IMG/VR virus record: IMGVR_UViG_3300006169_000032
Coordinates: 1 to 59,785 of that record
DNA from: a virus
Lineage: Duplodnaviria; Caudoviricetes
Direction: 5' to 3' (one strand)
DNA length: 59,785 nucleotides
Of the stretch, positions 1 through 59,785 are shown in pieces; within the stretch, counting starts at the first letter, position 1, and each line of letters begins with the position of its first letter. A program made the position numbers and the translations under genes. Below the pieces are notes generated by a model. The model made no database searches. It had not been told where the DNA came from and saw only the letters and a list, made by a program, of their open reading frames with translations.

Positions 1-567
1 CAGTACGGCTCAGCCTACACGAAGGAAGTGGACTCTTTTGTCAAGGGACACAAGATTCTCTACGTGTCCCCTGCGGAGAAGGACATTAACGTCGGGACCT
101 GCTTGACAATCCTTCCGAAGACTGTTACCATTGTCTCGCTGAACAAGAACCGCTGGGAGAAGTTTACCCGAAAGTACAAGTCAGCGCGTCACCTGAAGGA
201 TTTCGTTCGTGACCACGTGAAGGCGATGGTCAACTCCGTTGACGAAGAGTCCCTTATTCGTGCAAAGATGGACTACTATGTGAGAACCTACTTCAGTGGT
301 TTCAAGCCTGAGAAGTTTGACGACCCCGACCTACAGAGGCTTGTCAGAGTTTCCAAGGCCCCAATCAAGAAGGACGAGACACTGGAAAATGCACGGCTCC
401 TGGCCCACGCCGCCCAGGTGCCCGTGCCGGTGCGTAACGTCGCGTCCACGGATACGTCAGTGCTCAGTAAGTACCCGTTGCTGAAGGACCGCACGTACTC
501 CGATGAACTAAAGAAGAATCACTGCTATCTGTATGCCAACGCCGTGTTTGCGGAAAGGAATAAGTAA
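1..567 (+). CDS. rIIA-like protein, C-terminal part (truncated by window start)
   Basis: Frame open from base 1; stop overlaps the start of an rIIB-like gene (TAATG), the usual rIIA-rIIB order. Confidence 0.65.
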   Translation, partial: QYGSAYTKEVDSFVKGHKILYVSPAEKDINVGTCLTILPKTVTIVSLNKNRWEKFTRKYKSARHLKDFVRDHVKAMVNSVDEESLIRAKMDYYVRTYFSGFKPEKFDDPDLQRLVRVSKAPIKKDETLENARLLAHAAQVPVPVRNVASTDTSVLSKYPLLKDRTYSDELKKNHCYLYANAVFAERNK

Positions 568-1385
568 TGAGATATACTGTAATCGCTGAGGCAGGCAAGC
601 CAGAGAATCTGGTTGTGTTCCTGCCAGGTGAGGCCAATCCGCTACTCACAGCGGACAGCACCCACTCCAACTACCAGGCCATCAAGGAAAAGGTGGTCAA
701 GGGTGAGACTGACGGCCTGGTCGATTTGTTCGACCCGTCCAAGGCGGTCGCTGCAAAGTTTGAGCGTCTGTCCGACCGTGTGTCCGTCCAGGGAGGAAAG
801 GTCTTCTTCGACGGCGACGAGGTTCACAATGTGCTCACCGAGCAGGTTGTTCGTTTCGTAAAGGAAGGCGAGGACGCCGGTCCTTTGGTGAAGTTCTGGG
901 AGAACCTGGCCCAGAACCCGAACGAGCACAGTCGAGAGCACCTGTACCGCTGGCTGCGAGCCACCAACGGATTCACCATTACCGACGACGGAATGCTGGT
1001 CGGCTACAAGGGCGTCCGTGTGGACAACCAGGATAAGGACAAGTACGTCTCCGTACACGCTGGTCCTGCGGTTGTCGATGGTGTCTCCGTCAACGGAAAT
1101 GTTCCGAACATGCCAGGGACGGTCGTGGAAATGGCTCGTAGCAAGGTCCAGCACGCCCCTGGAATTGGCTGCTCTACCGGCCTTCACGTCGGGACGTGGG
1201 ACTATGCCAGGTCATTTGGCCAGGTCACGCTAGAGGTTCGTGTTCATCCTCGTGACGTGGTGAGCGTCCCCACTGACTGTTCAGACAGGAAGATGCGCGT
1301 GTGCCGCTACAAGGTTGTCAAGGTTACGAATGCACCTTACAACTCAGCGGTGGTTCCGGCTGAGGATTACGCAGCCGTCGTGTGA
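567..1385 (+). CDS. rIIB: rIIB-like protein
   Basis: Motifs FWENLAQNP, ITDDGMLVGYKGV, PGTVVEMAR, CSTGLHVG..DYA, VHPRDVVSVP.D....KMRVCRYKV typical of T4 rIIB family. Confidence 0.9.
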   Translation: MRYTVIAEAGKPENLVVFLPGEANPLLTADSTHSNYQAIKEKVVKGETDGLVDLFDPSKAVAAKFERLSDRVSVQGGKVFFDGDEVHNVLTEQVVRFVKEGEDAGPLVKFWENLAQNPNEHSREHLYRWLRATNGFTITDDGMLVGYKGVRVDNQDKDKYVSVHAGPAVVDGVSVNGNVPNMPGTVVEMARSKVQHAPGIGCSTGLHVGTWDYARSFGQVTLEVRVHPRDVVSVPTDCSDRKMRVCRYKVVKVTNAPYNSAVVPAEDYAAVV

Positions 1386-1392
1386 GAGGGTG

Positions 1393-1435
1393 ACGGGGAG
1401 GGGGTCTTGACGGCTCCCTCCCTGTCCTGTATACT
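1393..1435 (+). promoter_or_regulatory. Hairpin overlapping sigma70-type promoter
   Basis: TTGACG 1407-1412, 17 bp, TATACT 1430-1435; -35 lies in the loop of a GC-rich inverted repeat after rIIB. Confidence 0.7.
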
Positions 1436-1441
1436 GGACCC

Positions 1442-1621
1442 ATGAGCAAGTACATCGACACCACAAATTTTGTGATGAACCGCGCCTACCTGCGCGATGG
1501 GGATTATTTCGTGACCGGAGAGGCCCTGGTTCTGGCCGTCCTGCTGCACTCAAAGGGGCGCGGTAGGAAGGGCGAGGACATGAGAGAGGTCCAAAGAATT
1601 ATGAAGGACAGAAACATATGA
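1442..1621 (+). CDS. Hypothetical protein (59 aa, likely leaderless)
   Basis: ATG 6 nt after -10 box; ATGA overlap with next ORF. Confidence 0.6.
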   Translation: MSKYIDTTNFVMNRAYLRDGDYFVTGEALVLAVLLHSKGRGRKGEDMREVQRIMKDRNI

Positions 1622-1824
1622 TTCTACCAGCACTGGCAGTTATCAAGTATTTGCAAGGTAAGGAAAAGACAGCCTATGCCTTGCTGTGGACACAGTTTGG
1701 GCTCAATGTTTTGAATGCTTTTGCCATTGAGTACAAGCGCAAGTTGGAGAAGCAGAAGACTCAGGACGAGGCGAAGGTTGTCTTGGATAAGATTCAGGCA
1801 CGCAAGGCAAACCGAAGGGTATGA
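1618..1824 (+). CDS. Hypothetical protein
   Basis: ATGA-coupled ORF in operon. Confidence 0.6.
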   Translation: MILPALAVIKYLQGKEKTAYALLWTQFGLNVLNAFAIEYKRKLEKQKTQDEAKVVLDKIQARKANRRV

Positions 1825-2030
1825 GAGTCGGGCTGCCAGGTGGGGAACTGTTTGATGAATACCTCCCTGGCGAGGACCACGCGTATAACCTCAAAGACAA
1901 TGGCGCTTTAGAGATTAAGGTGAGGGACGGCTCCCGGTGGGATTCTTTTTATAAAGAGAACAGGCCCAAGTACAAAAGGGTAAAGATTTACAGTCCTACG
2001 GGATGGTGGTGGATAGATGGAATACAGTAG
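1821..2030 (+). CDS. Hypothetical protein
   Basis: ATGA-coupled ORF. Confidence 0.6.
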   Translation: MRVGLPGGELFDEYLPGEDHAYNLKDNGALEIKVRDGSRWDSFYKENRPKYKRVKIYSPTGWWWIDGIQ

Positions 2031-2205
2031 TGTATATCTCGTTCATAGGGTAGACGGGGCGGTAGACCAGATTGACTGTGATGTTTATGAGACTCATTCT
2101 TCTGGTAATGTTAAGTTCTATCGTTATCTACCGGCCTCAAAAGAGAAGAGGCTGTACCGTCTCTACTCCCCTGCGCACTTTGTTTACCTGGAGCGTGTAG
2201 AGTGA
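2017..2205 (+). CDS. Hypothetical protein
   Basis: Overlapping ORF in operon; shares YSP motif with preceding ORF. Confidence 0.55.
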   Translation: MEYSSVYLVHRVDGAVDQIDCDVYETHSSGNVKFYRYLPASKEKRLYRLYSPAHFVYLERVE

Positions 2206-2372
2206 GTCTTGAACGACGCATCAAAAAGGGCCGGGAGTGCCCAAGAGGTTGTGGCCGTAATCTCCTATCCAACGGCTTCAATGCAACATCAACACAAGAC
2301 GGAAAGAAAATCTGTGCCGACTGCTTTGTCGATGAGCAAATGGAGGCGGCACTAAACCGAAGGGCAGACTAA
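2202..2372 (+). CDS. Small Cys-rich (Zn-finger-like) protein
   Basis: GTGA and TAATG overlaps; CPRGC...CADC. Confidence 0.55.
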   Translation: MSLERRIKKGRECPRGCGRNLLSNGFNATSTQDGKKICADCFVDEQMEAALNRRAD

Positions 2373-3160
2373 TGCGCTGTATGATTGCAGGCGACATTCA
2401 TGGTAACTGGCGTCATGCTGTGACGTTGGTGCACCACGCCGTGACCGAGCATGTTCAGCATATTGTCGTCTGCGGTGATTGGGGGTTCTGGGCTAACTAC
2501 CACCAGGGCGTTGCCGAACTGGATATCGTCAATGAAGAGGCACGCAAGGCCAACATCATTTTCAACGTCGTCTTCGGAAACCACGACGACTATGACTATC
2601 TGGAATTTCTGGAGAAGTATGGCGCTCGTGTGAACCATGGTTGGATGGCTGCTAGGTCTAACATTCTCTATGCCCCTCGTGTTCACTCGTGGAAGTGGGA
2701 CGGCAAGCGGTTTGCGTCCCTGGCTGGGGCTGTGTCAATTGACAAGGCAGCCAGGCTGGACTACCAGCGCCGGAAGGGTCAGAAAATTTGGTGGGAGCAG
2801 GAGCAGATTCGTGACGAAGATGTTGCCTCACTCGCAAGGATGGGCCAGGGCACGAAGATTGACTACTTCATCAGTCATGAGTGCTCCGACCGCACTCCCT
2901 GGAATGGAAGACTAAAACCGGATTTGGACAGCCAGATTTCTAGGGGTAAACTAGATAAGGCTTTGGGGCATCTGCGTCCCGATTGGCATTTCCACGGGCA
3001 CATGCACACAAAGTACGAATGGGAGAACCTGACGGGGGACGACCACTGGACCCGCACAATTGGTCTGGACATGGACGGTACCTGGGACTCGTGGGGAATT
3101 CTGGACACGTACACGGACGAGTGGGCGTGGCGTGGGACTCCCGTCCTAGAGTCTGTTTGA
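2372..3160 (+). CDS. Calcineurin-like metallophosphoesterase
   Basis: GDIHG, CGDWG, GNHD, SHE, HFHGHMH motifs. Confidence 0.9.
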   Translation: MRCMIAGDIHGNWRHAVTLVHHAVTEHVQHIVVCGDWGFWANYHQGVAELDIVNEEARKANIIFNVVFGNHDDYDYLEFLEKYGARVNHGWMAARSNILYAPRVHSWKWDGKRFASLAGAVSIDKAARLDYQRRKGQKIWWEQEQIRDEDVASLARMGQGTKIDYFISHECSDRTPWNGRLKPDLDSQISRGKLDKALGHLRPDWHFHGHMHTKYEWENLTGDDHWTRTIGLDMDGTWDSWGILDTYTDEWAWRGTPVLESV

Positions 3161-3234
3161 CATTGAGAGGCTCTACTGTTACAATTATAGTCGATGGCAG
3201 AGCCAACTCAAAGTTAATGGAGGTGTTTTCCTAA

Positions 3235-3585
3235 ATGGCAGAAAAGAAGGAAGTTGACTACAAGCCTTTCACCGCTGAGGATTCTGTTGCCGCGTATAAC
3301 GACAAGACAGCAGAAGAGGCAGCGGAACTAGCAGCGGAGGCTGGTGTAGCCGAGGCTGCACACGTTGACCTTGATGCGGCTCTAAAGAATTTCGAAAGTC
3401 GTTCTGATGTTGAGACTCTCGCTGACCGCCGTGCGCGTGAGGCTGGCACAGACTACGGCGCAGCCGTGGATGCTGTCTCTGTTGGACGTGGGTCTGGTGG
3501 AACCGTTACCTCTGACAAGGTGACCGGCAAGACTGGACGCAAGACCGCAGAGCGTGTCAAGGCCGAAGAGAACAAGGACAAGTAA
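3235..3585 (+). CDS. Hypothetical Ala/Glu-rich protein
   Basis: GGAGG RBS, upstream TTGACA..TACAAT promoter, followed by hairpin. Confidence 0.75.
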   Translation: MAEKKEVDYKPFTAEDSVAAYNDKTAEEAAELAAEAGVAEAAHVDLDAALKNFESRSDVETLADRRAREAGTDYGAAVDAVSVGRGSGGTVTSDKVTGKTGRKTAERVKAEENKDK

Positions 3586-3600
3586 TTGTCAGAAAAGCAT

Positions 3601-3640
3601 GGAGAGGCTCTTGACGGGGCCTCTCTTTGCATGATATAAT
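3601..3640 (+). promoter_or_regulatory. Terminator-like hairpin overlapping promoter
   Basis: AGAGGCTC-TTGACG-GGGCCTCT; -35 3611-3616, TATAAT 3635-3640. Confidence 0.7.
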
Positions 3641-3657
3641 GGAAGAGTAGGGTAAAC

Positions 3658-3939
3658 ATGTTGCTAACCATTGAGCGAACCGAGCGGTTCGTCAGGCAGC
3701 AGAACAAGTTAGGAAACGATGTTCGCTGGGAGGGATGGGACTTGATTTTCTTCACTCCTAATCCGCGAGGGTCACACATACCGTTCAAGCGTAATAAGAA
3801 TAACCCAACGGTTGTTACCGGCGCTGAACGACGCGATGGTCGGTGGGGCTTAACTACCCGAGTCTCCCCCGATGCAAAGGGAATTTGGAGCGTTCCAGGG
3901 AGAGTTGTCAGATATCCTCAGCATTCTAGGTCTCGATGA
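3658..3939 (+). CDS. Hypothetical protein
   Basis: ORF directly downstream of promoter, upstream of WhiB. Confidence 0.65.
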   Translation: MLLTIERTERFVRQQNKLGNDVRWEGWDLIFFTPNPRGSHIPFKRNKNNPTVVTGAERRDGRWGLTTRVSPDAKGIWSVPGRVVRYPQHSRSR

Positions 3940-4216
3940 GGAAGACCTAGATTGGCAAGACTTGGCCGTGTGTCAGGGCATGGACACCAGCGACTTCTAT
4001 GAGAATTATGAGGCGGACCCAGAGTTTGCCAAAGTCATAGACGAGGCGTGTCTTTCGTGTCCTGTCATGCGGGAGTGCCTGGAGGCCGGTATGCGTAATG
4101 GTGAGTATGGCTGCTGGGGCTCCATCTATCTCACTGCCGGTCGAAAGGACCATAACAGAAACTCACACAAGACACCTGAAGTATGGGAAAGGGTGCGTGA
4201 GCGTCTCAGTGGATAG
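3872..4216 (+). CDS. whiB: WhiB-family transcription factor
   Basis: WQDLAVC...CLSCPVMRECL...EYGCWG: four-Cys WhiB signature; start uncertain. Confidence 0.85.
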   Translation: MQREFGAFQGELSDILSILGLDEEDLDWQDLAVCQGMDTSDFYENYEADPEFAKVIDEACLSCPVMRECLEAGMRNGEYGCWGSIYLTAGRKDHNRNSHKTPEVWERVRERLSG

Positions 4217-4439
4217 CCTGTATACACCAGAGATTAGGGACATGTTCCGCTCGATGAACTGGCCAGCGGGCACACCGCTCAGGGTTATCGACAAGGGCGA
4301 CCATGTGATGCTGTCTGTGAAGAGAGGGGACTTCCAGTCTCTTGACCATCGGACCCAGGTTATCATCACAGACAAAATCAACACCTTCATGTGGTCCGCC
4401 CGCAACAAGGGATGCCCGATTTTCTTGGAGGCCGTCTGA
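4209..4439 (+). CDS. Hypothetical protein
   Basis: GTG start overlapping WhiB end; TGATG coupling downstream. Confidence 0.6.
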   Translation: MDSLYTPEIRDMFRSMNWPAGTPLRVIDKGDHVMLSVKRGDFQSLDHRTQVIITDKINTFMWSARNKGCPIFLEAV

Positions 4440-4600
4440 TGGAGTTAATCTGGCTGACCGAGGAAAGGTGCTTCGGTTATCTGCTGGAAATGGGAGCATA
4501 CTACTCCAGGGTTATCTTCAAGAGAGACGGCATGGAATATGATACTTACATCGAGAACGACGAATATGAAATCTGGGAGCCTTTCGAACATGAGGGGTAG
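4439..4600 (+). CDS. Hypothetical acidic protein
   Basis: GGAGG RBS, TGATG overlap. Confidence 0.6.
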   Translation: MELIWLTEERCFGYLLEMGAYYSRVIFKRDGMEYDTYIENDEYEIWEPFEHEG

Positions 4601-4826
4601 CGTCTGCACGGTCTGTCAGGGCGTAAAACATACGCTCCGACCTCGCAAGTCCAAGTTGCTTCCTAACACCACACTCCTTTTGTGCAATGGTTGTTTCGAA
4701 GGCCGCAAGGAACCGAGGTTCGCAATCATTCTGGCCGGTAGGAAGAATGGAATAGACTCCGTTTCAGACTACATAAGGAACCATCGCTATGTCGGCAAGG
4801 ACATTACCGCCCGCGAATTGGTTTAG
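4590..4826 (+). CDS. Zn-finger-like hypothetical protein
   Basis: CTVC...CNGC. Confidence 0.65.
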   Translation: MRGSVCTVCQGVKHTLRPRKSKLLPNTTLLLCNGCFEGRKEPRFAIILAGRKNGIDSVSDYIRNHRYVGKDITARELV

Positions 4827-4852
4827 GGCTCAACATAGGGTATAATGGTCGC

Positions 4853-5266
4853 ATGGGACCAATTAGGTTTGTTGCAGACGACCCGCAAAGGTCAGTGAGA
4901 CTTATCATTGCACTAGCCCTCATCATCGGAGGGCTCTACATTGTGTCTCCATTCTATGTTCCTCAGGTTGCGCCGGGGGTGACCACCCCTATCGCTCAGA
5001 CACTCACCACCCAGATTTCTCTGTATGTTTTCGGCTTTCTGTACGCCACCCCTGGTTTCATGATTGTCTATGGTACCTGGAGGGACAATATGAAGACCAT
5101 CGAGCATGGTCTGTATTGGGCGTACATCGTCATTCTGTTCACCGTTCTGCTCATCTGGATAATTCAGGGTCTCTTCCCGATGACCTGGCTGAGCACGTTC
5201 GCTCTCGGTCTGATTGCGGCGGTAAAATGGATACGTCTAAGGTGGGAGGCTAAATCGAAGAAGTAA
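4853..5266 (+). CDS. Four-TM membrane protein
   Basis: Four hydrophobic segments; GGTATAATGG -10 box just upstream. Confidence 0.75.
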   Translation: MGPIRFVADDPQRSVRLIIALALIIGGLYIVSPFYVPQVAPGVTTPIAQTLTTQISLYVFGFLYATPGFMIVYGTWRDNMKTIEHGLYWAYIVILFTVLLIWIIQGLFPMTWLSTFALGLIAAVKWIRLRWEAKSKK

Positions 5267-5541
5267 TGGAGTTGACACCTGGGATTCTCGCATTGATTGG
5301 CACCATCTTCGGGGGTGTCGGACTAAAGGTCGTGGAGCATTTTCTTACGAAGTCCAAGGCAAGGGCTGATGATGCAAAGGAAATACGAGACGAACTCAGG
5401 CTGACCATTACCTCTTTGCGTGAGGACAATGCCAAACTAGAGACCGAGGTCACCACCTGGCGTGACAGATACTATGCGGAGACTGAGAAGAGAGTGAAGG
5501 CTGAGACTGAGTTGGCTATTATGAAGTCTCAGCACCCTTGA
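5266..5541 (+). CDS. Membrane-anchored coiled-coil protein
   Basis: N-terminal TM then charged heptads; TAATG overlap. Confidence 0.75.
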   Translation: MELTPGILALIGTIFGGVGLKVVEHFLTKSKARADDAKEIRDELRLTITSLREDNAKLETEVTTWRDRYYAETEKRVKAETELAIMKSQHP

Positions 5542-5632
5542 CATACCGGCCCGGGGATGGTATACTTGTCGTAGACAGTTGATTCACAAGCGTTGAACAG
5601 TCGGCTTGGCTGTCTGGAAAGAGGTTAAAACA

Positions 5633-5737
5633 ATGTTCAAGTTTCTATCACCAGTATGCCTGAAATGTGGACGTGTTTTCACAGCAGGCATGTTTTTGTA
5701 TTGTGACCGCTGCGGAAAGAAGAGAGATAACCTATGA
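5633..5737 (+). CDS. Small Zn-ribbon protein (34 aa)
   Basis: GAGG RBS; CLKC...CDRC; ATGA overlap with nicotinamidase. Confidence 0.5.
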   Translation: MFKFLSPVCLKCGRVFTAGMFLYCDRCGKKRDNL

Positions 5738-6354
5738 ATACCGCTCTGATTTGTGTGGACCTCCAACGAGATTTTTGCGAGGGCGGTGCCCTCGCCGTTG
5801 CCGGTGGCAACGCGGTAGCCGAAGAGGTTGCATCCTACATCAAAGAGTACGAAGACAACTATGTAGATGTTGTTTTCACAAAGGACTGGCACAAGGCTCC
5901 ACCTGACACGAACCAGGGGCACTTTGCGCTACCGCCCGCCGAGCCTGATTTTGAGGACACCTGGCCGGTACATTGTGTCCAGACCACAGACGGCGCAAAT
6001 TTCCACCCCGCTCTGAACCTTGGTGTACGCACGTCACCAAAGGGCCGGGAGTACCCGGTGTTCTACAAGGGTGACGGCTATCCACACTACTCAGGTTTCC
6101 AGGGCAGAACAATTGCCGGTATCTCTCTTGCTCCCTATCTCCGCATGAGATACATAGAACGTGTTCACATCGTCGGTATCGCTGGTGACTTCTGTGTTCG
6201 TCAGACTGCTAAGTCTGCACTCCGCAGCGGCTTTCAGACAATCATTCTTCCTTCTATGGTGGCCTCTGTCGGTGGACCGAAGGCCACAATGGAGGTTGTT
6301 GAGGAAATTAGAAATCTCTCGACGCTACACGGTGAGCCACATGAGCCTGAGTAA
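5734..6354 (+). CDS. pncA: Nicotinamidase/pyrazinamidase (isochorismatase family)
   Basis: VDLQRDFC.GGALAV.GG, TKDWH, WPVHCVQ, KG, GIAGDFCV catalytic motifs. Confidence 0.9.
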   Translation: MNTALICVDLQRDFCEGGALAVAGGNAVAEEVASYIKEYEDNYVDVVFTKDWHKAPPDTNQGHFALPPAEPDFEDTWPVHCVQTTDGANFHPALNLGVRTSPKGREYPVFYKGDGYPHYSGFQGRTIAGISLAPYLRMRYIERVHIVGIAGDFCVRQTAKSALRSGFQTIILPSMVASVGGPKATMEVVEEIRNLSTLHGEPHEPE

Positions 6355-6688
6355 GATTTACGCTGCCAAGCAAAACACTGACACCACTGAGGGCAAGGGT
6401 TGGATGAAGACCTTTGCTTATTTTCAGAATCCTGAGGATGCTGTCGAGGCGGTAAAGGGCCGTGGAGTTATGGGTGCCGGTGATGGTGAAGTCTATGAGG
6501 TAACAGTCTCTAAAACTCTGGAAGAGTGGAATGAACACGGTCCCTACAAAGAGACTAAGATTTATGGATACCACAAGTCTATCACTGGTAGGTGGCGTGA
6601 TGGTTGGGTTGACGACCGAGACCTTCCGCATACCGACCCAGAGTTTGCTGAGTACGTCAGGCTTAAGAAGAAGTTCGACCCAGAGTAA
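6341..6688 (+). CDS. Hypothetical protein
   Basis: Overlapping ORF in operon. Confidence 0.65.
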   Translation: MSLSKIYAAKQNTDTTEGKGWMKTFAYFQNPEDAVEAVKGRGVMGAGDGEVYEVTVSKTLEEWNEHGPYKETKIYGYHKSITGRWRDGWVDDRDLPHTDPEFAEYVRLKKKFDPE

Positions 6689-6721
6689 AGATGCTGGTAT
6701 AATGACTATAAGGAGGTCATA

Positions 6722-6910
6722 ATGCTTGCTACAACTGAGACGGTTCCGGTTTTCGGGATGGACGACCTGTGTGACCGCTGCTCGCAGCGCCCGCAGTTTG
6801 TCGCCGTGAAGGACGACAAGGTTCTGCTGTTCTGTGGTCACCACAAGAATGAGTTTGCGCCCGACTTGTTCCAAGACGGGTGGAGGTTGGAAAAGGCTCA
6901 ATTCAATTAA
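6722..6910 (+). CDS. Small Zn-binding protein
   Basis: AAGGAGG RBS; CDRC...LLFCGHH. Confidence 0.7.
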   Translation: MLATTETVPVFGMDDLCDRCSQRPQFVAVKDDKVLLFCGHHKNEFAPDLFQDGWRLEKAQFN

Positions 6911-7185
6911 TGCACTTTCACCTGATAGCAGGAACAGGGAGTGGTCCGTGTATTGCACAGGCCCGCTATGACACATACGAGGATTCGATTAAAGACCTCG
7001 TGAATATCTCCACGCTCCTGTTCGCACATCTGCCCCAGGTGGGGGACAACATTAGTTTTGAGAAGGCCATTGACGCAACCGAGCATGGAGACGGGCCGGG
7101 AGTCTATGTTGGGACAAATGGATTCTGTCTGTTCTGGCTACCATGTGATGACTGTCAGCCACCGATAATTGGATGTATGAATTGA
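6910..7185 (+). CDS. Hypothetical protein
   Basis: TAATG overlap. Confidence 0.55.
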   Translation: MHFHLIAGTGSGPCIAQARYDTYEDSIKDLVNISTLLFAHLPQVGDNISFEKAIDATEHGDGPGVYVGTNGFCLFWLPCDDCQPPIIGCMN

Positions 7186-7320
7186 ACGAAGAGGTAGTGC
7201 ACCTTTGCCCACCTGACGGAACGGGTGGGCTAATGCCCTGCTGTTGGAGAACACCTTTTGAGGTCTCCCTCACCGATAGAATGACCATCTACCCACACCT
7301 AGTTACTTGCAAAGGAACCT

Positions 7321-7911
7321 ATGAGATTCACCACCCTGAATGAGACAATCCCCTATATTTCTGAGGGGAAGTTGTATTCACATCGAATAGAGCCGTACAA
7401 GAATGTCATTCTGAAGATGCCAGGTCGCCATGCCGACCAGACTACCCCGGCTGGCGGTGACTTTGCAGTCTGTGTCACAGACCAGGCTGTCCAGTGGGAC
7501 GAGAAGAAGTTCACCCATTCGGATATTTTTGCAGACGTTGAAGCAAGAAAGGCCGGTAGTGACCTGAAGGTAGACGACATTCTCTACGCCTATTACCAGA
7601 TAGTAAACGGAGAAGACCCAGAACAGTACCGGGCCTATTTCACAAGCAGTGGAGAGCCCAGCGTAATCCCCACCATGACCTTCCTCTACGCAGTGCAATG
7701 TCTTGCAGTAGCAGAACACAGACGGTATAGTAAACACGAGGTAAAATTTGGAGGACGCTATTTACCCTTCCGCTTCACCTGTGGTATAGTAGAGGGGAAG
7801 TGGACAGCCAACGATGCGTCGGCCCGACAGAAGATGGGTCGCCCCGGCGTCGAATGGCTCGAAAAGGAATTCGGAATGCCTACACTCACGAAGGAGTTAA
7901 TGAATGGCTAA
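7321..7911 (+). CDS. Hypothetical protein
   Basis: 196-aa ORF with AAGGA RBS. Confidence 0.75.
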   Translation: MRFTTLNETIPYISEGKLYSHRIEPYKNVILKMPGRHADQTTPAGGDFAVCVTDQAVQWDEKKFTHSDIFADVEARKAGSDLKVDDILYAYYQIVNGEDPEQYRAYFTSSGEPSVIPTMTFLYAVQCLAVAEHRRYSKHEVKFGGRYLPFRFTCGIVEGKWTANDASARQKMGRPGVEWLEKEFGMPTLTKELMNG

Positions 7912-8155
7912 AGCAGTAGTTTCATTTGATGTGGACGACCTGACACCCGTCCAGAAGTTTGAACTTCTGGCAAAGGTGGCTGACTTGCTGGACACCAGCG
8001 GTGTCGCCCACTACGAGATTACCGAGAACCCCGCTGAGTGGCAGGATTTCTCGGATATCAAGGTTGCCGCAAACGCAGCCGTGGACACACTAGTCGCGGT
8101 AGGCCAGCAGGCCCTCACCGACCTTTTCAGGAACAGGGGCAAGCCTGAATCCTGA
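7904..8155 (+). CDS. Hypothetical protein
   Basis: AAGGAG RBS, overlap. Confidence 0.65.
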   Translation: MAKAVVSFDVDDLTPVQKFELLAKVADLLDTSGVAHYEITENPAEWQDFSDIKVAANAAVDTLVAVGQQALTDLFRNRGKPES

Positions 8156-8390
8156 GTATCTCGCCTGGCTTCTCAAAGAGAACGGATACCAGGCTGAAGT
8201 TGGCGGCGAGCGCCGCTTTCTGGAACCAAATGAGGTAGAGTTGATTATCGACTCCATGATTGGCAAAATCCATGACGGTGAGCCGGGAGACCTAATCGAA
8301 CTCCACCGATTCATCGTACGAAAATCAGCCACAGGCTACGACATATTTGTCATGTTGGGCGAGACCCAATAAGAAACAAGGAGAAACAGA

Positions 8391-8924
8391 ATGAGTTTTG
8401 AACCGGACGTGCCCTACACCCATGAGGCACCGACCCGATATTCAGACGCCATTGAGAGCGTCCACTACGACGAGCCAACCCAGACTCTCTATCTAGAGTT
8501 TACGGGCTATGGTTCTGCCGTTGCCTATGACAAGGTACCGAAGGCAGTTTATGACCTCTTTGCACGAGTGGGCGCATCCTGGGGTCGCACCTACTGGTCA
8601 CAGGTAAAGGGCCGCTACTTCGGTGGTGACTTCTACCCCGAGGATTTGGAGCAGCGTGCGGCACATGTTACCTCTGGCCCGCATCTGCATTTCGAGGCCA
8701 AGCCTGCACAGTTTACCAACGTCAATCCGAGCGTGACGAATGTCACCATTTCGGGAACCAAGACTGTGAATGCCTACACCGTTTCCTTTGAGGTCGGTGG
8801 AGTGGCAGGCCAGCACGTTGTTCAGGCTGGTTCTGACAATGACGCTGTGGCCAACGTCAAGTCCTTGCTGGAATCCCTGGGTCTTTCCTTCAAGTTGAAG
8901 TCGGTGACCAGGAGCCTTGGCTGA
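8391..8924 (+). CDS. KTSC-domain protein with extra C-terminal domain
   Basis: SDAIESVHYD....TLYLEF.....YDKVP..VYD.F.....SWG..Y...VKGRY matches KTSC pattern. Confidence 0.7.
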   Translation: MSFEPDVPYTHEAPTRYSDAIESVHYDEPTQTLYLEFTGYGSAVAYDKVPKAVYDLFARVGASWGRTYWSQVKGRYFGGDFYPEDLEQRAAHVTSGPHLHFEAKPAQFTNVNPSVTNVTISGTKTVNAYTVSFEVGGVAGQHVVQAGSDNDAVANVKSLLESLGLSFKLKSVTRSLG

Positions 8925-9252
8925 CCTACTGACGGTTGACACGCTCGACACTTTCAATGAACTTGTCGAGCGTTTCAGTCATGTTGTGGTTGAGTTCGGT
9001 GCTCCGTGGTGTGGGCCGTGTAAGCGCCTGGAGCCTCATTTCAGGGCGGCAGCGGAAAAGGATACTCACGGTGACACCATCTGGGTTAGAGTTGACGTGG
9101 ACAAGGACGAGGGTTTTTTGGACGAGTTTGCCATTCAGTCGGTACCCACCCTTATATATTTTTACAACGGAGACCGCCAAAAGAATCTTCAGGCTAGAAC
9201 TGTTCTGGGCCTGCACAAAGAGGTTGACGAGGCAAGGGCCGGTATGCTATGA
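8917..9252 (+). CDS. trxA: Thioredoxin
   Basis: WCGPC active site, VDVD, IQSVPT. Confidence 0.92.
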   Translation: MADLLTVDTLDTFNELVERFSHVVVEFGAPWCGPCKRLEPHFRAAAEKDTHGDTIWVRVDVDKDEGFLDEFAIQSVPTLIYFYNGDRQKNLQARTVLGLHKEVDEARAGML

Positions 9253-9381
9253 TGGAGGCTCTACTGATGTTGGTCCTGGGTCTTCCCTTTGGAGTTACCG
9301 GCATTGTAATAGCACAAGGATTCTACCGCCTCGTTGACAGATACGACTGGCGTGGCTGGTACATAGACTACTAGGAGAAAC

Positions 9382-9684
9382 ATGAGTGACGCACAGGAAA
9401 TGCACGAGTTTCTGGCTGAGTGCAAGGCTACTCAGTCTGACCCCGGCCCGACGTGGCTGGTCAAGGTCTCATCCATTCTTTTGATGTACGCGATGAAGTC
9501 CGGCACCATCGAGGCAAACCCGGCAGCCTTCCAGGAAATCATCAGGGAACTGGTCAGGAGAATGCCGGATGAACTGTGGCCCATGGCCAGCATGACCGCA
9601 ATCAAGGGTCTGGAAGGCGCAAAGGCCATGAGGGAAATGGGCCTGGACATGGATATCAACGGTAACTTCACCGGAGAACTGTGA
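9382..9684 (+). CDS. Hypothetical protein
   Basis: AGGAG RBS. Confidence 0.65.
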   Translation: MSDAQEMHEFLAECKATQSDPGPTWLVKVSSILLMYAMKSGTIEANPAAFQEIIRELVRRMPDELWPMASMTAIKGLEGAKAMREMGLDMDINGNFTGEL

Positions 9685-9899
9685 TGGTGACCTTTGTCGC
9701 AATTCTGGGGCTGCTGATTCTGGCAGCCCTCTTCGTTGGAATCGTCTGGGGATGCGTGGTGTATTTCCGCAGCGGAGCCAACAAGGTACGACAACTGAAT
9801 AAGACATATGAACGTGCCCTCACCCGCATCGCAGCGGGAGCGGCAGACCCACAGAACGAGGCGAGCATCGCCCTATACGAAAAGGAACTAGAAGCGTGA
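9681..9899 (+). CDS. Small membrane protein
   Basis: N-terminal TM; coupled to SPFH gene. Confidence 0.65.
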   Translation: MMVTFVAILGLLILAALFVGIVWGCVVYFRSGANKVRQLNKTYERALTRIAAGAADPQNEASIALYEKELEA

Positions 9900-10720
9900 A
9901 GCGAATTTTTGTGGCCCTTGCCCTAATCCTGGGGCTTGCTGGCTGTTCCAGCATCAACACCCAGGCTGACGAGGCCGGTCTGCACTATTCGGGCGGTAGC
10001 CTGTCGAGTGCAACATTCGAAAACTGCGTTGGCTCGTCCACACGCAACTACGATGGTCCTTCTGACTCTCACTACAAGTACCCCGCTGGTCAGCGTACAT
10101 TCTCGTTTACCGGGCGGGTAGGCTCAGAGGCTCCCCCTATCACTGTTACCACCAATGACGGCCAGGAGTTGTCTGTACCGGGCTTTGTGACATTCACCCT
10201 GAACACTTCCTGCCAGGCTCTCCGCGACTTCCATGAGAAGGTCGGCATCAAGTATCAGGCTTACACTGATGCTGGGTGGGCGGAATTCCTGAATGACTAC
10301 CTCTACGTACCGCTCGCTGCGAGCATGAACGAGGCCAGCCTTCAAGGAAACTGGCAAGACCTTTACTCCAAGGCTGAGGTTCAGACCGCATTTGAGCAGC
10401 AGGTAAAGGCTGACCTTCCTTCTGAGGTCAAGGATGCTCTTGGTGAGGACTTCATCACAATCAACTCTGTGAGCATCGAGAAGCCTCGTCCCGGCCAGGG
10501 ACTCATTGACGGACTTGCCGCAAAGGAAGAGGCTCGTCTGCAAAATGAGGCTCAGGAGCAGCGCAACGCTGTGAACCGCACCAAGTACGACTCATTCAAG
10601 GACTGCCGCCAGGCCGGTATTTCGGAGGACACCTGTCTCGTGCTGAAGTTGGCAGAGGATGGTGACATTGACTTCCTGCCTGTACCTTCTGGGACAGGCG
10701 TCAACCTGAACGCCAGGTAG
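9896..10720 (+). CDS. SPFH/band-7-like lipoprotein
   Basis: Lipobox LAGC; band-7-like core (T.DGQEL.V...VTF.LN) and C-terminal coiled coil. Confidence 0.75.
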   Translation: MKRIFVALALILGLAGCSSINTQADEAGLHYSGGSLSSATFENCVGSSTRNYDGPSDSHYKYPAGQRTFSFTGRVGSEAPPITVTTNDGQELSVPGFVTFTLNTSCQALRDFHEKVGIKYQAYTDAGWAEFLNDYLYVPLAASMNEASLQGNWQDLYSKAEVQTAFEQQVKADLPSEVKDALGEDFITINSVSIEKPRPGQGLIDGLAAKEEARLQNEAQEQRNAVNRTKYDSFKDCRQAGISEDTCLVLKLAEDGDIDFLPVPSGTGVNLNAR

Positions 10721-10729
10721 TCTCAGCAT

Positions 10730-10771
10730 GTGGACCGCCCCTTGCCCGGGGGCGGTCCACGGTGCTATAAT
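10730..10771 (+). promoter_or_regulatory. Hairpin overlapping promoter
   Basis: GTGGACCGCCCC/GGGGCGGTCCAC 12-bp stem, TTGCCC in loop, TATAAT 10766-10771. Confidence 0.7.
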
Positions 10772-10800
10772 GGATGCATCACACGACGAAAGGGAACATC

Positions 10801-11013
10801 ATGCGAGTCAACAAGGTTTCGTTTCTCTATCTAGAGACATACGAGGGCAACGGCAACTGGTTCTGTGAGGCATCTTGGTCTGACACCGAAGAAGGTCGGA
10901 GTCTGGCAATTGAAGCGTATGACGCTCGCAAAAAGACGATGCCACGGCACGGAGATTGCCTACGCCTTCGGTTAGAGCAGAGGTTTTCTGAGGTTATAAG
11001 GGGTTGGAAGTAA
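10801..11013 (+). CDS. Hypothetical protein
   Basis: AAGGGA RBS after promoter. Confidence 0.55.
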   Translation: MRVNKVSFLYLETYEGNGNWFCEASWSDTEEGRSLAIEAYDARKKTMPRHGDCLRLRLEQRFSEVIRGWK

Positions 11014-11307
11014 TGGAAGAACTAGTGCAGAGTGTCTTGCAGGGTATGGCTGCCGTGCAGAACCTACAAAACGTCCTGCGCCAGTATGACGAGAACCTTC
11101 TAGAAATGCTGCGGGTAGCCGACAGCGCGGTCTGGGATATCGTTGACTACATCGAAGAGGAATATCTGTGAACGCACGAAAGTATCTTGACTTCTATCGT
11201 CTTCGTCTACAGAAGATTGAGGATAAGCGAGCCGAGCATGTCAGGGCTTTGTCTGAACTCAACCGTGAGGAAGATGACATTATCCAGGCTATCATTCGGG
11301 AGACTTC

Positions 11308-11508
11308 GTGAGGGACCACACTCTCAACGTCACAGTACCGGCCCGGTTGCTTGACGACCTCCGTGCACTGGCATTGGGATATACCATGAGCCGTGGACAA
11401 TGGCTAAGTCCTCGCACTTTGAGCGACGAAGCCTACTGGATTCTAGAAGACGCTGGTTATGAGACATTTGACGACACCATTCCACTATTCTCTGTGAAGG
11501 AAATATGA
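11308..11508 (+). CDS. Hypothetical protein
   Basis: GTGA/ATGA coupled. Confidence 0.55.
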   Translation: MRDHTLNVTVPARLLDDLRALALGYTMSRGQWLSPRTLSDEAYWILEDAGYETFDDTIPLFSVKEI

Positions 11509-11783
11509 GAGACAAGATTTTTGCAGTCTTGCAAGAAGTGTACGCACGTGACCCAGACGACGACGATTCGTATGCCTGGGACGTGAACGCCTGGCTCGCT
11601 GACCGCCTGGAAACCTATCTCACTGACGGCGAGACAACTTGGTATGGCACCAAGCCTCCCAACCGACGTGAGTTGATTAACCAAATCTGGATGAACTGGT
11701 CAGGGGGCGGTACAGCCGAGATTGCAGCCGACAAGATTCTCCAAGCCCTAGATATGGAGTTGCGTGACGACTATGATTTATGA
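11505..11783 (+). CDS. Hypothetical acidic protein
   Basis: AAGGA RBS, ATGA overlap. Confidence 0.6.
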   Translation: MRDKIFAVLQEVYARDPDDDDSYAWDVNAWLADRLETYLTDGETTWYGTKPPNRRELINQIWMNWSGGGTAEIAADKILQALDMELRDDYDL

Positions 11784-11896
11784 CCACGATGCAGACATAG
11801 TTAGTTGCCCTCGGTGTGGTGGCGACACAATTTGGGGTGTCGTGGAAATCTATGGCAAGTGTGGACGCTGCCTGAAGCAAGATTGGAAGGAACGAA

Positions 11897-12106
11897 ATGG
11901 TCGTCACAGTGACGAATGAGGTAGAAGGCGAAATCACGTACCGTCTAGAAGACGATAAGCATGTGAACATCGACTACCGGACCCTTCGTGACACACCGTC
12001 CAACCATACACTGTCCTTTGACCGGCGCGAAGAGTCTTTGCGCTTCATCTTTCGGGCGGTGGGGTCCAGGCTGGAAGTCGGATGGAGAATAAAGGAAGTA
12101 ACATGA
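11897..12106 (+). CDS. Hypothetical protein
   Basis: AAGGA RBS; C-terminus similar to 12348..12560. Confidence 0.6.
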   Translation: MVVTVTNEVEGEITYRLEDDKHVNIDYRTLRDTPSNHTLSFDRREESLRFIFRAVGSRLEVGWRIKEVT

Positions 12107-12351
12107 CGTACATGCGTGAGCATCACATTAGGGTTCACCCAGACAGCAATGTCGAAGCGGGTGTGGACCACCCTAACCTCTGGCAAATCTTCTTTAAGAT
12201 TGTCATGCCGCAGCAATTTCTCAACGACCTGTATGCAGAGATTGTAAGCCTTCCCGATGATGTGTGGAGCACTAGCCCGGTACTGAGACAGATTGTCAAG
12301 GAAATTGACTTCTGCTATAAATACAACCCTAACATTCGGAGTCGTAAGTGA
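12103..12351 (+). CDS. Hypothetical protein
   Basis: ATGA overlap. Confidence 0.55.
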   Translation: MTYMREHHIRVHPDSNVEAGVDHPNLWQIFFKIVMPQQFLNDLYAEIVSLPDDVWSTSPVLRQIVKEIDFCYKYNPNIRSRK

Positions 12352-12560
12352 TGGTCGTCCTAGAGAAGAACGGAAGCCGTCACACCTACTGGCTGGAAGG
12401 CAGGCTGGTATGGAAGAGATACGAAGACTTCGACGGCGTGAGTTTTCTGGACTTCGACAGGCAGAAGACACCTGATGCAGCGACCGACTACATCTGGACT
12501 TTGATAAACAGCCACCTGAGAGTCGGGTGGCGAGTAGTAGAATCGAACGGACTAGAATGA
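12348..12560 (+). CDS. Hypothetical protein
   Basis: GTGA overlap. Confidence 0.55.
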   Translation: MMVVLEKNGSRHTYWLEGRLVWKRYEDFDGVSFLDFDRQKTPDAATDYIWTLINSHLRVGWRVVESNGLE

Positions 12561-12707
12561 ACAACATTTGGATTCAGACACACATCTTATTGTTCGCTTT
12601 GCAGGTTGTGGCATTGTCTTTGGGTGCGTCAGCGGGTATAGTTACCGTCCCGTTCGTCGTGCTCCATTTTGTTACCGCCTTTGGCTTTGAGTTTCTAGGA
12701 GAACGTC

Positions 12708-13250
12708 GTGACGTGGACTCCCACAATTCCTAACTGCGACCAGTATCTCTCAGAGCGAGAAGGGAAGTATGAGTATCGGGCAATCCGCTACCGGGCCGCA
12801 ATCGACCGCATGAGAGACTTCGGCCTGGATGACACCATGACGGTTGTCGATATCGGGGCCGGTATGACAGAGTTCGACTACTGTCTCAGAGCAGAGTATA
12901 ACTGGCGAGGCCGGTATATCCCCATTGACGGTGGAATCGACGGAACCGACCTCAACGTCTGGACACCGCCCCGCGAAGCGCACTGGTTCGTGGCCCTGGA
13001 AATTTTGGAGCACCTGTCCAAGCCCTTCACCCTGCTGGAGAAATTAAAGGCGTACAGCGTCAAGGGAGTGGTCGTCTCGACGCCCAATCCAGAGACTACC
13101 GACGTGCTGGGCATGGACCCGACGCACCGACAAGCCATTCACAGGGTTGACCTGGAACGGGCCGGTATGGTAGTCGTGGAGACGACCTTCTATGGTGGAG
13201 TATTCAGCAACGGACAACCCGATTCACTGTTTGGAATATATACAAGGTGA
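12708..13250 (+). CDS. SAM-dependent methyltransferase (class I)
   Basis: VVDIGAG motif I, ALEILEHL, VVSTPN. Confidence 0.82.
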   Translation: MTWTPTIPNCDQYLSEREGKYEYRAIRYRAAIDRMRDFGLDDTMTVVDIGAGMTEFDYCLRAEYNWRGRYIPIDGGIDGTDLNVWTPPREAHWFVALEILEHLSKPFTLLEKLKAYSVKGVVVSTPNPETTDVLGMDPTHRQAIHRVDLERAGMVVVETTFYGGVFSNGQPDSLFGIYTR

Positions 13251-13441
13251 AAGTCAGATTCCTCACGCTCACCAACGCTGAGCACATGACGAACGCCATT
13301 CAGGGGTTGGCCGATGAAGGCTGGCGGGTAGAGCACATGAGTACCGCCGCTGTTGTCACAAGGAAGTCTGACTACTCGGCCTATTTCGAGACTCAGCACC
13401 ACATTACAGTTATGATGGTCAAGGAAGATGATGAAGTGTAA
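13247..13441 (+). CDS. Small hypothetical protein (LADEGW motif)
   Basis: GTGA overlap. Confidence 0.55.
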   Translation: MKVRFLTLTNAEHMTNAIQGLADEGWRVEHMSTAAVVTRKSDYSAYFETQHHITVMMVKEDDEV

Positions 13442-13595
13442 AATCTTGAAGACCTACGATGTTCCAAGCATGGAAAAGTCGGTCAACGACCTGCTGGAAC
13501 AGGGATGGTTCATTCACTCTGTTGCTATGGGTGGAGCACACTACGGCGATTCCGCCCGAATGTTGATTGTCATGGCAAAGGATGAAGAAGTATGA
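13431..13595 (+). CDS. Small hypothetical protein (LLEQGW motif), paralogue of previous ORF
   Basis: Translated by hand, 54 aa; AAGGA RBS. Confidence 0.55.
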   Translation: MKCKILKTYDVPSMEKSVNDLLEQGWFIHSVAMGGAHYGDSARMLIVMAKDEEV

Positions 13596-14089
13596 AACTT
13601 CCCGACTTCCCCGGTGACAACTGGCATGAGAAGATTACCAGCGAGAAGTTTGCTCTTTGGTACTTCAGTGTTTGCATCTTCTTGCTGGTGGTGTTTCTGT
13701 GAAGCACCCCCATTCTGAGATTGAACGACTCAGGCAACTTGCAAATGAGAATGACAAGGACTGGACACCGATGGTGGGGGAGTCTGTCAAGGCTACCTCT
13801 CACTACCGCTCGCCGGTCCAGATATGCGATTACGTGTACTATGGTATACTGTTAGCAGAGACCCCCTTGACGTACATCGTGCAGACGGGTTACACTAAGG
13901 TGACACTATGGAAAGAGAACACCACGATAAGAAAGTGGAGCAAAGAGCCACCGCTGTCCTCATCTGGATAGTTGCGGGTGCTCTGCTGTTCGCATATCTC
14001 ACAGCAGGAACCGAGGGCGCAACCTTGGTCTTTCTGGCAGGTATGCTAGGTGGTGCTGTCACCGGGCTGATAATCTGGGCGGTAGAAAA

Positions 14090-14905
14090 ATGGAAATAGC
14101 AATGTTCATATGGGCTGGAGGTATGCTCAGCGTGTGGCTTATGAGAAAGAGCCAGGAAAAGGACTTGGAGGCGGAATACTCCAAGGATATCTACCTGTAT
14201 GAGAACAGATGGCAGCGCCCCGAGTATGTCGCCACCATTCATGCCACCCAGAAGCAGGAGCGAGAATACTACGGCCACGAGAAGACTTTCTGCGAATGCC
14301 CAGAGCATGTCGAGGAACGTGAAGAGGCAGCAAGAAAGATTGAGCGTGAACTTGAACGTGAGGCTGACCGAAAGCGTGCGGAAGAACGCAGAAAGCGTGA
14401 GAGAGAGGAAGAGGCGATACGTCGCCAGAGACTTCACCGTGAGGCTGAGCAGCGTCGTCGTGATGAACAGGCCAGACTGAAGAAACTTGTCCAGAATTCG
14501 GGCCGGTGGCCCCAAGAGGTCCCCGATTATGCCAAGGTAGACACTCTAGCCAAACACGGTGACGAGTATTACTACTTCTGGTGGGAAGACAATGGATATT
14601 GGGGTTACTACCTCCCCGTTCGTGACTTCTACTGTGTCAAGTGTGACAAGCCCTTTGGCTATTCCGGCTCCCGTCCTTACTGCCTATCATGTCTGAAAAG
14701 ATGGGATGCGGCATATATTCGTCCCACCCCAGAGAGGACAGTCCTAGAACATATACCCCCAAAAGCACCTGAGGTAGAACGGTCTACCCTAACCGATAAA
14801 GAGTACAAGGACTTCAGGCAGTATCTCACCGATGCTATGATTGAAGCCAACAAGATACAAAGCGTGATAGACCCCGCCCACTTACGTAAAATGTGGAGAG
14901 TCTAG
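14090..14905 (+). CDS. Hypothetical protein with N-terminal TM, charged coiled coil and Zn finger
   Basis: E/R-rich helix; CVKC...CLSC. Confidence 0.7.
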   Translation: MEIAMFIWAGGMLSVWLMRKSQEKDLEAEYSKDIYLYENRWQRPEYVATIHATQKQEREYYGHEKTFCECPEHVEEREEAARKIERELEREADRKRAEERRKREREEEAIRRQRLHREAEQRRRDEQARLKKLVQNSGRWPQEVPDYAKVDTLAKHGDEYYYFWWEDNGYWGYYLPVRDFYCVKCDKPFGYSGSRPYCLSCLKRWDAAYIRPTPERTVLEHIPPKAPEVERSTLTDKEYKDFRQYLTDAMIEANKIQSVIDPAHLRKMWRV

Positions 14906-14937
14906 ACACGAGCCGGTAGTCATGGTATAATGGAGGT

Positions 14938-15204
14938 ATGAAGACGGAGAACGTCGTCATTGACCATCTGGACTTTGACTACCGGCCTCCGTGTGAGGTC
15001 GTCTGGGGAGAAACATGCCAGGGCCGAAACCCCGCAACATGGCGAGTGAGGCTCCCACAGTGTTGTTCCAAACCCCCGACCGTAATCCTCTTCTGTGACG
15101 GCTGTCTTCAGAAGAAGTTGTCACGACCGTACTTGATTTGCTCGTGGTGCAGCCATAAGTTTCAGCCTGCATTCACTGGCTACGACTCGATGGAGAAATT
15201 CTGA
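14938..15204 (+). CDS. Cys-rich hypothetical protein
   Basis: GGTATAATGGAGGT directly upstream; multiple CxxC. Confidence 0.65.
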   Translation: MKTENVVIDHLDFDYRPPCEVVWGETCQGRNPATWRVRLPQCCSKPPTVILFCDGCLQKKLSRPYLICSWCSHKFQPAFTGYDSMEKF

Positions 15205-15437
15205 TGGACGAAGGTTTTCCGCCTGAGCAGAACGAGCAGGCTCTACTCTTCGCAGCAAACGCACACTACACCATGAACAGGCTTGCAGGCATCCTAGAAA
15301 ATGCAGGACGCAGCCATGAGGACGAGGGCGTGATTGCCACCGCAGAAATTCTGAGGGACGCTCTCAGCCTCGCCCCCGAGCGCATCGCTGAAATGGGTGA
15401 GATTCTGAGCCTGGAAGCACAGTTTGGGGAGTCATGA
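15204..15437 (+). CDS. Hypothetical protein
   Basis: TGATG overlap. Confidence 0.6.
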   Translation: MDEGFPPEQNEQALLFAANAHYTMNRLAGILENAGRSHEDEGVIATAEILRDALSLAPERIAEMGEILSLEAQFGES

Positions 15438-15931
15438 TTATCAAGCACAAGCCGCCATTGATTCATCTAACGATGTATGAAAACGGCTATTTTCACGCGA
15501 CCCTATGGACTGTCACCCTCTTAGTTCTCTTTGTCGCTGCCGTGGCGTTCATCCCCTCCCAAGATTATGCTGGTAATATATTAGCCTGGTGGATTTCTGT
15601 GGGAATAGTAGTATTGTGGCAGGCTGTCATGTGGTTCTACCGCAGATTTGGATATTACCGCCTTGGTATCAACCAGCGTGAGGCGCTAGACCTTTACTGG
15701 TCGTTGGATAAGAAAACACGCAAGGAACTCCCTAATCTAGAGAAGGTAATTGAAGAGAACGGCAACCCCGAGGCATACTGGATGATTCATCGACTGAAGA
15801 AAATCGCTGAGAACCGAGCACAGATTAATTCTATCAATATTGCTCGTGACGAACGCCTGCGTGAGGCAAAGGAAGTTCTGCAAAGAGAGGCCGACCTCTC
15901 CGAGCAAGAAGTACGTGAGCAAATTGGCTAA
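15434..15931 (+). CDS. Membrane protein with C-terminal coiled coil
   Basis: Two TM segments. Confidence 0.65.
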   Translation: MIIKHKPPLIHLTMYENGYFHATLWTVTLLVLFVAAVAFIPSQDYAGNILAWWISVGIVVLWQAVMWFYRRFGYYRLGINQREALDLYWSLDKKTRKELPNLEKVIEENGNPEAYWMIHRLKKIAENRAQINSINIARDERLREAKEVLQREADLSEQEVREQIG

Positions 15932-16386
15932 GTCGGGTTATTGTATAACTGGCCGACATAGGGGTAAACCCGCTGAGATTTCGGGCCGGGAGTGTCCAGG
16001 GAAGTTTCTCGGAGTCCTCACCAACAATGTCACCTATTGCAGTTGCAAGTGCCATAAGGAAGAGAAATGAACGACTTTGCACGCCGCTTCCGGCAAGAGC
16101 AGGAAGAGTTAGCAGCCAGCAAGTTTGAGCGGGTCTACTGCTCAGGCATGATTTCCACCAACACCTTCTATCTTTGTCTCAATGGCTGCGGGCTCGTGGT
16201 CTGGGACCGGGATGCCCACCGTCAGACATGCGTCCTTGACAAGTAAAAAGTCGGGCGGTATAATGGTGGTACAGGAGGCATCATGTTCGTATGGATGCAA
16301 AATGACGACCACGAACTCTATTACGGTATAGAGCAGGGCGACGAAGAGTACGAAGACGTTGAAGACCTAACATCACGGAGAGTATA

Positions 16387-16623
16387 GTGCAGAATTTACC
16401 GGAAGTCAAGGGCTGGGAGTGGGTCCGCAGGATTGGCGCGGGTGGAGGCAACTTCCAGGTAGGCGTTCGCAAGATGGCCGCGCCTAATATCACGCTCTGG
16501 TCACAGTGGTATCCTCTACAAATCGGTACCGCCCGACTCAATGACATTATCAGGGAACTCGCGAGCGACACCTACAACTACGACCAAGTATACAAGAACC
16601 TGGATTTGTTCAAGCCAGCATGA
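16387..16623 (+). CDS. Hypothetical protein
   Basis: GGAG RBS, ATGA overlap. Confidence 0.55.
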   Translation: MQNLPEVKGWEWVRRIGAGGGNFQVGVRKMAAPNITLWSQWYPLQIGTARLNDIIRELASDTYNYDQVYKNLDLFKPA

Positions 16624-16919
16624 CCGAGACCTATGAGTTCATCTTCAAATTCGTCATCACCGAGCACTATGCTGAGTCGGGGTGGCACGAGCCATGGATG
16701 ACCGGCAAGCCGGAATGGCGTTATGAACTATACATTGATGGTGTGTTCAAAGACTACACCTATTCCTACCGGCGACTTTCCAGGCCGGAAGTGTGGGACA
16801 AGATGTGCAAGAACCTGTCCTGGCACACCCACCACAGGCGAGGGGTCATTGCCGACGACCGGCCAATGCCCAGACCGCGCCGCACCCAGACTGTTAACCT
16901 GAAGGAGGATTTGCTGTGA
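16620..16919 (+). CDS. Hypothetical protein
   Basis: Coupled ORF. Confidence 0.6.
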   Translation: MTETYEFIFKFVITEHYAESGWHEPWMTGKPEWRYELYIDGVFKDYTYSYRRLSRPEVWDKMCKNLSWHTHHRRGVIADDRPMPRPRRTQTVNLKEDLL

Positions 16920-17110
16920 TTACTGAAGAAGATATCGCCAAGGCCATTGCTGGATATGTCATCGGTCCTCCCGAGGCATGGGGGAATAGTGAACGAGACG
17001 TTGAGAATGTTCTCCGTCTCTACCGGGCGGTAGCCAAGAATGTCGTCCAGCCATTGCTGAAGCAAGCATGGGACGAGGGCAACCAAGGAAGCGAAAACCC
17101 ATATGAGTGA
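16916..17110 (+). CDS. Hypothetical protein
   Basis: AAGGAGG RBS. Confidence 0.6.
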   Translation: MITEEDIAKAIAGYVIGPPEAWGNSERDVENVLRLYRAVAKNVVQPLLKQAWDEGNQGSENPYE

Positions 17111-17294
17111 CTGGAAGGAACGTGCTTTGCGAGCAGAAGCGCAGGTCGCGGCGGTACGGGCGCTGTGCGATGACACCGAGCGGGCGACTGGTCATATGTG
17201 GGTCGATGCCGTCCTGCCTATCGCCCATGTTCGCGCCGCCCTCGACGCCCTCGCCCTCCCCGCCGACCAGGCCCCGCCGACCGGGGAGGAATAA
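17103..17294 (+). CDS. Hypothetical protein (GC-rich)
   Basis: Coupled ORF with markedly higher GC. Confidence 0.6.
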   Translation: MSDWKERALRAEAQVAAVRALCDDTERATGHMWVDAVLPIAHVRAALDALALPADQAPPTGEE

Positions 17295-17497
17295 TGGCTT
17301 ACATCTACCCCTGTCAAGGTTGCTGGTTCGGAGACCATTCCAAGCATAATCCCACTGTCATACCGAGCCCGGTAGAGGGTGAGGAAGGTCTAGGAGGGGC
17401 TGTATGCGACTGTCAGGGCGAGTGTGAGGCGTCAGAAAAATCGCCGGTAGACAAGGTACTGGAGGCAATTTTTAAGTACCGTCAGGAGCCACTGTGA
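17294..17497 (+). CDS. Cys/His-rich small protein
   Basis: GGAGG RBS; CQGC..GDHSKH...GG..CDCQGECE. Confidence 0.65.
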   Translation: MAYIYPCQGCWFGDHSKHNPTVIPSPVEGEEGLGGAVCDCQGECEASEKSPVDKVLEAIFKYRQEPL

Positions 17498-17691
17498 TAA
17501 CCCTTGATATCTACCGGGCCGGTAAGTTGGTGGAAATGCACACCGCAGGCGACGTCCTCGGTATGCTCCGTCTATTGTCAGTATGGTATGTCAGAGAGCA
17601 ACTGGAAATCCCTGGCACAAAGTTCATCGTTCGTAATATGAACAAGACGGTTACCGGACGTTCCGAGCATGAGGAAGGACCGACACATTGA
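17494..17691 (+). CDS. Hypothetical protein
   Basis: GTGA overlap, AGGAG RBS. Confidence 0.5.
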   Translation: MITLDIYRAGKLVEMHTAGDVLGMLRLLSVWYVREQLEIPGTKFIVRNMNKTVTGRSEHEEGPTH

Positions 17692-17894
17692 GTCTCATAA
17701 CCACAGTCAAAAAAGAGGATGGTTCCATCCACGTTACCGGAATTTCTCTTGATGGCATCGTAATGGCCAAGACAATTGAGACGCTCTTTCGTAAGGGCGA
17801 GGACATTGAGACAATTGCTGAGCGGGCCGGTATGAAGGTTGTTGACATTCAAGTCCTCTACACCATCGCAAGACAGTTTGGATACATAGAGTGA
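17688..17894 (+). CDS. Hypothetical protein, possible HTH
   Basis: IETIAERAGMKVVDI resembles an HTH turn. Confidence 0.5.
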   Translation: MSLITTVKKEDGSIHVTGISLDGIVMAKTIETLFRKGEDIETIAERAGMKVVDIQVLYTIARQFGYIE

Positions 17895-18497
17895 GCGCAC
17901 CGATTCTGGCTGCGATTGTCTCGGCGTACCTCTTGCTAAACCCCTGGACACGTGCTATAATGAGAGCGTGCTTCACCCACATCAGAGGCACGACCATCAT
18001 ACATCGTGACGAGCAAGGGAAATTTTGGTATGAGCATGAGACAGGAAGTATTCGCTGAGGACGTCAGGGATATCATCTACAGGCTGAAGCACCTTGAAAC
18101 TCTGGATGACAACACGGACGTTATTGCCAGCGACCTAGAGGAAATTCTCAACGACTACGTGGACCCACAATGACACCTTCGACAAAGATGGACTACTACC
18201 TGCTCAAAGGTGAGGTCTTCATTCCGGCAGAGACGATGATTCTGCACCTCTATAAGAATGGTGCGCATGACCTCGCCGCCGAGTTGGAGACTTTCGTGGC
18301 TAATGTCAAGAAAAAGAAGGGCTTGCCGTGAACACACAGGAACAGCAGGATTTTAGCCGCAAGTGTGCGGCCTTGCTTGACCTTTGGCTGGTTGAGGTAC
18401 GCCACCACCCAGAAGAGAGCAGAGATATCAAGCAAGCAATCTCGACGTTGAGGCGGTATGTCAAGTGAGTGTGCGGAATACTGGAAGGTGCTGAGCG

Positions 18498-18980
18498 ATG
18501 AAGTCAACACTGATACCCACTGACCACCAGACGGGTCGGGAGTATTACTGGACTCCCGGTATTCTATTGGAATTGCCCAAATACTGGAACTGCCACCGCA
18601 AGAACTTTGCTAGACAGGAACTCAGTATCTTTGACAGGTTTTATGACATGGCCGAGGGAGACCGTCGTACTGAGTTGCTTCGCACCGCTCTAGAGGATGC
18701 GGCGAACGACCACGCGCACCACCACTCACACCGCTGGCCGTGGCATGAGTCGTGGAAGGGCAGCATTCAAATCGCCTTCCCGCTCTCGTGGAAGTGGAGC
18801 CGGTTCAAGATTTGGTACATGGGCAAGCCCGCCTACGGCAAGGGCATCTTCGACCTGAGAAAGCGTCCTAACTGTGATGAGTGCGGGGCGGTAGCACATT
18901 ATTACAGGTGGGAAGATAACGGTAAGCAAGGGTCTGGAAGAGTGATGTGGATGAAGCACACCTGTGAGGCACACCGATGA
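18498..18980 (+). CDS. Hypothetical protein
   Basis: 160-aa ORF, ATGA overlap downstream. Confidence 0.6.
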   Translation: MKSTLIPTDHQTGREYYWTPGILLELPKYWNCHRKNFARQELSIFDRFYDMAEGDRRTELLRTALEDAANDHAHHHSHRWPWHESWKGSIQIAFPLSWKWSRFKIWYMGKPAYGKGIFDLRKRPNCDECGAVAHYYRWEDNGKQGSGRVMWMKHTCEAHR

Positions 18981-19285
18981 ACATTCCTAATGAGTGGGTG
19001 GAGAAGGCTGCGGAGGTTCTATGTCGAGGAACCGATTATCGTCAGTGTATAAACTATGACCCTGAGGTCACCACTGGCTGTACCAAATGTGAAGACGAGT
19101 CTCGTCTTGCTCTTAATGCCGTTCTCCCTGACATTTTGGAGGCGATAGCGCAGGAGATTGAGAATAGAGTAAAATTGGTCACTGACTCTGCTGATGAACC
19201 ACTTAACGGATTCATTCAGGGACAGGTAGACGGCGCTCTTGCTGCCGCCCGAATTGTTCGTAACTTTGGAGTAGATAATGGATGA
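18977..19285 (+). CDS. Hypothetical protein
   Basis: Coupled ORF. Confidence 0.6.
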   Translation: MNIPNEWVEKAAEVLCRGTDYRQCINYDPEVTTGCTKCEDESRLALNAVLPDILEAIAQEIENRVKLVTDSADEPLNGFIQGQVDGALAAARIVRNFGVDNG

Positions 19286-19541
19286 CATTGGCTGGTACAA
19301 CAATGAAACTGGACAGTGGGATAAGAAATCCCCTGACCTACCGGCCTTTTTGAACTCATTGGTCAACAGTCGCTACCATGCTCACAAGATTGTAGAGTGG
19401 GCGGTACAGGAAAGTTGCTACTTCTGCGGCTACCCTGCCTCTCATAAAGTAGAGGAAGAAACATTTGAGCCGGTACACCCATTGACCGCCTATGTATGCT
19501 GCAATCATTTCTGGGGAGGTTGCCGCAATGGAACTTCGTAA
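19278..19541 (+). CDS. Hypothetical Cys-containing protein
   Basis: Preceded by repeat RBS. Confidence 0.6.
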   Translation: MDDIGWYNNETGQWDKKSPDLPAFLNSLVNSRYHAHKIVEWAVQESCYFCGYPASHKVEEETFEPVHPLTAYVCCNHFWGGCRNGTS

Positions 19542-19553
19542 CTTTGGAGCAGA

Positions 19554-19745
19554 ATGAACGACCTATTCGATAGGGTAGATGAATTCATCCAAGAACACGG
19601 ATATGTGACGGGACAGGAGTTCTTGGACATAACCAATAACGATATGCCGCTGTATCATGCGTATGTGGCGTATTGGGACGCTATAATTATACCGGATTTG
19701 TCCGATGAAATTGAGCGTAGAATTCGTAACTTTGGAGCAGAATGA
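19554..19745 (+). CDS. Hypothetical protein
   Basis: Preceded by repeat RBS. Confidence 0.6.
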   Translation: MNDLFDRVDEFIQEHGYVTGQEFLDITNNDMPLYHAYVAYWDAIIIPDLSDEIERRIRNFGAE

Positions 19746-19819
19746 CTTGGTTAGGAATAACTGCCTTGGTACTAATTGCTATTGGATTAGGCTTTGTGTG
19801 GTGGGCAAACCGTGAGTAA
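19742..19819 (+). CDS. 25-aa single-TM peptide
   Basis: MTWLGITALVLIAIGLGFVWWANRE between two repeat copies. Confidence 0.55.
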   Translation: MTWLGITALVLIAIGLGFVWWANRE

Positions 19820-19834
19820 CTTTGGAGACAAGTA

Positions 19835-20083
19835 ATGGGCTGGCAAGAGAATCTTGAAGACATAAGAATAAACGTAGAAGAAACCAAGGAAACTACCGCC
19901 CAAATGACCGACGCTGAATTGGTGCGAGGCGGGGCGGTCGTGCTAGAGGAATTGATATCTCTACAAGAAGAATACAACTACATTCTTGCAGAGTGGAAGG
20001 TGTGGTGGGCCGAAGCCGCCAGGCGCAATCTGCTCAGTGATATTTTGGATAAGAGAGCCGAAGGGCGGGCCGGTAATGGCTGA
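19835..20083 (+). CDS. Hypothetical protein
   Basis: Preceded by repeat RBS. Confidence 0.6.
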   Translation: MGWQENLEDIRINVEETKETTAQMTDAELVRGGAVVLEELISLQEEYNYILAEWKVWWAEAARRNLLSDILDKRAEGRAGNG

Positions 20084-20296
20084 GGCAATATTCCCGGTCT
20101 TCATGGCCGCAATCGTAATACTGGCGGTAAGATGAGCCCCAGCATAACCTGTCCAGAGTGCGGAATGACCTCTTGTCATCCCGTTGATATAGCAGAGGGG
20201 TATTGTGGTAACTGTCATGACTGGACCTCGCCACCTATTTTCATTGGGCCGGGGCCGAATGCGGCTCAGGTGCACGAGCAAGAGGACGATGAGTAA

Positions 20297-20518
20297 ATGT
20301 CATATCCAACAGCCTGTGACGGATGCCAGGCCGGTAATCACAGTGAACACATTGAGTGGCCAGACCCACTGCCTCAACAGGCAACGACTAATTTTGTGTG
20401 CGGCGGCGGTTTTTGTGCCTGTCAAGGACAGTGTGAAATTTTGGGCGGTATCGACAAGAGTGGCGACATATTTGCTCAACTAAAATCCGCTCGTAACTTT
20501 GGAGACAAGAATGAGTAA
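20297..20518 (+). CDS. Cys/His-rich small protein, paralogue of 17294..17497
   Basis: CDGC..GNHSEH...GG.FCACQGQCE. Confidence 0.65.
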   Translation: MSYPTACDGCQAGNHSEHIEWPDPLPQQATTNFVCGGGFCACQGQCEILGGIDKSGDIFAQLKSARNFGDKNE

Positions 20519-20780
20519 TCTTGTTCCTCCCGCCCAAATCGAGCAAATTGTAGGTCGTCAGCGTCACGCCACCGCCCATTATGGACGAGCGGTATCAAGT
20601 GAACGGGTAGTTTATATTCTACATTCTATTCAATGTCTTTATTGGAACGATGATTTGAGAGACTGTCCATTTTCTGTGGCCCTTGACCGAGGAATAGAAG
20701 TAGATAAATGGGTAGAGGACGAGCCGGTACTTCTTTGTGTTATCAATGGCCGACTTCTACCGGACTTTGGAGACAAGTAA
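20511..20780 (+). CDS. Hypothetical protein
   Basis: Preceded by repeat RBS. Confidence 0.6.
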   Translation: MSNLVPPAQIEQIVGRQRHATAHYGRAVSSERVVYILHSIQCLYWNDDLRDCPFSVALDRGIEVDKWVEDEPVLLCVINGRLLPDFGDK

Positions 20781-21103
20781 TGAGAACCTGGCACAAGACA
20801 CACGTTCCAGAGTCCCCCGACGAGGACAATCATACGTGGTGCCATGCTTGCGGTTTCCTGCTGTTGAACAACGGCCAGCCTACCAGGGGGTTCAAGGCAT
20901 ACAGCCCTTGTGTCCCTGTGCCTGATTCGTTGAGAGAGGGCAACCTAGCATATGACGCCATTCAGGAGGCTTTTCGCCGGGGTGTGGAGGCTATGGTAGA
21001 AGACATTGAGCAGCGGTTGCTGGACAATGACTTGCTAACAGCACGACAGGAACTTGAAAGCCTGCGCAGCCTTGGAAAACAGTTTATTGAGGGGGCCTGG
21101 TAA
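20780..21103 (+). CDS. Hypothetical protein
   Basis: TAATG overlap, repeat RBS. Confidence 0.6.
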   Translation: MRTWHKTHVPESPDEDNHTWCHACGFLLLNNGQPTRGFKAYSPCVPVPDSLREGNLAYDAIQEAFRRGVEAMVEDIEQRLLDNDLLTARQELESLRSLGKQFIEGAW

Positions 21104-21417
21104 TGGCTGACTACGAGGAATTGAGGCAGCAGGGGCTTGATGCTCTGGATGAGGCTGAGGCCGGTAGTAATTGTGAGAGAGACGGCCACAGATGCAGCAT
21201 GTGGTATGGCTACTGCCTCGACTGCGGTGAGGAAATTCCTTGGGGGTTGTGGTGACTAGAGAAGAAATTGATAACTTAGAAGCCTGGTTGTCTGAGCACC
21301 AGTACAAGCACGCCATTTCCAATAGTCCGTATGGGCACATTTGTTCCGCCGAATGCCTGGCGCAGACGGTATGGATTTGGTGGGACTCAGACTTTCGTAA
21401 AAGGTGGAATGAGCGTC

Positions 21418-21630
21418 ATGCGTAAGCAATTGTACCCTGTGGAGCGGAAGCCACGCGACCGCTCCCACCTTCCGTGGAAGGTGGAATATGACCTGGCCTA
21501 CGACGGCGGGGGTAGTCGATGGAGCCAGTACTACAGATGGTACTGGCAAGCCAGACTCATGGCCTTTTTGAACTACCACGTGTTTTCCTGGGGCGGTAGC
21601 GCTGTGTTATATGACAACAGGAGCCGGTAG
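21418..21630 (+). CDS. Hypothetical protein
   Basis: Coupled ORF. Confidence 0.5.
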   Translation: MRKQLYPVERKPRDRSHLPWKVEYDLAYDGGGSRWSQYYRWYWQARLMAFLNYHVFSWGGSAVLYDNRSR

Positions 21631-21980
21631 TGAGAATCCGTGACGCCTGGTGTAAAGAGACTTCATACTACCCTGATAAGTGGAGTAGGTTGAATCCGGC
21701 GGTGGGCCAATGCGTCGTTACCGCCCTCGTTTTGCAGGATATTATGGGAGGGTCCATTATCAAGTGCTATGTAGGCGAAGACAGGCTCTCTCACTACTAC
21801 CTGCGCACTGAGGGTATTGACCTGGACCTCACCTTTGAGCAGTGGCTTGATGACGACACGTACCGCCCATTCATTGAGGAAATAGTCGGGCCGGTATCAA
21901 GAGAAAAACTACTCGCCAATGACGACACTCGCAGGCGGTATATCCTATTGAGTGAAAGAGTAATCGGGAGGCCGGTATGA
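21630..21980 (+). CDS. YunG-like protein
   Basis: W...NPAVGQC.VTALVLQD..GG.I.........HY.......DLT.EQ resembles YunG family. Confidence 0.7.
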   Translation: MRIRDAWCKETSYYPDKWSRLNPAVGQCVVTALVLQDIMGGSIIKCYVGEDRLSHYYLRTEGIDLDLTFEQWLDDDTYRPFIEEIVGPVSREKLLANDDTRRRYILLSERVIGRPV

Positions 21981-22168
21981 AGTTTAAAGTACAAACATCA
22001 TGGGCAAGAGACAATAACACAACAGTAGAGTGGTCACTCGATGTATCCGGCCTGAGCGGTCTTTTGGGACGGGAGCAGCAAAGACTAGCCTACGCAATCA
22101 GAGACGGCTTCAGAATGCACGGCTATGAGTCGGAAGTTGTGATTACAACCGAGGCGGTAGTAGAGTAA
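21977..22168 (+). CDS. Hypothetical protein
   Basis: ATGA overlap, GGAGG RBS. Confidence 0.55.
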   Translation: MKFKVQTSWARDNNTTVEWSLDVSGLSGLLGREQQRLAYAIRDGFRMHGYESEVVITTEAVVE

Positions 22169-22559
22169 TGGGTGACTACCTCTGTAAATATTGCCAGGAC
22201 AAAGGATGCAAAATCTGTGAGCGACTGTGCGAAAAGTGCGGCAAGTGGGTGTTCAAAGGCGATGCCTTTCACTACCTAGACTGTAAGAAAGAGGGCCGGT
22301 AGTGAAGAGAATAATCTGCTACTTTAGAGGACACGACCTACGACCCTGGGAAATGATTACCAAGTGTGCCCGTTGCGGCCACATGTACGCGGGCGGCAAG
22401 CATATCAGCGTCTACGTCAGGTCCGTTGAGGGAAATATCAATATTCGTAAAAGGGGCCGGTAATGGAAGAAAGCAAAAACTAGACTGTGGATGTATGGTA
22501 CTCTGGCAAGCAACGCCTGTCTCATAACGAGTGGCCAGATAGTTAGCGTTACAGGTTAT

Positions 22560-23230
22560 AAGATTCATAACACTACAGGTTTTGTGATGATGTTACGATT
22601 GTGTTACGGACCATATACAAAAAGAAGCGATTTCTGTCCATTTGCTATACAAATTGCACAATGAAAGCCCAGAAATCGTAAAAATTGCACAATTCCCGCG
22701 TTTTTCCCAGACCTTTCGTAATTTGCCCCATGATACACTCTATGCTATACTACTAGTAGATGAGAAATAGGTGGGAATGGTAGTCGGCCTCTAAAGACCT
22801 ACCGCCCGGTGCTGATTACTCTCCGTGCAACAGCAATGGACCCGTAATTAGGTATCCTAGGAAGCAATGAACCAGACCGGGGAGCCGAGAAGGTGCTAAC
22901 TTAAGATATTTCCGCTTTTTTCAAAGCCCCTTCGTAATGCGCTTTGCGCTTGCTTACGCAAAGGGCTATTGGTGTTGTTTGCGTTCGAAGAATGTAAAAT
23001 TCCCGCGTTTCGTAAAGGGCTTTCGTAAAGAGGGTTGCGCAAAAAAAAAATCCCGCGTTTGCGGGAACCCTTTCGTAAAGGGCATTTGGGATTTCCCCTG
23101 GGGTTCGGGAAACTGGCATGTTCCGCTGTCAGCGGAAAACGGGGGTTGTCCGAAATGTCCGCTTCCCCCTGGGGGCGTTAAGCCCCCAGCCTTGATTCCT
23201 AAGAATCAAGGCCAGAGACTTTCGATGAAT
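22560..23230. repeat. Non-coding repeat-rich switch region, candidate genome end/terminal-repeat boundary
   Basis: AAATTGCACAAT x2 (22651, 22682), AATTCCCGCGTTT (22691, 22998, variant 23049), several TTCGTAA, A10 tract 23041-23050; convergence of + and - gene blocks. Confidence 0.6.
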
Positions 23231-24190
23231 CTAGATAGCCCTCACAAGTTCAAGAGCCTGAGCACGGAACGTGGCGGTTGCACCGTCCAGACCCATACCG
23301 GCCATTGCGAAGTTCTCCAGACCATTCTCAGTGTTCTGAATGGTGCGACCCCACTGGTTGCGCTCAACAAGAGCCTGAAGCGCACCGAACGCGGTCCCGC
23401 GAACCGGGGCGTTGGGCTGGCCCTTCCACGCCTCCGAGTACAGTTCCATGTTGTTGTCCCACTTGGTCTGAGCACCCTTCTTGTTCTCCTTCGGGCGCTC
23501 ACCCATCAGGCTACCGACAATCTCGAAAAACTTCTTGTCGGTGCACTTCTTCTGGAACAGGGCGTTGGACTCAGCCTCCAGGGCGTCAACCCAGGCGTTC
23601 GTCTCCTTCCACGCCAGGCGCAGCGCACGAATGCGGTCCTGAACCGTGAGAGTGTGACGAATCTTGACGGTATCCGTCAGACCCTTCTTCATGAACCTGA
23701 ACTGGTTGAAGCAACCCAGACGCAGGGCGTCACGACCGAGCACGAAGGCACCGGAGCCGTCATGCGTGGTGATGACCGAAATGGACGGCTTGATTTCGTC
23801 AGCCGCACCCTTCGGGTCGATGATGATGGTACGGCCCACGTCAGCCTGACCGTACACAATCTTACCGCCCTTGAAAGAACCAGCGGCGAACCACTTGGGC
23901 GAAAGTTCGTCCACCAGGCCGAACGCCTGCTCATTCTGGACCTCGCCATACCGCTCACCGTGAATGCCGAGACGGTCCAGACCGCCATCGAACGGGTTGG
24001 TGCGAATGGCCTCAAAAGCCTTCGTGGACGTGCGAGCGTCCGTGACAATCTCACGGAGACGGACGTCCCACTTGGCGAGATTTGCGAGGCGAAGCATCTC
24101 CGCGCTCGTGGTGACCTCGTGGTCAAACACGGTGCCGCGAATGAAGGCGGCAGGCTGGCGGGATGCGAAGGTGGTGAGAGAACGAGACAT
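23231..24190 (-). CDS. DUF932-family protein
   Basis: ERY..VQNE.AF, AGSF.GG, THDGS, RL.C.N, IRHT, RGTAFGALQA.E motifs. Confidence 0.85.
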   Translation of the reverse strand: MSRSLTTFASRQPAAFIRGTVFDHEVTTSAEMLRLANLAKWDVRLREIVTDARTSTKAFEAIRTNPFDGGLDRLGIHGERYGEVQNEQAFGLVDELSPKWFAAGSFKGGKIVYGQADVGRTIIIDPKGAADEIKPSISVITTHDGSGAFVLGRDALRLGCFNQFRFMKKGLTDTVKIRHTLTVQDRIRALRLAWKETNAWVDALEAESNALFQKKCTDKKFFEIVGSLMGERPKENKKGAQTKWDNNMELYSEAWKGQPNAPVRGTAFGALQALVERNQWGRTIQNTENGLENFAMAGMGLDGATATFRAQALELVRAI

Positions 24191-24220
24191 TGAAACTCCT
24201 ATCGAACGGTTGATACAACG

Positions 24221-24250
24221 AGTATAGCATGAGTCGGAGAGTCGTGTCAA
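24221..24250 (-). promoter_or_regulatory. Sigma70-type promoter
   Basis: TTGACA-18-TATACT on minus strand. Confidence 0.8.
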
Positions 24251-24323
24251 GTAAAGAGTCTGGGGTGTCTCAGTATGTGGACGCCCCCGGGGCGTCACCC
24301 TGAGTGACCAGGGTGACCCTCCG

Positions 24324-24467
24324 TCAGAGGTCTTCGACCCGACCGGCGAACCGACCATTCTCGTCACGCACGGTCAACTTGATAACCTGAATGCGCTCCG
24401 ACTTGACCCGGGAGTCACGACCATCGTTGTCGATTTCCCAAATCTCGAAACCAGCCTGAGTTGCCAT
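24324..24467 (-). CDS. Small hypothetical protein (47 aa)
   Basis: AAAGG RBS; RDENGRF motif. Confidence 0.5.
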   Translation of the reverse strand: MATQAGFEIWEIDNDGRDSRVKSERIQVIKLTVRDENGRFAGRVEDL

Positions 24468-24531
24468 TTCTGCCTTTCTGAGAGTGTTTTGAAAGAGGGG
24501 GAGGGGAGGGCCTACCGGCCCTCCCCTGGCA

Positions 24532-24888
24532 TCACGCCTGCGGCGTGGGGTCCGACAGAGCCGCGCCAACGGCGGTCAGGGCCTCAGCGGAGAGGCGACC
24601 ACGCTTGCCAGCGGACTCACCAGCGAGGCGACGGGCCTCCGCAACCGGAACCTGCACGGTGCGGGAGCGGGCCTTGCCAGCCTTGGTGTTCTTGGACACC
24701 TTGACGGCCACGGTGGACTCGTCCTTGGTGCCGAGAACGTACTTCTCACGCGGGTTGGCCGCGTGGAACGCCTTGACGGTCTCGGGGTGGAGACGGCCAC
24801 GGCTACCGGGGGTCGGAACACCCTCGGGCTTTGCGGAAGCGAACCACTCACGGACACGAGCGGCGGAAACGGTCTTACGAGCAGCCAT
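24532..24888 (-). CDS. Lsr2-like DNA-binding protein
   Basis: VREW...GSRGRLHPETVKAF and a second KRGRLSAEA motif; AAGGA RBS. Confidence 0.7.
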   Translation of the reverse strand: MAARKTVSAARVREWFASAKPEGVPTPGSRGRLHPETVKAFHAANPREKYVLGTKDESTVAVKVSKNTKAGKARSRTVQVPVAEARRLAGESAGKRGRLSAEALTAVGAALSDPTPQA

Positions 24889-24927
24889 GGTGTTTTCCTT
24901 TCGTTGGCTGTTTGACTTGATACGACT

Positions 24928-24957
24928 AGTATACGCTAGTGGGGCGGTAGTTGTCAA
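24928..24957 (-). promoter_or_regulatory. Sigma70-type promoter
   Basis: TTGACA-18-TATACT. Confidence 0.8.
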
Positions 24958-25103
24958 TAGGTTGGGGTAGACTTTACTTTAGGATGCTAGAATGCCTGCG
25001 AAGATAGCCCCGAAGACACTACCGGCCAAACCCCAAAGTAAGCCGACGAATGTCACCAGAACGATGATTGCGCCGACGAGCACGAGGATTATCCACAATT
25101 CCC

Positions 25104-25499
25104 TCATGAGTTGCGCTCTGCGCCGTCGTTGACGACAATCACAGGAACATAGCCCGATGTGTTGGACACAATGGCACGGTGCGACTCACACGGGCAATAG
25201 GTCAATGAAAGGCCGGTAAGGAAGCAGGCGGCACGCATCGACCCATATACCTTCTTGCCGTCTATCCAGGCAAAGACTTTGGCGTTGGGGCCATAGACAG
25301 GGGCTTGTGTTTCAATGACCCCAGACTCTACCGGCTTCGTGACAGTCTTCGTCTTGGGAGTTACAGACGGCTTGCGCTTTGGCGTACTGTCTGTATTGCC
25401 CATCGCGGCCCGGTAGGCTTCAGTGATGTGTCTCGGCATACGCCCACGTCCCGGCTTCACATCATAGCCGTTGGCGATTGCCCATTCCTTAGGAGTCAA
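25104..25499 (-). CDS. Protein with N-terminal Lsr2-like DNA-binding motif
   Basis: KEWAIANGYDVKPGRGRMPRHITEAY; TTG start after GGAGAGG. Confidence 0.7.
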   Translation of the reverse strand: MTPKEWAIANGYDVKPGRGRMPRHITEAYRAAMGNTDSTPKRKPSVTPKTKTVTKPVESGVIETQAPVYGPNAKVFAWIDGKKVYGSMRAACFLTGLSLTYCPCESHRAIVSNTSGYVPVIVVNDGAERNS

Positions 25500-25626
25500 G
25501 GGGCACAACCTCTCCACCGGGCGCGGAAACAAGGCCGGTATAGATTACGATTTCCCCGTCGTCAATGTGCTCATCAAACGTGGCGGTGGGGATGATAGCG
25601 AGTATCTGCTGGATTAGGTCGTCCAT
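25489..25626 (-). CDS. Small acidic protein (45 aa)
   Basis: ATG just after TACAAT -10 box. Confidence 0.55.
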   Translation of the reverse strand: MDDLIQQILAIIPTATFDEHIDDGEIVIYTGLVSAPGGEVVPLDS

Positions 25627-25699
25627 GGCTCTATTGTACCTCATTCTCGGTGATTTGGGAAGGGGCGTCTCAGTATGTGGACGCCCCCGGGGTGCCCGA

Positions 25700-26188
25700 T
25701 TAGGCCCTATTGATACCAAAGTCCACAATGTACCACATGCCGTCGAATTCGTCAATGATGACGTTGCAGGCCAGAATGTCCGAAAGGCCGGTAGCGTCCA
25801 TGAGGTCATTACACAACCTATTGGCACAAACAGGAAGGTGACACCGGCAGTCACCAGCGAAACACCATGGAGCCTCAATACCCCGAATGTACTCCATAAC
25901 AATGACAATGCCGTTGGCCGTGTCAATTCGTGCCATGTCAGGCACAGCGAAGTCATGGGGGAGGCTCATCTGGGAGACACGAAGCCAGTTGTCATACTCG
26001 GCCTTTTGCTGACTGGCAAAGTCAATGTCACAGTTGACCTTGTATACCAGCCCGTCCGGCCCGAGATAGGCGACGCGGGTGCCACCGACACCCACAATCT
26101 CAAAATCCTCAACCTCGGGAGGTTCTAGCCTATCTTGTGCCAGTGCGACACGCTCAGCGAGGGCAATCATGTCTGTCGTTATCTCCAT
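25700..26188 (-). CDS. Minimal protein-kinase-like protein
   Basis: GVGGTRVAY Gly loop, VYKV lysine, alphaC Glu, VMEYI hinge, DILACNV catalytic loop, IVDFG. Confidence 0.75.
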   Translation of the reverse strand: MEITTDMIALAERVALAQDRLEPPEVEDFEIVGVGGTRVAYLGPDGLVYKVNCDIDFASQQKAEYDNWLRVSQMSLPHDFAVPDMARIDTANGIVIVMEYIRGIEAPWCFAGDCRCHLPVCANRLCNDLMDATGLSDILACNVIIDEFDGMWYIVDFGINRA

Positions 26189-26293
26189 ACAAGTATGGTA
26201 CCGCGCCTTTACCATCCATGTCTAGAGTTAAGAAGGTAAAGAGAAGGTAAAGCCCCAGGGGCGTCACGCTCCGTAATGGAGCGTGACCCACCG

Positions 26294-26542
26294 TCAATCA
26301 GGACAATGATAAACGTGTTCTACATATTGCCCGTAGACACGCCTGCCCATATAACGATAGTGGCCCAACTTTCTGGCCTCATTTGCCTGTGCAGGGTCGA
26401 ATTCATAGGACCCGGTATCGTCATAGACTGTGGCTATTTCGATAATGTCCCGACAATCACCAAAGGCCGGGAGTGAGTTCCCGGCCCCTGTGATGCTCCT
26501 AACGGTATCTCTACCGCCGAAATTGAGCAAATCAAACATCAT
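26294..26542 (-). CDS. Hypothetical protein
   Basis: Abuts upstream gene. Confidence 0.55.
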   Translation of the reverse strand: MMFDLLNFGGRDTVRSITGAGNSLPAFGDCRDIIEIATVYDDTGSYEFDPAQANEARKLGHYRYMGRRVYGQYVEHVYHCPD

Positions 26543-27295
26543 TCACCTTTTCTTCACCGAGAACAGAACGTCCCCGCGACCGTCAATGCAAATGCCACAA
26601 CGACCACATGCAGAACCCTTTTCCGTGATAAGCGGAATGCGCTTTCCATTCTCGGGACAAGGATATGACTTTCGGGCGGTATCAATGATGGTATCCCGAG
26701 CCTCAGCAAATGTGTCTGCTACCGTCGCAATGTTGACTCCATTGTAGCACATTGCGACCTCGTTTGCAAGGGCAATGTTTACCGGGTCAGCGGAGAGGTA
26801 AACGGTCAGATTCTCAGCCTTTGAAATGACCGGAATAACGTTCAATTCAGGGGTAAAGGAACGGGTGTAAGCCCAGAATTGCACGTCAGGAAAGAGGTTG
26901 ATTGTGTCAACCCACGCCTGCGCATAGTCCAGGGAATAGAAGTCGCCATCCCAATGAATGCGGAAATACTGCTCGGAAATGGGAAGGCCGCGCTTTTGAC
27001 AGTCACGAACAAAGTCCTGGACCATTTCGATAAGCAGGGCACGCATCGCCGGAATACCGCCCAGATAATCCGCGTAAAGAATCTGCTCAAAGTTGGAAGT
27101 GAGGACATTGCGCACGCCCTTGTAAATCTTTTCCAACTTGCCAGCATAGCAAATGCGCTCACAGAATGAGGTTGCACCAGGACATGCAAAAGCCTTTCCG
27201 GCCGGTAGGCCAAAAGAATTGGCAATCTTAGCCGTCTTACCATTAGGGCTAGGGAGGTTTGTCACCTTGCGGTCTGCTGAGCGTGTGAGAGTCAT
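26543..27295 (-). CDS. Gp88-like protein (radical-SAM-like Cys motif)
   Basis: FGLPAG..CPGAT.FC...CYA, FRIHWDGDFYS, FWAYTRS, C..C..C C-terminus. Confidence 0.8.
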   Translation of the reverse strand: MTLTRSADRKVTNLPSPNGKTAKIANSFGLPAGKAFACPGATSFCERICYAGKLEKIYKGVRNVLTSNFEQILYADYLGGIPAMRALLIEMVQDFVRDCQKRGLPISEQYFRIHWDGDFYSLDYAQAWVDTINLFPDVQFWAYTRSFTPELNVIPVISKAENLTVYLSADPVNIALANEVAMCYNGVNIATVADTFAEARDTIIDTARKSYPCPENGKRIPLITEKGSACGRCGICIDGRGDVLFSVKKR

Positions 27296-27527
27296 GTGTC
27301 TATTCTAGGGTATCGTAACCCATGTGTCAAGGGGTGTCTCAGTATTTGGACACCCCCGGGGTGTCCGGTTTAGGCCGGTTCGAACATTCTCCTACCCTGC
27401 TCCAGAAAATCCCTCTCTTCAGGGAAAATGTTGGCACGAATGCACAGGAAGCCATATTCGTCAAAATCCCAGGTCATGTTCGGGAACTGACGCTGAACTT
27501 CCATCAGTCGGGCTACAATGTGCTCTC

Positions 27528-27917
27528 TCACTGGTTGCTCCTGAGGTAGTAGAAATCACGGCCAACGGCGTAGAGGAAATCCGTTCGCTCTACCGGCTCG
27601 CCTGTCTTGTGGTCCTGAAAATAACCCTTCTCGAAATGATAGGTTACCTTCCGCATATCCTTTCGGACACGAAAACTGGGCGGTAGTTGGGTTGGTTGCT
27701 GGTCAATCAACTCCCCTATTGCCCAAGCATGTACGTTACGAACCCCCTCAGCCCTAGCACGCTTAACGCCTGAATTATGGACAACAAACTCCACATCAGA
27801 AAGCACAACTGTTCCAGCATAGTAGGCTCTACCGCCCTTTCTCATGGGTGTGACCGAAATGCATTCCTCGACCCCGCTGGTCACCTTGTTGCGGTGAGGA
27901 TGAATCTTGACTCTCAT
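27528..27917 (-). CDS. Hypothetical protein
   Basis: 129-aa ORF, RNVHAW motif. Confidence 0.65.
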   Translation of the reverse strand: MRVKIHPHRNKVTSGVEECISVTPMRKGGRAYYAGTVVLSDVEFVVHNSGVKRARAEGVRNVHAWAIGELIDQQPTQLPPSFRVRKDMRKVTYHFEKGYFQDHKTGEPVERTDFLYAVGRDFYYLRSNQ

Positions 27918-28093
27918 CGGGTGTAAACCACAACTTCTCTGTTGATGGAATCATATTCGACTCGGACTGGCTTACCCTGTCCACCCTGAAACCTCACCGG
28001 GCACGTTGCCGCAGACGGGTTTTTGGTGATAAGGTACGACAGGGCTGACGAGAGGCCGACAGCCGTGCCGCCGGTAGTTGTTGTTTGTTTCAT
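27914..28093 (-). CDS. Hypothetical protein
   Basis: ATGA coupling on both sides. Confidence 0.55.
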   Translation of the reverse strand: MKQTTTTGGTAVGLSSALSYLITKNPSAATCPVRFQGGQGKPVRVEYDSINREVVVYTR

Positions 28094-28317
28094 GATGTCC
28101 AGTCCGTTATCCGAAGAATGGTGTCTGAGGCTTGGAGAAATCCATGGAGCATGAGCCCGTTTCCAGTAACAAGGTCGTACCAAGAACCCAATTCCTGACT
28201 ATACCACTCTCCGTTAGGAGAAGCGATTGCCAGTACATACAAAGTCCTGTGGTCAGCAACAATTTGTGCCTTCGCCTGGTCACCCGTCATCGGCCCTTCG
28301 TGCTTGTTGAGATTCAT
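28090..28317 (-). CDS. Hypothetical protein (leaderless)
   Basis: ATG 6 nt after TTGACA-18-TACCAT promoter. Confidence 0.6.
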   Translation of the reverse strand: MNLNKHEGPMTGDQAKAQIVADHRTLYVLAIASPNGEWYSQELGSWYDLVTGNGLMLHGFLQASDTILRITDWTS

Positions 28318-28735
28318 AGAACAATGGTAACATCGTCTTGTGTCTGGTGTCAAGGGTTGTCTCAGTATGTGAGAACCCCGGGGGAAATCAACAGAACAGG
28401 GGATGCTCGCCAGCAATCACACGTCGTACGCCATGCGACCAACGCCACTCCAAGCAGGGAAAGGATGCAACTTGTGTTCCACGTAATTATATGCCAGAGG
28501 TCCGGTTACAGTGACTTCGCGCCCGCTCACATGCCTAGGTCATGAATCTTGCGCAGCGGATAGGTTTGTCCACACGCCAACTTACAGTGATTTGTTGTGA
28601 GAACCACAGAGGTTCCATGCATCACCGGGAGTTTCGTTATCCCCTGTTCTGTTGTACCAACAGTATAGCATGGAGTCTCCACGCTCCACAAGAGGGAATC
28701 GTAAACCTCTCACTATGTGAGACACCCCCCGGGGG

Positions 28736-29086
28736 CTATGCGGGACAAGAAAGAGTTTGCGAATACTCCCTAAGTTCATCGGTGACGTGATACCACACAT
28801 CGAATTCTTTTGTTGTTGCTTCAGACTGAGGGGGACCGAAGTAACGTGCAAGGGCATTACCAGGGTTCTCACCCTTTTCTACCGCCTCGGCCACCCAATT
28901 CTCAATGAGGGCAGTAGGGTCCTCGATAACCTGGAATGCATGACGGTGGTATGTGTCATCGACATATACAGGATAGTTGATTCCGTCAATTTCTGTGCCA
29001 TTGACACGAGGGAAGGAGATACCCTGGTACCGCCAGCCATCGGGCTGCTCGCCGCTGTCTGTCATCTTCTCAGACCACTTGAACAT
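28736..29086 (-). CDS. Hypothetical acidic protein
   Basis: GAGG RBS; stop abuts CCCCCCGGGGG. Confidence 0.65.
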   Translation of the reverse strand: MFKWSEKMTDSGEQPDGWRYQGISFPRVNGTEIDGINYPVYVDDTYHRHAFQVIEDPTALIENWVAEAVEKGENPGNALARYFGPPQSEATTKEFDVWYHVTDELREYSQTLSCPA

Positions 29087-29469
29087 CAGAACCTCTTTAC
29101 TAGATAGAAGTCGGTAAAGGAGGACCAGTTTTTGCTGTACCGCCGCGAGCGCCACTCACCCCGTTGGGTGATTTCCTCCCAGGACAACTCCACGTAGTGT
29201 GTTCCCTTGTCGAGAAAGAATCTCATTCACCAGTCCCTATCCCTGCTACCGGCTTTGGGCCGCTTGTACGCCTTGCCACTCGGAATCGGGGCGGTAGCGT
29301 TGGAGCGACGAATTTCCATCATCGCATCATACAACGCCCTGTTACGAGCCTTGGGATTCTGCTTTCTCTTACTCATGTCTCCATGATACCTAGTCTATAT
29401 CGTAAAGTCAATGCTTAGAAGAGGGTTTTACTTGTTCTTTACTTTCCCCCGGGGTGTCCGCATAGCGGA

Positions 29470-29754
29470 CTAGAGAGCCTCCCAATACATGACATGCTCA
29501 ACAGGGAATCGCAGAATGCGAGAGTCGAAAGTCTCAAAAGTCAGGAAACCACGCTCAACGCAAATGGCGTCAACGTCCACACCCTCAACGGTGATATTGT
29601 CACCATTGAAGAAATTGACCTCAACGTCCAGCAGAGGCTTGTCAGCCTCATCGAATGCATCCTCAGCCATGACCTTAGCCTGTGCAGCCTCAGCCTCCAC
29701 AACGTGAAGGCACTCGTTCTCACAACCGAGAGGACAGTTCATCATTATCCCCAA
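29470..29754 (-). CDS. Hypothetical acidic protein
   Basis: ORF in cassette; start uncertain. Confidence 0.6.
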   Translation of the reverse strand: MGIMMNCPLGCENECLHVVEAEAAQAKVMAEDAFDEADKPLLDVEVNFFNGDNITVEGVDVDAICVERGFLTFETFDSRILRFPVEHVMYWEAL

Positions 29755-29987
29755 AGTTCACGGCGCTGAGGCTGAGCATCCTCACGGACAATCATGCCCT
29801 GCCGCACCGCCAGGTCATTGTCGTATCCGAGCACCCTCCCGATGTTCATGGAAATCTTGTCGGTGATATCCCGAACCTCGGAGCGACCACCGACGCGACG
29901 GAGAATGCCCTGTAGAGCACAAGCCTCGGTCTCGGTGAGCACGATTGTAACCTCAGACTCACGCTTGACAATGGACACCTTGCTCAT
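29745..29987 (-). CDS. Hypothetical protein
   Basis: GGAGG RBS, ATGA overlap. Confidence 0.6.
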   Translation of the reverse strand: MSKVSIVKRESEVTIVLTETEACALQGILRRVGGRSEVRDITDKISMNIGRVLGYDNDLAVRQGMIVREDAQPQRRELWG

Positions 29988-30238
29988 ACCAGAGCCTCCG
30001 CACCGTCGAGCACCTGAATGTGGAACTCGTGACGAGGACGGGGAGCGTGCCCGGTCCACAGAACGTGACGCTGATGTGCGTCATCGGAAAGGCGAAGTTG
30101 ACGCTTGGTGAAGCGAACAGCACCCTTCTTCTTAAGGTTCACGAGAACCTTGGTGTCAACAGCCTCGGTGACGAGACCGTCGCGGCCTGCCTCCACAACA
30201 CGGAGCAGGAGGGCCTTCTGAGGGGCGGTAAGGGCCAT
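29984..30238 (-). CDS. Hypothetical protein, possible winged-helix
   Basis: AAGGA RBS; LT..QK.LL...L.KKG.V pattern. Confidence 0.6.
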   Translation of the reverse strand: MALTAPQKALLLRVVEAGRDGLVTEAVDTKVLVNLKKKGAVRFTKRQLRLSDDAHQRHVLWTGHAPRPRHEFHIQVLDGAEALV

Positions 30239-30359
30239 GGTGGCTTCCTTTCATCGACTGATACCTCTATTATGCCTGACACTACCTGAGATTGCAAGGG
30301 TTTGAAAGTAAAGACACGGAGAGTTAGGTAAACTACTCTCTGTGAGCCCCCGGGGGGAA

Positions 30360-30890
30360 AGTAAAATGATAACCGCTATCACCTATATTTTGTAAACCTA
30401 CCGCATTCTTGGTAGGACGTTCTTACGGTTATCTTAGGGGAGTGCGTGGCATTCTAGGTGTCTCCCGCAAGTTGTGTTACCGGCCCGAAGATGGTTCTCC
30501 GGTAGTAGTGCCGGGACTCGCGTCCTGGGCCGGTAAGCATTGGAAGGTAACGAGGTGATGAGTCTCGTCGGCAAGGGTAATCATCCCCTAAGCATCCCCT
30601 GTCTAGTCGGTTCCTGCCTGCCATTTTGGGGGCACCCGTTTTAAGTTGCGTTCCCTTTGGCCTTCCGCCGTATTGTGCAAGCGGATATCTACTCTTTATA
30701 GCCGTCTTAAGGCAACCATCTTCGGATTTAGGGCATTGGGATTCAAACCCGACCCTTACCGTCTCTGAGCGCGATATCTCTTACCTATGGCTCGGCTTGC
30801 AAGTCTCTTTTGAATTATGATGCTGCCGGTAGTGGAAGGGCCACCGAACCCCGGGCGAGTTTCGAGCCTTCGCCCTTGCCTCTCGACTAT
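30360..30890 (-). ncRNA. Candidate large structured non-coding RNA (~530 nt)
   Basis: Own promoter TTGACA-18-TAGACT (30926-30897), no minus-strand ORF of 60 aa or more, many perfect stems incl. 12-bp 30485-30496/30714-30725 and 10-bp 30477-30486/30527-30536. Confidence 0.65.
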
Positions 30891-30908
30891 GACTCTAGTC
30901 TACCACGG

Positions 30909-31271
30909 CTAGAGGCCGTCTGTCAACCTTGTCTTATATTCTGGACACTTGAATGCTACTGCTGCACCAATCAGAGTACCGGCCACCTTTGGCGGAAAGC
31001 CCTCGGAGTCATAGAGCAGGAAAACATCGGTGAACGTCTGTCCCTGGTCGAACAGCGAGCAGACCACTCGGGCGTTCTTGAAAAGCATCCTGTCTGGAAC
31101 ACTGTCTAGTTGTGGCGCTTCCTCCCTCAGCAGGCGGATATAGAGGTCACGCTTGCTCGGGCCGGTAGCCTGGGCGGTAGATTCCGTCTTATCCCCCGTA
31201 GGAACAGACAAACCACCAGTACAGCCCGTAAGGACAAAAAGGCTGACAAGAATGGCAAGTACAAACTTCAT
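30909..31271 (-). CDS. DUF732-like lipoprotein
   Basis: Lipobox LTGC; D.YI..LR...ARVVC..FDQG...AAVAFKCPEY. Confidence 0.7.
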   Translation of the reverse strand: MKFVLAILVSLFVLTGCTGGLSVPTGDKTESTAQATGPSKRDLYIRLLREEAPQLDSVPDRMLFKNARVVCSLFDQGQTFTDVFLLYDSEGFPPKVAGTLIGAAVAFKCPEYKTRLTDGL

Positions 31272-31278
31272 GGTTCTC

Positions 31279-31542
31279 CTAGTCGATGTAGACGTGGACT
31301 GTTACAAGGCGGTCAAGGTGACGCTCGACCCTACCGCCAAAATGTCCGACTCCATGGTCGGCCAGGTCGATAAGTTGCGTGTCGGTGAGGTTGCAAGCAA
31401 CATAGTTGAGCAGGCGCAGCGTGTGAATGTTCCTGCCGAGGTGACGGGTCATACCGAGCCGGTCGACTACCGGGCCGGTAGCCATCATATTTTGGTAGTC
31501 ACGAACACGCCTTGCGTTGTACTCTTCGAAAGTCTCACTCAT
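31279..31542 (-). CDS. Hypothetical protein (leaderless)
   Basis: ATG 7 nt after TTGACT-17-TATACT. Confidence 0.6.
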   Translation of the reverse strand: MSETFEEYNARRVRDYQNMMATGPVVDRLGMTRHLGRNIHTLRLLNYVACNLTDTQLIDLADHGVGHFGGRVERHLDRLVTVHVYID

Positions 31543-31766
31543 ACCTATGAGTATAGGCGTACTGAGGGGGAAAGTCAATGGGCTCAAGGTAAAGAGCAGG
31601 TAAAACCCCCTGGGGCACTACTCTGAGCAAAACCCCGTTACTGTGAGTATATATCCCGGGTGAATGTCAATCGGGCACAATAGCGCCCGGTCGCTCTCCT
31701 GTAGCGCCGCCTTGATAAGGTCAATGACGATATCGGGGCCTTCGAAGGTCACATCAATCTGTTTCA

Positions 31767-31976
31767 TCAGAAATCTCCGTGGTACGGGTTGGGGTCGTCG
31801 TCATACATACCCTGCTCGACAGGGTTCCAGAAGTCGTACGGCTCGTCATCGTAGTAGTCGTAGAAATGCTCAGGCTCGTCATAGACGGGCTCGTCGGGCT
31901 CGCCAACGAACATCACAGGAGCGTACTCCATGGGCAGAATCTCGTCGTGGTACAGGTCACCAAATGTGTCTTCCAT
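31767..31976 (-). CDS. Very acidic Asp/Glu/Tyr-rich small protein
   Basis: 69 aa with no Lys/Arg. Confidence 0.6.
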   Translation of the reverse strand: MEDTFGDLYHDEILPMEYAPVMFVGEPDEPVYDEPEHFYDYYDDEPYDFWNPVEQGMYDDDPNPYHGDF

Positions 31977-32052
31977 GCTTCTAATATACTTCGTACCGGC
32001 CCCAATTGCAAGAGGGAGAAGGTAAAAGAAAGGTAAAATGCCCCCAGGGGCG

Positions 32053-32199
32053 CTACCGTCCGTGTTGATACCGTGACCCACCGTTACGGCGATTGGTCAT
32101 ACCCTCACTCCGCTGGTGGACATACTTTGTCTCTTTGCGGAACTTGCGGCCCTTGCGTGGACGCATGGGCTCACGTGTGGTATCAGTAAAGCGGGCCAT
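32053..32199 (-). CDS. Very basic small protein (48 aa)
   Basis: GAGG RBS; stop abuts CCCCCAGGGG. Confidence 0.5.
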   Translation of the reverse strand: MARFTDTTREPMRPRKGRKFRKETKYVHQRSEGMTNRRNGGSRYQHGR

Positions 32200-32359
32200 C
32201 GGTTTCCTCGAAATCAACCTCCAGGGAGGCCATGTGGTCATCCTCGATGTACCGGGACTCGACACCACGGTCGTAGCCGTCGTAGTATTCATCGGAGGCG
32301 TAGTCGGCCTGCTCCCGACCCTCATAGCCGTCACGGTAGCCAATCATCAAATCGTTCAT
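32183..32359 (-). CDS. Acidic Tyr-rich small protein (58 aa)
   Basis: Translated by hand (MNDLMIGYRDGYEG...); ATG just after TTGACT-17-TAACCT. Confidence 0.6.
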   Translation of the reverse strand: MNDLMIGYRDGYEGREQADYASDEYYDGYDRGVESRYIEDDHMASLEVDFEETDGPLY

Positions 32360-32433
32360 ACCTCTAGGTTAGTGCCCCCAGACGTAAAAGTCAATAGCCG
32401 AAGGTAAAAGGAAGGTAAAGCCCCCAGGGGCGA

Positions 32434-32697
32434 CTACTCTCCGTAGTCACACCCTTCGAAGGGGTTGGGAATCTCTGTGTAGCAAATGTCGCAAACCCAC
32501 TGGCCATCGCGCCCGCACGAGGCGTCACCGTGGTCACAGTCCTCAGGGTCCACGTCATACTCGGGCTCGTCGTAGCCGTAGAAAAGGTCGGGGTCGTTCG
32601 CACGCTCCCAGGCGTAGTAGTCATCCAACTCAGCCTCAAAGCGGAGTTCGGCAGCGGTCATGAAAGGCTCACCGGCCTCGTTCATCCAATTGCTCAT
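32434..32697 (-). CDS. Acidic small protein with Cys cluster
   Basis: ATG just after TTGACA-18-TACGGT; stop next to CCCCCAGGGG. Confidence 0.65.
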   Translation of the reverse strand: MSNWMNEAGEPFMTAAELRFEAELDDYYAWERANDPDLFYGYDEPEYDVDPEDCDHGDASCGRDGQWVCDICYTEIPNPFEGCDYGE

Positions 32698-32850
32698 GGG
32701 TCCACCGTACCATACGTAATGCCCCAATGTCAAGGGGATTTGGTAAAATCCCCTGGGGGTGTCCGATTTGGACACCTTTCGGCTAATTGGTCTTGTCACA
32801 CCACCCAAAGTGCTCGAAAACAGCACCGCACTCAGCGCACTCGTGCATGA

Positions 32851-33042
32851 TTACCTCCAAACCAGGCAGTTGCGGGAAATGCCGTGGACAGGCTGACCAC
32901 AACGGATGCAGCGGTCTTCGTGCTCAGCCGGGTCGGCGTAGAACTCGTTAAGGTACCACAGCATGTCGTCGTCGGAAACGGACATTTCGGACTCCTCGCG
33001 CAGGTAGGTCGGGTCGGTCTGGGCTGCCTCGGTGATGTTCAT
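32851..33042 (-). CDS. Acidic small protein
   Basis: ORF in cassette; CIRC motif. Confidence 0.55.
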   Translation of the reverse strand: MNITEAAQTDPTYLREESEMSVSDDDMLWYLNEFYADPAEHEDRCIRCGQPVHGISRNCLVWR

Positions 33043-33239
33043 GAGAACATCATAATTCCAATACCGGCCTTCGTCAAGGACAAATCGGACAGAGAAAAGT
33101 AAAGAGAAGGTAAAACCCCCAGGGGGACTACTCAGAGTAACGACATTTGACGGTCAGTCATTGAAAATCTCCGAAATCTCTAGAAGTGCCTGCTCTGCCA
33201 CAAGCATGACACTACCGGCCAGAATCAGCAGAATGTCCA

Positions 33240-33428
33240 TTACGGCAAACGCTCCATCTTCCTCGTGATTTCTTCGATGAGACGCTCCATATTTCCATAG
33301 TGCAACGGGGTCATGTGACGCTCACCAATGACAATTGCATCCTGCAATGCTTGACGGGTTTCGAAAAGGAGCCGGTATTCCACGGTCCTTTCGTCATTCC
33401 AAGTAACCATTACAGAGCCTTCTTCCAA
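33240..33428 (-). CDS. Hypothetical protein
   Basis: ORF in cassette. Confidence 0.45.
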   Translation of the reverse strand: MEEGSVMVTWNDERTVEYRLLFETRQALQDAIVIGERHMTPLHYGNMERLIEEITRKMERLP

Positions 33429-33806
33429 GACTGGCGCTCACGACGCTTGGCCGCACGCCGGTCACGCTTGCGCGTGTCGTGGCTACACGAAATGGTCTTA
33501 CCAAGCATCTTCATCAGAACACACTCTCCCAACAGCACTCACACTGGTCCATGCAGAACACGCACAGGTCGCCTCCACATTCCGGACATACCGCCATCTT
33601 CTCGACGCACGTGTGGCAGAAGCGGGCGGTCCATTCGGTGATTCTGTAGTAAAGGCTCATACTCTTAAGATACGCCTGTCTAGGGTAAAAGTCAATAGCC
33701 TACCGGCAACTTTACCTTTTCTTTACTTTCCCCAGGGGTGTGACAGAGAGTAGTCGAAAGGTAACTTTACAAGGACCAGATAAAGTGCCCTAAGACGTGT
33801 AAGACG

Positions 33807-34106
33807 CTACCAGAGAACAGTCTCCCCTCTAGCGAGCATGTCCGCCTTCACCCCAGCGAACAGACCGAGAACATCTTGACCTAATCTCGGGTCGGTAGCG
33901 GGATTAATTCCCCTATTACGGAGTTCATCTTCCACCCTGGAAAGAATCATGATGGAAACAAAGGCGGTAGCGAAGTTTGGAGACTCCCCATTCTTAGGTA
34001 CCGCCTCCATCTGCTCAGGAGTCATGTCCAGAATGCGAAGAATGTTGTTCTTCTGGTTACGGGCAACCCAGATAAGCCGGGTGGTGCTCTTTTCGGTCCA
34101 ACTCAT
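33807..34106 (-). CDS. Hypothetical protein
   Basis: ATGA overlap. Confidence 0.6.
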   Translation of the reverse strand: MSWTEKSTTRLIWVARNQKNNILRILDMTPEQMEAVPKNGESPNFATAFVSIMILSRVEDELRNRGINPATDPRLGQDVLGLFAGVKADMLARGETVLW

Positions 34107-34306
34107 GCTAGTGGGTCCGTTCCATCCTCGATAATGCATACTGACGTTGGGTACCAGCCCTGGCAGTGAGACATGAGGTAGGCTGTCTGTTCAGCCTCCA
34201 GACCATCTACCGCCTCAACGATGGCACGGTGCCAGTCCATAGCGAGAATGCCCTCATGCAGCCCATCATGGGTGGAGAGCATCACATCGACTACGAATCT
34301 TGCCAT
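34103..34306 (-). CDS. Hypothetical protein (leaderless)
   Basis: ATG 6 nt after TTGACA-17-TAGTCT. Confidence 0.6.
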   Translation of the reverse strand: MARFVVDVMLSTHDGLHEGILAMDWHRAIVEAVDGLEAEQTAYLMSHCQGWYPTSVCIIEDGTDPLA

Positions 34307-34560
34307 ACTTACAGACTACCGTCCCTTGCGAGGCTTGTCAAGCCTGTCGAAGAAAAAGTTTCCGAATGCGAGAGCGAGAAAGAACGAGGCAGCCATGAGG
34401 CCAGGCTCAGTGAGCCCGATGCAGAACAGACCGGCGATGATGAAGTAAGCAATTGTCCAACCCATGACTAAAGCATAACTCGTAACCGCGTGGAAGTCAA
34501 TGGCTACCGCCCGACTTTACCGGGATTTTACTTTCCCCAGGGGTGCCCGAAATGTCCGAT

Positions 34561-34782
34561 TCAGGCACCCATAACGTCTACACGCTCAGCGGGGTCAAGA
34601 TTGTAGTCAACAGAATCACCGTCAATTTCCGAAACAGCGGAAACGAAAACGAATTCACCCTCGTCCACCTGAGACTTGACACGCAGAATGTCATAGGGAT
34701 GAAGGTCGTTCTCCTGAATGGTAATCAAATCGCCATCCTCGATTTCATCGGCGTAGATTGTGTCAATGACGTTCATTTTCAC
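34561..34782 (-). CDS. Acidic hypothetical protein
   Basis: GTGA overlap. Confidence 0.6.
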   Translation of the reverse strand: MKMNVIDTIYADEIEDGDLITIQENDLHPYDILRVKSQVDEGEFVFVSAVSEIDGDSVDYNLDPAERVDVMGA

Positions 34783-35006
34783 CTTACATTCATGATGAAG
34801 TGCTGGAAGACCATGTCGTTTGTTTCGAAGAATTCAACCGAGGACCACGGTAAAAGGGTGATTTCCCGGCCCTCATTTTCGAAGAAGTAGACGCCCTTGT
34901 GATTGATGTTGAGGCCGGTACGTCCCTGGTCATCCTCTCTACCCTCAAAATAGTAGAATCGGGGTCCGGCTTGGAACCGGGCGAAACCGCTTTGCTTGTC
35001 AGCCAT
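34779..35006 (-). CDS. Hypothetical protein
   Basis: GAGG RBS. Confidence 0.6.
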   Translation of the reverse strand: MADKQSGFARFQAGPRFYYFEGREDDQGRTGLNINHKGVYFFENEGREITLLPWSSVEFFETNDMVFQHFIMNVR

Positions 35007-35007
35007 T

Positions 35008-35238
35008 TCAGACCTCAACAATCTGCTGTGCAAGGTGCGAGTAGCGAGCCACCGTGCGACCCTTGAAAATGTGCTTCACGTCAACACTGACGATGCGGCC
35101 CTTGATACGGTTGTCAATGAGCCAACCACGAACCATGTCGTAGTCGGGCATGGTGTCGAAGGGAGCCCGGTAGGAAAAGTTGGGAAGCGGCCCGAACACG
35201 TCCGAACCCCCGTCAAGGGTGATAGTAGCACTGAACAT
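35008..35238 (-). CDS. Hypothetical protein
   Basis: AAGGAG RBS after promoter. Confidence 0.65.
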   Translation of the reverse strand: MFSATITLDGGSDVFGPLPNFSYRAPFDTMPDYDMVRGWLIDNRIKGRIVSVDVKHIFKGRTVARYSHLAQQIVEV

Positions 35239-35560
35239 GGTTTCTCCTTATCTTCTAAGTACACCTTAACATGACTACCGCCCGAAAGTCAATGGGTTCT
35301 GGGGGACTTTACCAGTTCTTTACTTCCCCTGGGGATGCCCGAAATGTCGGGCCTGTCCGATTCAGAGAATCGGCTTGGAACCGTCCTCGCAGCGGGTGGA
35401 ACCGGCGAGCAGAACGCTCACGTGGGACCAAACCGGAACGGTGAGGGAACGCACGAGAACCTCGTGGCAGTTGGGACAGGTGGTCTCAGTCTGGAACATT
35501 TTGTTTCTCCTAACCTTCTACTTCTATTAAACACCCTACCGGCCCGGAAGTCAAGGGGTT

Positions 35561-35749
35561 TCAGGTAAAGTCTCGGTCCATGTCATCCCACGTGAGGGTT
35601 CCGTCCATGAATTCCTCCATAACGAAGCCCGTCCACTCAACCAACTCGTCAGCAGAGTACCCGTCCATCTCACCACGGAAGGCGCGGGTGGAGTACAGGG
35701 CCTTGGCGAAGGCGGCTGCTGTGCGGAGGTTCATCGTTTCTGTATTCAT
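35561..35749 (-). CDS. Hypothetical protein (leaderless)
   Basis: ATG 6 nt after TTGACA-17-TATAGT. Confidence 0.6.
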   Translation of the reverse strand: MNTETMNLRTAAAFAKALYSTRAFRGEMDGYSADELVEWTGFVMEEFMDGTLTWDDMDRDFT

Positions 35750-35789
35750 ACCTTCACTATAGGCCATAGTTCCCCGTGTGTCAAGGGCC

Positions 35790-36420
35790 GGTAGTAATCA
35801 CATGGTAAAATTCCCCGAGAAAATTCCCACGATTAGTAACCCCACGCGTAAGGGGACATTCGGTACAAAACGGACACCCCAGGGGTGGCGACATTCGTCG
35901 CAATTCCCGCGTTTCACCTATACCCCCGTAATGCGGGACATATACCCATATAGTAGGACATGTCGGACATGTCCGATTTATGCGGATAAAGCAGGATTGC
36001 ATGTGCCAGCACCTAGATACATGCATGGTGCAAGCAACTAGCCTGCTGGCACGGTACAGGCACGGTCTAGGCGTGGCATAGGCTGTAAGGCCGTGTATGG
36101 CGCTCTAACGGCTTTCTACGGTGTCCTAGGTACAATCACCCGCGCAGAATTTCTAGGCCGTTAGAAAGGCGCACATACGCGCCTACGCCTACGGCTCACC
36201 TATTACATGATTGTGATTCAGACACCATAGGGCAAAACCGGACATTTCGATATTTGCATGGTGCAAGCACAGTATCAGCATTTGAGATTTACGCCTGAAA
36301 AGGTAAAGGCACGGTTAAGGGAAGGTTAAGGGAAACGTCGTTATGTCCTCTAGTGTCCGATTTGTCCTGGTTTGCTATCTTGTGTCCTCTGTGCATAGTG
36401 GTGCTAGCACCACCCAAACA
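35790..36420. repeat. Non-coding repeat-rich region, candidate second terminal-repeat boundary
   Basis: AATTCCCGCGTTT 35902, TGCATGGTGCAAGCA x2 (36022, 36255), GGACAT/TGTCCG clusters. Confidence 0.55.
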
Positions 36421-36438
36421 CAACCGACGGAGGCGACC

Positions 36439-36876
36439 ATGATTTCTCAGGCTCACCTAGACGCAATCCCCACCATGCCTGGTTTCACGTCGGACCCTGG
36501 TGGCAGTGTGCGGGCGGCGGTGCGGCGGTACCTTTGGACCTATGCTGGCGGGCGGTGTGTCGTCTGTGGGCAGGCTACGCGCCTAGAGGCTAAGCCTACG
36601 GATGCCGACCGCGCAGAGGGTTGCCACGCGCTCCCCGCACCGGGACGTGGCGGGTACGTTGCACCCAACGTGTTCAATGGCTGTCGGAAATGCAACGAAA
36701 ACATGAAAGACCGGGACGTTCGGGGGCAAATCGGACAATTTGAACTTCCCCACCTGATTCCGGCATCCTGGCCGAAGCGGAAGGAACTGGTCGAAATGTA
36801 CGGAGCCGACAAATCGGACATGATGGACCACATCGCCCAAAGCAACGCAAAGGCACGCGAACTAGGGTGGATGTGA
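36439..36876 (+). CDS. HNH-like endonuclease
   Basis: GGAGG RBS; CVVC...CHALP...GG...N....CRKCN. Confidence 0.7.
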   Translation: MISQAHLDAIPTMPGFTSDPGGSVRAAVRRYLWTYAGGRCVVCGQATRLEAKPTDADRAEGCHALPAPGRGGYVAPNVFNGCRKCNENMKDRDVRGQIGQFELPHLIPASWPKRKELVEMYGADKSDMMDHIAQSNAKARELGWM

Positions 36877-36886
36877 CGAAATAGGA

Positions 36887-36913
36887 CAAAGGCCCCCGAA
36901 AGGGGGCTTTTGT
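36887..36913. terminator. Intrinsic terminator (possibly bidirectional)
   Basis: GC hairpin with GAAA loop and T tract between convergent genes. Confidence 0.7.
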
Positions 36914-37037
36914 CACGTATGGGGGCAAATATGGGCGCACTACTCAAAACGGACATTTGTTACATTTCGGACGTGTCATACATCAATACTCGCTACTTAC
37001 ATTTGTCATTCAAAATAAGTTACTTCTCGGTAACTTG

Positions 37038-37310
37038 CTACTCTTCTTTATCGGGGCGGAAGGATGGTTCTGGGGATAGGATTTTTCCCTCACTGTGTAC
37101 CGCCCAGATTCTCTCCGCGCTCTCTGGGTCGCTTCTCTGCAACTGTGTCATGAGTACGTCGTATAGTCTTAGCAATGTAATGAGTATTGCGGGGGATAGG
37201 TCGTCTGGCTCACTACCGGCCTCTTGTTTCATGCGTGCAATGTCGGCCCGCACTCTCTCTTCCGGTGTTTCATAGAGTTCTTTGTCTGGGTTAATGTCGT
37301 ACTCTTTCAT
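37038..37310 (-). CDS. Hypothetical protein
   Basis: 90-aa ORF. Confidence 0.65.
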   Translation of the reverse strand: MKEYDINPDKELYETPEERVRADIARMKQEAGSEPDDLSPAILITLLRLYDVLMTQLQRSDPESAERIWAVHSEGKILSPEPSFRPDKEE

Positions 37311-37616
37311 AGCCGGGTCGTCTCATTCACATAAATCGCGGAAGGCGCGTGGCTATCTCCCTGCACGAATACCACCGTCTCGGGCGCAAGATGGTCTAGC
37401 GTCTTTACAAATGACCTTAGCGCCTCTAAGGTCACCCTGCTTCCCTTGAGTTTATAAGTTGTAACTTTTTCTACAGCCATTCTTCCTCTCCCTTTGCGAA
37501 TTCTACGAATCTGTCCGTCAGTTCCTCAAAGCGGTCGTCCGCGTCCAGGTCGAGGTACAGCGACCAGTCGATTTCCGCGATAAGGTTGCGGAGTGCTCTC
37601 TCTATGTCGTGGTTGT

Positions 37617-37805
37617 TCATCGGACGTTCACCACTTCGTAGAAGTTATCTCTGGCCCATTTCTTCGCCCTTGCTACCGCGAAAATCCCTTCTACCGAGTT
37701 GATGATGCGATGGCTGCTGTACTCCAGCACCAGCGCCCCGTCCTGGACCTTCTTGATTTCCACCCAGCGGCGGTCGTCAAAGGTGTCTTCATTTAGCGTG
37801 CTCAT
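37617..37805 (-). CDS. Hypothetical protein
   Basis: GGAGGGAG RBS, overlaps thyX end. Confidence 0.55.
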   Translation of the reverse strand: MSTLNEDTFDDRRWVEIKKVQDGALVLEYSSHRIINSVEGIFAVARAKKWARDNFYEVVNVR

Positions 37806-38475
37806 TTTGCTCCCTCCATGCCTTGTATGTTATTGGCATCTGTTGGGCAAGATGTTGTTCCATCTTACCTGCTACCGCCCGAATTTCGAACATTGCGTCG
37901 TCGGCAGTTCGGAGGTCTAGGAACTGCATGAGGTTTCGGGGGTTGACTGTTGCGTAGAACGCTGTAAATAAACTAAGCGGAAGCACCATTCTGGCGACTT
38001 CCTTGGCTATCCCACAGGACAACTGATTTTGATATGCGTCCCACGCTCTCTGAGCACTAATCATGTGATAGTGCTCCACGTTTTCATACATTTCGTCGGT
38101 GCCGACCGAAAATGTATATGAGCCCACCTTTCCCGTCTGCACCAGGGCACGATTGCGGGCGGGCAGGTAGAATACCGGCTTCATTTCGGTATACCGCCCG
38201 CTGACCTCATTATAAGAAAAGGTGCGGTGTCTATGAAACTCTCTGGCCACAAACAAAGGACACTCGACCATAAAGGTGAAGGAGCCATGCTCAAACGGGC
38301 TCATATGCTTGTTACGGTACAGAAAATTAATCAGGCCCGGTACCCTACCGGACTCTTTTTCTCGTGCGTCAGCGCCCACTGTAGAGACCCATGCGGCCCT
38401 TGCTACGTCCATGTCGGAGGCGTTACTCTTCACCAGAACGACCTCGGAGTCGCTCTTGAATGTCACGTTGCTCAA
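37789..38475 (-). CDS. thyX: Flavin-dependent thymidylate synthase
   Basis: HMSPFEH, REFHRHRTFSYNEVSGRY signature, KEVARMVLP, NPRNL..FL.LR. Confidence 0.95.
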   Translation of the reverse strand: MSNVTFKSDSEVVLVKSNASDMDVARAAWVSTVGADAREKESGRVPGLINFLYRNKHMSPFEHGSFTFMVECPLFVAREFHRHRTFSYNEVSGRYTEMKPVFYLPARNRALVQTGKVGSYTFSVGTDEMYENVEHYHMISAQRAWDAYQNQLSCGIAKEVARMVLPLSLFTAFYATVNPRNLMQFLDLRTADDAMFEIRAVAGKMEQHLAQQMPITYKAWREQNEHAK

Positions 38476-38684
38476 TCTAGGTAAAACTCCATTATCTCGT
38501 ATACGTCGTCTTTGACGGTGGCGCGGAACGGGAAGTCGGTATGCCAGCGTTCGAAGCCCGGTAGGTCAACTATCCATTTCTTTGCGGTCTCGACTCGTCT
38601 TGTCACCTTGACCGGCATCATCCACTCTATGTTGTCGCCTATTCTTACTACCACGAATGCTCTGTATATCATTTCCTCAGTCAA
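38472..38684 (-). CDS. Hypothetical protein
   Basis: Coupled ORF. Confidence 0.5.
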   Translation of the reverse strand: MTEEMIYRAFVVVRIGDNIEWMMPVKVTRRVETAKKWIVDLPGFERWHTDFPFRATVKDDVYEIMEFYLD

Positions 38685-38907
38685 GGAAGTGCTCCGTGAC
38701 TACCGCCCGAATGCGGTCATAGAGGCCCACGCCGGGGTCAACCACAAGGTCACAGTTGAAGCATTGCAGAACCGGCTGGTCGCCCTGTGCTCGTGTGACA
38801 ACCTCTTCCTCACAGTAAGGACAGCGGAGAGGCTCTACAATTCCTCTCCGCGCCAGCCTGTTATACCTATGAAATACCTGAAAATCCATCACATGCGTTC
38901 TTTCCAC
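38677..38907 (-). CDS. Zn-ribbon protein
   Basis: CPYC...CFNC. Confidence 0.65.
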   Translation of the reverse strand: MERTHVMDFQVFHRYNRLARRGIVEPLRCPYCEEEVVTRAQGDQPVLQCFNCDLVVDPGVGLYDRIRAVVTEHFLD

Positions 38908-39143
38908 TGCAAGTCTTCCTTTGTCTCATCCCACTTCTGCTCGTTGCGAATGTCATACCAGAGGTTTCCTAGAATCCAAACCGATGAGAATGCGGCTAGA
39001 ATGGCAACGGCGGTCAGATAGTGCGAGCCGGTACCAATGAGGACACAAAGTCCGAACACAACGGCCATAGCAAGCACAATGCTGCCGACTGCTATTGTAG
39101 CCTTCTTCTCGGGGCTCCAGTTCTTTTCGTCAAGCCACTTCAT
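38889..39143 (-). CDS. Two-TM membrane protein
   Basis: GGAGGTG RBS; hydrophobic segments. Confidence 0.65.
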   Translation of the reverse strand: MKWLDEKNWSPEKKATIAVGSIVLAMAVVFGLCVLIGTGSHYLTAVAILAAFSSVWILGNLWYDIRNEQKWDETKEDLQWKERM

Positions 39144-39147
39144 AAAA

Positions 39148-39501
39148 TCACCTCCGATACCTCCAAGAGAAGTATAGCACATCCAACAACGGAAAGCCAG
39201 AGGCGAGCCCAGAAAATAGGTGCCAGCGGAAGTGGCCCCATTTTCCTTTGGGGATTCTTACATACATCGGCCCGGCCCAATCCTTGCTCCTAAGGTGGGT
39301 CGTGTCGGTATCGGTGGATTCCTCGATGGAATATCTTATGGGGAACGACCAGTCTCCCGGGTCGATTTTCCCGGTCCCTCCATTGCGGGTCCGGTAGTTT
39401 ATGGGGGGCTCCTGAATAGAGAAGTATACTGCTCTTGCTCCCCTCGGTCTTACTTTTTGGTCTCCCGGGACAAGCCACCCCTCAAAGCCAAACGTGTTCA
39501 T
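39148..39501 (-). CDS. Hypothetical protein
   Basis: TAATG overlap with upstream ORF. Confidence 0.45.
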   Translation of the reverse strand: MNTFGFEGWLVPGDQKVRPRGARAVYFSIQEPPINYRTRNGGTGKIDPGDWSFPIRYSIEESTDTDTTHLRSKDWAGPMYVRIPKGKWGHFRWHLFSGLASGFPLLDVLYFSWRYRR

Positions 39502-39752
39502 TAGGAGTAGCACCCCGCTTCGCTACCGCGAAAAGACGAACGACGAAGGGGACGGACTGCGTAGACATTCCACCATCCGTTCTTTTGCTTTGACTTCAGC
39601 ACCATGGCCTTGCCATTCACGAAGAAATATTTGTAGGCGGGCGCATCCATGAGGCGAATTGCGGTTTCGAAACTACCGCAGGAATAGGCGAGATAGTGTG
39701 TCTCGTGACTAGGGACGTTCAAAGGGGTTGTCTTTCTTTCCGGTCTGCTCAT
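39501..39752 (-). CDS. Hypothetical protein
   Basis: ORF in operon. Confidence 0.45.
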   Translation of the reverse strand: MSRPERKTTPLNVPSHETHYLAYSCGSFETAIRLMDAPAYKYFFVNGKAMVLKSKQKNGWWNVYAVRPLRRSSFRGSEAGCYS

Positions 39753-39839
39753 GCGCCTTGTGGTAGTGAACGTAAAGGCGCAGTCCAATATAGGTAATCA
39801 CTACGACGGCCAGCACACAGCCGATAGCAAAAGCCATGA

Positions 39840-40406
39840 TTACCTCCTAATGACAATAGTATTGTCCTTAAAGAGTTGTCCCGACGCCGCTGCGTTGGGA
39901 TGGTTTTCCAGGAACTTGCTGAGGTCAACATCACTCCACGAGGCTTCCGCCCCCGAGTGACCCACGATTGCGGTCTGACCTACAATAACAAGGGATGCAA
40001 TGACGGCAAGGACACAGACGAACGAAAGAATCATCGCCTGGGGTTCGTTGTCTCTCCAAACTCCACCGTGCTTATTAACATTCCAATGCCATTTTCTGTC
40101 CATTCCGACCATCAAAGTAACAATAATGGCAAATGGAATGAGCAGAACGAACAAAGCGGTGCCTCCTGCTGCGTGAGGGGTGGCACCGAGGCCGGGGTAG
40201 GCTGTGAGTAGGTTCCCACTCTCAACAGCAACCCAGGCAGACAGCACAGACAGCCAACTCACAATAACGAGAAGCAGGCCGTACTTGTGTCTCCATTGGG
40301 GACGAATTGCAAGGGCAATAACACCAACGGCTGTTGCAATAATGAACATGACCGTTGCGTGTACGATAAGGGGATGCAGTGGCAACCCGAAAAATTCAGC
40401 GAACAT
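39840..40406 (-). CDS. DUF2231-like membrane protein
   Basis: GLPLHPLIVHA, SG, H..GG, VGHSGA motifs, four TMs. Confidence 0.75.
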   Translation of the reverse strand: MFAEFFGLPLHPLIVHATVMFIIATAVGVIALAIRPQWRHKYGLLLVIVSWLSVLSAWVAVESGNLLTAYPGLGATPHAAGGTALFVLLIPFAIIVTLMVGMDRKWHWNVNKHGGVWRDNEPQAMILSFVCVLAVIASLVIVGQTAIVGHSGAEASWSDVDLSKFLENHPNAAASGQLFKDNTIVIRR

Positions 40407-40602
40407 ATTTCTCCATCGTATTAAATTTTGCCCCCGAGCCTCGTGTGAGAGTCGAACTCACTTCTCATGCGTACCGAGCATGTGTAATAACCAGTATACT
40501 AACGAGGCAGTTTGGTATTCCATGCCTTGTGGAAATAGTGAACGAGGGTCGCTATTCCTCCGAGTATCAGAAGAACAACAACAATCCATACGAGCCAGTC
40601 CA

Positions 40603-41079
40603 CTATTTCTTTTTTCTAGTCTTTCTTGGCTTGGGCCGGTATTCCTGTGGGCTCTCCCACTTCACATACAGAGTAAGCCATAGGGTGAATTCGAACGTTG
40701 CTTTTCTTCGCTTGCGTACCTTTATCAAGGTTCCACTGAGGAAATCAACTGCTACCGGCTCCTGGCCACGCTTCTTGCTTCCGTTGAAGGCTCTCAGAAG
40801 TGGGTCGGTAGTACCGGTGTCACCATTCTCTATAACATCAGCAAGGTCATACCTCGCCTGCTCAAACAGCAACTTCCATACGGTGTCATCGTCCCCTGAC
40901 AGAACCAGACCTTCCTCTATTTCGAAGTCCAGTCTAAGACGAGCCACAGACTCGTTTGGGTCCAGGGCACCGATGTAGTATCGGTGTCTTTCCCCTGAGT
41001 CCTTGATGTACGTCTGTCCCTCTGGGGTCTCTTTTAGGTTGTTCCTAAACTCTTCTAGTGCATTGTCTAATAGTTCCAT
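40603..41079 (-). CDS. Hypothetical protein
   Basis: 158-aa ORF with basic tail. Confidence 0.65.
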   Translation of the reverse strand: MELLDNALEEFRNNLKETPEGQTYIKDSGERHRYYIGALDPNESVARLRLDFEIEEGLVLSGDDDTVWKLLFEQARYDLADVIENGDTGTTDPLLRAFNGSKKRGQEPVAVDFLSGTLIKVRKRRKATFEFTLWLTLYVKWESPQEYRPKPRKTRKKK

Positions 41080-41528
41080 AGCGAGCCAGATAAGAGAATC
41101 GAACTCTTCTTTCTTCTTTACGAGAGAAGTGTAATATCCACTATACTAATCTGGCGTGGAGGCGGGGGGCTGACTTAAACAACCCACAGGCACTAAATCA
41201 GAGTGCCATGCTATCGTTACATCACCCGCCACGGTACCTCCATGGTACCATACCGGGCGGTAGGTGTCAAGGTGAGTTGAACCGTCATCTACTTTATTCT
41301 TAGTAAGTAGCATAGTCCCTGGTATATCTAGGTATATATATAGATACCCCGGAAACTCCTGTAGTTTAGGGTACCGGACTTTGCCTTAGATGTCAAGTTG
41401 ACGAATATCGGAAAACTTTACCTAGGGGCTGGCGTTAGGAATCCAGGTCTGCTATCATGGAGGAACAACCAGCGAAAAAATCATGGTAAATCAGGCTACC
41501 AAAGGGTAGTCCAGGGAGGTTATTTTCT

Positions 41529-43445
41529 TTGTCGGAATATCTGGCGAATGACTATTCATATTTCATTCACACTAGCAAGTATGCACGCTGGCGCGACGAC
41601 CTGGGACGCAGGGAAACGTGGGAAGAAACAGTTGCGCGATACATAGATTTTGTGACCGATTCCGTCAGAGAGCGTTACGGGGCAGACCTGTCCGAGTATA
41701 GGCTGTCCGATGCCATCCTGTCAACCAAGGCGATGCCGTCAATGAGAGGGCTCATGACGGCTGGACCGGCCCTGAAAAGGGACTCGACCTGCATTTACAA
41801 CTGCTCATATCTTCCGGTTGACTCTCTTCGTTCATTCGATGAGACGATGTATATTCTCATGTGTGGCACGGGGGTCGGGTACTCTGTTGAGAACAAGTAT
41901 GTTTCCCAACTTCCGACTCTACCGGCCAGTCTGGAAGACACAGACCACGTTATTGTTGTAGATGACTCCAAGGCAGGATGGGCTGCCGCCTACCGGCAAC
42001 TTCTCCACATGCTTTGGGAAGGCGTAATTCCTACCTGGGATATGTCCCAGGTGCGTCCAGCGGGCGCGAGGCTGAAGACTTTTGGCGGGAGAGCATCAGG
42101 CCCAGAGCCACTAGACGCTCTTTTTCATTTTACGGTAGATATTGTCAGGAATGCGGTAGGCCGCAAACTCCGTCCTATTGAGGCACACGACCTCATGTGT
42201 AAGGTGGCGGACATTGTTGTGGTGGGAGGCGTTCGTAGGTCAGCGATGATTTGTCTGTCTGACCTGAATGACTCAGAAATGGCGGCAGCAAAGGCCGGTA
42301 ACTGGTGGGAGACCCACCCACACCGTCGTCTTGCAAATATCAGCGCCGTGTACGAGTCAAAGCCGAGCGTAGATGTTTTCATGGAGGAATGGAAGGCGCT
42401 CTACGACTCAAAGTCTGGGGAGAGAGGAATCTTCAACCGTGAGGCTGCACGAAAAGTGGCCGGTAGCACAGGACGAAGAGACTCATCACCAGAATTCGGT
42501 ACCAACCCATGCAGTGAAATCATCCTGAGACCTTTCGGGTTCTGCAATCTTACTGAAGTCGTGGTGCGACCAGAGGACAGGCTCGCAGACTTACTCAAAA
42601 AGGTGGAGGATGCGACCGTTCTGGGCACAATCCAGAGCACATTCACCGACTTCTCTTATTTGCGGCCAATCTGGAAGGAAAACGCCGAAGATGAGAGACT
42701 TCTGGGAGTTTCCTTAACGGGACAGTTAGGCCACCCGGTTCTGCAAACCAACAGTTTCCAGGCTAAGGCATGGCTGCTGGCCCTGAAGAAGCACGCTATC
42801 AGGGTCAACGATAAGATTGCCGGTATGCTGGGAATCAACCCGGCAGCAGCAATTACCTGTGTTAAGCCGAGCGGGACGGTATCTCAGTTGGTAAACTGCT
42901 CCAGCGGAATGCACACCTGGCACGCAGAGTTCTACGCCAGGACCGTTCGTGCGGATAACAAGGACCCGCTGACCATTTTCATGAAGGATGCGGGTGTCCC
43001 TTGGGAGCCGGATTTGATGGACCCCAAGAATACGACTGTGTTCACATTCCCGGTTGCTGCGCCAGAAGGGGCGGTAACCAGAAATGACCTGTCGGCGGTA
43101 GAGCACCTGGATATCTGGCTACAGTATCAGAACTACTGGACAGAACACAAGCCAAGCGTGACAATCTCGGTGAGAGAGGATGAATGGCTGGACGTGCAAG
43201 CCTGGGTATACAGAAACTTCGATGATATCTCGGGAATCTCGTTCCTGCCTCATTCCGACCACACCTACAAACAAGCACCATATCAGGAACTCACAGAGGA
43301 AGAGTACAACGACCTCTGTGCGCAGATGCCTGAAAGAATTGACTGGTCACTGCTGTCACTGTACGAGACAGAGGACGCAACCACCGGCTCGCAGGAACTT
43401 GCGTGCGTAGCGGGCCAGTGTGACCTAGTTGACATTACCAAATAG
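41529..43445 (+). CDS. nrdJ: Class II (adenosylcobalamin-dependent) ribonucleotide reductase
   Basis: RRETWEETV.RY, YNCSY, VVVGGVRRSA, TNPCSEI, CNLTE, TCVKPSGT, C-terminal CVAGQC. Confidence 0.93.
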   Translation: MSEYLANDYSYFIHTSKYARWRDDLGRRETWEETVARYIDFVTDSVRERYGADLSEYRLSDAILSTKAMPSMRGLMTAGPALKRDSTCIYNCSYLPVDSLRSFDETMYILMCGTGVGYSVENKYVSQLPTLPASLEDTDHVIVVDDSKAGWAAAYRQLLHMLWEGVIPTWDMSQVRPAGARLKTFGGRASGPEPLDALFHFTVDIVRNAVGRKLRPIEAHDLMCKVADIVVVGGVRRSAMICLSDLNDSEMAAAKAGNWWETHPHRRLANISAVYESKPSVDVFMEEWKALYDSKSGERGIFNREAARKVAGSTGRRDSSPEFGTNPCSEIILRPFGFCNLTEVVVRPEDRLADLLKKVEDATVLGTIQSTFTDFSYLRPIWKENAEDERLLGVSLTGQLGHPVLQTNSFQAKAWLLALKKHAIRVNDKIAGMLGINPAAAITCVKPSGTVSQLVNCSSGMHTWHAEFYARTVRADNKDPLTIFMKDAGVPWEPDLMDPKNTTVFTFPVAAPEGAVTRNDLSAVEHLDIWLQYQNYWTEHKPSVTISVREDEWLDVQAWVYRNFDDISGISFLPHSDHTYKQAPYQELTEEEYNDLCAQMPERIDWSLLSLYETEDATTGSQELACVAGQCDLVDITK

Positions 43446-43454
43446 CCGCAGCGT

Positions 43455-43500
43455 AGGCAGGCTCTCCGAGTTTGACTCGGAGGGCTTCTGCTTTTATAAT
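43455..43500 (+). promoter_or_regulatory. Terminator hairpin overlapping promoter
   Basis: CTCCGAGT-TTG-ACTCGGAG; TTGACT 43472-43477, 17 bp, TATAAT 43495-43500. Confidence 0.75.
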
Positions 43501-43517
43501 GGTAATGGAGGTGTAAA

Positions 43518-44201
43518 ATGTCAGGACCATATGATAGACTTTGGTGGCACGGAGAAAGATTCAACCGTCGCACCGTAAACATGCTGAAGGCAGCGGAGAA
43601 GCGATATGGCGGTCCATTCACCTATTACCAGGGTTCGTACAACTCAGGGGTAAGCGCATCAGCAGGCACGCACGATGGAGGCGGTGCCGTTGACTTGTGG
43701 GTGTGGAATGACCCGAACCGCGCAGTGAAGGCCCTCAGAAATGTTGGGTTCGCAGCATGGAACAGAACCGGAAGGGGAGACTGGACACCGCACATTCACG
43801 CAATCGCCATCGGTGACAAGCAAATGTCAAGTGGTGCCCGCCAGCAGGTGCAGGACTACTACAACGGATATGACGGGCTGGCCGGTAGTGGTAGAGACTA
43901 CCACCCACGTCCAAACCCAATTCCTGTGTGGGGAAAGAATGTCGGCGTATCAAGAGAGCCCAAGAAGGTTAACTGGTATGTCATCAAGCGCCAGTTGGCG
44001 GCAAAGACCCCCACTCACAAGTGGGCGGTACGCCAGTTGCAGCGCGAACTCAACAAGCAGGGATACCATCTGCTTATTGACGGTAAGGCTGGACCTAAGA
44101 CGAGGGCGGCATTCAAGAAGTACCGCGAAAACCACAACCTAGGCCCATTCAACGCCGGAAGAAAACTTTTGCTTCCGAACTTCCGCGCTGTAAGACCATA
44201 A
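43518..44201 (+). CDS. Endolysin-like peptidase with peptidoglycan-binding domain
   Basis: SAGTHDGGGAVD...PHIH Zn-peptidase-like motif; VRQLQREL..GY.L.IDG.AGP.T PG-binding motif. Confidence 0.75.
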   Translation: MSGPYDRLWWHGERFNRRTVNMLKAAEKRYGGPFTYYQGSYNSGVSASAGTHDGGGAVDLWVWNDPNRAVKALRNVGFAAWNRTGRGDWTPHIHAIAIGDKQMSSGARQQVQDYYNGYDGLAGSGRDYHPRPNPIPVWGKNVGVSREPKKVNWYVIKRQLAAKTPTHKWAVRQLQRELNKQGYHLLIDGKAGPKTRAAFKKYRENHNLGPFNAGRKLLLPNFRAVRP

Positions 44202-44214
44202 GTGGTATAATGTA

Positions 44215-44303
44215 GATAGCCGAGTCCTCGGCAGCGTCCTAGACGCCTGAGTGCAGAGGGTGGCTGTAGTTACCGGGCTGGCCCAGACTTGCGTCTGGGC
44301 TTT
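44215..44303 (+). ncRNA. Candidate small structured RNA
   Basis: Between TATAAT (44206-44211) and terminator hairpin 44281-44303; nested stems, no ORF. Confidence 0.4.
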
Positions 44304-44323
44304 GCTCGTTATATAATGACCTT

Positions 44324-45943
44324 ATGAGTTTCAAAGAAACAGCCCTGAAGGAAAGACCTTTAGGCTTGTGGATGCTGGATGACACCACTCCGCTACAGGA
44401 CTATTCGGGATTCAACAGAACAGCAACCACGGCAGGCACAATCGCTCAGCACCCCGCCCTTGTCACAGGAGCGGCCTATGCCAGCATTTTCAGCAACACC
44501 GCTACCGCCTCTTTTTCCTCGCCGGTATTCGTGCAGGGCAAAGAGGCTCAGCCGTTCACCCTGGAAGCCTGGATACTCCCCCTTGCCGGAACGGCATTTG
44601 AGCAGAAGATTCTCAGCCATGCCACTGCCTATGACGGAATTGTTCTAGAGGGTACCAACATTGCTTTTACAACCCAGTATTCCACTACCGGCGAATCCAT
44701 TACTGTATTTGATATCGGCAGGTCAAGGGCGGTACATGTGGTGGGAGTGCACACCCTAGAGAAGAACTCCCTTTTCGTCGACGGTCAACTGGTAGATGAA
44801 ATGGAGATAGACGACTTGCAGCAGGCTGACACCTACGCCGCCACCGGCAACCTCGTCACAGGAACCACCACAGGGACTCAGAACGTCGCGGTAAATGGAG
44901 TGGCGGTCTACTCCTATGCCCTCAGTCCCCAGCAAATTCTGGACCATTTTGAGGTCGGTAGAGACGTTGTTCTAGCAGACCAGATACCAGAGGGATACGA
45001 CGCAGTAAGAATGCCGATATACTCAGAAGAGGCAGATATATTCTCACAGGCCGTCTACGACACGGGAGACGAGTGGAACACCGGCATTCGAACGAACACG
45101 GAAATCGTGGACGGAATTCTGGTTCCTCAGTTCGATGAGAATGACACAAGCCTGGCCGGTACTTGGCTGGACTCATTTTTGTTAGACGTAGCGGGAACAA
45201 CCTCAGTCTACGGAGTCACCGTGGATTGGGAGGCCGCTGGAGCCACCATTGAGGTTTCCGTGGACGGAACCACATGGATTGTCCCACAGAAGAACAAGAT
45301 GATTTCCATTGTTCCCAACGGTTATGACCCAACCGACAAGGTTCTGGACCTCAGAGTAACCTTCCCAGGCGGAATTTTGGAAGACGAGTCCAATGTATCA
45401 AAACTGACAGTAACCGGATTCCTGTCGAATGTCATGACCTCCATGCCCAACAGGGTTGTCACTTTGGGTACCCCGGCTGTACCTGGAATAGATGCCGAGC
45501 CAATCGAGTATAGGGAAGACGCTGGAGTCAACCTGGCGGGCGGTAGTCTGACTATTGGTCCCGACACAGCAGACGAGCCAATACAATCACGTACAATAGA
45601 GATGTGGGTAAAGAGAGGGGCCAGCCTTAGCATCCCAGCGGGCGGTACGACCTATGTGAACGGCGTTGCTGGTGCCCTCCCAACGACAGCAGGACGCTGG
45701 TCCCTGGTGCATATTACATTCGCCTCTCCTTTTACCACCAACATTGTCATATCAGGAGACTCTATCGTCTCCAATGTTGTGCTCTACGAGGCTGCTCTTT
45801 CTACGGCTGACATGCTGGCCGTTCTGGCTTCATATACAGGAAGGCCGGTATCTACAATCAGCGATACCGGCTCGATTGCAGTAACATCCGCTGACTCAGC
45901 CCTGATATATGCACACGACTGGAACATTACCCCGACAGGATGA
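44324..45943 (+). CDS. LamG/concanavalin-like virion (minor tail) protein
   Basis: PLGLW.LD, FTLEAWI, HVVGV...LFVDG, VAVY..ALS..QI..H. Confidence 0.8.
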   Translation: MSFKETALKERPLGLWMLDDTTPLQDYSGFNRTATTAGTIAQHPALVTGAAYASIFSNTATASFSSPVFVQGKEAQPFTLEAWILPLAGTAFEQKILSHATAYDGIVLEGTNIAFTTQYSTTGESITVFDIGRSRAVHVVGVHTLEKNSLFVDGQLVDEMEIDDLQQADTYAATGNLVTGTTTGTQNVAVNGVAVYSYALSPQQILDHFEVGRDVVLADQIPEGYDAVRMPIYSEEADIFSQAVYDTGDEWNTGIRTNTEIVDGILVPQFDENDTSLAGTWLDSFLLDVAGTTSVYGVTVDWEAAGATIEVSVDGTTWIVPQKNKMISIVPNGYDPTDKVLDLRVTFPGGILEDESNVSKLTVTGFLSNVMTSMPNRVVTLGTPAVPGIDAEPIEYREDAGVNLAGGSLTIGPDTADEPIQSRTIEMWVKRGASLSIPAGGTTYVNGVAGALPTTAGRWSLVHITFASPFTTNIVISGDSIVSNVVLYEAALSTADMLAVLASYTGRPVSTISDTGSIAVTSADSALIYAHDWNITPTG

Positions 45944-45996
45944 GGTTTTTGTCTCCACAATTGGACATTTAGAAGTCCCTGTGCTATATTGATAAC

Positions 45997-46347
45997 ATGC
46001 CAAATGCAAGATATATTCAAGAGGTCCCCTACGGCACCTACGTATGGGAAATGCCTGACGGCAGATGGGTCGCTGACGACCAGGGAAACTACATGGGAAT
46101 CTTCTGTATGCAGAATGATGCCAAGGCGGTAGCCCAACTCGTCCAGGCGGCGAGAGCACACGGAATCCGCACAGGAAAGCCGGTATTCCTCGATGGTGCC
46201 CGCCAGATAGACGACGAGGAATACGAACATCAGAAACAGCGAATGGCCTGGGGACTAATCCCCGACCCACAGGACGCTGCCGCGCTAGCGGAGGAAAGGA
46301 GAGCACGAGAAATTGACCGCGACGGTCGTAGACGAGGACGACAGTGA
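45997..46347 (+). CDS. Conserved hypothetical protein upstream of portal
   Basis: YVWEMPDG.W..DD.GN, GLIPD motifs. Confidence 0.7.
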   Translation: MPNARYIQEVPYGTYVWEMPDGRWVADDQGNYMGIFCMQNDAKAVAQLVQAARAHGIRTGKPVFLDGARQIDDEEYEHQKQRMAWGLIPDPQDAAALAEERRAREIDRDGRRRGRQ

Positions 46348-47947
46348 CGTAAATGGCCGGGTAGTCGAAAGGACATACCTCAGCCCAGCCCACCCACCGG
46401 GTGAGTTCACCAGCCCCTCCAAAGACCCATTCGCCAAAGACGTATCAGAAATCAAGCGTCTTGGCGGGCTCTCCGCTACCACGAAGCGCAGAATGACCAA
46501 CCAAATCAACAAGTTCCACCGAGGGGCGGAAGGTGTTGAGTCGAAGAAGGTCGAAACAAACGAAATCAGCGGCTACAACGCATTCCAGGTTGTGCTGCCA
46601 CCCTACAACCTTGACTATCTGGCCAAGGTTTATGTCATGTCCGCTCCCCACTACTCCGCTGTCAACGCAAAGGTTTCCAACATCGTCGGGCTGGGGTACA
46701 CCCTGGTCGAGACGACCAAGACCAAGAGAGCAATCGAAGACCTAGAGGGAAACAGCGACAAACTGGCAAAGTTCAACAAGAAACTCAACCGTGCCAAGGA
46801 AGACCTCATGCAGAGGATAGACGACTGGCACGAGGAAGACACATTCACAGAGACACTTATCAAAGTATGGAGAGACTATGAGGCAACTGGCAACGGCTAT
46901 CTCGAAATTGGCCGCACGAATCGCGGTGACATTGGTTATGTGGGTCATATTCCTGCGACTACTGTACGTATCCGCAAAGAAAGGGATGGCTTCGTTCAAA
47001 TCATCAGCAACAAGGCGGTATTCTTCCGCAACTTCGGGGACACAAAGACTTCCGACCCTATTGGTGGTGACGGAAGCCCCAACGAAATCATCCATATAAA
47101 GAAGTACAACCCGACCAACGGATTCTATGGGGTACCGGACATTGTTGCGGCCATTGACGCCATTGCCGGAAACAAGTTCGCGGCCACCTACAACCTCGAC
47201 TATTTCGAGAACAAGGCGGTACCGCGTCACCTTATCACCCTGAAGAACTCAACGTTGTCAACCAGCGCAATCCAGAACCTTATGGAGTTCTTTGAGGTAG
47301 GACTGAAAGGCAAGAACCACAGGAGCCTGTTCATCCCGCTGCCAGCGGACAACGACAAGGAAAAGGTAGAGTTCAAGATTGAGCCTATCGAGACCAACGT
47401 TCAGGACTCGTCATTCAACAACTACCGAAAGACAAATTTTGAGGATATCTTGCAGGTTCACAGAGTGCCACCGACAAAGACGGGAACTCCTGGCAATCTC
47501 TCCCTGGCTGCCGCCCGCGACCTGGACAAGACATTCAAGGAACAGGTCTGCAACCCAGAGCAGAAGATTTTCGAGAAGAAGGTCAACAGGATTCTGAAGG
47601 AACTCACCGACATTTTCCAGTTCAAGTTGAACGAACTGACCCTCACCGATGAAGACACCCAGAGTAAGATTTACGAGCGGGCGGTAAGGAACGGATGGAT
47701 TCTGGTCAACGAGGCTCGTGCAGAGCAAGGTCGTCCGCCAGTCAAGGGCGGCGACAAGATGGGTGGCGCAATGGCCACAATTGCTGAAGAGGCAAACAAG
47801 CAGAAGGAAAAGGCGGCCCAGCAGCAGGCCGAGGTACGAGCCCAGACAGCACAGTCCCGCACCAGGGACGCCGACAGAAGCGCAAACGCATCGGACTCAA
47901 ACTCAGAAGCCAGAAACGAACAAGGGGCCGGTAGACAACAGGCATGA
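46313..47947 (+). CDS. Portal protein
   Basis: DYEATGNGYLE, HIPA..VR, NEIIH.K, YGVPD, YFEN.A.P, HRVPP, NEAR. Confidence 0.92.
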   Translation: MTATVVDEDDSDVNGRVVERTYLSPAHPPGEFTSPSKDPFAKDVSEIKRLGGLSATTKRRMTNQINKFHRGAEGVESKKVETNEISGYNAFQVVLPPYNLDYLAKVYVMSAPHYSAVNAKVSNIVGLGYTLVETTKTKRAIEDLEGNSDKLAKFNKKLNRAKEDLMQRIDDWHEEDTFTETLIKVWRDYEATGNGYLEIGRTNRGDIGYVGHIPATTVRIRKERDGFVQIISNKAVFFRNFGDTKTSDPIGGDGSPNEIIHIKKYNPTNGFYGVPDIVAAIDAIAGNKFAATYNLDYFENKAVPRHLITLKNSTLSTSAIQNLMEFFEVGLKGKNHRSLFIPLPADNDKEKVEFKIEPIETNVQDSSFNNYRKTNFEDILQVHRVPPTKTGTPGNLSLAAARDLDKTFKEQVCNPEQKIFEKKVNRILKELTDIFQFKLNELTLTDEDTQSKIYERAVRNGWILVNEARAEQGRPPVKGGDKMGGAMATIAEEANKQKEKAAQQQAEVRAQTAQSRTRDADRSANASDSNSEARNEQGAGRQQA

Positions 47948-48366
47948 ACCCATTCAGGACTCTTAAAGAGATATTCCTAGGGATAATGTATAAGCCAGCA
48001 CACCTGGCAATCGTATCCGTCGCTGCAACATACACTCTTCTGTGGGGTCTCTGGCTGGTATTCCCGATGTGGTCAGTGTTCTCCGCAGCACCTTTGTATG
48101 GAGCAATGTCCAGCATTGCCCCTGAGATATCCTGGGGTAGCGTGGCTCTTGTATCAGGGGCGGTAGCCCTCTGGGGTGCCACTACCCGTTCATACCTATG
48201 GACCCGCATAGGAAGCGCCGGTATATTCTGGTTCTGGCTCATGGTAGGCATTATGTACTTCCTAGGAGATTTCACCAACACCGGAGGCATTACCGCCCTC
48301 TTCTGGGCCTTTTACGGTGCCTACATCTTCCTCAATTCCAAGTTGAACAGGGAGTTATATCGTTAA
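47944..48366 (+). CDS. Four-TM membrane protein
   Basis: Hydrophobic segments; ATGA overlap with portal. Confidence 0.7.
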   Translation: MNPFRTLKEIFLGIMYKPAHLAIVSVAATYTLLWGLWLVFPMWSVFSAAPLYGAMSSIAPEISWGSVALVSGAVALWGATTRSYLWTRIGSAGIFWFWLMVGIMYFLGDFTNTGGITALFWAFYGAYIFLNSKLNRELYR

Positions 48367-48415
48367 CATGGGCCGTAATTTTGCTTTTGGAATCCAACGG
48401 TGATAACATAACACT

Positions 48416-49639
48416 ATGGATATGGTAAAGTGGGTCGTCAATGGCAACGACATGACCATAAACGTGCCTTTCGCCAAGGTGGACAAGGAGCGCAGGATTG
48501 TATCCGGCTTCGCCACCCTGGACAACGTTGACTTTGCAAAGGACGTTGTGACGGCAGAGGCATCAAAGAGGGCATTCGAGAATGCTCGCGGTAACGTAAG
48601 GGAGATGCACCAGCCTATTGCCGCTGGACACCTTGTGAACTTCCGCGAGGATGAATTTTTCGACTCCGAGACCGGCAAGTTTTTCAAGGGCATCTACGTA
48701 GACGCATATGTCTCACGTGGTGCCCCTAACACATGGGAAAAGGTTCTGGATGGAACTCTAACAGGATTCTCCATTGGGGGTCACGTCAATGACTCCGAAA
48801 CCCAGTTTGTTAAGGACGCCGACGACTCTATCCGCTTCATTAGGGATTATGACTTGATGGAACTGTCACTGGTTGACAATCCTTGCAACAAGCACGCAAA
48901 TATCCTGAGTTTTGCAAAGTCAGCCGAAGGCTCTGTCATCACGAAGGGCATGATTGCTGAAATTGAAGTCGAGAACGTGTTCTGGTGCGGCGAAGATGGA
49001 ATTGCCAGAGTGCTGAAGGACGAGTCGGCAGATTGCTCGAAATGCGGCAAGACAATGCAGAACATTGGATGGATTGAGTCTGGTGACGACCAAGTGGAGA
49101 AGGTGAGAGGCGTTATCAACAAGTTCCTAAGTCCCCAAATTGACGAGGGAGGTGGAGAAATGAGCAAGAAGGATGAAACCGTAGAGAAGACCGCTGCCGT
49201 CGAGGAAGTTGAGGAAACCGAGACGACAGAAGAGGAACCTACAGCGGAGAAGACGGAAGTCGAGGCTGAGGAAACAGCAGAGGTCAGCGAGGTCGAGGAA
49301 GTTGATTTCCAGAAGATGTTCGCAGACCTACAGGCCACAGTCGAGAAGGGTCTTGCCGACACGAGCGAGAGTTTGCAGAAGTCGGTAGACGAGAAGATTG
49401 AGGCTCTCGGCACCGCTGTCAACGAGAAGACTTCTGAGTTGGCCGGTCAGGTCAAGGAACTCAGTGAAAAGTTTGCGGCTGTCAAGGATTCCTCAGAAGA
49501 GGTAACCAAGAGGCTTGGTTCCTTGGAAGAGGCGACAGCCGGTAGGAAGTCTGGTGAGGTAGAAGGTACCGAGCCAGAGGAAAAGAAAGTACAAAAGGGT
49601 TGGAATGGCGCTTTCCTCGGTGTTAACGGCCTAGTTTGA
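48416..49639 (+). CDS. Capsid maturation protease fused to acidic scaffold-like domain
   Basis: VSGFAT, REMH, GFSIGG, ELSLVD.P.N; E-rich coiled-coil C-terminus. Confidence 0.88.
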   Translation: MDMVKWVVNGNDMTINVPFAKVDKERRIVSGFATLDNVDFAKDVVTAEASKRAFENARGNVREMHQPIAAGHLVNFREDEFFDSETGKFFKGIYVDAYVSRGAPNTWEKVLDGTLTGFSIGGHVNDSETQFVKDADDSIRFIRDYDLMELSLVDNPCNKHANILSFAKSAEGSVITKGMIAEIEVENVFWCGEDGIARVLKDESADCSKCGKTMQNIGWIESGDDQVEKVRGVINKFLSPQIDEGGGEMSKKDETVEKTAAVEEVEETETTEEEPTAEKTEVEAEETAEVSEVEEVDFQKMFADLQATVEKGLADTSESLQKSVDEKIEALGTAVNEKTSELAGQVKELSEKFAAVKDSSEEVTKRLGSLEEATAGRKSGEVEGTEPEEKKVQKGWNGAFLGVNGLV

Positions 49640-49683
49640 TGTGGCGACACATCGTATACAATAAGTACGGAGGTGAAAATTAA

Positions 49684-50706
49684 ATGACAGATGTATTGGA
49701 AAAGGTTATCGTTACCGGAGCAGACGGTGTGCCAGCAGGTACAACCGGAAACCTAACGACTCCTGTCAACGGCCTTTTGGCTCCTGAGCAGGCTGACCGC
49801 TTCATCGACTACATGTGGGACCAGACGGTTCTCGGTGGTCAGGTTCGCACGCTCCGTATGCGCTCGACAGAGCAGGAGTTTCAGACAATGGGTGTTGGTA
49901 CTCGTTTGATGAAGGTTGCCACTGAAGCAGTGGACACCGGAACGAACGTAGGTGTCGCATTCACCAAGATTTCTATTCGTACACGCAAGTTGCGTCTAGA
50001 CTTCGAAATCTCTAGTGAGACGCTAGAAGACAACTTGGAGGGTGAGGCCCTGGAGGACCACATTGCCCGTCTGATGGCTGCACAGGCCGGAAACGACCTT
50101 GAAGATGTTGCTATTAACGGCGACACAGCACTTACAGGAGACCCGCTTCTAAAGGCTTTTGACGGTTGGAAGAAGCGTGCCGACACCGGAGGTCACGTCG
50201 TTGACCACGCGGGCGGTAACGCAGATTTGTCAATCTTCAACAAGGCTATCAAGGCTATGCCTCGTAAGTATATGGTGCGTCGTCCAAACCTAAAGTTCTT
50301 CTCTGGACCTAACATCATTCAGGACTGGCTGTTCAGCGTACAGTTGGTGTCCGACGTTTTCGTTCAGACGGAGGCGGCGGCAACCGCTGGCCAGAGCAGG
50401 CTTCCAAGTCCAGCAGGACCAGCAGGTTACACGGCAGGTTCCCCATTCGGTATTCCGCTACAGGAAGTTCCGCTACTCCCATCCTACGATGTGGACTCAG
50501 TGGCGGGCGGTACGCAGGCCGGTGGTGACCTATGGCTAACATTCCCACAGAACCTACTATGGGGTGTCAAGCGTGAGATTCAGGTCTTCCGTGAGTTCAA
50601 GCCAAAGAAGGACACCATCGAGTACACGATGTACTGCCGAGTTGGTACCCAGATTGAGAACGCTGACGCATTCGTTGTTGTCAAGAACATCGAGTATCAG
50701 GTTTGA
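49684..50706 (+). CDS. Major capsid protein
   Basis: GLL.PEQA.RFIDY, EDNLEG, NDLED.AINGD; position after protease; followed by hairpin. Confidence 0.9.
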   Translation: MTDVLEKVIVTGADGVPAGTTGNLTTPVNGLLAPEQADRFIDYMWDQTVLGGQVRTLRMRSTEQEFQTMGVGTRLMKVATEAVDTGTNVGVAFTKISIRTRKLRLDFEISSETLEDNLEGEALEDHIARLMAAQAGNDLEDVAINGDTALTGDPLLKAFDGWKKRADTGGHVVDHAGGNADLSIFNKAIKAMPRKYMVRRPNLKFFSGPNIIQDWLFSVQLVSDVFVQTEAAATAGQSRLPSPAGPAGYTAGSPFGIPLQEVPLLPSYDVDSVAGGTQAGGDLWLTFPQNLLWGVKREIQVFREFKPKKDTIEYTMYCRVGTQIENADAFVVVKNIEYQV

Positions 50707-50719
50707 TAGACAGTGAGTG

Positions 50720-50768
50720 AGCGCCCTGAGCGAAGCAATTTGCCTTAGGGCGCTTTCTCATCTATAAT
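50720..50768 (+). terminator. Terminator hairpin overlapping promoter
   Basis: AGCGCCCT...AGGGCGCT-TTCT; TTGCCT-17-TATAAT. Confidence 0.65.
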
Positions 50769-50785
50769 GCAAGAAGGAGGAATTA

Positions 50786-51196
50786 ATGTCACTAGACACA
50801 CTTAAGAAGGATGAACTTGAAAAGGCCGCAGTGTTCTTCGGCTCAGATATCTCCAGGGCAAAGACCAACAAGGAGAGAGTCGCCATTCTCGTTGAGGATG
50901 GTGTCACCTATGAGCAGTACCGCAAGTTTCTCGTGAAGGACGAGGACAAGCCGGTAGCAGAGAGAGAGCCAGAGCCAGCCGCAAAAGACCAACTAGACCC
51001 AGCATACGGAAGCAAGGACAGAGAAGTATTGCTGAAGATGGACCGAGAGAACCACCGATACGACGTTTACGGATTCACATTCACAAAGACCCATCCATTT
51101 CAGTTGGTCCCAGAGAATGTGGCGACGCTGGTATTGCAGCGTCATCAGGGTTTTCATATAGCGACACCGTTGGAGGCCCAAGAATATTATGGCTAG
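50786..51196 (+). CDS. Hypothetical virion-associated protein
   Basis: AAGGAGG RBS; directly after capsid gene. Confidence 0.7.
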   Translation: MSLDTLKKDELEKAAVFFGSDISRAKTNKERVAILVEDGVTYEQYRKFLVKDEDKPVAEREPEPAAKDQLDPAYGSKDREVLLKMDRENHRYDVYGFTFTKTHPFQLVPENVATLVLQRHQGFHIATPLEAQEYYG

Positions 51197-51362
51197 TGAG
51201 AAGCCGAAGTTCAACGTAAAGGAAGAAGTCGTCCTGGAGAAGTTCGAAGGCGAGCCGGTAGCAGAGAACTTGGTCCAAAGAGTTTACCTTGAAAACGGAA
51301 GAATTATCAAGGAAGAGAAAATCGAGAACGGAAAGGTTGTCGAAACGAAGGAGGTGACCTGA
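51189..51362 (+). CDS. Small hypothetical protein (57 aa)
   Basis: Translated by hand; GGAGG RBS, TGATG overlap. Confidence 0.6.
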   Translation: MASEKPKFNVKEEVVLEKFEGEPVAENLVQRVYLENGRIIKEEKIENGKVVETKEVT

Positions 51363-51742
51363 TGCCCTTGACAGATGCAGGTAGGAATTTGATGATTGAC
51401 GGTATTGTCGGAACAGCGGTTACCGCGTTCAACAACGCCAACTCGTACATCGGAGTGGGTGACTCAACGACCGCATTCTCCGCTGCACATACGGACTTGC
51501 AGGCTGCAACCAACAAGTTGCGTAAGGCAATGGACGCAACCTATCCGACTCGTGCAACGAACGTTCTGACATTCCGTGCGACATTTGCAACAACCGATGC
51601 AAACTTCGCATGGCAGGAATGGGCGATTTTCAATGCCTCTTCCGCTGGAACGATGCTAAGTCGTAAGGTTGAGTCACTTGGTACTAAGCCGTCTTCACAG
51701 ACGTGGCAGTTTACAGCGACTTTGACGATAACAACTGCCTAG
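51362..51742 (+). CDS. Virion structural protein
   Basis: IGVGD.TTA, ANFAWQEWAIFNA..GTML.R motif typical of phage structural genes. Confidence 0.7.
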   Translation: MPLTDAGRNLMIDGIVGTAVTAFNNANSYIGVGDSTTAFSAAHTDLQAATNKLRKAMDATYPTRATNVLTFRATFATTDANFAWQEWAIFNASSAGTMLSRKVESLGTKPSSQTWQFTATLTITTA

Positions 51743-51824
51743 TCATGGAAGTTGACATCTGAACGTCAATGCTGTATAATGGTAGCGTGGGAGAAATCCT
51801 GCGCTACTTTTATATGGAGGATTA

Positions 51825-52328
51825 ATGTCAGGACAAGCATGGCTAAAGCCAGAGGAAGTTCCGGTCGAGCACAGAGACTCATTTCACTTCGATAATCAAT
51901 TTCTCGGGCCGGTAGGCAAGAGAACCGGACTATACATTGAAAGAGATTGTCTGAACTGCTCAAATACATACAACGTTCTCGTTACCAATATTCGTGGTGA
52001 CCTAAGGCGCGGTAGGAAGATGAGGGCGGGTAAGTGCAAAGATTGTAGAGGTCGAGTCGTTACAACCGAAGGTTATGTGTGGATTCACAAGCCGAGCCAC
52101 CCGAACGCATATTCTGGAAGGTACGTACCAGAGCACATTCTTGTAATGGAAGAAAACTTAGGACGGTATCTAGATACGGTTGTTGAGTCTGTTCACCACA
52201 TTAACGGCGACCCGGCAGACAACAGGCTGGAAAACCTACAGTTGAGAAGTAGGTATCACGGAAAGGGCCAGGCAAGAATTTGCAACGATTGTGGCAGCCA
52301 CAACATAGTTGCAACAAAACTAAACTGA
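51825..52328 (+). CDS. HNH homing endonuclease
   Basis: EHILVME..LGR.L....VHHINGD.ADNRLENL; own promoter TTGACA-17-TATAAT at 51752-51780. Confidence 0.88.
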   Translation: MSGQAWLKPEEVPVEHRDSFHFDNQFLGPVGKRTGLYIERDCLNCSNTYNVLVTNIRGDLRRGRKMRAGKCKDCRGRVVTTEGYVWIHKPSHPNAYSGRYVPEHILVMEENLGRYLDTVVESVHHINGDPADNRLENLQLRSRYHGKGQARICNDCGSHNIVATKLN

Positions 52329-52374
52329 TGCTACAATTGAGATAACCCAAGTCGTAGTAGGAGTGAAACTAACC

Positions 52375-52411
52375 GCCACGCAGGGGCTACCGGCCCCTGC
52401 GTGGCCTTTTT
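52375..52411 (+). terminator. Intrinsic terminator
   Basis: GCCACGCAGGGGC/GCCCCTGCGTGGC 13-bp stem followed by T tract. Confidence 0.75.
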
Positions 52412-52696
52412 ATGGCAACATACAGAATTTCTTACAGCAGCAAGTATGCGAATACAGGAACCAGGGACACCGCAATCACGGCGCTCACCAGCCTGTTGAC
52501 GTCAATTCCGCATCAGAATGTGGCGGGACGATTCTCGCCTGGAATAAACTCCTTCACTACCGGCTTGACCCTGAGTATTACTGTAGACGAGGCTCAGGTG
52601 AATGTTGGCCAGTTGTTCAAAGACATTCAGGACCTAATCGGCGTGACAAACAGAAATTCAGGAGCCTTTGCGTCCTGCTATATGGAGCCTAAGTAA
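52412..52696 (+). CDS. Hypothetical protein
   Basis: TAATG overlap with large gene. Confidence 0.6.
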   Translation: MATYRISYSSKYANTGTRDTAITALTSLLTSIPHQNVAGRFSPGINSFTTGLTLSITVDEAQVNVGQLFKDIQDLIGVTNRNSGAFASCYMEPK

Positions 52697-55600
52697 TGGC
52701 AGTAGCATATGGCAGCGCAAGTTTGGCGGTATACAGCCAGACCAACCCGGTAGTAACATTACCCACCGGAAACAGCGGAGACGGCCTTCTATTGGTCGTT
52801 ATGACCAAGCCCGACAACACGCCAGCCGACCCGATTTCAGGCTGGACACTGCTGGGCGCGTTTACCTCTGTACGAGATGGACTTTCCTCTGGTTCCACTA
52901 CCGCCGACTCCGGTTCCGTCCGTGTAGGTGTTTTCTTTAGAGAGGCAGACGGAACAGAGCCAACAAGCATCACCGTCAACGTCCCGTCCAACAACGTTAC
53001 TGCCGCTCAGATATTCAGATATTCAAAGGGCGGCGGTGAAGCCTGGGACGTGCAAATTACAGGTGGTGGAGACACAAGCGCCGGTACAGCATTCAGCATC
53101 CTCACTGGAACCGTCCCCGCCTCATGGATTGCCGCTGGCGACCATTTGCTTGTTCCTACCGTATTAGCAACAGATACTGCCCCTACGTGGGGCACGCCCA
53201 CGCTTACCGCTCAGGGTGGCGGTTCAATCACACTAGGCACCGCGACCGTCTTGCAGACCTATACCACCACCACACAAGGCGACTTGGGTGGTAGGACAAT
53301 TAGATATGCGCCTTCCGCTTCCACACAGGCAGCCGGTACTCTAACATTTGCCTCAACACTATCAGGTACCACCACTAACGCCTTTGGTGCAACCGCAATT
53401 GTTAGGCTTCGCGCAGCCGCCCCGACAACAATTCAGAAGTCCGCATCCGACACATCAAGCGTTTCAATTTCAGATACATCATCTAAGTTTGTATTCCAGA
53501 ACCTACGAACATCACACGTGGGAATGTGGCACTCCGCTCACCGTGGAGCCGGTGAGTCGCCGGTAGGTCCATGGCCTGAAGAGACCATGGAAGCATATGC
53601 AAAGTGTTTTGCTGACCCAAACATCGACGTACTCGAAATGGACGTTAGGCTGTCTTCCGATGGAATTCTGTACCTTAGCCACGACGCCAACATTGACAGG
53701 CTGTATACAACCAACGCAACAGTCGAAGCAACATCATCGACCACCTTGAACTCTCAGTCATATAAGGCATCCTTGCTTGTTGGAACTGAGTTTGAGGGCC
53801 AGACCTTGCGCCTGGCAAAACTGACAGATATTCTGGCTTTGTACCACGACAAGATTCTGCTGTCCATTGAGCCTAAGACACAGGCAGCCGGTGATGCTCT
53901 ACCAGCCGTGCTCGACCAGTACATGATTTACAAGCAGAATGTGTCCATTCCGTCATTCGATGAGGCTTACCAGGCTGCATCGGTAGCAGCCGGATATCCA
54001 ATTGCGCTGCGTCCCGCCAACGGTACCGCCCCCTCAGTGATTACCGCCAAGGGTGGAAATCAGGTAAACGTCAACATCAACAACGCTGATGCCGCATGGC
54101 AGGCCCAACTTGCAGCAGGCGGGGTTGAGATGTGGGTATGGACCATTGACAGCCAGTATGACCACGACCGGGCGGTAGCGATGAATGCGAATGGTATCAT
54201 CGGTAACGACCCACCATATATCCAAAGAGCATATAGACAAACAGGCGACCCATATGCCGACCAGCATGTGTGGCACGGATATATTTCCGGTGGTGCACTG
54301 AACGGCGGTACCAATGGTAGGTTCGTCTCCCCTGACCAATGGGGAATCGACAACAACGACGGCGTTACCTCCAACGTAGAGTCCGGTGTGCTACAGGGAT
54401 GGATTAACCCGATTAACAACAACCCTACCGCCCAGTATTACACCATTGACTTTGAGGCAAACATGGTTGACAACCTGGCCAACGCCTCCAATTTCACCGT
54501 CGCTATCGCCAACCGAGACGACAACGGATATGCCGGTGGTTCCAGTGGCACCCCCGCATTCCGTGGTTACAACTGTCTTTTCAGAAAGAGCGGTGTCGCT
54601 CAGGTACGTACATTCCCCGGCGATGGAACCGACACCACCGCCGCCACAATCACCGGAACTGCCCTGACAGTTAACACGTGGAACACCTACCAAATCATCG
54701 TAACGCCTAATGATATTACAGCGAAGAACCTGACCCTTGGTACAACTGTAACAAGCACCGAGGTCGGCTTCGGACGAGGTGGCTATATCTGGTTTGGTGC
54801 AGCCGGTTCCAACACTCTCTTCAGGAACATAACCGTAACCGACAACACCCCAGCGGGATTCGTTGACAAAAATGGCTCTGACACCAGCAGTATCTCCGTT
54901 GCAATGAGCGCGGTAGCGGGTGAGTTGGGTGCCGCTACCCCTATCAGCGCTTCTGATACTGGAGGAATGGCCCTCTCCGGTGTTGCTGCAATCCAGGCGT
55001 CATTCACCAAGTCTGATACAAGCAGTGTTGTTGTAAGTGACAGTGCCAGCATCCTGAAGACAATACCGGCCAGCGACACGTCAAGTGTGGCTGTTACTGA
55101 TGTTTCGGCAATTCAGAAGAACTTCACGGCCTCTGACACAAGTTCCGTTGCTGCTGCCGATACCAGCACAATTGCAGTAACTCTGACCAGAGCCGACACG
55201 AGCAGTGTTGCGGCTGCCGACACGTCTGCTTTGCAAAAGGGACTATCGGCAAGCGATACCAGTTCGGTATCAGTTACCGAATCCGTCGCCATCAACGTAT
55301 TCCTGACACGAGACGACCCTACCAGCCTGAGCGTGTCAGACGCATCGGCAACCCTCAGCACCAACCCTCGCTCTGACACAAGTTCTGTGGCAATTGCTGA
55401 TTCTGCTGTTGTTGCGGGAACGGTCAACAGGGCCGACACAGCCGCATTAACGATTACCGACACTGCTGTCATTGACTCTAGTGGCTTGGGCTCAGACCAG
55501 GCATCGGTAACAGCAACAGATGTTGCAACAGTCGCCGGTAGCACCACTAGAACCGATACCGGGGCGGTAGCCATTGGTGAAACCGCCTCTATTGCAGTAT

Positions 55601-57096
55601 CAACAACAGCAACAGACACCCTTCCAGTCTCAATCACAGAGGCTAGACAGGTTGCTGTCACCACAACCGCCAACGACACAACCAGCCTGGCTATTGCTGA
55701 TACCAGTGTAATCGACAAGTTTATCCTCGCCAGTGATACCGGCGCTGTCTCTGTGGCTGACTCTTCAAGCATAACCATAACCTCCCAGGACAAGTCCGCA
55801 AGCGACACGTCCAGCATTGCCGTCTCTGAGTCGGTCGCCAACGCTGTCAGCCTATCAGCAAATGACTCAGCAAACATCGGTGTAGCAGATATTACGCTGA
55901 TTCACAAGACTATCCTCGCAGCCGATGTATCCAGCATCTCCATTGACGATGATGGCAGCAGAGCCGCAACCGGAACCAACCCTGAGGTCAGCGACACACT
56001 CGAAATTTCATCGACTGAGACCGCACAAGTCTCTGCTTCGTTCCTGACCTCTGACACCGGGGCAGTAGCAACAACAGATGTTTCCTCTACCAGTATAGCC
56101 ACAACCAAGACAGATACCGGCTCGATTTCCGTATCAGACACCTCACATGTCCTAAAGAACCCACAGGCGTCCGACACAGGCAGCGTCTCGGCTACAGATG
56201 CCTCCAGCGTCGCTGTGACACGCCTAGAAAAATTCAGCAGCGATTCCGGCTCCCTGGTAGCCACCGACGCATCGCAATTTTCTACGGTGCCTCTGAGCGC
56301 CTCTGACGCCGCCACTTTGCAGATTGCAGACGTTTCAGGGGTCAGCACAGATACCTCATTCCTCACCCCTGCTGCATCAGACACCCTGACCACAATCTCA
56401 ACGGACAGCAGCAGCATTGTCATCAGCGGACTTGTTCTTAAGTCTGCAAGTGACAGCGGGGCTCTCACCATATCAGATGTGTCCACAAGGGATATCACCG
56501 CAATCAAGGCTGCCAGTGACAGCGGTTCGGTTGCCGCCACAGACGCCTCCGGTGGAATCAACGTGGGCGGTACGGTCACAAAGAGTACCACCGACACAGA
56601 TGATATCTCTATTACTGATACATCATCAATAGCAGTAACCAGAATTGTCACTGGAACAGACACAGGCGCATTCAGCATTGATGATGATGGTCTCCTAGAG
56701 CCGGTCGGTACCGCCCCGATTGGTTCAAGCGACTCTGGCTCGGTTTCCGTAAGCGACACCGCCAGCGTCACCATCACAACCCTGAAGACAGCAAGCGACA
56801 CCTCAGGTGTTGTCATAACAGATGTTGGCTCAAAGGCAGCATTCAACGAGATTCTGAAGAATGCTGGAGACACCGCCGCCGTCTCGATATCTGAGACAGC
56901 CACCCGCTTCTTCGCCCAGGCCGGGGGCAGAATATCATTTGACTTTAGGTGGTCGTATGCTATAATGTTGAATAGAGGCAGAGCCATGCTGAGCAGAGTA
57001 GAAGGAACCTCCGCTCAGGACAAAACAGTGGAAGGAAAGACTGACGGCGGCACCCAGATAGAGGGCGGTAGCCAGCCAGGAATTCAAATTGACTGA
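52696..57096 (+). CDS. Large virion protein with glycerophosphodiester phosphodiesterase domain and Ser/Thr/Asp repeat stalk
   Basis: AHRG, EMDVRLSSDG..LSHD, IEPK, WTID, GIIGN.P; many xSDTxSxxxSD repeats. Confidence 0.85.
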   Translation: MAVAYGSASLAVYSQTNPVVTLPTGNSGDGLLLVVMTKPDNTPADPISGWTLLGAFTSVRDGLSSGSTTADSGSVRVGVFFREADGTEPTSITVNVPSNNVTAAQIFRYSKGGGEAWDVQITGGGDTSAGTAFSILTGTVPASWIAAGDHLLVPTVLATDTAPTWGTPTLTAQGGGSITLGTATVLQTYTTTTQGDLGGRTIRYAPSASTQAAGTLTFASTLSGTTTNAFGATAIVRLRAAAPTTIQKSASDTSSVSISDTSSKFVFQNLRTSHVGMWHSAHRGAGESPVGPWPEETMEAYAKCFADPNIDVLEMDVRLSSDGILYLSHDANIDRLYTTNATVEATSSTTLNSQSYKASLLVGTEFEGQTLRLAKLTDILALYHDKILLSIEPKTQAAGDALPAVLDQYMIYKQNVSIPSFDEAYQAASVAAGYPIALRPANGTAPSVITAKGGNQVNVNINNADAAWQAQLAAGGVEMWVWTIDSQYDHDRAVAMNANGIIGNDPPYIQRAYRQTGDPYADQHVWHGYISGGALNGGTNGRFVSPDQWGIDNNDGVTSNVESGVLQGWINPINNNPTAQYYTIDFEANMVDNLANASNFTVAIANRDDNGYAGGSSGTPAFRGYNCLFRKSGVAQVRTFPGDGTDTTAATITGTALTVNTWNTYQIIVTPNDITAKNLTLGTTVTSTEVGFGRGGYIWFGAAGSNTLFRNITVTDNTPAGFVDKNGSDTSSISVAMSAVAGELGAATPISASDTGGMALSGVAAIQASFTKSDTSSVVVSDSASILKTIPASDTSSVAVTDVSAIQKNFTASDTSSVAAADTSTIAVTLTRADTSSVAAADTSALQKGLSASDTSSVSVTESVAINVFLTRDDPTSLSVSDASATLSTNPRSDTSSVAIADSAVVAGTVNRADTAALTITDTAVIDSSGLGSDQASVTATDVATVAGSTTRTDTGAVAIGETASIAVSTTATDTLPVSITEARQVAVTTTANDTTSLAIADTSVIDKFILASDTGAVSVADSSSITITSQDKSASDTSSIAVSESVANAVSLSANDSANIGVADITLIHKTILAADVSSISIDDDGSRAATGTNPEVSDTLEISSTETAQVSASFLTSDTGAVATTDVSSTSIATTKTDTGSISVSDTSHVLKNPQASDTGSVSATDASSVAVTRLEKFSSDSGSLVATDASQFSTVPLSASDAATLQIADVSGVSTDTSFLTPAASDTLTTISTDSSSIVISGLVLKSASDSGALTISDVSTRDITAIKAASDSGSVAATDASGGINVGGTVTKSTTDTDDISITDTSSIAVTRIVTGTDTGAFSIDDDGLLEPVGTAPIGSSDSGSVSVSDTASVTITTLKTASDTSGVVITDVGSKAAFNEILKNAGDTAAVSISETATRFFAQAGGRISFDFRWSYAIMLNRGRAMLSRVEGTSAQDKTVEGKTDGGTQIEGGSQPGIQID

Positions 57097-57997
57097 GATA
57101 TACAAGAACACCACCCAGAACGCCAGCCTGGTAATCACAGGCGAGACAGCAGACACACCCCCAACAGCGACATTGGTCAAAGGGGAAGATGAGACTGTTT
57201 TGACGGTCAGCGAGCCGGAAACTGTTGGAAGCATAGAAGTCTGGAAAGCCTACATCGGCCTGGCCCACACCCAGGGCGGCACATTCGATGTTGTCTGGGA
57301 ATTCACCATTGATGGAAACCCGGTAGAGAAGGTAGACTCATTCGAAGTAGTCACCCCCTACGTCAGCCTCTCAGCGGCAAAGGAAGCCCTGGCCCTGGCA
57401 ACAGTGTCCGACGAGGATATCATGAGAATTGAGCGCAGGGTCCGCAAAATCATCAACCGCTACTGTGGCCAGTCCTTCGACCTGGAGACCGGCACGAAAA
57501 TCGTCCGAGGCCAAGGCTCAGAGAATATCCGCCTCCCAAAAAGACTGAACAAGGTGAACTCCATTACTCAGCACGTGACGGGCGCTGCGTTAGAGGGTTA
57601 CGAGATTCGCCACAACGGGCTGGTACTCCGTAGGTCATACCCATCATACGCATCAGAGAATGTCGTCTGGATAACCAACCCAATCTTCAACCCATTCTAC
57701 GATGTGAAGTCAGACACATTTTGGGGCGGTAGTGTCCCCTTCGCCTATGACGTAGAATGGGATATCACTGGAGAATGGGGATATCACAGCATCCCATCAG
57801 AGGTACAAGAGGCAGCCCTGATTCTCATGGAACAGTACCTCTGCTCTGACGACCTGTACCGCCAGCGTTACGTGAACACCATGGCGTCCGCTGACTTCAG
57901 GTACAGCACGCACGACAAGGCGTGGCAGGGAACCGGCAATGCCGTTGCCGACTACCTGCTCAGAGATTACGTCTGGGATGCCATCTCAGTTATATGA
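57089..57997 (+). CDS. Head-to-tail adaptor
   Basis: VVTPY, I..YCGQ.F, G.WGY..IP.EV.EAA.IL, GTGN..AD.LL..Y. Confidence 0.8.
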   Translation: MTEIYKNTTQNASLVITGETADTPPTATLVKGEDETVLTVSEPETVGSIEVWKAYIGLAHTQGGTFDVVWEFTIDGNPVEKVDSFEVVTPYVSLSAAKEALALATVSDEDIMRIERRVRKIINRYCGQSFDLETGTKIVRGQGSENIRLPKRLNKVNSITQHVTGAALEGYEIRHNGLVLRRSYPSYASENVVWITNPIFNPFYDVKSDTFWGGSVPFAYDVEWDITGEWGYHSIPSEVQEAALILMEQYLCSDDLYRQRYVNTMASADFRYSTHDKAWQGTGNAVADYLLRDYVWDAISVI

Positions 57998-58500
57998 AGT
58001 GTCTTCGAAGCGCCCGCTACAACATGAGTGCCGAGATTGTCCATACAGAAGGTCCGTCAAACCCAACCCCGTCTGAGGTCAGCACAGGCCATTGGGAATG
58101 GCAGCAGGACGAATACGGCGAACTCCACTACGTCTGGGTAGAAGACGAAACCCCCGAAACCCCAGAAGAGGGGGACGTGACAGTGGAGAACTGGACATTT
58201 CCGTGCATGGCCAGAGGATATGTCGGAACAGGGCTCCAAGGGGGCGGTACAGGTGAGGAATTCGGCAACCGCTACGAAGCAATAGACACCATAAGAATAT
58301 GGTTCAGCCCAGAACAGAGAATATCCAAGAACGACCAGATAACCAACATACGAGGACCCCACGGAATAATCTGGAAGGAAGAGGAACTCGGCGGGCTACC
58401 CACAAAGTTCGACGTGATGGGAGTCACCCCTCTGATTGACCACCTGGGAAGGCATGTAGAAAGTTATGCGCTATGCGAGAGGTCTGAGATACAGCAATGA
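57994..58500 (+). CDS. Head-to-tail stopper-like protein
   Basis: ATGA overlap; position after adaptor. Confidence 0.65.
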   Translation: MKCLRSARYNMSAEIVHTEGPSNPTPSEVSTGHWEWQQDEYGELHYVWVEDETPETPEEGDVTVENWTFPCMARGYVGTGLQGGGTGEEFGNRYEAIDTIRIWFSPEQRISKNDQITNIRGPHGIIWKEEELGGLPTKFDVMGVTPLIDHLGRHVESYALCERSEIQQ

Positions 58501-59291
58501 GGTCATACGCGAATTTTGAGATGGACCTGGGACAGGTCGGTGCCCTGGAAGGAACCATCGACGGTCTACAGCAGGTAACACGAACCGGAGTTTACATCAA
58601 CGCGGTTGTGGAAGACGCTCACGCCCAACTATCCAGAGTATTCACGGCAAACACCCACGCCATAGCGCGAGCCCAGCCGAAACTTCTACACCACGTTTAT
58701 GAGGCAGGACACGTAGGAATTCCCGGTATGCAGTTGTGGCGCAACATCCTGAAAGGCAGAGGTGCCCACAGGAGAGCATCATTTGAGTTCCGCCCCGCCG
58801 TACGTCCAAACGAACTACCCCAGGCTTCGTCCTCACCAAGCGGAAAGACGCTCAACAAGAAATATGTGTTCCGCATGAAGCCATGGATTATGGAGTATGG
58901 AATCCCTGTGACCGTCAGGGCAAAAGAGCCTGGTGGCGTACTGGCAATGTACCTTGGTGACAGCGTAGCAGGCGAATCCCAGTTTGCCTTCGCACCGGAG
59001 GCGAAGGTTGAGAACCCGGGCGGTAAGGTCCAGGGAAACTTCACCGCACAGTTCATCGGCTGGTGGGAACAGGCAGCACCAACCATCTACGACCAGCAGG
59101 TTCGTTTCAGATATGAACGTGACGTGCAGAGGATTGTCGATTCCTCAGGACGCAAGGCAAGACGCTCCGTAACCGGAAAATCGGTCGGTATGAAGTCGTG
59201 GAGCCTCGGCTATGACGCCGGTTATGCAATGGCCCACACACAGGCAAGACTGGAAGCGGCCCGGTACAGAGGCGGTGAGTACATAGAATGA
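58497..59291 (+). CDS. Neck/tail-completion-like structural protein
   Basis: LHHVYE..HVG..LW motif; synteny. Confidence 0.6.
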   Translation: MRSYANFEMDLGQVGALEGTIDGLQQVTRTGVYINAVVEDAHAQLSRVFTANTHAIARAQPKLLHHVYEAGHVGIPGMQLWRNILKGRGAHRRASFEFRPAVRPNELPQASSSPSGKTLNKKYVFRMKPWIMEYGIPVTVRAKEPGGVLAMYLGDSVAGESQFAFAPEAKVENPGGKVQGNFTAQFIGWWEQAAPTIYDQQVRFRYERDVQRIVDSSGRKARRSVTGKSVGMKSWSLGYDAGYAMAHTQARLEAARYRGGEYIE

Positions 59292-59785
59292 AGATGCCAC
59301 CCATCTATGCCCTTAACGCATATCTCTTCGAACTGCTGGTAAGAAACGAGTCATGGACGAAAATCAGCGTGGGCGGTACAGCAGCGATTACCCCGATTAT
59401 CCCGTCCAGCGACTCACCAATTCTGGCATCACAGAGCAAGGCGTACATCGTATTCGGATTCGCAAAAGAACCGGACAGAGAGTTCTATGCTCATAAGTCC
59501 GAGCAGGCGGCGTACACCATCTACTCTACCTCCCCGAACGAGGTAGCCAGAATCGTCTCCATGCTATCCGAAACCCTGGGACGCCTTGACGAGTCGGCAG
59601 CAGACGTGAACCGCTGGCTCAGAACCAGTGCCACCTGGAACGGGCTGAAGTTCACCACAATCTCAGTCCAGTCAGCCCAGAGCGCCGGGCCGGAAAAGAC
59701 CCAGGAGGGCAAAGTCGATGGCCTTGTCACCCTCCGCTATTTCTACACAATGACAGAAGTCTACAACATTCCAGGTGCCCTTGTC
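59288..59785 (+). CDS. Tail terminator-like protein (truncated by window end)
   Basis: ATGA overlap, frame open to end; PIIP, DESA.DVN.W; synteny. Confidence 0.6.
   Translation, partial: MKMPPIYALNAYLFELLVRNESWTKISVGGTAAITPIIPSSDSPILASQSKAYIVFGFAKEPDREFYAHKSEQAAYTIYSTSPNEVARIVSMLSETLGRLDESAADVNRWLRTSATWNGLKFTTISVQSAQSAGPEKTQEGKVDGLVTLRYFYTMTEVYNIPGALV

Follow-up and report, generated by a model that had tools for sequence, protein, structure and literature searches.

Does a seven-letter DNA word that recurs throughout a viral genome fragment act as a signal, and if so, what might read it? The window analysed here, a stretch of 59,785 nucleotides (59.8 kb) of viral DNA, holds 175 copies of GSCGGTA (S, G or C), 105 on the plus strand and 70 on the minus strand. 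We provide evidence that the word is a selected DNA-level signal inherited within one phage clade, and weigh a tentative role in replication against the alternatives.

Abundance of the word against null models

Dinucleotide-preserving shuffles yield 10.45 ± 3.00 copies of GSCGGTA per window, with a maximum of 18, and 175 copies were reached in none of 100. The reversed word, which served as a control, occurs 13 times. These counts bear out the window-wide over-representation described in an earlier note. The heptamer named there, G(C/G)CGGTA, is enriched, but the constant element is rather a core, CGGTA, with G or C at each of the two positions before it: the window has 214 copies of SSCGGTA where 33.7 are expected. 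The full motif is SS-CGGTA-(G/T), dispersed on both strands over positions 1-59785 at about one site per 280-340 bp. A further base, G, was said often to follow the heptamer, which is true of 45% of the copies; G precedes it in 61%.

The codon-preserving shuffle that had been set beforehand as the refuting test leaves the excess in place. Genes hold 130 copies against 23.75 ± 4.40 (maximum 36) in 300 synonymous shuffles, and codon-order shuffling predicts 15.3 ± 3.6. The codons that spell the word had been called unusual, which is not so, GGT being the commonest glycine codon. On either strand, the word is spelled out in 48-54% of the codon contexts that allow it, compared with 4-15% expected. 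The non-coding DNA of the window carries 45 copies against 3.3 ± 1.9 expected, with densities of 2.9-4.7 per kb in short intergenic spacers.

The excess is not a by-product of restriction-site avoidance. GATC, AGCT and about 27 hexamer palindromes are totally avoided, and when 35 avoided words were kept forbidden in the shuffle, 12 runs gave 68.8 copies (fixed non-coding copies included) against the 175 observed. The one-step neighbours of the word show no systematic depletion, and several are themselves enriched 2-3 times.

Sites within the window

All 16 coordinates that had been listed for positions 20069-22462 are exact matches, 14 of them forward and 2 reverse. This plus-strand stretch of 2.4 kb is the densest of the window, made up of small early-type ORFs and not of a single long gene. 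The word is also present, as had been claimed, in the ribonucleotide reductase (nrdJ), LamG, portal and tail-region genes. The class II ribonucleotide reductase gene (41529-43445, plus strand) carries seven copies, five sense and two antisense, and exemplifies how the word is embedded in a conserved gene.

Two terminator-like hairpins bear the word at their apices, at 24513 and 52388, and folding energies agree with the earlier description of both. In the minus-strand hairpin at 24502-24527, with an 11-bp stem, the word at 24513-24519 forms the GGUA loop and closing pairs (-30.9 kcal/mol, z -2.4). The plus-strand hairpin at 52375-52405 has a 14-bp stem and a minus-strand copy of the word (52388-52394) as its apex; its energy of -31.6 kcal/mol (z -5.6) was equalled in none of 200 shuffles.

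Of the promoter spacers said to contain the word, the one at 24943 is borne out: the word at 24943-24949 lies within the spacer of a minus-strand promoter-like site, TTGACA-18-TATACT (24928-24957). The copies at 35276 and 35537 directly follow TTGACT, and the promoter scan called no promoter at either. Two other promoter-like sites, at 33049-33077 and 41242-41270, have the word in their spacers (at 33062 and 41256). All three sites are consensus matches only, as are the 32 promoter-like sites found between 22.5 and 41.5 kb, where 13.4 were expected. A fusion of ribosome-binding site and start codon, also proposed earlier, does exist as four copies of GSCGGTAATG but is minor, since the word lies no more than 15 nt from the start in only 3 of the 114 genes called.

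Occurrence in related phages

The window belongs to an uncultured phage related to the Streptomyces cluster-BE phages of ~130 kb and represents 46% of a genome. Its cultured relatives show no excess of the word. All 14 motif-rich entries are uncultured genomes that fall in a single clade of ~115-130 kb actinophages (SH-like support 99), with observed-to-expected ratios of 2.9-9.3; the sister groups of this clade, Coruscant included, are not enriched. Two near-complete members, G006 and G007, contain 259 and 216 copies against 21 and 22 of the control, and G013 contains 51 against 4.

Few sites are common to orthologues (4 of 59, 6 of 48 and 27 of 162), and these shared sites are 25- to 60-fold above chance. 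Between orthologues, therefore, sites turn over while density is kept. The 3' core is invariant, and the G/C-rich 5' extension is degenerate, with a preference that drifts between lineages.

Five actinobacterial plasmids from Rhodococcus, Mycobacterium and Streptomyces, used as proxies for the phage host, show no enrichment in any case; the counts of the word and its reversed control are 290/398, 85/135, 108/189, 35/45 and 111/164. Among the genomes compared, the excess thus appears intrinsic to one phage lineage.

Our data support the earlier proposal that the word is a selected DNA-level signal, because every usable reading frame, both strands and non-coding DNA alike show the excess, because it survives codon- and avoidance-preserving null models, and because a deep clade has passed on the trait even as its individual sites come and go.

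Orientation and spacing

Copies are scattered over the window in a Poisson-like manner (variance/mean 1.01 per 2 kb), and its three gene arms have similar densities of 2.65, 3.05 and 3.14 per kb. Orientation counts are 105:70 in the window, 184:75 in G006 and 144:72 in G007. Orientation mostly tracks gene strand (2.4-2.6:1). A minor effect of absolute strand is also present (Fisher odds ratio 1.8, p = 0.035). Independently of gene strand, no orientation switch that would mark an origin was seen. In short spacers the orientations stand at 39:24 (p = 0.08).

Antisense copies are enriched too, 3.5- to 4-fold, with 43 observed against 10.3 expected. In the window, 48% of usable antisense contexts are occupied compared with 50-54% of sense contexts, which indicates a strand-symmetric drive; in G006 and G007 the corresponding values are 25-30% and 40-58%. 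As a point against a primase, the symmetric drive in the window suits a binder of double-stranded DNA equally well.

On the main strand there is one site per 461-495 nt. Main-strand sites are more evenly spaced than random in G006 and G007 (coefficients of variation 0.82 and 0.83 against 0.99 ± 0.06 for random placement; about 0.1% of 2000 random sets are as low). Spacing in the window is indistinguishable from random (0.91, with 18% of random sets as low), and in none of the three genomes are the largest gaps between sites shortened.

Gene content of the clade

Pfam scans covered 112 proteins of the window, 103 of G006 and 91 of G007, or 306 in all; proteins under 75 aa, boundary-crossing genes (5 in G006, 4 in G007) and structural-module genes (15 in G006, 24 in G007) were left out. 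G006 and G007 encode their own replicative helicase, DnaB (DnaB_C), a DnaG-type primase (DNAG_N/Toprim with a CHC2 zinc finger) and the Pol III alpha polymerase, and these replication genes are absent from the window. G006 further encodes RecA and a PD-(D/E)XK nuclease, and G007 encodes RecA.

Relatives all have an orthologous primase (39-42% identity), even those poor in the motif. In the primases of G006 and G007 a 4-residue insertion comes right after the zinc finger, and there are two more insertions, all absent from four motif-poor relatives. The primase of motif-poor relatives, and the indels to be expected at such identity anyway, also count against a primase as reader.

A dNMP kinase, a 5'-nucleotidase and a MazG-like pyrophosphatase are common to G006 and G007 and absent from three motif-poor genomes, and glycosyltransferases and a sugar epimerase lie near them. 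No window gene occurs in both G006 and G007 while missing from all three motif-poor genomes. Lsr2-type proteins are encoded within the clade itself, and one of them is a small window protein with two Lsr2-type 'RGR' DNA-binding modules (24535-24888, minus strand). Among evident DNA binders, it alone has a G006 homologue that matches the window and none of the three motif-poor genomes. Lsr2 modules bind AT-rich minor grooves, and we therefore judge this protein an unlikely reader of the word.

A possible reader of the word

The excess is strong and on both strands, and we therefore infer that some protein reads the word. That this reader would be a primase, or any replisome protein, is a further step. 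Selection would keep SS-CGGTA-(G/T) at high density across one actinophage clade of ~115-130 kb genomes, and the word would be read by DNA machinery that the phage lineage itself supplies and would not act as a signal across the host genome. We tentatively suggest that the word may be a recognition site for the replisome that the clade encodes, and more precisely for its DnaG-type primase, a reading that we regard as possible and as the likeliest of those weighed here.

The primase would act with the phage DnaB helicase and Pol III alpha polymerase, and primers of the sequence 5'-ACCGSS would start at 5'-..CGGT|A-3' on a single-stranded template, leaving the 3' A uncopied as the 'cryptic' base. 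According to PMC12839067, DnaG-type primases recognize a 3'-proximal trinucleotide whose central base is a pyrimidine, so that the primer begins with a purine, and the 3' base that comes next stays uncopied; the end of the word, G-T-A, seems to fit this rule at the sequence level. Main-strand density and spacing, even in G006 and G007 and random-like in the window, are compatible with Okazaki-fragment priming. A primase with so long a site would find too few by chance, and the genome would for that reason have been enriched to a workable density. For known DnaG-type primases, however, a trinucleotide suffices, and T7 uses only ~12 of its 177 sites (PMC12839067), so one site per 300-500 nt looks excessive. 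The random-like spacing in the window, the unshortened largest gaps, the missing orientation switch and the lack of replication genes in the window weigh against the proposal as well, and the reader may instead be a host protein.

A broader form of this proposal is somewhat more doubtful. The clade might have adopted an unusually long word of 7 nt for its replication or recombination machinery and rewritten half of the available codon contexts to supply it, which would make the word a private 'self' code, absent from host DNA and related phages and read by the clade's own replisome through its primase. If true, the virus would be keeping its replication machinery for its own DNA in a manner not described before.

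Alternative explanations

We think it rather unlikely that the word provides double-stranded sites for a sequence-specific phage or host protein that coats, organizes or marks the genome. Such a protein could be of the nucleoid or packaging kind raised earlier, or could serve as self-marker or to counter host Lsr2-type silencing of the comparatively AT-rich phage DNA. The strand-symmetric drive and uniform scatter in the window, the orientation counts in short spacers, the presence of the word wherever sequence is free, as in promoter spacers and hairpin loops, and the clade's Lsr2-type proteins would all suit such a protein, but the search for a candidate gene shared by the window, G006 and G007 and missing from the three motif-poor genomes came up empty, and Lsr2-type modules suit AT-rich minor grooves, not a G/C-rich word. 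Moreover, the spacing that is even on one strand only, together with antisense contexts being less often occupied in G006 and G007, speaks for a component tied to strand. A target of DNA modification by something other than a recognizable methyltransferase, with sites accruing since each mark protects the DNA, seems improbable to us. The earlier note had raised a modification mark, for which gene content gives no support in the form of a DNA methyltransferase or transglycosylase family, none being present in the 306 scanned proteins; the nucleotide-metabolism genes of G006 and G007, with glycosyltransferases and an epimerase close by, speak for it. The total avoidance of restriction palindromes suggests that restriction enzymes probably read this DNA as ordinary, and a mark alone gives no reason for the sites to be enriched.

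The Chi-like site offered earlier is disfavoured, and we give little credence to the idea that the word halts degradation by a host (AdnAB/RecBCD-type) or phage helicase-nuclease, starts recombination and so protects linear phage DNA. A short, asymmetric, G-rich word above codon-null expectation, biased ~2.4:1 towards sense/forward, with a small absolute-strand component and even main-strand spacing, is what such a site might look like. However, in Chi-rich lambdoid phages, such as LLS and MD8, which lack a Rec module, polarity reaches 20:3 and 32:0 with clusters at one end (PMC12315714), a strong single-orientation polarity that the ratios found here do not show. Uniform scatter, strand-symmetric occupancy of the window, the RecA and nuclease genes and the unenriched Rhodococcus, Mycobacterium and Streptomyces replicons weigh against it too. 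Equally improbable, in our judgement, is a functionless mutation or repair bias towards the word, through very-short-patch-type correction or polymerase context bias. Quick turnover, sites wherever sequence is free and inheritance with the lineage's replication and repair genes are in keeping with it; a single donor-to-product conversion is hard to square with neighbours that are not systematically depleted, with two forms (GCC and GGC) and with lineage-specific 5' preferences, the excess of shared sites also speaks against it, and one-strand under-dispersion is not expected from mutation alone. An ops-like element on the non-template strand, read by a NusG/RfaH-type elongation factor that keeps transcription processive, is very improbable. 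In ops, GGCGGTAGCGTG, the segment C3-G8 that forms the RfaH-binding hairpin is identical to the core CGGTA(G) (PMC5995543), and there is a sense-strand excess, but enriched antisense copies throughout genes largely refute it. There are hundreds of copies, not one per operon; G follows the core in under half of the window copies; the pause TG (positions 11-12) is missing, GGCGGTAGNNTG being present twice in each of the window, G006 and G007, and the exact 12-mer once in G006 and in neither of the others; and the 306 scanned proteins include no NusG paralogue or other NGN/KOW protein.

Comparison with known systems

The ops element shares the identical hexamer CGGTAG with our word, which on single-stranded DNA could form the same mini-hairpin, with a C:G closing pair and exposed G and T. 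In operon leaders, ops occurs singly on the sense strand, is followed by a pause TG and depends on an RfaH paralogue (PMC5995543); the word has none of these features. The Chi-rich lambdoid phages carry about one host-specified site per 1.9 kb without Rec genes (PMC12315714). Like theirs, the word here is asymmetric, G-rich, the top k-mer of a phage genome and selected beyond codon expectation; unlike theirs, it has weak polarity and uniform scatter, is 4-6 times denser, occurs together with RecA, and is not enriched in the actinobacterial replicons sampled.

Words scattered across whole genomes at ~1-3 per kb are known from Neisseria and Pasteurellaceae (DNA uptake sequences) and from cyanobacteria (HIP1), where both strands carry them, inside genes and outside. 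They are present in terminator hairpins, and their density is maintained as sites turn over. The word resembles them in being dispersed, orientation-neutral, present in genes and terminator hairpins and preserved in density despite turnover. They are, however, properties of host chromosomes (for uptake sequences, those of naturally competent species) that phages merely share, and HIP1 is palindromic; the word is not palindromic and is the trait of one phage clade, with none of five actinobacterial replicons enriched.

Primase sites of the T7 gene 4 protein are 5'-(G/T)2GTC-3', with primers starting ACC.. and a cryptic 3' base, and number 177 pentamers in about 37 kb, in the lagging-strand region (PMC12839067). 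T7 sites are 5 nt long and near chance frequency (by our arithmetic, ~1 per 256 nt per strand for four pentamers), whereas the word, known from sequence alone, has 7 specified positions and is 6- to 17-fold enriched; the cryptic base here would be A, and in T7 it is C. By analogy, the word read on a single-stranded template would resemble the T7 site in its invariant 3' end, made up of G-T and a base left uncopied, and in a degenerate 5' extension that supplies the primer. In both cases the sites lie on both strands and throughout coding sequence at ~1 per 200-500 nt, and the phage encodes its own zinc-finger DnaG-type primase.

A dispersed word at many times its expected frequency

The heptamer GSCGGTA has 175 matches in the window of 59,785 bases (plus strand 105, minus strand 70), against 10.45 ± 3.00 in dinucleotide-preserving shuffles (n = 100, maximum 18) and 13 copies of the word read backwards. 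The copies that the earlier note had placed in 20069-22462 all proved to be exact matches. Both forms are equally common (GCCGGTA 90, GGCGGTA 85) and head the list of 7-mers in the window, where GGCCGGTA and GGGCGGTA occur 54 times apiece against 2.2 expected. The base before the word is G in 61% of window copies and the base after it is G in 45%. Counts in the window fall to background on changing any base of CGGTA, and position 2 tolerates only C or G. In the window and in G006 and G007, two near-complete uncultured relatives, the invariant part is CGGTA behind two G/C bases; counts of this SSCGGTA form are 214 in the window, 342 in G006 and 368 in G007, where 33.7, 45.7 and 49.8 are expected. 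A -10 promoter element (TANNNT) is ruled out, as T is not enriched four bases after TA.

Copies are scattered along the window, with a variance/mean ratio of 1.01 per 2 kb, a gap coefficient of variation (CV) of 0.91, and similar densities in the three gene arms (2.65, 3.05 and 3.14 per kb). Non-coding copies occupy free sequence: among consensus promoter matches the word lies within the spacer at 24943, 33062 and 41256 and immediately upstream of the -35 hexamer at 33701, 34505 and 35787, and it sits at the apex of strong predicted terminator-like hairpins at 24513 and 52388. Fusion of the word with ribosome-binding site and start codon, reported earlier for several copies, does exist but is rare (four GSCGGTAATG copies, 3 of 114 genes). 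In the minus-strand small-gene block at 22500-41500, matches to sigma-70-like promoters number 32 where 13.4 ± 3.8 are expected, and many of them have a perfect -35 hexamer, TTGACA or TTGACT.

Enrichment is independent of coding and of word avoidance

A simple codon-score caller gave 114 genes covering 78% of the window, and by this annotation 86 copies are sense, 43 antisense, 45 non-coding and 1 at a gene boundary. Sense copies fall 45, 37 and 4 times in the three reading frames, the third, shunned frame being one that calls for CGG-TAx. Synonymous codon shuffling within genes (n = 300) yielded 23.75 ± 4.40 copies (maximum 36) and codon-order shuffling 15.3 ± 3.6, against 130 observed, while non-coding DNA holds 45 copies against 3.3 ± 1.9 expected. 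Loss of the excess under codon-preserving shuffles, the outcome that would have refuted the earlier proposal of a selected DNA-level signal, thus did not occur. Both gene strands are enriched (sense 87 against 13.6, antisense 43 against 10.3), and the codons that spell the word are ordinary ones.

The clearest measure of the word's drive is occupancy, as roughly half of the synonymous opportunities in the window are taken. The word is spelled at 45 of 90 occurrences of [Ala/Gly]-Gly followed by an A-starting codon (9.8 expected from codon usage), at 38 of 70 of (..G)-[Ala/Pro]-Val (2.9 expected) and, antisense, at 29 of 60 of (..T)-Thr-[Gly/Ala] (8.7 expected). Equal sense and antisense occupancy indicates a drive of the same strength on either strand, and the 2:1 sense excess in the window thus follows from the number of available codon contexts. 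Shuffles, reading frames and occupancy together rule out a codon, dipeptide or codon-pair effect for the clade. Distant relatives (loci L048, L056, L018 and L132, and phages Jay2Jay and Anedea) show a 2- to 4-fold excess of GCCGGTA alone, sense only and mostly in frame 0, which may be a codon-context effect of GCCGGC avoidance or a forerunner of the clade-wide enrichment.

GATC, AGCT and about 20 hexamer palindromes, including GCCGGC, are absent from the window. A chain of synonymous swaps barred from forming 35 avoided words gave 68.8 copies, against 66.4 for the free chain (12 runs each, both including about 45 fixed non-coding copies) and 175 observed; these like expectations, far below the observed count, rule out a by-product of restriction-site avoidance. 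In the window, as also in G006 and G007, 27 hexamer palindromes (GCCGGC, GGCGCC, CTGCAG, GGATCC, CTCGAG and others) occur at most once, and the non-palindromic pairs CTCCTC/GAGGAG, CTCAAG/CTTGAG and CCCGGA/TCCGGG at most twice. Among relatives, Jay2Jay has 0 GATC and 617 AGCT, and Coruscant 707 and 614. A frame-shift or recoding signal is also ruled out, the short open reading frames near 20-22.5 kb being normal small genes, each with a start of its own.

The word marks a single phage clade

Judged by its proteins, the window is a relative of the roughly 130 kb Streptomyces cluster-BE siphoviruses of the family Stanwilliamsviridae: against Jay2Jay, NootNoot, Anedea and Coruscant it shows identities of 62-63% for the ribonucleotide reductase and 47-48% for the capsid protease. 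Actinophage-typical genes are present (WhiB, Lsr2-type, DUF732, L5-gp82-like and GP88), and IMG/VR rates the window 46% complete. Cultured relatives carry the word at or near the level of the reversed-word control (Coruscant, 133.7 kb, 31 versus 23; Mandalore 22 versus 23) or in mild excess, mostly as GCCGGTA (Jay2Jay 57 versus 22; Anedea 67 versus 26). Uncultured relatives, collected through their capsid and portal proteins, include G006 (120,830 bases, 94% complete) with 259 copies versus 21 and G007 (114,812 bases, 89% complete) with 216 versus 22, as well as three fragments (G008, G009 and G010) with 15, 32 and 25 copies versus 0-1. Whole-genome observed/expected (O/E) ratios for SSCGGTA are 0.7 in Coruscant, 1.4 in Jay2Jay and 1.9 in the motif-poor genome G001, against 6.3 in the window, 7.5 in G006 and 7.4 in G007.

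A portal tree (FastTree, SH-like support), built on 113 distinct sequences after removal of identical proteins and of loci shorter than 4 kb, places the window in a single clade with support of 99. All 14 members of this clade are motif-rich (O/E 2.9-9.3) and all 14 lack GATC; the word is not enriched in the sister groups, Coruscant among them. Two entries beyond the clade exceed an O/E of 3, namely L132, with sense GCCGGTA only, and L130, with 9 copies. Portal proteins have just 52-57% identity to that of the window, and those of G006 and G007 have 72% to each other. The preferred 5' dinucleotide is GC = GG in the window, GC > GG > CG in G006 and GC > CC > GG > CG in G007. On these sequence comparisons, the word is evidently kept through deep divergence while its 5' preference drifts.

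Beyond the clade, an IMG/VR scan for three copies within a short range returned at least 119 stretches; the matches listed were mostly tandem repeats and chance hits, plus the clade member G013 (51 copies versus 4). The sole candidate carrier among the matches listed, the unrelated phage G011, is not convincing: its 74 copies versus 16 in the control compare with 25.6 under a first-order Markov model, and (GC)n heads its list of words. In the text accessible to a literature search, whole-word matches to the four 7-mers came only from apparently unrelated papers, and the term 'motif' is absent from the accessible parts of the announcement of BE1 (PMC5764925) and of the paper on Coruscant (PMC7650747).

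As host proxies we used five actinobacterial plasmids of 88-745 kb (Rhodococcus opacus, R. jostii, Mycobacterium sp. JS623 and two Streptomyces), in all of which the word is rarer than its reversed control (290/398, 85/135, 108/189, 35/45 and 111/164). Within the reach of these proxies and of the IMG/VR matches listed, the word seems to belong to the phage clade and not to a host chromosome. A scan of genome contigs for the phage family found one contig only, L093 (12.9 kb), in a metagenome-assembled genome labelled uncultured Methylococcus. This contig belongs to a distant branch of the family with 41% GC, and is probably either mis-binned phage sequence or a host hint for that branch.

Sites turn over, with signs of a small strand preference

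Few sites are inherited in place. Window sites recur at the identical codon position in 4 of 59 cases in G006 orthologues and 6 of 48 in G007 orthologues, and G006 and G007 have 27 of 162 in common, against 0.15-0.46 shared sites expected by chance in these comparisons. Ancestral sites persist at conserved protein stretches; most have turned over, yet density is still 6- to 8-fold over expectation.

Sense:antisense counts in the window, G006 and G007 are 67:28, 135:47 and 119:48 for plus-strand genes and 20:15, 13:10 and 9:4 for minus-strand genes. The pooled difference between gene strands (odds ratio 1.8, p = 0.035) points to a small absolute-strand preference beyond the coding effect; in short co-oriented spacers orientation is 39:24 (p = 0.08). 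Occupancy in G006 and G007 is lower antisense (25-30%) than sense (40-58%). On the main strand of these two genomes the sites are placed more regularly than at random, the CVs being 0.82 and 0.83 against 0.99 ± 0.06, values that about 0.1% of 2000 random sets reach; spacing is random-like on their minor strands and in the window. No shortening of the largest gaps was found in the window, G006 or G007.

Gene content and candidate readers

Pfam scans covered 112 window, 103 G006 and 91 G007 proteins, boundary-crossing genes (five in G006, four in G007) being left out, and detected no DNA methyltransferase and no NGN/KOW protein among them. G006 and G007 encode DnaB, a DnaG-type primase, Pol III alpha and RecA, and G006 additionally a PD-(D/E)XK nuclease. 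Shared by G006 and G007 and unmatched in the motif-poor Coruscant, Jay2Jay and G001 are 28 G006 genes, including a dNMP kinase, a 5'-nucleotidase, a MazG-like pyrophosphatase and a small protein with two Lsr2-type RGR modules. No window gene common to G006 and G007 is missing from those three genomes, so that gene-content comparison nominates no reader. The orthologous primase is kept in all relatives; when six primases are aligned, those of the two clade members have in common 4 inserted residues directly after the CHC2 zinc finger, plus two more insertions, and a link of these to word reading is suggestive only.

Small RGR-module proteins without the Lsr2 oligomerisation domain are encoded on the minus strand at 24535-24888 and 25107-25499 of the window and at L228:8702-9049 of G006. 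A 118-residue RGR protein carries two modules in tandem, and such proteins could be anti-silencing decoys. The dNMP kinase and deoxy-pyrimidine 5'-nucleotidase, with the MazG-like enzyme in G006, lie at G006 L231:15957-17148 and L231:8323-8649 and at G007 L237:4146-5877; in other phages this enzyme set goes with canonical-base replacement. An RNA-repair kit (G006 L226:790-4383 and L227:2624-10046; G007 L237:9877-13660 and L238:13743-14477) comprises two RNA ligase families, polynucleotide kinase and phosphatase, a CCA-adding enzyme, RlaP and a cyclic-phosphate REC domain, and its predicted content suggests that it protects against tRNA-cleaving nucleases of the host. A Sir2-family protein, a nicotinamide mononucleotide transporter and an AAA_28 (NadR-like) protein in G007 (L237:9200-9862 and L237:16607-18321) look like an NAD+ salvage or counter-defence module. 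After the head genes, the window encodes on its plus strand (52696-57096) a 1466-residue protein with glycerophosphodiester phosphodiesterase and 3-keto-disaccharide-hydrolase-like domains; Coruscant has connector, tail and tape-measure genes at the corresponding position, and its gene order differs.

Discussion

We conclude that the word is very probably a selected DNA-level signal. Tentatively, we suggest that the replisome of the clade itself reads it, recognition by the primase being the likeliest of the mechanisms considered. That a double-strand binding protein reads the word seems to us rather unlikely; the tandem Lsr2-type protein is an unlikely reader, its modules being AT-hook-like RGR. 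We would give little credence to a modification target, and neither a phage methyltransferase nor a NusG paralogue is available as reader among the scanned window, G006 and G007 proteins. A neutral mutation or repair bias is similarly improbable, and its very-short-patch form is ruled out, the neighbours of the word not being depleted.

A Chi-like signal is also doubtful. Chi-rich lambdoid phages, in the available text of PMC12315714, lack Rec genes and have a site roughly every 1.9 kb, in orientations of 20:3 or 32:0 and grouped towards one end, four features not shared by the phages studied here. The RfaH ops element, in the available text of PMC5995543, is GGCGGTAGCGTG, forms a hairpin closed by C3:G8 with T6 flipped out, and has essential bases G4, G5, A7 and G8; the ops hexamer given there is identical to the core of the phage word in those copies where G follows CGGTA (45% in the window). 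However, enriched antisense copies, copy numbers in the hundreds, the missing downstream TG and the absence of a NusG paralogue among the scanned proteins together exclude membership of the ops class, and we regard an ops-like element as highly improbable.

For primase recognition, the nearest comparison is T7, whose primase sites, 5'-(G/T)2GTC-3', number 177 over some 37 kb and give primers ACCC, ACCA, ACAC or ACAA, while the cryptic 3' base is recognised through the zinc-binding domain (PMC12839067, available text). At the level of sequence, the phage word likewise consists of GGT, one 3' base and a degenerate 5' extension, at a similar final density. However, against the T7 sites as described there, it is longer and needs enrichment to attain a T7-like density. 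If the primase is indeed the reader, we know of no earlier genome enriched for its own priming sites, and the papers listed by a literature search on the subject were unrelated.

These findings raise a testable question, namely which clade protein binds SSCGGTA, with a short candidate list headed by the primase, and they make the word a practical marker for spotting clade fragments in metagenomes. Chi, uptake sequences and HIP1 are rare cases in which the specificity of a protein is written genome-wide, and from each a mechanism was found. The layout of uptake sequences and HIP1 resembles that of the phage word, but these are properties of host chromosomes, whereas the dispersed word described here belongs to a phage clade and not, so far as tested, to its host.

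Follow-up and report, generated by a model that had tools for sequence, protein, structure and literature searches.

Organization of the gene array

The window analysed here, the whole 59,785-bp stretch of DNA, carries plus-strand genes over 1-22.8 kb that run convergently toward an intrinsic terminator, beyond which lies a block of small minus-strand genes arranged in very short transcription units (Table 1). No paralogue pair was found among the 40 ORFs of the array and the cargo genes are mutually unrelated, in agreement with the modular cargo claimed in a preliminary description of this DNA. The portal protein shares 64% identity with that of Genie2, and the product of g27295 is 68% identical to gp259 of Wakanda. 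Gene order and strand also agree with the Genie2 terminal repeat (DUF932 gene, g27295 homologue, Lsr2-like gene, ThyX, structural genes), and the block corresponds by position to the ~11-kb terminal repeat of the Streptomyces BE-cluster phages. The repeats of the BE1 phages are 10.7-11.5 kb long with 20-25 ORFs, an lsr2-like gene among them (PMC5764925). The source is best explained as a ~130-kb actinobacterial siphovirus related to Streptomyces BE-cluster phages, of the family Stanwilliamsviridae, and the block as an array of early genes of the host-takeover type. We infer that it is probably the long terminal repeat of this phage.

Table 1. Positions and characteristics of the array, its cores and neighbouring features.
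Feature	Position	Strand	Characteristics
Array of ~17 short transcription units, ~40 small ORFs	23095-35885	-	Counterpart by position of BE-cluster terminal repeat
Core 1, array start	35877-35885	.	Promoter 35784-35756 (TTGACA-17-TATAGT); leaderless ATG 35749
Core 2	35326-35334	.	Upstream CGGACA/CGGGCA boxes; forward GTAAA repeats 35308-35323; TTGACT -35-like site; leadered gene (AGGAG RBS, ATG 35238)
Core 3	34535-34543	.	Strong hairpin upstream; forward GTAAA repeats, oppositely oriented at orthologous L148:982; promoter 34500-34472; leaderless ATG 34465
Core 4	33730-33738	.	Forward GTAAA repeats; promoter 33695-33667; leaderless ATG 33660; junction kept entire in L136 (77% identity)
Core 5	33117-33125	.	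TTTAC repeats; promoter 33077-33049; leaderless ATG 33042
Core 6	32750-32758	.	Upstream hairpin GGTGTCC/GGACACC; downstream hairpin GGGGATTT/AAATCCCC adjoining -35; leaderless ATG 32697
Core 7	32422-32430	.	Stop codon 3 nt upstream, within hairpin; TTTAC repeats; leaderless ATG 32359
Core 8	32042-32050	.	Stop 2 nt upstream; TTTAC repeats; promoter 32011-31983; leaderless ATG 31976
Core 9	31607-31615	.	Stop 2 nt upstream; TTTAC repeats; promoter 31578-31550; ATG 31542
Core 10, two overlapping registers	30347-30356	.	Promoter-like site 30297-30269; leadered gene, ATG 30238
Core 11	29446-29454	.	Upstream hairpin GTCCGC/GCGGAC; forward GTAAA repeats; promoter 29411-29383; leaderless ATG 29376
Core 12, two overlapping registers	28726-28735	.	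Stop 1 nt upstream; palindrome TCTCAC-ATA-GTGAGA
Core 13	28376-28384	.	TCTCA-N5-TGAGA inside GGGG...CCC hairpin; promoter 28353-28324; leaderless ATG 28317
Core 14	27353-27361	.	GGGGTGTC...GACACCCC hairpin adjoining -35; promoter 27330-27302; leaderless ATG 27295; gene common to Wakanda gp259 and Genie2 gene 9
Core 15	26253-26261	.	10-bp upstream hairpin; TTTAC repeats; promoter 26224-26195; leaderless ATG 26188
Core 16	25684-25692	.	GGGGCGTC...GACGCCCC hairpin; promoter 25661-25633; leaderless ATG 25626; unit contains Lsr2-domain gene 25104-25508
Core 17	24284-24292	.	9-bp upstream hairpin; TCTCAG-type module; promoter 24250-24221; leadered DUF932 gene 24190-23231, homologue of Genie2 gene 4
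Core 18, array end	23166-23174	.	No promoter after core
Core 19, array end	23095-23103	.	Terminator next
Canonical intrinsic terminator closing array	23051-23066	-	6-bp stem + T10
Internal promoter TTGACA-18-TATACT	24928-24957	-	Without core or hairpin; precedes second Lsr2-domain gene 24532-24888
Thymidylate synthase gene	37789-38475	-	Synteny anchor; BE1 ThyX sits just inside terminal repeat

Number, placement and conservation of the core palindrome

An exact search for CCCCNGGGG over the window yielded 21 overlapping matches at 19 distinct sites, with overlapping registers at 28726/28727 and 30347/30348. All 19 sites fall inside the block and the remainder of the window holds none, compared with a chance expectation of 1.51 (sd 1.29, largest 6) from 100 dinucleotide shuffles of the window. 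Variants with one mismatch number nine, one of them in the block, when shifted overlaps of the exact sites are left out. None of the cores lies within a gene, as judged by 40 minus-strand gene calls that were our own and made with no gene finder. Sixteen of the 19 block gaps of at least 40 nt contain exactly one core; the coreless gaps are 35560-35500, 30908-30625 and 24978-24889, and the other three cores are found at both array ends. The 19 intergenic palindromes of the preliminary description, restricted to a 13-kb block and absent elsewhere in the window, are thus confirmed, and the stop codons that it placed often 0-10 nt from the core were measured at 1, 2, 3 and 7 nt for 28736, 32053, 32434 and 25700, respectively.

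The eight arm bases are unchanged in 26 of 26 sites, an invariance that is partly by construction as the sites were collected via the motif, and the bases directly beside the core show no conservation, with information at the flanking positions of at most 0.65 bits. In addition, the orthologous junctions of the window and of L136/L148 (~5 kb of one relative) retain the arms and differ in the centre base in all three pairs. Taken together, these alignments show apparent purifying selection on the 4+4 arms and not on the centre base. The centre base tracks the proximal module, being C/G in 5/5 TCTCAG-type and A/T in 8/9 GTAAA-type junctions (Fisher ~0.003, our own arithmetic).

Architecture of the junctions

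Read along the minus strand, a junction consists of a stop codon, often a stem-loop, the core, accessory repeats and a sigma70-like promoter. A TTGACx-17/18-TAnnnT promoter is located downstream of 14 of the 19 cores, as the repeating order described earlier had it, and is followed by an ATG only 6-7 nt past the -10 element; therefore such transcripts would be leaderless. The distance from the core to the promoter start is 16-39 nt, or 92 nt for core 35877. At cores 24284, 30347 and 35326 a promoter-like site is followed by a leader and a ribosome-binding site, core 28726 has no clear promoter or first gene, and cores 23166 and 23095, with no promoter after them, both precede the terminator. 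Promoter-like sites amount to 28 against 9.3 expected, and three promoters of the block lack a core.

The two proximal modules proposed earlier are both present: GTAAA-N6-GTAAA has 10 exact copies in the window (chance expectation 2.0, allowing up to 1 mismatch), nine of which adjoin cores, five in one orientation and four in the opposite, and a TCTCAGTATGTG-type module is found at five junctions (24284, 25684, 27353, 28376, 28726). Five cores (35877, 32750, 30347, 23166, 23095) carry neither. Only one of the two proposed distal modules stood up, as the TG(T/C)CCGA box, which reads ATCGGRCA on the transcribed strand, exceeds expectation with 14 copies against 3.8, whereas TNAC-N5-GTNA shows no enrichment in the window (10 versus 13.7), its exact copies lying beside 3-4 cores only. 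The four module combinations at 24284, 25684, 26253 and 34535 match their earlier description.

The 40-mers upstream of the cores fold with a mean of -11.5 kcal/mol, compared with -7.8 kcal/mol for block controls (p=0.013). A core half pairs with the upstream flank at 53% of sites versus 23% for 345 other C4/G4 runs (p=0.006), and with the downstream flank at 95% versus 62% (p=0.002). Downstream folds are no stabler than controls (p=0.12 and p=0.5 in two tests), and therefore a purely structural role fails to explain the strict invariance of the core. The upstream hairpin is weak or missing at about 6 of the 19 sites, and no U-tract follows the upstream hairpins at the 19 sites, the array-end terminator excepted.

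Comparison with related phages and with other repeated sites

The CCCCNGGGG core is retained in a metagenomic relative of ~82% identity, and 12 related genomes contain 0-3 copies; across these genomes it is lineage-specific. Sister lineages possess distinct GC palindromes at the equivalent place, likewise confined to an array. In Genie2, all 43 copies of CCGCCCCGG lie within the two repeat copies, with a hairpin on one side and a promoter on the other, and in contig G006, 12 of the 14 copies of GGGCGCCC fall in one 11.2-kb block with the order hairpin-core-hairpin-promoter, as in the window.

The terminal repeats of BE1 Streptomyces phages such as Genie2, StarPlatinum and Karimac resemble the block in position, strand and neighbours, share two genes and an Lsr2-like gene with it, and have ~100-nt junctions of hairpin, GC 9-mer and promoter with an array-only motif. 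They differ in that the motif is quasi-palindromic CCGCCCCGG in either orientation rather than CCCCNGGGG, TTCG loops cap their GC-rich hairpins, the genes are leadered with ribosome-binding sites, and the accessory module is AAAAGATCT in place of GTAAA repeats. The paper describing these repeats mentions no motif (PMC5764925).

We considered whether the core is functionless, the junctions being diverged copies of one ancestral cassette under gene conversion and CCCCNGGGG its slowest-decaying remnant. The junctions do group into subfamilies with common 15-35 nt patches of 91-100% identity, and the link between centre base and proximal module is consistent with such descent. Decay of this kind is nonetheless an unlikely explanation, as the eight arm bases are invariant next to unconserved neighbours, the arms survive in a relative with diverged or replaced junction flanks, and a GC palindrome has been kept independently at the same place in three lineages.

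A different possibility, which we regard as tenable but not probable, is that the core serves mainly as an operator: a phage or host protein specific to the lineage would bind the 4+1+4 palindrome at every junction, so that the whole early array is switched together or read-through is blocked, with crossover as a side effect. The invariant arms with a free centre and uninformative flanks, the nearly all-or-none occurrence with scarce one-mismatch variants, and the changed centre in every orthologous pair would suit a protein site, and a motif of its own in each lineage is as expected of protein-site co-evolution. Against this, the core-to--35 spacings of 16, 22, 27-30, 33-34 and 39 nt fit no single helical phase, which argues against a classical activator, and 9 bp is short for a helix-turn-helix dimer. 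The scans (60 ORFs with Pfam, 10 with PHROGs) gave no candidate sequence-specific binder, which weighs little as ~54% of the genome is missing; the only DNA-binding candidates found are two Lsr2-domain proteins. The Lsr2 family binds AT-rich DNA.

Sites of this general kind, where one short sequence recurs between early-region genes and a single repressor binding to it controls or blocks transcription, are the conserved inverted repeat operators of phiC31 and the mycobacteriophage L5-type stoperators. Both come from temperate phages whose repressor has been identified, and stoperators are asymmetric and orientation-dependent. The window sequence is unrelated to such sites, and no repressor was identified among its genes. 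In the account of the Cluster O mycobacteriophages (PMC4351075), their 17-bp repeat TGTTCGGNNNCCGAACA is, similar to the core, an inverted repeat that is invariant except at its centre. Each genome has over 30 copies, many of which lie in the short gaps between genes of the leftward early arm; 34 copies of this palindrome, of unknown role, add to the case for an operator. A 17-bp direct repeat, not stated there to be the same motif, flanks one gene insertion. Unlike the core, the Cluster O repeat is longer, has another sequence, is spread genome-wide with about one third of its copies inside genes, and in that account follows no fixed terminator-promoter order. The only printed CCCCnGGGG occurrence that our literature search found is bisS (GAGCTATCCCCnGGGGATAGCTC), where BisD, the ParB-like clamp of ICEclc, has its site. 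This palindrome is described as being bound by protein and as activating promoters from a distance (PMC12409273). It is there a 23-bp palindrome with two copies in a proteobacterial element, whereas the window cores have no outer arms and the window yielded no ParB-like protein.

Cassette gain and loss in relation to the core

The core had been proposed as a crossover point, to be checked by mapping gain/loss breakpoints in aligned relatives, or else as the site of an architectural protein. When the repeats of seven BE1 phages are compared, 38 of the 86 breakpoints between genes fall no more than 10 nt from a core, compared with 10.6 ± 3.1 for random intergenic positions, a value matched in 0 of 2000 simulations, and 25 of 86 lie within 5 nt of the motif (5.5 expected). 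The excess appears only in this like-for-like test of intergenic breakpoints against intergenic positions; an earlier null that set all 153 breakpoints against intergenic random positions gave no excess (59 versus 52.9 ± 5.9). The breakpoints are non-independent, the same events recurring over seven genomes, and alignment ends may be pulled toward any motif common to all junctions. Three single-gene indels, clean cases of our choosing, were inspected base by base: in two the parent switches exactly at GCCGCCCCGG, and the third has the motif in inverted orientation. These BE1 alignments thus show cassette gain and loss with apparent crossover at a GC motif analogous to the core.

In the window's own lineage, compared over ~5 kb of one relative, the picture is mixed. 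Homology with L136/L148 has six recognisable boundaries, of which only about three lie in junction elements (the -35 of 34535, the ATG of 32750 and junction 33117), but none is resolved to the core, and others lie at coreless gene-gene borders (L136rc 872-891; window 33408-33448). At the orthologous promoter 34535/L148:982, the -35, -10 and ATG are conserved, whereas the proximal repeats are opposite in orientation and the upstream cassette differs, bearing out the earlier claim of swapped promoter modules. We infer that the same recombination process would operate in this lineage.

A dedicated site-specific recombinase or nicking enzyme acting on the core, giving programmed, integron-like cassette exchange without a classical integrase, would account for the exact parent switches at a 9-14 nt motif and the crowding of BE1 breakpoints within 5 nt of it, and the motifs resemble, in our impression, the short interrupted palindromes of nuclease sites. 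We consider such an enzyme very unlikely. No recombinase or nuclease gene was seen among 60 Pfam-scanned ORFs of the window (~46% of the genome), the plus-strand ORF 36343-36876 at the position of Genie2's HNH gene has no Pfam match, and several own-lineage boundaries lie away from cores; short-homology recombination with selection for intact junctions yields the same pattern. Integron arrays similarly consist of tandem small unrelated genes parted by a recurring recombination-prone site, but here no integrase was seen, every cassette has its own promoter and the conserved part is a 9-bp palindrome instead of a 60-140 bp attC, so that the integron analogy drawn earlier is not supported.

The T4-type PeSL analogy, by contrast, is apt. 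PeSLs (promoter-early stem-loops) are small terminator/promoter composites with strong sigma70-like promoters, repeated between ORFan genes of plastic early regions, and recombination between cassettes leads to insertions, deletions and replacements (Arbiol et al. 2010, PMC2839356; Comeau et al. 2014, PMC4122927). The window differs in its unrelated phage family and actinobacterial host, in genes that are mostly leaderless and without Shine-Dalgarno sequences, in a separate, strictly invariant 9-bp palindrome distinct from the stem-loop, in added accessory repeat modules, and in an array limited to one ~13-kb block, probably terminally repeated.

Proposed function of the junctions

We consider it fairly probable that the junctions are PeSL-like terminator/promoter cassettes whose hinge doubles as a crossover point. 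The array would be a chain of very short units, each transcribed independently, with every junction combining a stop and a start in one cassette. A stem-loop is often predicted at the 3' end of the preceding gene, followed by the invariant CCCC-N-GGGG hinge; past the hinge lies an accessory module, either an inverted repeat in a GGGG...CCCC hairpin or an 11-bp-spaced GTAAA pair in either orientation, and lastly a host-type sigma70 promoter, usually set for transcript start at the ATG. The primary job of a junction would be that of a terminator or insulator, shielding the unit from read-through and then restarting transcription, like the T4-type cassettes. The core itself could be a GC clamp joining the two flanking stem-loops, the site of a lineage-specific protein, or both. 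Because the core is the sole sequence common to every junction, junction-to-junction recombination would resolve there, and single cassettes would be gained, lost or replaced without leaving a scar, while distal and proximal modules would be re-paired.

A GC palindrome confined to the junctions of a small-gene array

Search of the 59,785-bp window for the core CCCCNGGGG, a 9-bp CCCC-N-GGGG palindrome, revealed 21 matches at 19 distinct sites, all of them in the block at 23095-35885, against an expectation of 1.5 from 100 shuffles (largest shuffle count 6). Coding potential assigns the genes of the block to the minus strand, and none of the 19 cores lies within the 40 minus-strand gene calls made in this analysis. 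The preliminary description had reported 19 intergenic palindromes confined to this block, and both the confinement (19/19) and the intergenic placement (0/19 in genes) are borne out; the 9-mer, whose frequency elsewhere had been named as a check, has no copy in the window outside the block. Among the 19 gaps of at least 40 nt in the block, 16 contain exactly one core and three contain none, and the remaining three cores are located at the two ends of the array. As noted earlier from the sequence, stop codons lie close to the core, at a distance of 1-8 nt at seven junctions.

One-mismatch variants, with shifted overlaps excluded, number nine in the window and one in the block, so the core is close to all-or-none. 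Its flanks carry at most 0.65 bits per position and its centre 0 bits; the eight arm positions are invariant by construction, as the sites were retrieved through the motif. Scanning of metagenomes with a core-plus-repeat pattern yielded two short contigs from one sample, L136 and L148, which share genes of 77-92% identity and an identical junction order with the window, and the gene content of the block differs from that of this 82%-identical relative. In all three orthologous junction pairs between the window and these contigs, the CCCC/GGGG arms are kept and the centre base is changed, which fits selection on the arms only. That the core is a functionless remnant is improbable, and less likely than either the cassette or the operator reading considered below.

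No match to the block emerged from a megablast search of 50,697 phage records. Composite DNA patterns found in IMG/VR either no match or single matches on unrelated contigs, and the composite pattern found 14 single matches in prokaryotic genomes, none of them actinobacterial, which we read as chance. A search of IMG/VR with the protein g34306 likewise yielded no relative; the lineage of the window is therefore represented only by L136 and L148, which together span 5 kb. In 12 whole records of related phages (72-133 kb), the core has 0-3 copies each; among them, the Streptomyces phages Genie2 (BE1) and Wakanda (BE2) contain none.

Positions of the features discussed (window coordinates unless another record is named)
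Feature	Record	Position	Remark
Small-gene array	window	23095-35885	minus-strand genes
Terminator behind the last two cores	window	23066-23051	canonical
(A)ATCGGRCA sites	window	25693, 32760, 34553, 35354, 35970, 36354, 36730, 36813	
(A)ATCGGRCA tandem	Genie2	11418-11783	inner edge of the repeat
(A)ATCGGRCA	Wakanda right arm, L005	1090-1370	
GGSCGGTA example sites	window	1175, 2057, 9237, 34505, 54024	found across whole window
tRNA-Thr, anticodon GGT	window	40436-40508 (-)	
tRNA-Thr, anticodon CGT	window	41083-41155 (-)	
1466-aa ORF	window	52696-57096 (+)	
Core sites	L136, 3.7 kb		5 sites
Core sites	L148, 1.3 kb		2 sites
Repeat copies holding CCGCCCCGG	Genie2	744-12520 and 119645-131251	
Block holding GGGCGCCC	G006	53511-64688 (L008 5119-16289)	11.2 kb

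Anatomy of the junctions

Read on the minus strand, a junction consists of a stop codon, often a stem-loop, the core, an accessory module and a promoter, followed by the gene. A TTGACx-17/18-TAnnnT promoter with an ORF-opening ATG 6 or 7 nt further on follows 14 of the 19 cores, in agreement with the order of stop, core, proximal module and TTGAC-N17/18 promoter first described. The promoter starts 16-39 nt past the core (92 nt at 35877), and sigma70-like promoter sites number 28 against 9.3 expected, a match at the consensus level only. Leaderless mRNAs are common in Actinobacteria, and the layout of the 14 junctions matches theirs. At cores 24284, 30347 and 35326, a promoter-like site is followed by a gene that has a leader and a ribosome-binding site, core 28726 has no clear promoter or first-gene assignment, and the last two cores, 23166 and 23095, lie ahead of the one canonical terminator.

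Paired GTAAA boxes 11 bp apart occur at nine junctions, with one orientation at five of them and the opposite at four, which confirms the GTAAA-N6-GTAAA module in either orientation. At five junctions a TCTCAG-type inverted repeat lies within a GGGG...CCCC hairpin ending at the -35 element. Two kinds of distal module had been proposed. The TG(T/C)CCGA repeats, equivalent to the box ATCGGRCA, are enriched in the window (14 found, 3.8 expected); the TNAC-N5-GTNA boxes are not (10 found, 13.7 expected), and the idea that they are BldD boxes, based on what we take to be a resemblance to the Streptomyces BldD box, was dropped on the same count. The extended box (A)ATCGGRCA is repeated next to cores and in non-coding sequence immediately inside the array. 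Genie2 has it in tandem at the repeat's inner edge, and it is present in Wakanda; it is thus a box conserved across lineages.

The 40-mers upstream of the cores fold better than controls (p=0.013), weakly at about 6 of the 19 sites and without U-tracts, and those downstream fold no better than controls, with ordinary energies. The two halves of the core are paired with the flanks more often than 345 other C4/G4 runs (p=0.006 and p=0.002). The core is often placed where two stem-loops meet, and structure alone leaves its invariance unexplained. The spacing between the core and the -35 element follows no single helical phase, and a classical activator site was dropped for this reason. An operator function, which is compatible with the cassette reading, is a tentative possibility; a Pfam scan of 60 ORFs of the window, which covers about 46% of the genome, gave no sequence-specific binder.

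The block as the probable counterpart of a BE-cluster terminal repeat

The IMG/VR record is linear without end repeats, with a CheckV completeness of 46%. Its portal, protease and capsid genes point to the Streptomyces phages of the BE cluster (about 130 kb), siphoviruses of the family Stanwilliamsviridae, the closest capsid relatives being at most 69% identical. The direct terminal repeats of BE1 phages measure 10.7-11.5 kb and contain 20-25 ORFs, one of them lsr2-like (PMC5764925). At its left end, Genie2 has about 26 small minus-strand genes separated by gaps of about 100 nt, an Lsr2-like gene, then ThyX and then the structural genes, and the window shows its Lsr2-domain gene, ThyX and portal gene in matching order. 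In addition, the block agrees with the BE-cluster terminal-repeat array in its strand and in its placement with respect to ThyX and the structural genes, and two of its 40 ORFs, the DUF932 gene (41% amino acid identity) and g27295 (44%), have collinear same-strand homologues in Genie2, genes 4 and 9 respectively. Based on this shared layout and the collinear homologues, we infer that the region from 23.1 to 35.9 kb is probably the terminal-repeat counterpart, collapsed to one copy in the metagenomic assembly.

Besides the DUF932 gene, the block has genes for an L5 gp82-like protein, a DUF732 protein and two proteins with an Lsr2 domain; its other scanned ORFs match no Pfam family. No paralogues were found within the block, and an origin of the array by gene duplication was dropped accordingly. 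Genie2 has an HNH gene at this array's inner edge; a Pfam scan found none at the corresponding place in the window. Outside the array, a 1466-aa ORF without a PHROG family match lies between the capsid and head-tail adaptor genes, and two tRNA-Thr genes are placed on the side of the ribonucleotide reductase gene that faces the array. As 43-48 tRNAs are reported for BE-cluster phages (PMC5764925), most would fall outside the window.

Related lineages hold their own motif at the same place

Genie2 has CCGCCCCGG or its complement between a TTCG-loop hairpin and the promoter at nearly every junction, and all 43 copies in the 131-kb genome fall within the two repeat copies. A group of five surrounds the HNH gene at the repeat's inner edge. 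The junction of G006, a related 80-kb contig, is built of a TTACTCTCCGTAA-type hairpin, GGGCGCCC, a GC hairpin, GGGCTGTCAAG with a TTACGAT box, and the promoter; 12 of the 14 copies of GGGCGCCC lie within one block, and the arms of the GC hairpin change in a compensatory way (GGCC/GGCC versus GCGC/GCGC). The TTACTCTCCGTAA-type hairpin motif is also found beside several cores of the window, and a further locus, L010, has GGGGCCCC at comparable places. Other lineages thus hold a motif of their own at the same place, and the GC-rich motif is confined to the array in the window (19/19) and Genie2 (43/43) and largely so in G006 (12/14). The short, GC-rich, array-confined junction motif is a feature recognised here, and we found none described in print.

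Neither GC motif is present in the Wakanda-type (BE2) phages. By eye, many junctions in the right arm of Wakanda (L005, 111452-126614 of the genome) show a hairpin followed by AAGCTTGAC, a 6-bp palindrome overlapping the -35 element, and ATCTCGGGAGA precedes many genes there.

Breakpoints at the junction motif

The core had been suggested to be a crossover point, with synteny breakpoints in relatives as the check. Comparison of the window with L136 and L148 yields thin and mixed evidence. Junction 33730 is conserved throughout. At junction 34535, similarity to L148 starts at the -35 element, the proximal repeats have the opposite orientation and another cassette lies upstream, consistent with the proposed shuffling of promoter logic. 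At junction 32750 similarity starts at the ATG, and a replacement ends at junction 33117; further homology boundaries lie at gene-gene borders without a core. About three of six boundaries fall in junctions, and zero resolve to the core.

Seven BE1 terminal repeats, about 81% identical over 55-73% of their length, served as a sister test set. Chained alignments of all 42 ordered pairs revealed 180 gaps of at least 60 nt with 153 distinct breakpoints, 67 in annotated genes and 86 intergenic; the same events recur in several genomes, so that the breakpoints are non-independent. Set against random intergenic positions, an ill-matched null, the 153 breakpoints show no excess within 30 nt of the motif (59 versus 52.9 ± 5.9). 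When only the 86 intergenic breakpoints are set against such positions, 38 of them lie within 10 nt of the motif (10.6 ± 3.1 expected) and 25 within 5 nt (5.5 expected), and none of 2000 simulations reached either value. In Genie2 alone, five of ten intergenic breakpoints are near the motif, against 14% of intergenic bases. Three clean differences in the presence of a single gene, chosen for clarity, were read base by base: in two, the single junction of one genome agrees with the upstream junction of its partner as far as GCCGCCCCGG and with the partner's downstream junction thereafter, and in the third the motif itself is inverted. The crossover claim is supported at the analogous BE1 motif, and the breakpoint comparison is mixed for the window's own core. 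In BE1, the single lineage with enough genomes to test, the hinge appears from these alignments to be a gene-exchange point.

Proposed mechanism and comparison with known systems

We propose, with moderate confidence, that the junctions are composite stop/start cassettes that would insulate many tiny early units and start transcription anew for each, with the GC palindrome as the hinge of the cassette and as a recombination point. Junction-to-junction recombination would resolve at the hinge, as this is the single sequence common to all junctions, and its products would retain an intact junction.

A more far-reaching reading is a dedicated cassette-exchange device in the terminal repeats of large actinophages of this family, in which a cognate protein of the phage, acting as nuclease, recombinase or clamp, would read the lineage-specific palindrome at each gene junction, insulate the early units, and catalyse the precise swapping of host-takeover genes and promoter logic, making up an integrase-free phage 'integron' whose site and enzyme co-evolve. 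We regard this reading as unlikely. A dedicated enzyme-driven cassette-exchange system is very unlikely, and less likely than the cassette or operator readings. Among the 60 ORFs scanned with Pfam, in a window of about 46% of the genome, no IntI-type tyrosine recombinase was found. The analogy to an integron in the preliminary description is not supported by the cassette layout or by the recurring site: integron cassettes are promoterless and share one common promoter, whereas at least 14 units here have their own promoter abutting the start codon, and attC sites are imperfect palindromes of 60-140 bp, whereas only 9 bp are conserved in the array, with flanks of low information.

The nearest described system is the promoter-early stem-loop (PeSL) cassette of T4-type phages, of which the array is an analogue and not a member. 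PeSLs combine a promoter and a stem-loop rich in G and C tracts, lie between ORFans of plastic regions and mediate modular shuffling (PMC2839356); exchange between neighbouring PeSLs also produces mini-circles. The likeness to PeSLs proposed at the outset is retained in the consensus-level sigma70-like promoters of the cassettes (at 14/19 cores) and in the plastic, ORFan-rich region, most scanned ORFs having no Pfam family. The upstream folding described above would correspond to the PeSL stem-loop, which terminates or attenuates transcription from upstream, and indel ends fall in cassettes in the BE1 lineage and at about half of the boundaries in that of the window. The two differ in that PeSLs belong to T4-type myoviruses and the array to a siphovirus relative of Stanwilliamsviridae phages of Streptomyces, and in that the genes of the array are mostly leaderless, its invariant palindrome is distinct from the stem-loop, and it does not extend beyond a probable terminal repeat.

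Cluster O mycobacteriophages also carry an invariant palindrome, of unknown role (PMC4351075), and their repeat TGTTCGGNNNCCGAACA differs in sequence from CCCCNGGGG. In the literature searched, CCCCNGGGG was found only within the longer BisD site, and the texts searched on the BE cluster, Stanwilliamsviridae (titles and abstracts), Cluster O and phiC31 describe no such motif or array.

A dispersed octamer

Separately, the octamer GGSCGGTA has 108 sites across the window, where 2.8 are expected. They lie on both strands at about 1.8 per kb, with a preference for the plus strand in the two plus-strand gene regions (28:13 and 25:7); the density is unchanged inside large genes (37 copies in 20.2 kb, in several frames), the flanks are uninformative and the spacing is roughly random. 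A start-associated role was rejected, as 23 of the 108 sites precede an ORF start versus 17.9 ± 3.8 at random. L136 and L148 carry 1.5-2.7 copies per kb, and Genie2, Wakanda and four other related loci 0-0.3 per kb, the chance level. The density in the window is within the range of uptake-signal or Chi-type genome-wide motifs.

Significance for the phage family

In large lytic phages, the genes that act first on the host lie in the long terminal repeats, and nearly all are of unknown function. Our comparison suggests a shared design rule, in which a tiny gene stands behind a stop/start junction hinged on a lineage-specific GC palindrome, and raises the question of what reads the palindrome. 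The junctions may also offer compact natural promoter and, as predicted, insulator parts for Streptomyces-type hosts. If true, the rule would provide a sequence handle for array boundaries and unit structure in metagenomic phages, extend the PeSL idea of T4 to a phage group not related to it and to the leaderless promoters of Actinobacteria, and explain the rapid turnover of these gene arsenals.

What the first reader, a model, noticed from the sequence alone, without database searches (positions are those of the whole stretch)
30360..30890. Candidate novel ~530-nt pseudoknotted non-coding RNA occupying its own cassette
Seen: a minus-strand promoter (TTGACA 30926-30921, TAGACT 30902-30897) drives an ORF-poor stretch ending at the next core (30347). 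Perfect complements: 30485-30496/30714-30725 (12 bp), 30477-30486/30527-30536 (10 bp), 30570-30577/30873-30880 (8 bp), 30368-30375/30426-30433 (8 bp, enclosing hairpin 30397-30416). The 12-bp helix crosses both the 10-bp and the 30570/30873 helices, implying pseudoknots. A T-loop-like GGGTTTGAATCCC lies at 30750-30738. It lacks RNase P (GAGGAAAGTCC) and tmRNA end signatures. Inference: a large structured phage RNA, either a distant ROOL/GOLLD-type RNA or a new class.
Basis: partly seen in the sequence, partly recalled or inferred. Interest (0 to 1): 0.85.

Follow-up and report, generated by a model that had tools for sequence, protein, structure and literature searches.

The report
Orphan non-coding early phage cassette
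A 670-base stretch without genes in an uncultured relative of large Streptomyces phages sits behind a convincing early promoter and is probably copied into a non-coding RNA, but nothing shows it to be a large, intricately folded RNA of a new class.

Summary
The promoter is real by in-silico test: it ranks 12th of all positions in the window, and 13 sites score as high against 0.03 in simulated sequence. The stretch 30239-30908 is non-coding in all six frames.

The large pseudoknotted RNA is not supported.
- The whole transcript folds no better than shuffles (z -1.0). The 5' 345 nt give z -0.1; only the 3' 190 nt give z -3.0.
- The 10-bp helix is two inverted copies of an octamer (GGCCGGTA) found 54 times in the window.
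- The 12-bp long-range helix has probability about 0 in the nested ensemble.
- The 3' helices form the end hairpin that most neighbouring cassettes also carry.

Rfam (including ROOL and GOLLD) and ARAGORN found nothing. No homologue turned up in known phages, 25 related IMG/VR records, metagenomes or 401 actinobacterial genomes, so covariation cannot be tested.

Best reading: an orphan early non-coding transcription unit, or long 3' tail, ending in a hairpin module. It is analogous to the Pleft non-coding region of cluster A mycobacteriophages. A dead leaderless gene is the main rival.

The parts
30897..30926 (-). Early sigma-70-type promoter: -35 TTGACA (30926-30921), 18-nt spacer, extended -10 TG-N-TAGACT (30902-30897). 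It overlaps the stop codon of the upstream gene.
   Evidence: Consensus scan, 10 of 12 matches. Weight-matrix score 18.7, rank 12 in the window; 13 sites reach that score against 0.03 in simulations.
30888..30890 (-). Predicted transcription start. It reads ATA, 6 nt after the -10, at the position where 10 of 13 neighbouring promoters have the ATG of a leaderless gene.
   Evidence: Read from the aligned cassette boundaries. The start site is inferred, not measured.
30546..30890 (-). 5' body of the predicted RNA (345 nt). It is non-coding and no more structured than random sequence. It holds the T-loop-like motif (30738-30750) and the 5' arm of the 12-bp complement (30714-30725).
   Evidence: z -0.11. 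Codon log-odds negative in all frames.
30475..30539 (-). Hairpin H1, a stem of about 14 bp built around two inverted copies of GGCCGGTA (30478-85 and 30528-35). Its loop holds the 3' arm of the 12-bp complement (30485-30496).
   Evidence: Base-pair probability 0.97; structure; octamer sites.
30368..30433 (-). Terminal hairpin of the cassette: 8-bp outer stem (30368-75/30426-33) enclosing the apical hairpin 30397-30416.
   Evidence: Most other cassettes end in a comparable hairpin just before their core.
30358..30367 (-). U-rich tract AUUUUACUUU after the terminal hairpin. It is the likely 3' end and also one 'TTTAC' box.
   Evidence: Read from the sequence. The terminator scan did not call it because the loop is too long for its rule.
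30347..30357 (.). Boundary palindrome ('core') CCCCCGGGGGG, one of 19 such cores, all lying between 23095 and 35885.
30269..30346 (-). Hairpin, TTTAC boxes and promoter (TTGCAA, 17 nt, CATAAT at 30297-30269) of the next gene.
   Evidence: rank 31.
30909..31271 (-). Upstream gene: 120-aa lipoprotein-like DUF732 protein. No boundary element separates it from the gap, so read-through transcripts should also cover the gap.
   Evidence: PF05305 at 1e-06; phrog_658; core positions.
29984..30238 (-). Downstream gene, 84 aa, an orphan.
   Evidence: Codon score +0.35; no PHROG match; no relative in viral contigs.

Best explanation
The gap 30239-30908 is a non-coding early transcription unit in the terminal early arm of an uncultured relative of the cluster BE Streptomyces phages.

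A strong promoter of the phage's own early class (30926-30897) should start an RNA at about 30890. That RNA runs about 530 nt on the minus strand to a terminal hairpin (30368-30433) and a U-rich tract (30358-30367), which abut the boundary palindrome (30347-30357). No boundary element follows the upstream DUF732 gene, so the same stretch is also the 3' tail of that two-gene operon.

Only the last ~190 nt (hairpin H1, a small hairpin and the terminal hairpin) fold better than chance. I read these as a stabilising and terminating module. The first ~345 nt are unstructured.

The most likely working model is an early non-coding RNA or long 3' tail whose stable product is the 3' hairpin module. This is analogous to the ~500-bp non-coding region behind Pleft in mycobacteriophages L5, D29 and StarStuff. 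It is not a globally folded, pseudoknotted RNA.

Shown here: the promoter quality, the lack of coding capacity, the local hairpins and the absence of homologues. Inferred: the transcription start and end, the stability of a 3' fragment, and any function.
For: Promoter:
- It ranks 12th in the window. 13 sites reach its score against 0.03 in simulations.
- It shares the -10 plus AGAG-type discriminator plus AT start context with its neighbours.

Non-coding:
- All six frames score negative.
- The two longest open stretches score -0.19 and -0.21 per codon. 19 real early genes score 0.06 to 0.47; 154 wrong-frame stretches average -0.15 (sd 0.18). GC1/2/3 is flat.
- None of the nine small ORFs submitted, nor the 108-codon open stretch, matched Pfam or PHROGs: nine ORFs against Pfam, three of them plus the open stretch against PHROGs.
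- HMMER of the 108-codon stretch against 1.84 billion proteins returned only 2 tandem-repeat artefacts.

Structure:
- The 3' 190 nt give z -2.99, with 2 of 200 shuffles folding as well.
- H1 has base-pair probability 0.97 and the apical hairpin 0.996.
- Most of the 17 cassette ends examined carry a hairpin before the core.

Context:
- Ribonucleotide reductase is 62-63% identical to cluster BE phages.
- The left arm of Jay2Jay is likewise made of small minus-strand genes.

Precedent:
- PMC5712189, passages read: an abundant stable non-coding RNA from a ~500-bp region behind the early promoter Pleft, with no ORF longer than about 30 codons.
Against: - There are no expression data of any kind.
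- No homologue exists, so neither conservation nor covariation can show that the RNA matters. The stretch could be tolerated junk behind a promoter.
- ATA sits exactly where 10 of 13 neighbours have a leaderless ATG. A 44-codon open frame follows it and overlaps a 108-codon open frame. This fits a dead gene.
- The 12-bp perfect long-range complement occurred in 0 of 300 shuffles of the region, and this model does not explain it.
- The terminator scan did not call the 3' end.
- The longest ORF on the transcribed strand is 56 codons, longer than in the mycobacteriophage precedent.
Confidence: 0.5

Rival explanations
1. A dead gene cassette. It was once a leaderless small early gene like its neighbours. 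The start codon has become ATA and the frame is broken, while the promoter and the end hairpin remain.
For: - The cassette has the same anatomy as its coding neighbours.
- ATA stands at the position of the leaderless ATG in 10 of 13 neighbours.
- The open frame 30890-30759 (44 codons) overlaps a 108-codon open stretch 30780-30457 in another frame. One frameshift would join about 144 codons.
Against: - Both open stretches score like wrong-frame sequence (-0.19 and -0.21; real genes score 0.06 or more).
- They lack the GC2 dip of real genes: 0.61 and 0.56 against 0.26-0.59.
- There is no protein homologue.
- Three leadered promoters (two in the training set, plus 24957) have ATC at the same position, so AT there may belong to the start site and not to a codon.
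- The promoter still scores among the best in the window, which is unexpected for an old wreck.
Confidence: 0.2
2. One reading: a ~530-nt globally folded, pseudoknotted RNA, either a distant ROOL/GOLLD relative or a new class.
For: - It has its own promoter and no ORF.
- Five perfect helices of 8 bp or more against 1.73 expected (P 0.023). A 12-bp helix occurred in 0 of 300 shuffles.
Against: - z -1.01 for the whole RNA and -0.11 for the 5' 345 nt.
- The 12-bp helix has probability 0.000 and the 30570/30873 helix 0.001 in the nested ensemble. Forcing either costs +5.7 kcal/mol. The ensemble cannot score pseudoknots.
- The 10-bp helix is a pair of genome-wide octamers.
- No match to ROOL (RF03087), GOLLD (RF02032) or any of 4227 Rfam families at E up to 10.
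- No homologue, hence no covariation.
Confidence: 0.06
3. A DNA-level element and not an RNA: a regulatory spacer, a set of protein-binding sites, or a transcription-activated replication origin in the early arm.
For: - The arm is full of DNA-level repeats: 19 palindromic cores, TTTAC/GTAAA boxes in both orientations, and the octamer GGSCGGTA 108 times in the window.
- The gap carries two full copies of the octamer and two partial ones.
- Perfect inverted repeats can be protein sites.
Against: - There are no iterons or tandem repeats beyond one 11-nt doublet.
- There is no AT-rich unwinding stretch: GC is 0.51-0.54, like the rest of the genome.
- There is no GC-skew turning point specific to the gap.
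- The body of the gap has no second copy in the window.
Confidence: 0.1

Closest known systems
Non-coding region behind the early lytic promoter Pleft of cluster A mycobacteriophages L5, D29 and StarStuff (PMC5712189; passages read)
   Same: An actinobacteriophage, an early sigma-70-type promoter near a genome end, about 500 bp transcribed without a convincing ORF, and poor sequence conservation.
   Different: There is no sequence likeness: blastn of the gap against 50,697 phage records found nothing. Expression, abundance and toxicity are shown there and untested here. Here the stretch also follows an operon with no terminator between them.
ROOL (RF03087) and GOLLD (RF02032), large structured RNAs often found in phages and prophages
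   Same: Size class (ROOL model 574 positions), a phage setting and no ORF.
   Different: No covariance-model match at E up to 10. Folding stability of the whole stretch is ordinary (z -1.0). It is not next to tRNA genes; the nearest are 10 kb away.
tmRNA, including the two-piece (permuted) form; cluster BE phages carry one tmRNA (PMC5764925, abstract seen in the listing)
   Same: A T-loop-like hairpin GGG-UUUGAAU-CCC. ARAGORN at 80% of its thresholds calls a permuted tmRNA at 30288-30817.
   Different: - ARAGORN makes no call at default or 90% thresholds.
- The 80% setting also calls a tmRNA in 11 of 66 window tiles and 37 of 100 shuffles.
- There is no CCA end, the acceptor stem is mismatched, and the tag VRTSYQECGRFTKYR is not tag-like.
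- No Rfam tmRNA match.
The neighbouring leaderless early gene cassettes of the same phage
   Same: The same promoter class, the same end hairpin and the same boundary core.
   Different: No start codon at the transcript start (ATA) and no coding signal. No core or box element lies upstream of its promoter.

Membership tests
ROOL RNA (RF03087) | Match to the Rfam covariance model (574 positions, gathering score 99.1 bits) | tested here: not met
   No match at E up to 10 in the whole window or in 30150-31050 with lax filters. The tool's 14 control genomes did not ring either, so there was no positive control.
GOLLD RNA (RF02032) | Match to the Rfam covariance model (416 positions, gathering score 150 bits) | tested here: not met
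   No match at E up to 10.
tmRNA (one-piece or permuted) | tRNA-like domain with T-arm, acceptor stem and CCA end, plus a tag reading frame; detection by ARAGORN or Rfam | tested here: not met
   No call at default thresholds and no Rfam hit. The sub-threshold call is at noise level: 11 of 66 tiles and 37 of 100 shuffles.
tRNA or tRNA-like element | Cloverleaf with a canonical T-loop | tested here: not met
   ARAGORN and the Rfam tRNA model find only the two tRNA-Thr at 40.4 and 41.1 kb. The loop here reads TTTGAAT.
Any other curated RNA family (RNase P, introns, riboswitches, ribozymes, 6S and others) | Match to one of 4227 Rfam models | tested here: not met
   Only two chance-level hits at E 2-5, far below gathering score and outside the RNA body.
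Early promoter class of this phage | TTGACx, 17-18 nt, TAnnnT, plus a discriminator like that of the neighbouring cassettes | tested here: met
   Score 18.7, within the range of the 13 training promoters (15.1-20.4). Rank 12 in the window; 0.03 such sites expected.
Protein-coding gene | Open frame with the codon usage and GC1/2/3 pattern of the genome, or a homologue | tested here: not met
Globally structured RNA | Folding energy well below shuffles; covariation in helices | tested here: not met
   Energy: z -1.01 for the whole RNA and -0.11 for the 5' 345 nt. Covariation is not testable because no homologue was found.
Pleft-type early non-coding RNA of cluster A mycobacteriophages | Abundant stable RNA made from an early promoter over an ORF-free ~500 bp | not testable with these tools
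   The promoter and the ORF-free stretch are met in silico. Abundance and stability need RNA data. Sequence likeness is absent.
Intrinsic terminator at the 3' end | GC-rich hairpin followed by a U run | tested here: inconclusive
   The hairpin 30368-30433 is followed by AUUUUACUUU. The outer stem has probability 0.22 in the full-length ensemble. The scan did not call it.

The most novel reading that the evidence does not exclude
The cassette encodes a functional early non-coding RNA of a family with no described relatives. It may be one of several RNA-only cassettes in the host-takeover arm of this phage lineage. The neighbouring 270-nt cassette 28385-28655, with a perfect 16-bp end-to-end stem, would be a second. 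The 12-bp long-range complement would then be a real tertiary or switching contact.
Probability: 0.2. Interest if true: 0.55.

Novelty: new member of a known kind. Interest (0 to 1): 0.25.

Why it matters
If the RNA is made and acts, it would add an early, host-directed non-coding RNA to a group of large actinobacterial phages for which I know of none described (no literature search was aimed at this). It would also parallel the still unexplained abundant early RNA of mycobacteriophages L5 and D29. As it stands, it is an orphan non-coding stretch in one metagenomic contig with no relatives. Its main value is as an annotation (promoter, non-coding unit, end hairpin) and as a caution: helices built from a genome-wide octamer and from standard cassette-end hairpins can look like a designed RNA architecture.

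Tried and rejected
1. Homologue searches, all empty.
- blastn ('distant') of 30240-30930 against 50,697 phage records: no match.
- DNA search of 20 related IMG/VR records found through the portal protein: 6 of 20 had hits, and all were short with E 0.25 or more.
- Five more records found through the phrog_1392 neighbour. Two 18-nt hits in G021 lie near the syntenic gene but are not collinear. They scored E 0.25 and 0.66 on re-alignment. G021 shares only that one gene in the arm.
- nhmmer (E up to 10) and tblastx against six relatives of at least 94% completeness, 80 partial loci and Jay2Jay 1-41.9 kb: nhmmer found nothing and the best tblastx hit was E 0.57. nhmmer on loci L133-L186: nothing.
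- Both flanking proteins have no relative in viral contigs. The DUF732 protein finds only itself among 5.8 billion proteins.
- A scan of viral contigs for the box-plus-core motif gave 21 single hits, about what I estimate chance would give.
- A portal scan of metagenome contigs gave at most 60% identity, so there is no close relative.
- 401 Actinomycetota genomes: 30 had a hit at a per-genome E of 0.1 or less, about the number expected by chance (roughly 40). The best was 3e-4 per genome, a 55-nt match.

2. Sequencing runs: none was listed and no RNA holder was listed.

3. The permuted tmRNA called by ARAGORN at 80% thresholds was rejected as noise.

4. The Rfam hits CRISPR-DR36 (13.6 bits against 38) and U3 (13.3 against 34) are noise and lie outside the RNA body.

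5. Decayed gene. The HMMER hits P0003 and P0004 are tandem-repeat proteins whose weak match is multiplied 6-7 times, so they were rejected.

6. Small ORFs with a Shine-Dalgarno motif: none convincing (its first output line came from an indexing slip in my script and is ignored).

7. Trans-complementarity of the gap to the rest of the window: only the core element matched.

8. I first recalled RF01998 as GOLLD. The tool showed it to be group-II-D1D4-1 (best hit 16 bits at 57861-57928, below the cut-off). GOLLD is RF02032.

Full report
WHAT THE WINDOW IS. The window is a whole IMG/VR virus record of 59,785 bp, estimated 46% complete. Its ribonucleotide reductase is 62-63% identical to those of cluster BE Streptomyces phages such as Jay2Jay, Peebs and Coruscant. 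Cluster BE1 phages have genomes over 130 kb with about 11-kb direct terminal repeats, 43-48 tRNAs and one tmRNA (PMC5764925, abstract as listed). As in the left arm of Jay2Jay, window positions 23-41 kb hold many small minus-strand genes. Nineteen palindromic cores, CCCC(N0-2)GGGG, all lie between 23,095 and 35,885.

Read on the minus strand, each cassette boundary has the order: hairpin, core, TTTAC or GTAAA boxes, TTGACx, 17-18 nt, TAnnnT. In 10 of the 13 promoters I used as a training set, an ATG follows 6-7 nt after the -10, which marks leaderless genes. I infer that this block of about 12.8 kb is the early, host-takeover arm and perhaps the collapsed terminal repeat. That is inference only.

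THE OBSERVATION.

The promoter is the strongest part. A weight matrix built from the 13 neighbouring promoters, with the candidate excluded, gives it 18.7 bits, inside the training range of 15.1-20.4. That is rank 12 among all positions on both strands. Thirteen sites in the window score as high, against a mean of 0.03 in 60 Markov-1 simulated windows.

The stretch is truly non-coding.
- Codon log-odds are negative in all six frames from 30240 to 30900 and positive in both flanking genes.
- The two longest open stretches are 44 codons from the ATA at 30890 and 108 codons at 30780-30457. They score -0.19 and -0.21 per codon.
- Nineteen real early genes score 0.06-0.47 by leave-one-out. 154 wrong-frame open stretches average -0.15 (sd 0.18). 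The GC1/2/3 pattern of the two stretches is flat.
- Pfam and PHROGs find nothing.
- A full HMMER pass of the 108-residue translation over 1.84 billion proteins returns only two tandem-repeat artefacts.

IS IT A LARGE STRUCTURED RNA? The evidence says no.
- The 556-nt stretch folds at z -1.01 on the minus strand and +0.69 on the plus strand.
- Split in two, the 5' 345 nt give z -0.11. The 3' 190 nt give z -2.99, with 2 of 200 shuffles folding as well.
- In the partition function, hairpin H1 (around the 10-bp helix) has base-pair probability 0.97 and the apical hairpin 30397-30416 has 0.996.
- The 12-bp long-range helix has probability 0.000, the 30570/30873 helix 0.001 and the 30368/30426 stem 0.22.
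- Forcing either long-range helix costs 5.7 kcal/mol. Nested folding cannot score pseudoknots.

Perfect helices are somewhat enriched in the region. Five of 8 bp or more are seen, against 1.73 expected (P 0.023). A 12-mer occurred in 0 of 300 shuffles. Three facts weaken this.
- The 10-bp helix is two inverted copies of GGCCGGTA. This octamer occurs 54 times in the window against 1.3 expected. It is enriched in relatives too, and it makes other inverted repeats elsewhere in the window.
- The helices at 30368-30433 are the end hairpin that most cassettes carry before their core.
- The window as a whole holds five perfect inverted repeats of 12 bp or more within 300 nt, some inside genes.

KNOWN FAMILIES.
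- Rfam at gathering threshold finds only two tRNA-Thr 10 kb away.
- With lax filters and E up to 10, the region gives two noise hits.
- ROOL (RF03087) and GOLLD (RF02032) give no match at E up to 10.
- ARAGORN finds no tmRNA at default or 90% thresholds. At 80% it calls a permuted tmRNA at 30288-30817, but the same setting calls one in 11 of 66 window tiles and in 37 of 100 shuffles. The candidate also lacks a CCA end and a tag-like peptide.

HOMOLOGUES. None was found.
- Known phages: no match.
- 25 related IMG/VR records: chance-level hits only.
- nhmmer and tblastx against seven relatives of at least 94% completeness, together with partial loci: nothing.
- Viral contigs: the flanking proteins have no relatives, and the box-plus-core motif gave only single, chance-level hits.
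- The 5.8-billion-protein collection holds only the window's own copy of the flanking DUF732 protein.
- Metagenome contigs: portal identity at most 60%.
- 401 Actinomycetota genomes: chance-level hits only.

The closest relatives share 57% or less portal identity over full-length matches, and most lack the core architecture. G007 has a weaker version of it. Covariation, the test that could establish a structured RNA, therefore cannot be run. No sequencing run was listed.

WHAT IT MOST LIKELY IS. It is a promoter-driven, non-coding early transcription unit of about 530 nt. No boundary element follows the DUF732 gene, so it also forms the 3' tail of the upstream two-gene operon. It ends in a hairpin module and a U-rich tract next to the boundary core.

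The closest functional analogue I could document is the ~500-bp non-coding region behind Pleft in mycobacteriophages L5, D29 and StarStuff. That region yields the most abundant, stable early RNA and has no ORF above about 30 codons (PMC5712189, passages read). There is no sequence likeness to it.

The main rival is a dead leaderless gene. ATA stands where the neighbours have ATG, and two overlapping open frames would join into about 144 codons with one frameshift. The lack of any codon signal argues against a recent death, and the well-kept promoter argues against an old one. The AT at the start position is shared with leadered promoters that read ATC there. A DNA-level role cannot be excluded but has no specific support.

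VERDICT. The interpretation as a large pseudoknotted RNA or a ROOL/GOLLD relative is not supported. What remains is an orphan early non-coding unit of unknown function, of modest interest until RNA data or relatives appear.

Noticed in passing
whole window, e.g. 30478-30485 (-), 30528-30535 (+), 7551, 25786, 35786: The octamers GGCCGGTA and GGGCGGTA each occur 54 times (both strands pooled) in 59.8 kb, against about 1-2 expected. They are the most frequent octamers in the window. They lie in coding sequence, promoter spacers and terminator loops alike, and have no wider consensus. GGCCGGTA is also enriched in relatives: G005 62, G001 45, G007 35 and G004 23 copies, against 3-5 expected. The function is unknown. 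A paper search for the string found only primers and mycobacteriophage genome announcements (listing only).
   Followed up: partly
28385-28655 (-): A second ORF-poor cassette. After a TTGTGG, 18 nt, TATACT promoter, the predicted RNA begins with 16 nt (28654-28639) that pair perfectly with the 16 nt (28404-28389) just before the next core. This closes a ~270-nt RNA into a panhandle. The fold has z -2.10, and there is no Rfam match at E up to 10. The longest internal ORFs are 27-37 codons with no Shine-Dalgarno motif.
   Followed up: partly
23095-35885: Nineteen palindromic cores CCCC(N0-2)GGGG mark cassette boundaries. The flanking boxes occur as TTTAC(C/T)TT in some boundaries and as the reverse complement AAGTAAAG in others, at the same place relative to the core and promoter. 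Ten of 13 promoters put an ATG 6-7 nt after the -10 (leaderless genes). Relative G007 has a similar ATACCCCGGGGGTAT-plus-promoter element.
   Followed up: partly
35768-37037, 22169-23230, 21104-21629, 39183-39708: My crude gene caller left further long stretches without a scoring ORF. The stretch 22169-23230 lies where the gene strand switches and holds four ~41-nt repeats ending in TTTCGTAA (22681-23078). The caller also missed at least one real small gene (28090-28316), so these gaps need proper annotation.
   Followed up: no
40436-40508 and 41083-41155 (-): Two tRNA-Thr genes (anticodons GGT and CGT) flank a 158-aa ORF just upstream of the ribonucleotide reductase gene. Jay2Jay has a tRNA-Thr(CGT) next to an HNH endonuclease gene in the same arm.
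   Followed up: no
30909-31271 (-): The gene upstream of the gap encodes a 120-aa protein with a lipoprotein-type signal (MKFVLAILVSLFVLTGC) and a DUF732 domain. It has no relative sharing words in 5.8 billion proteins other than itself.
   Followed up: partly
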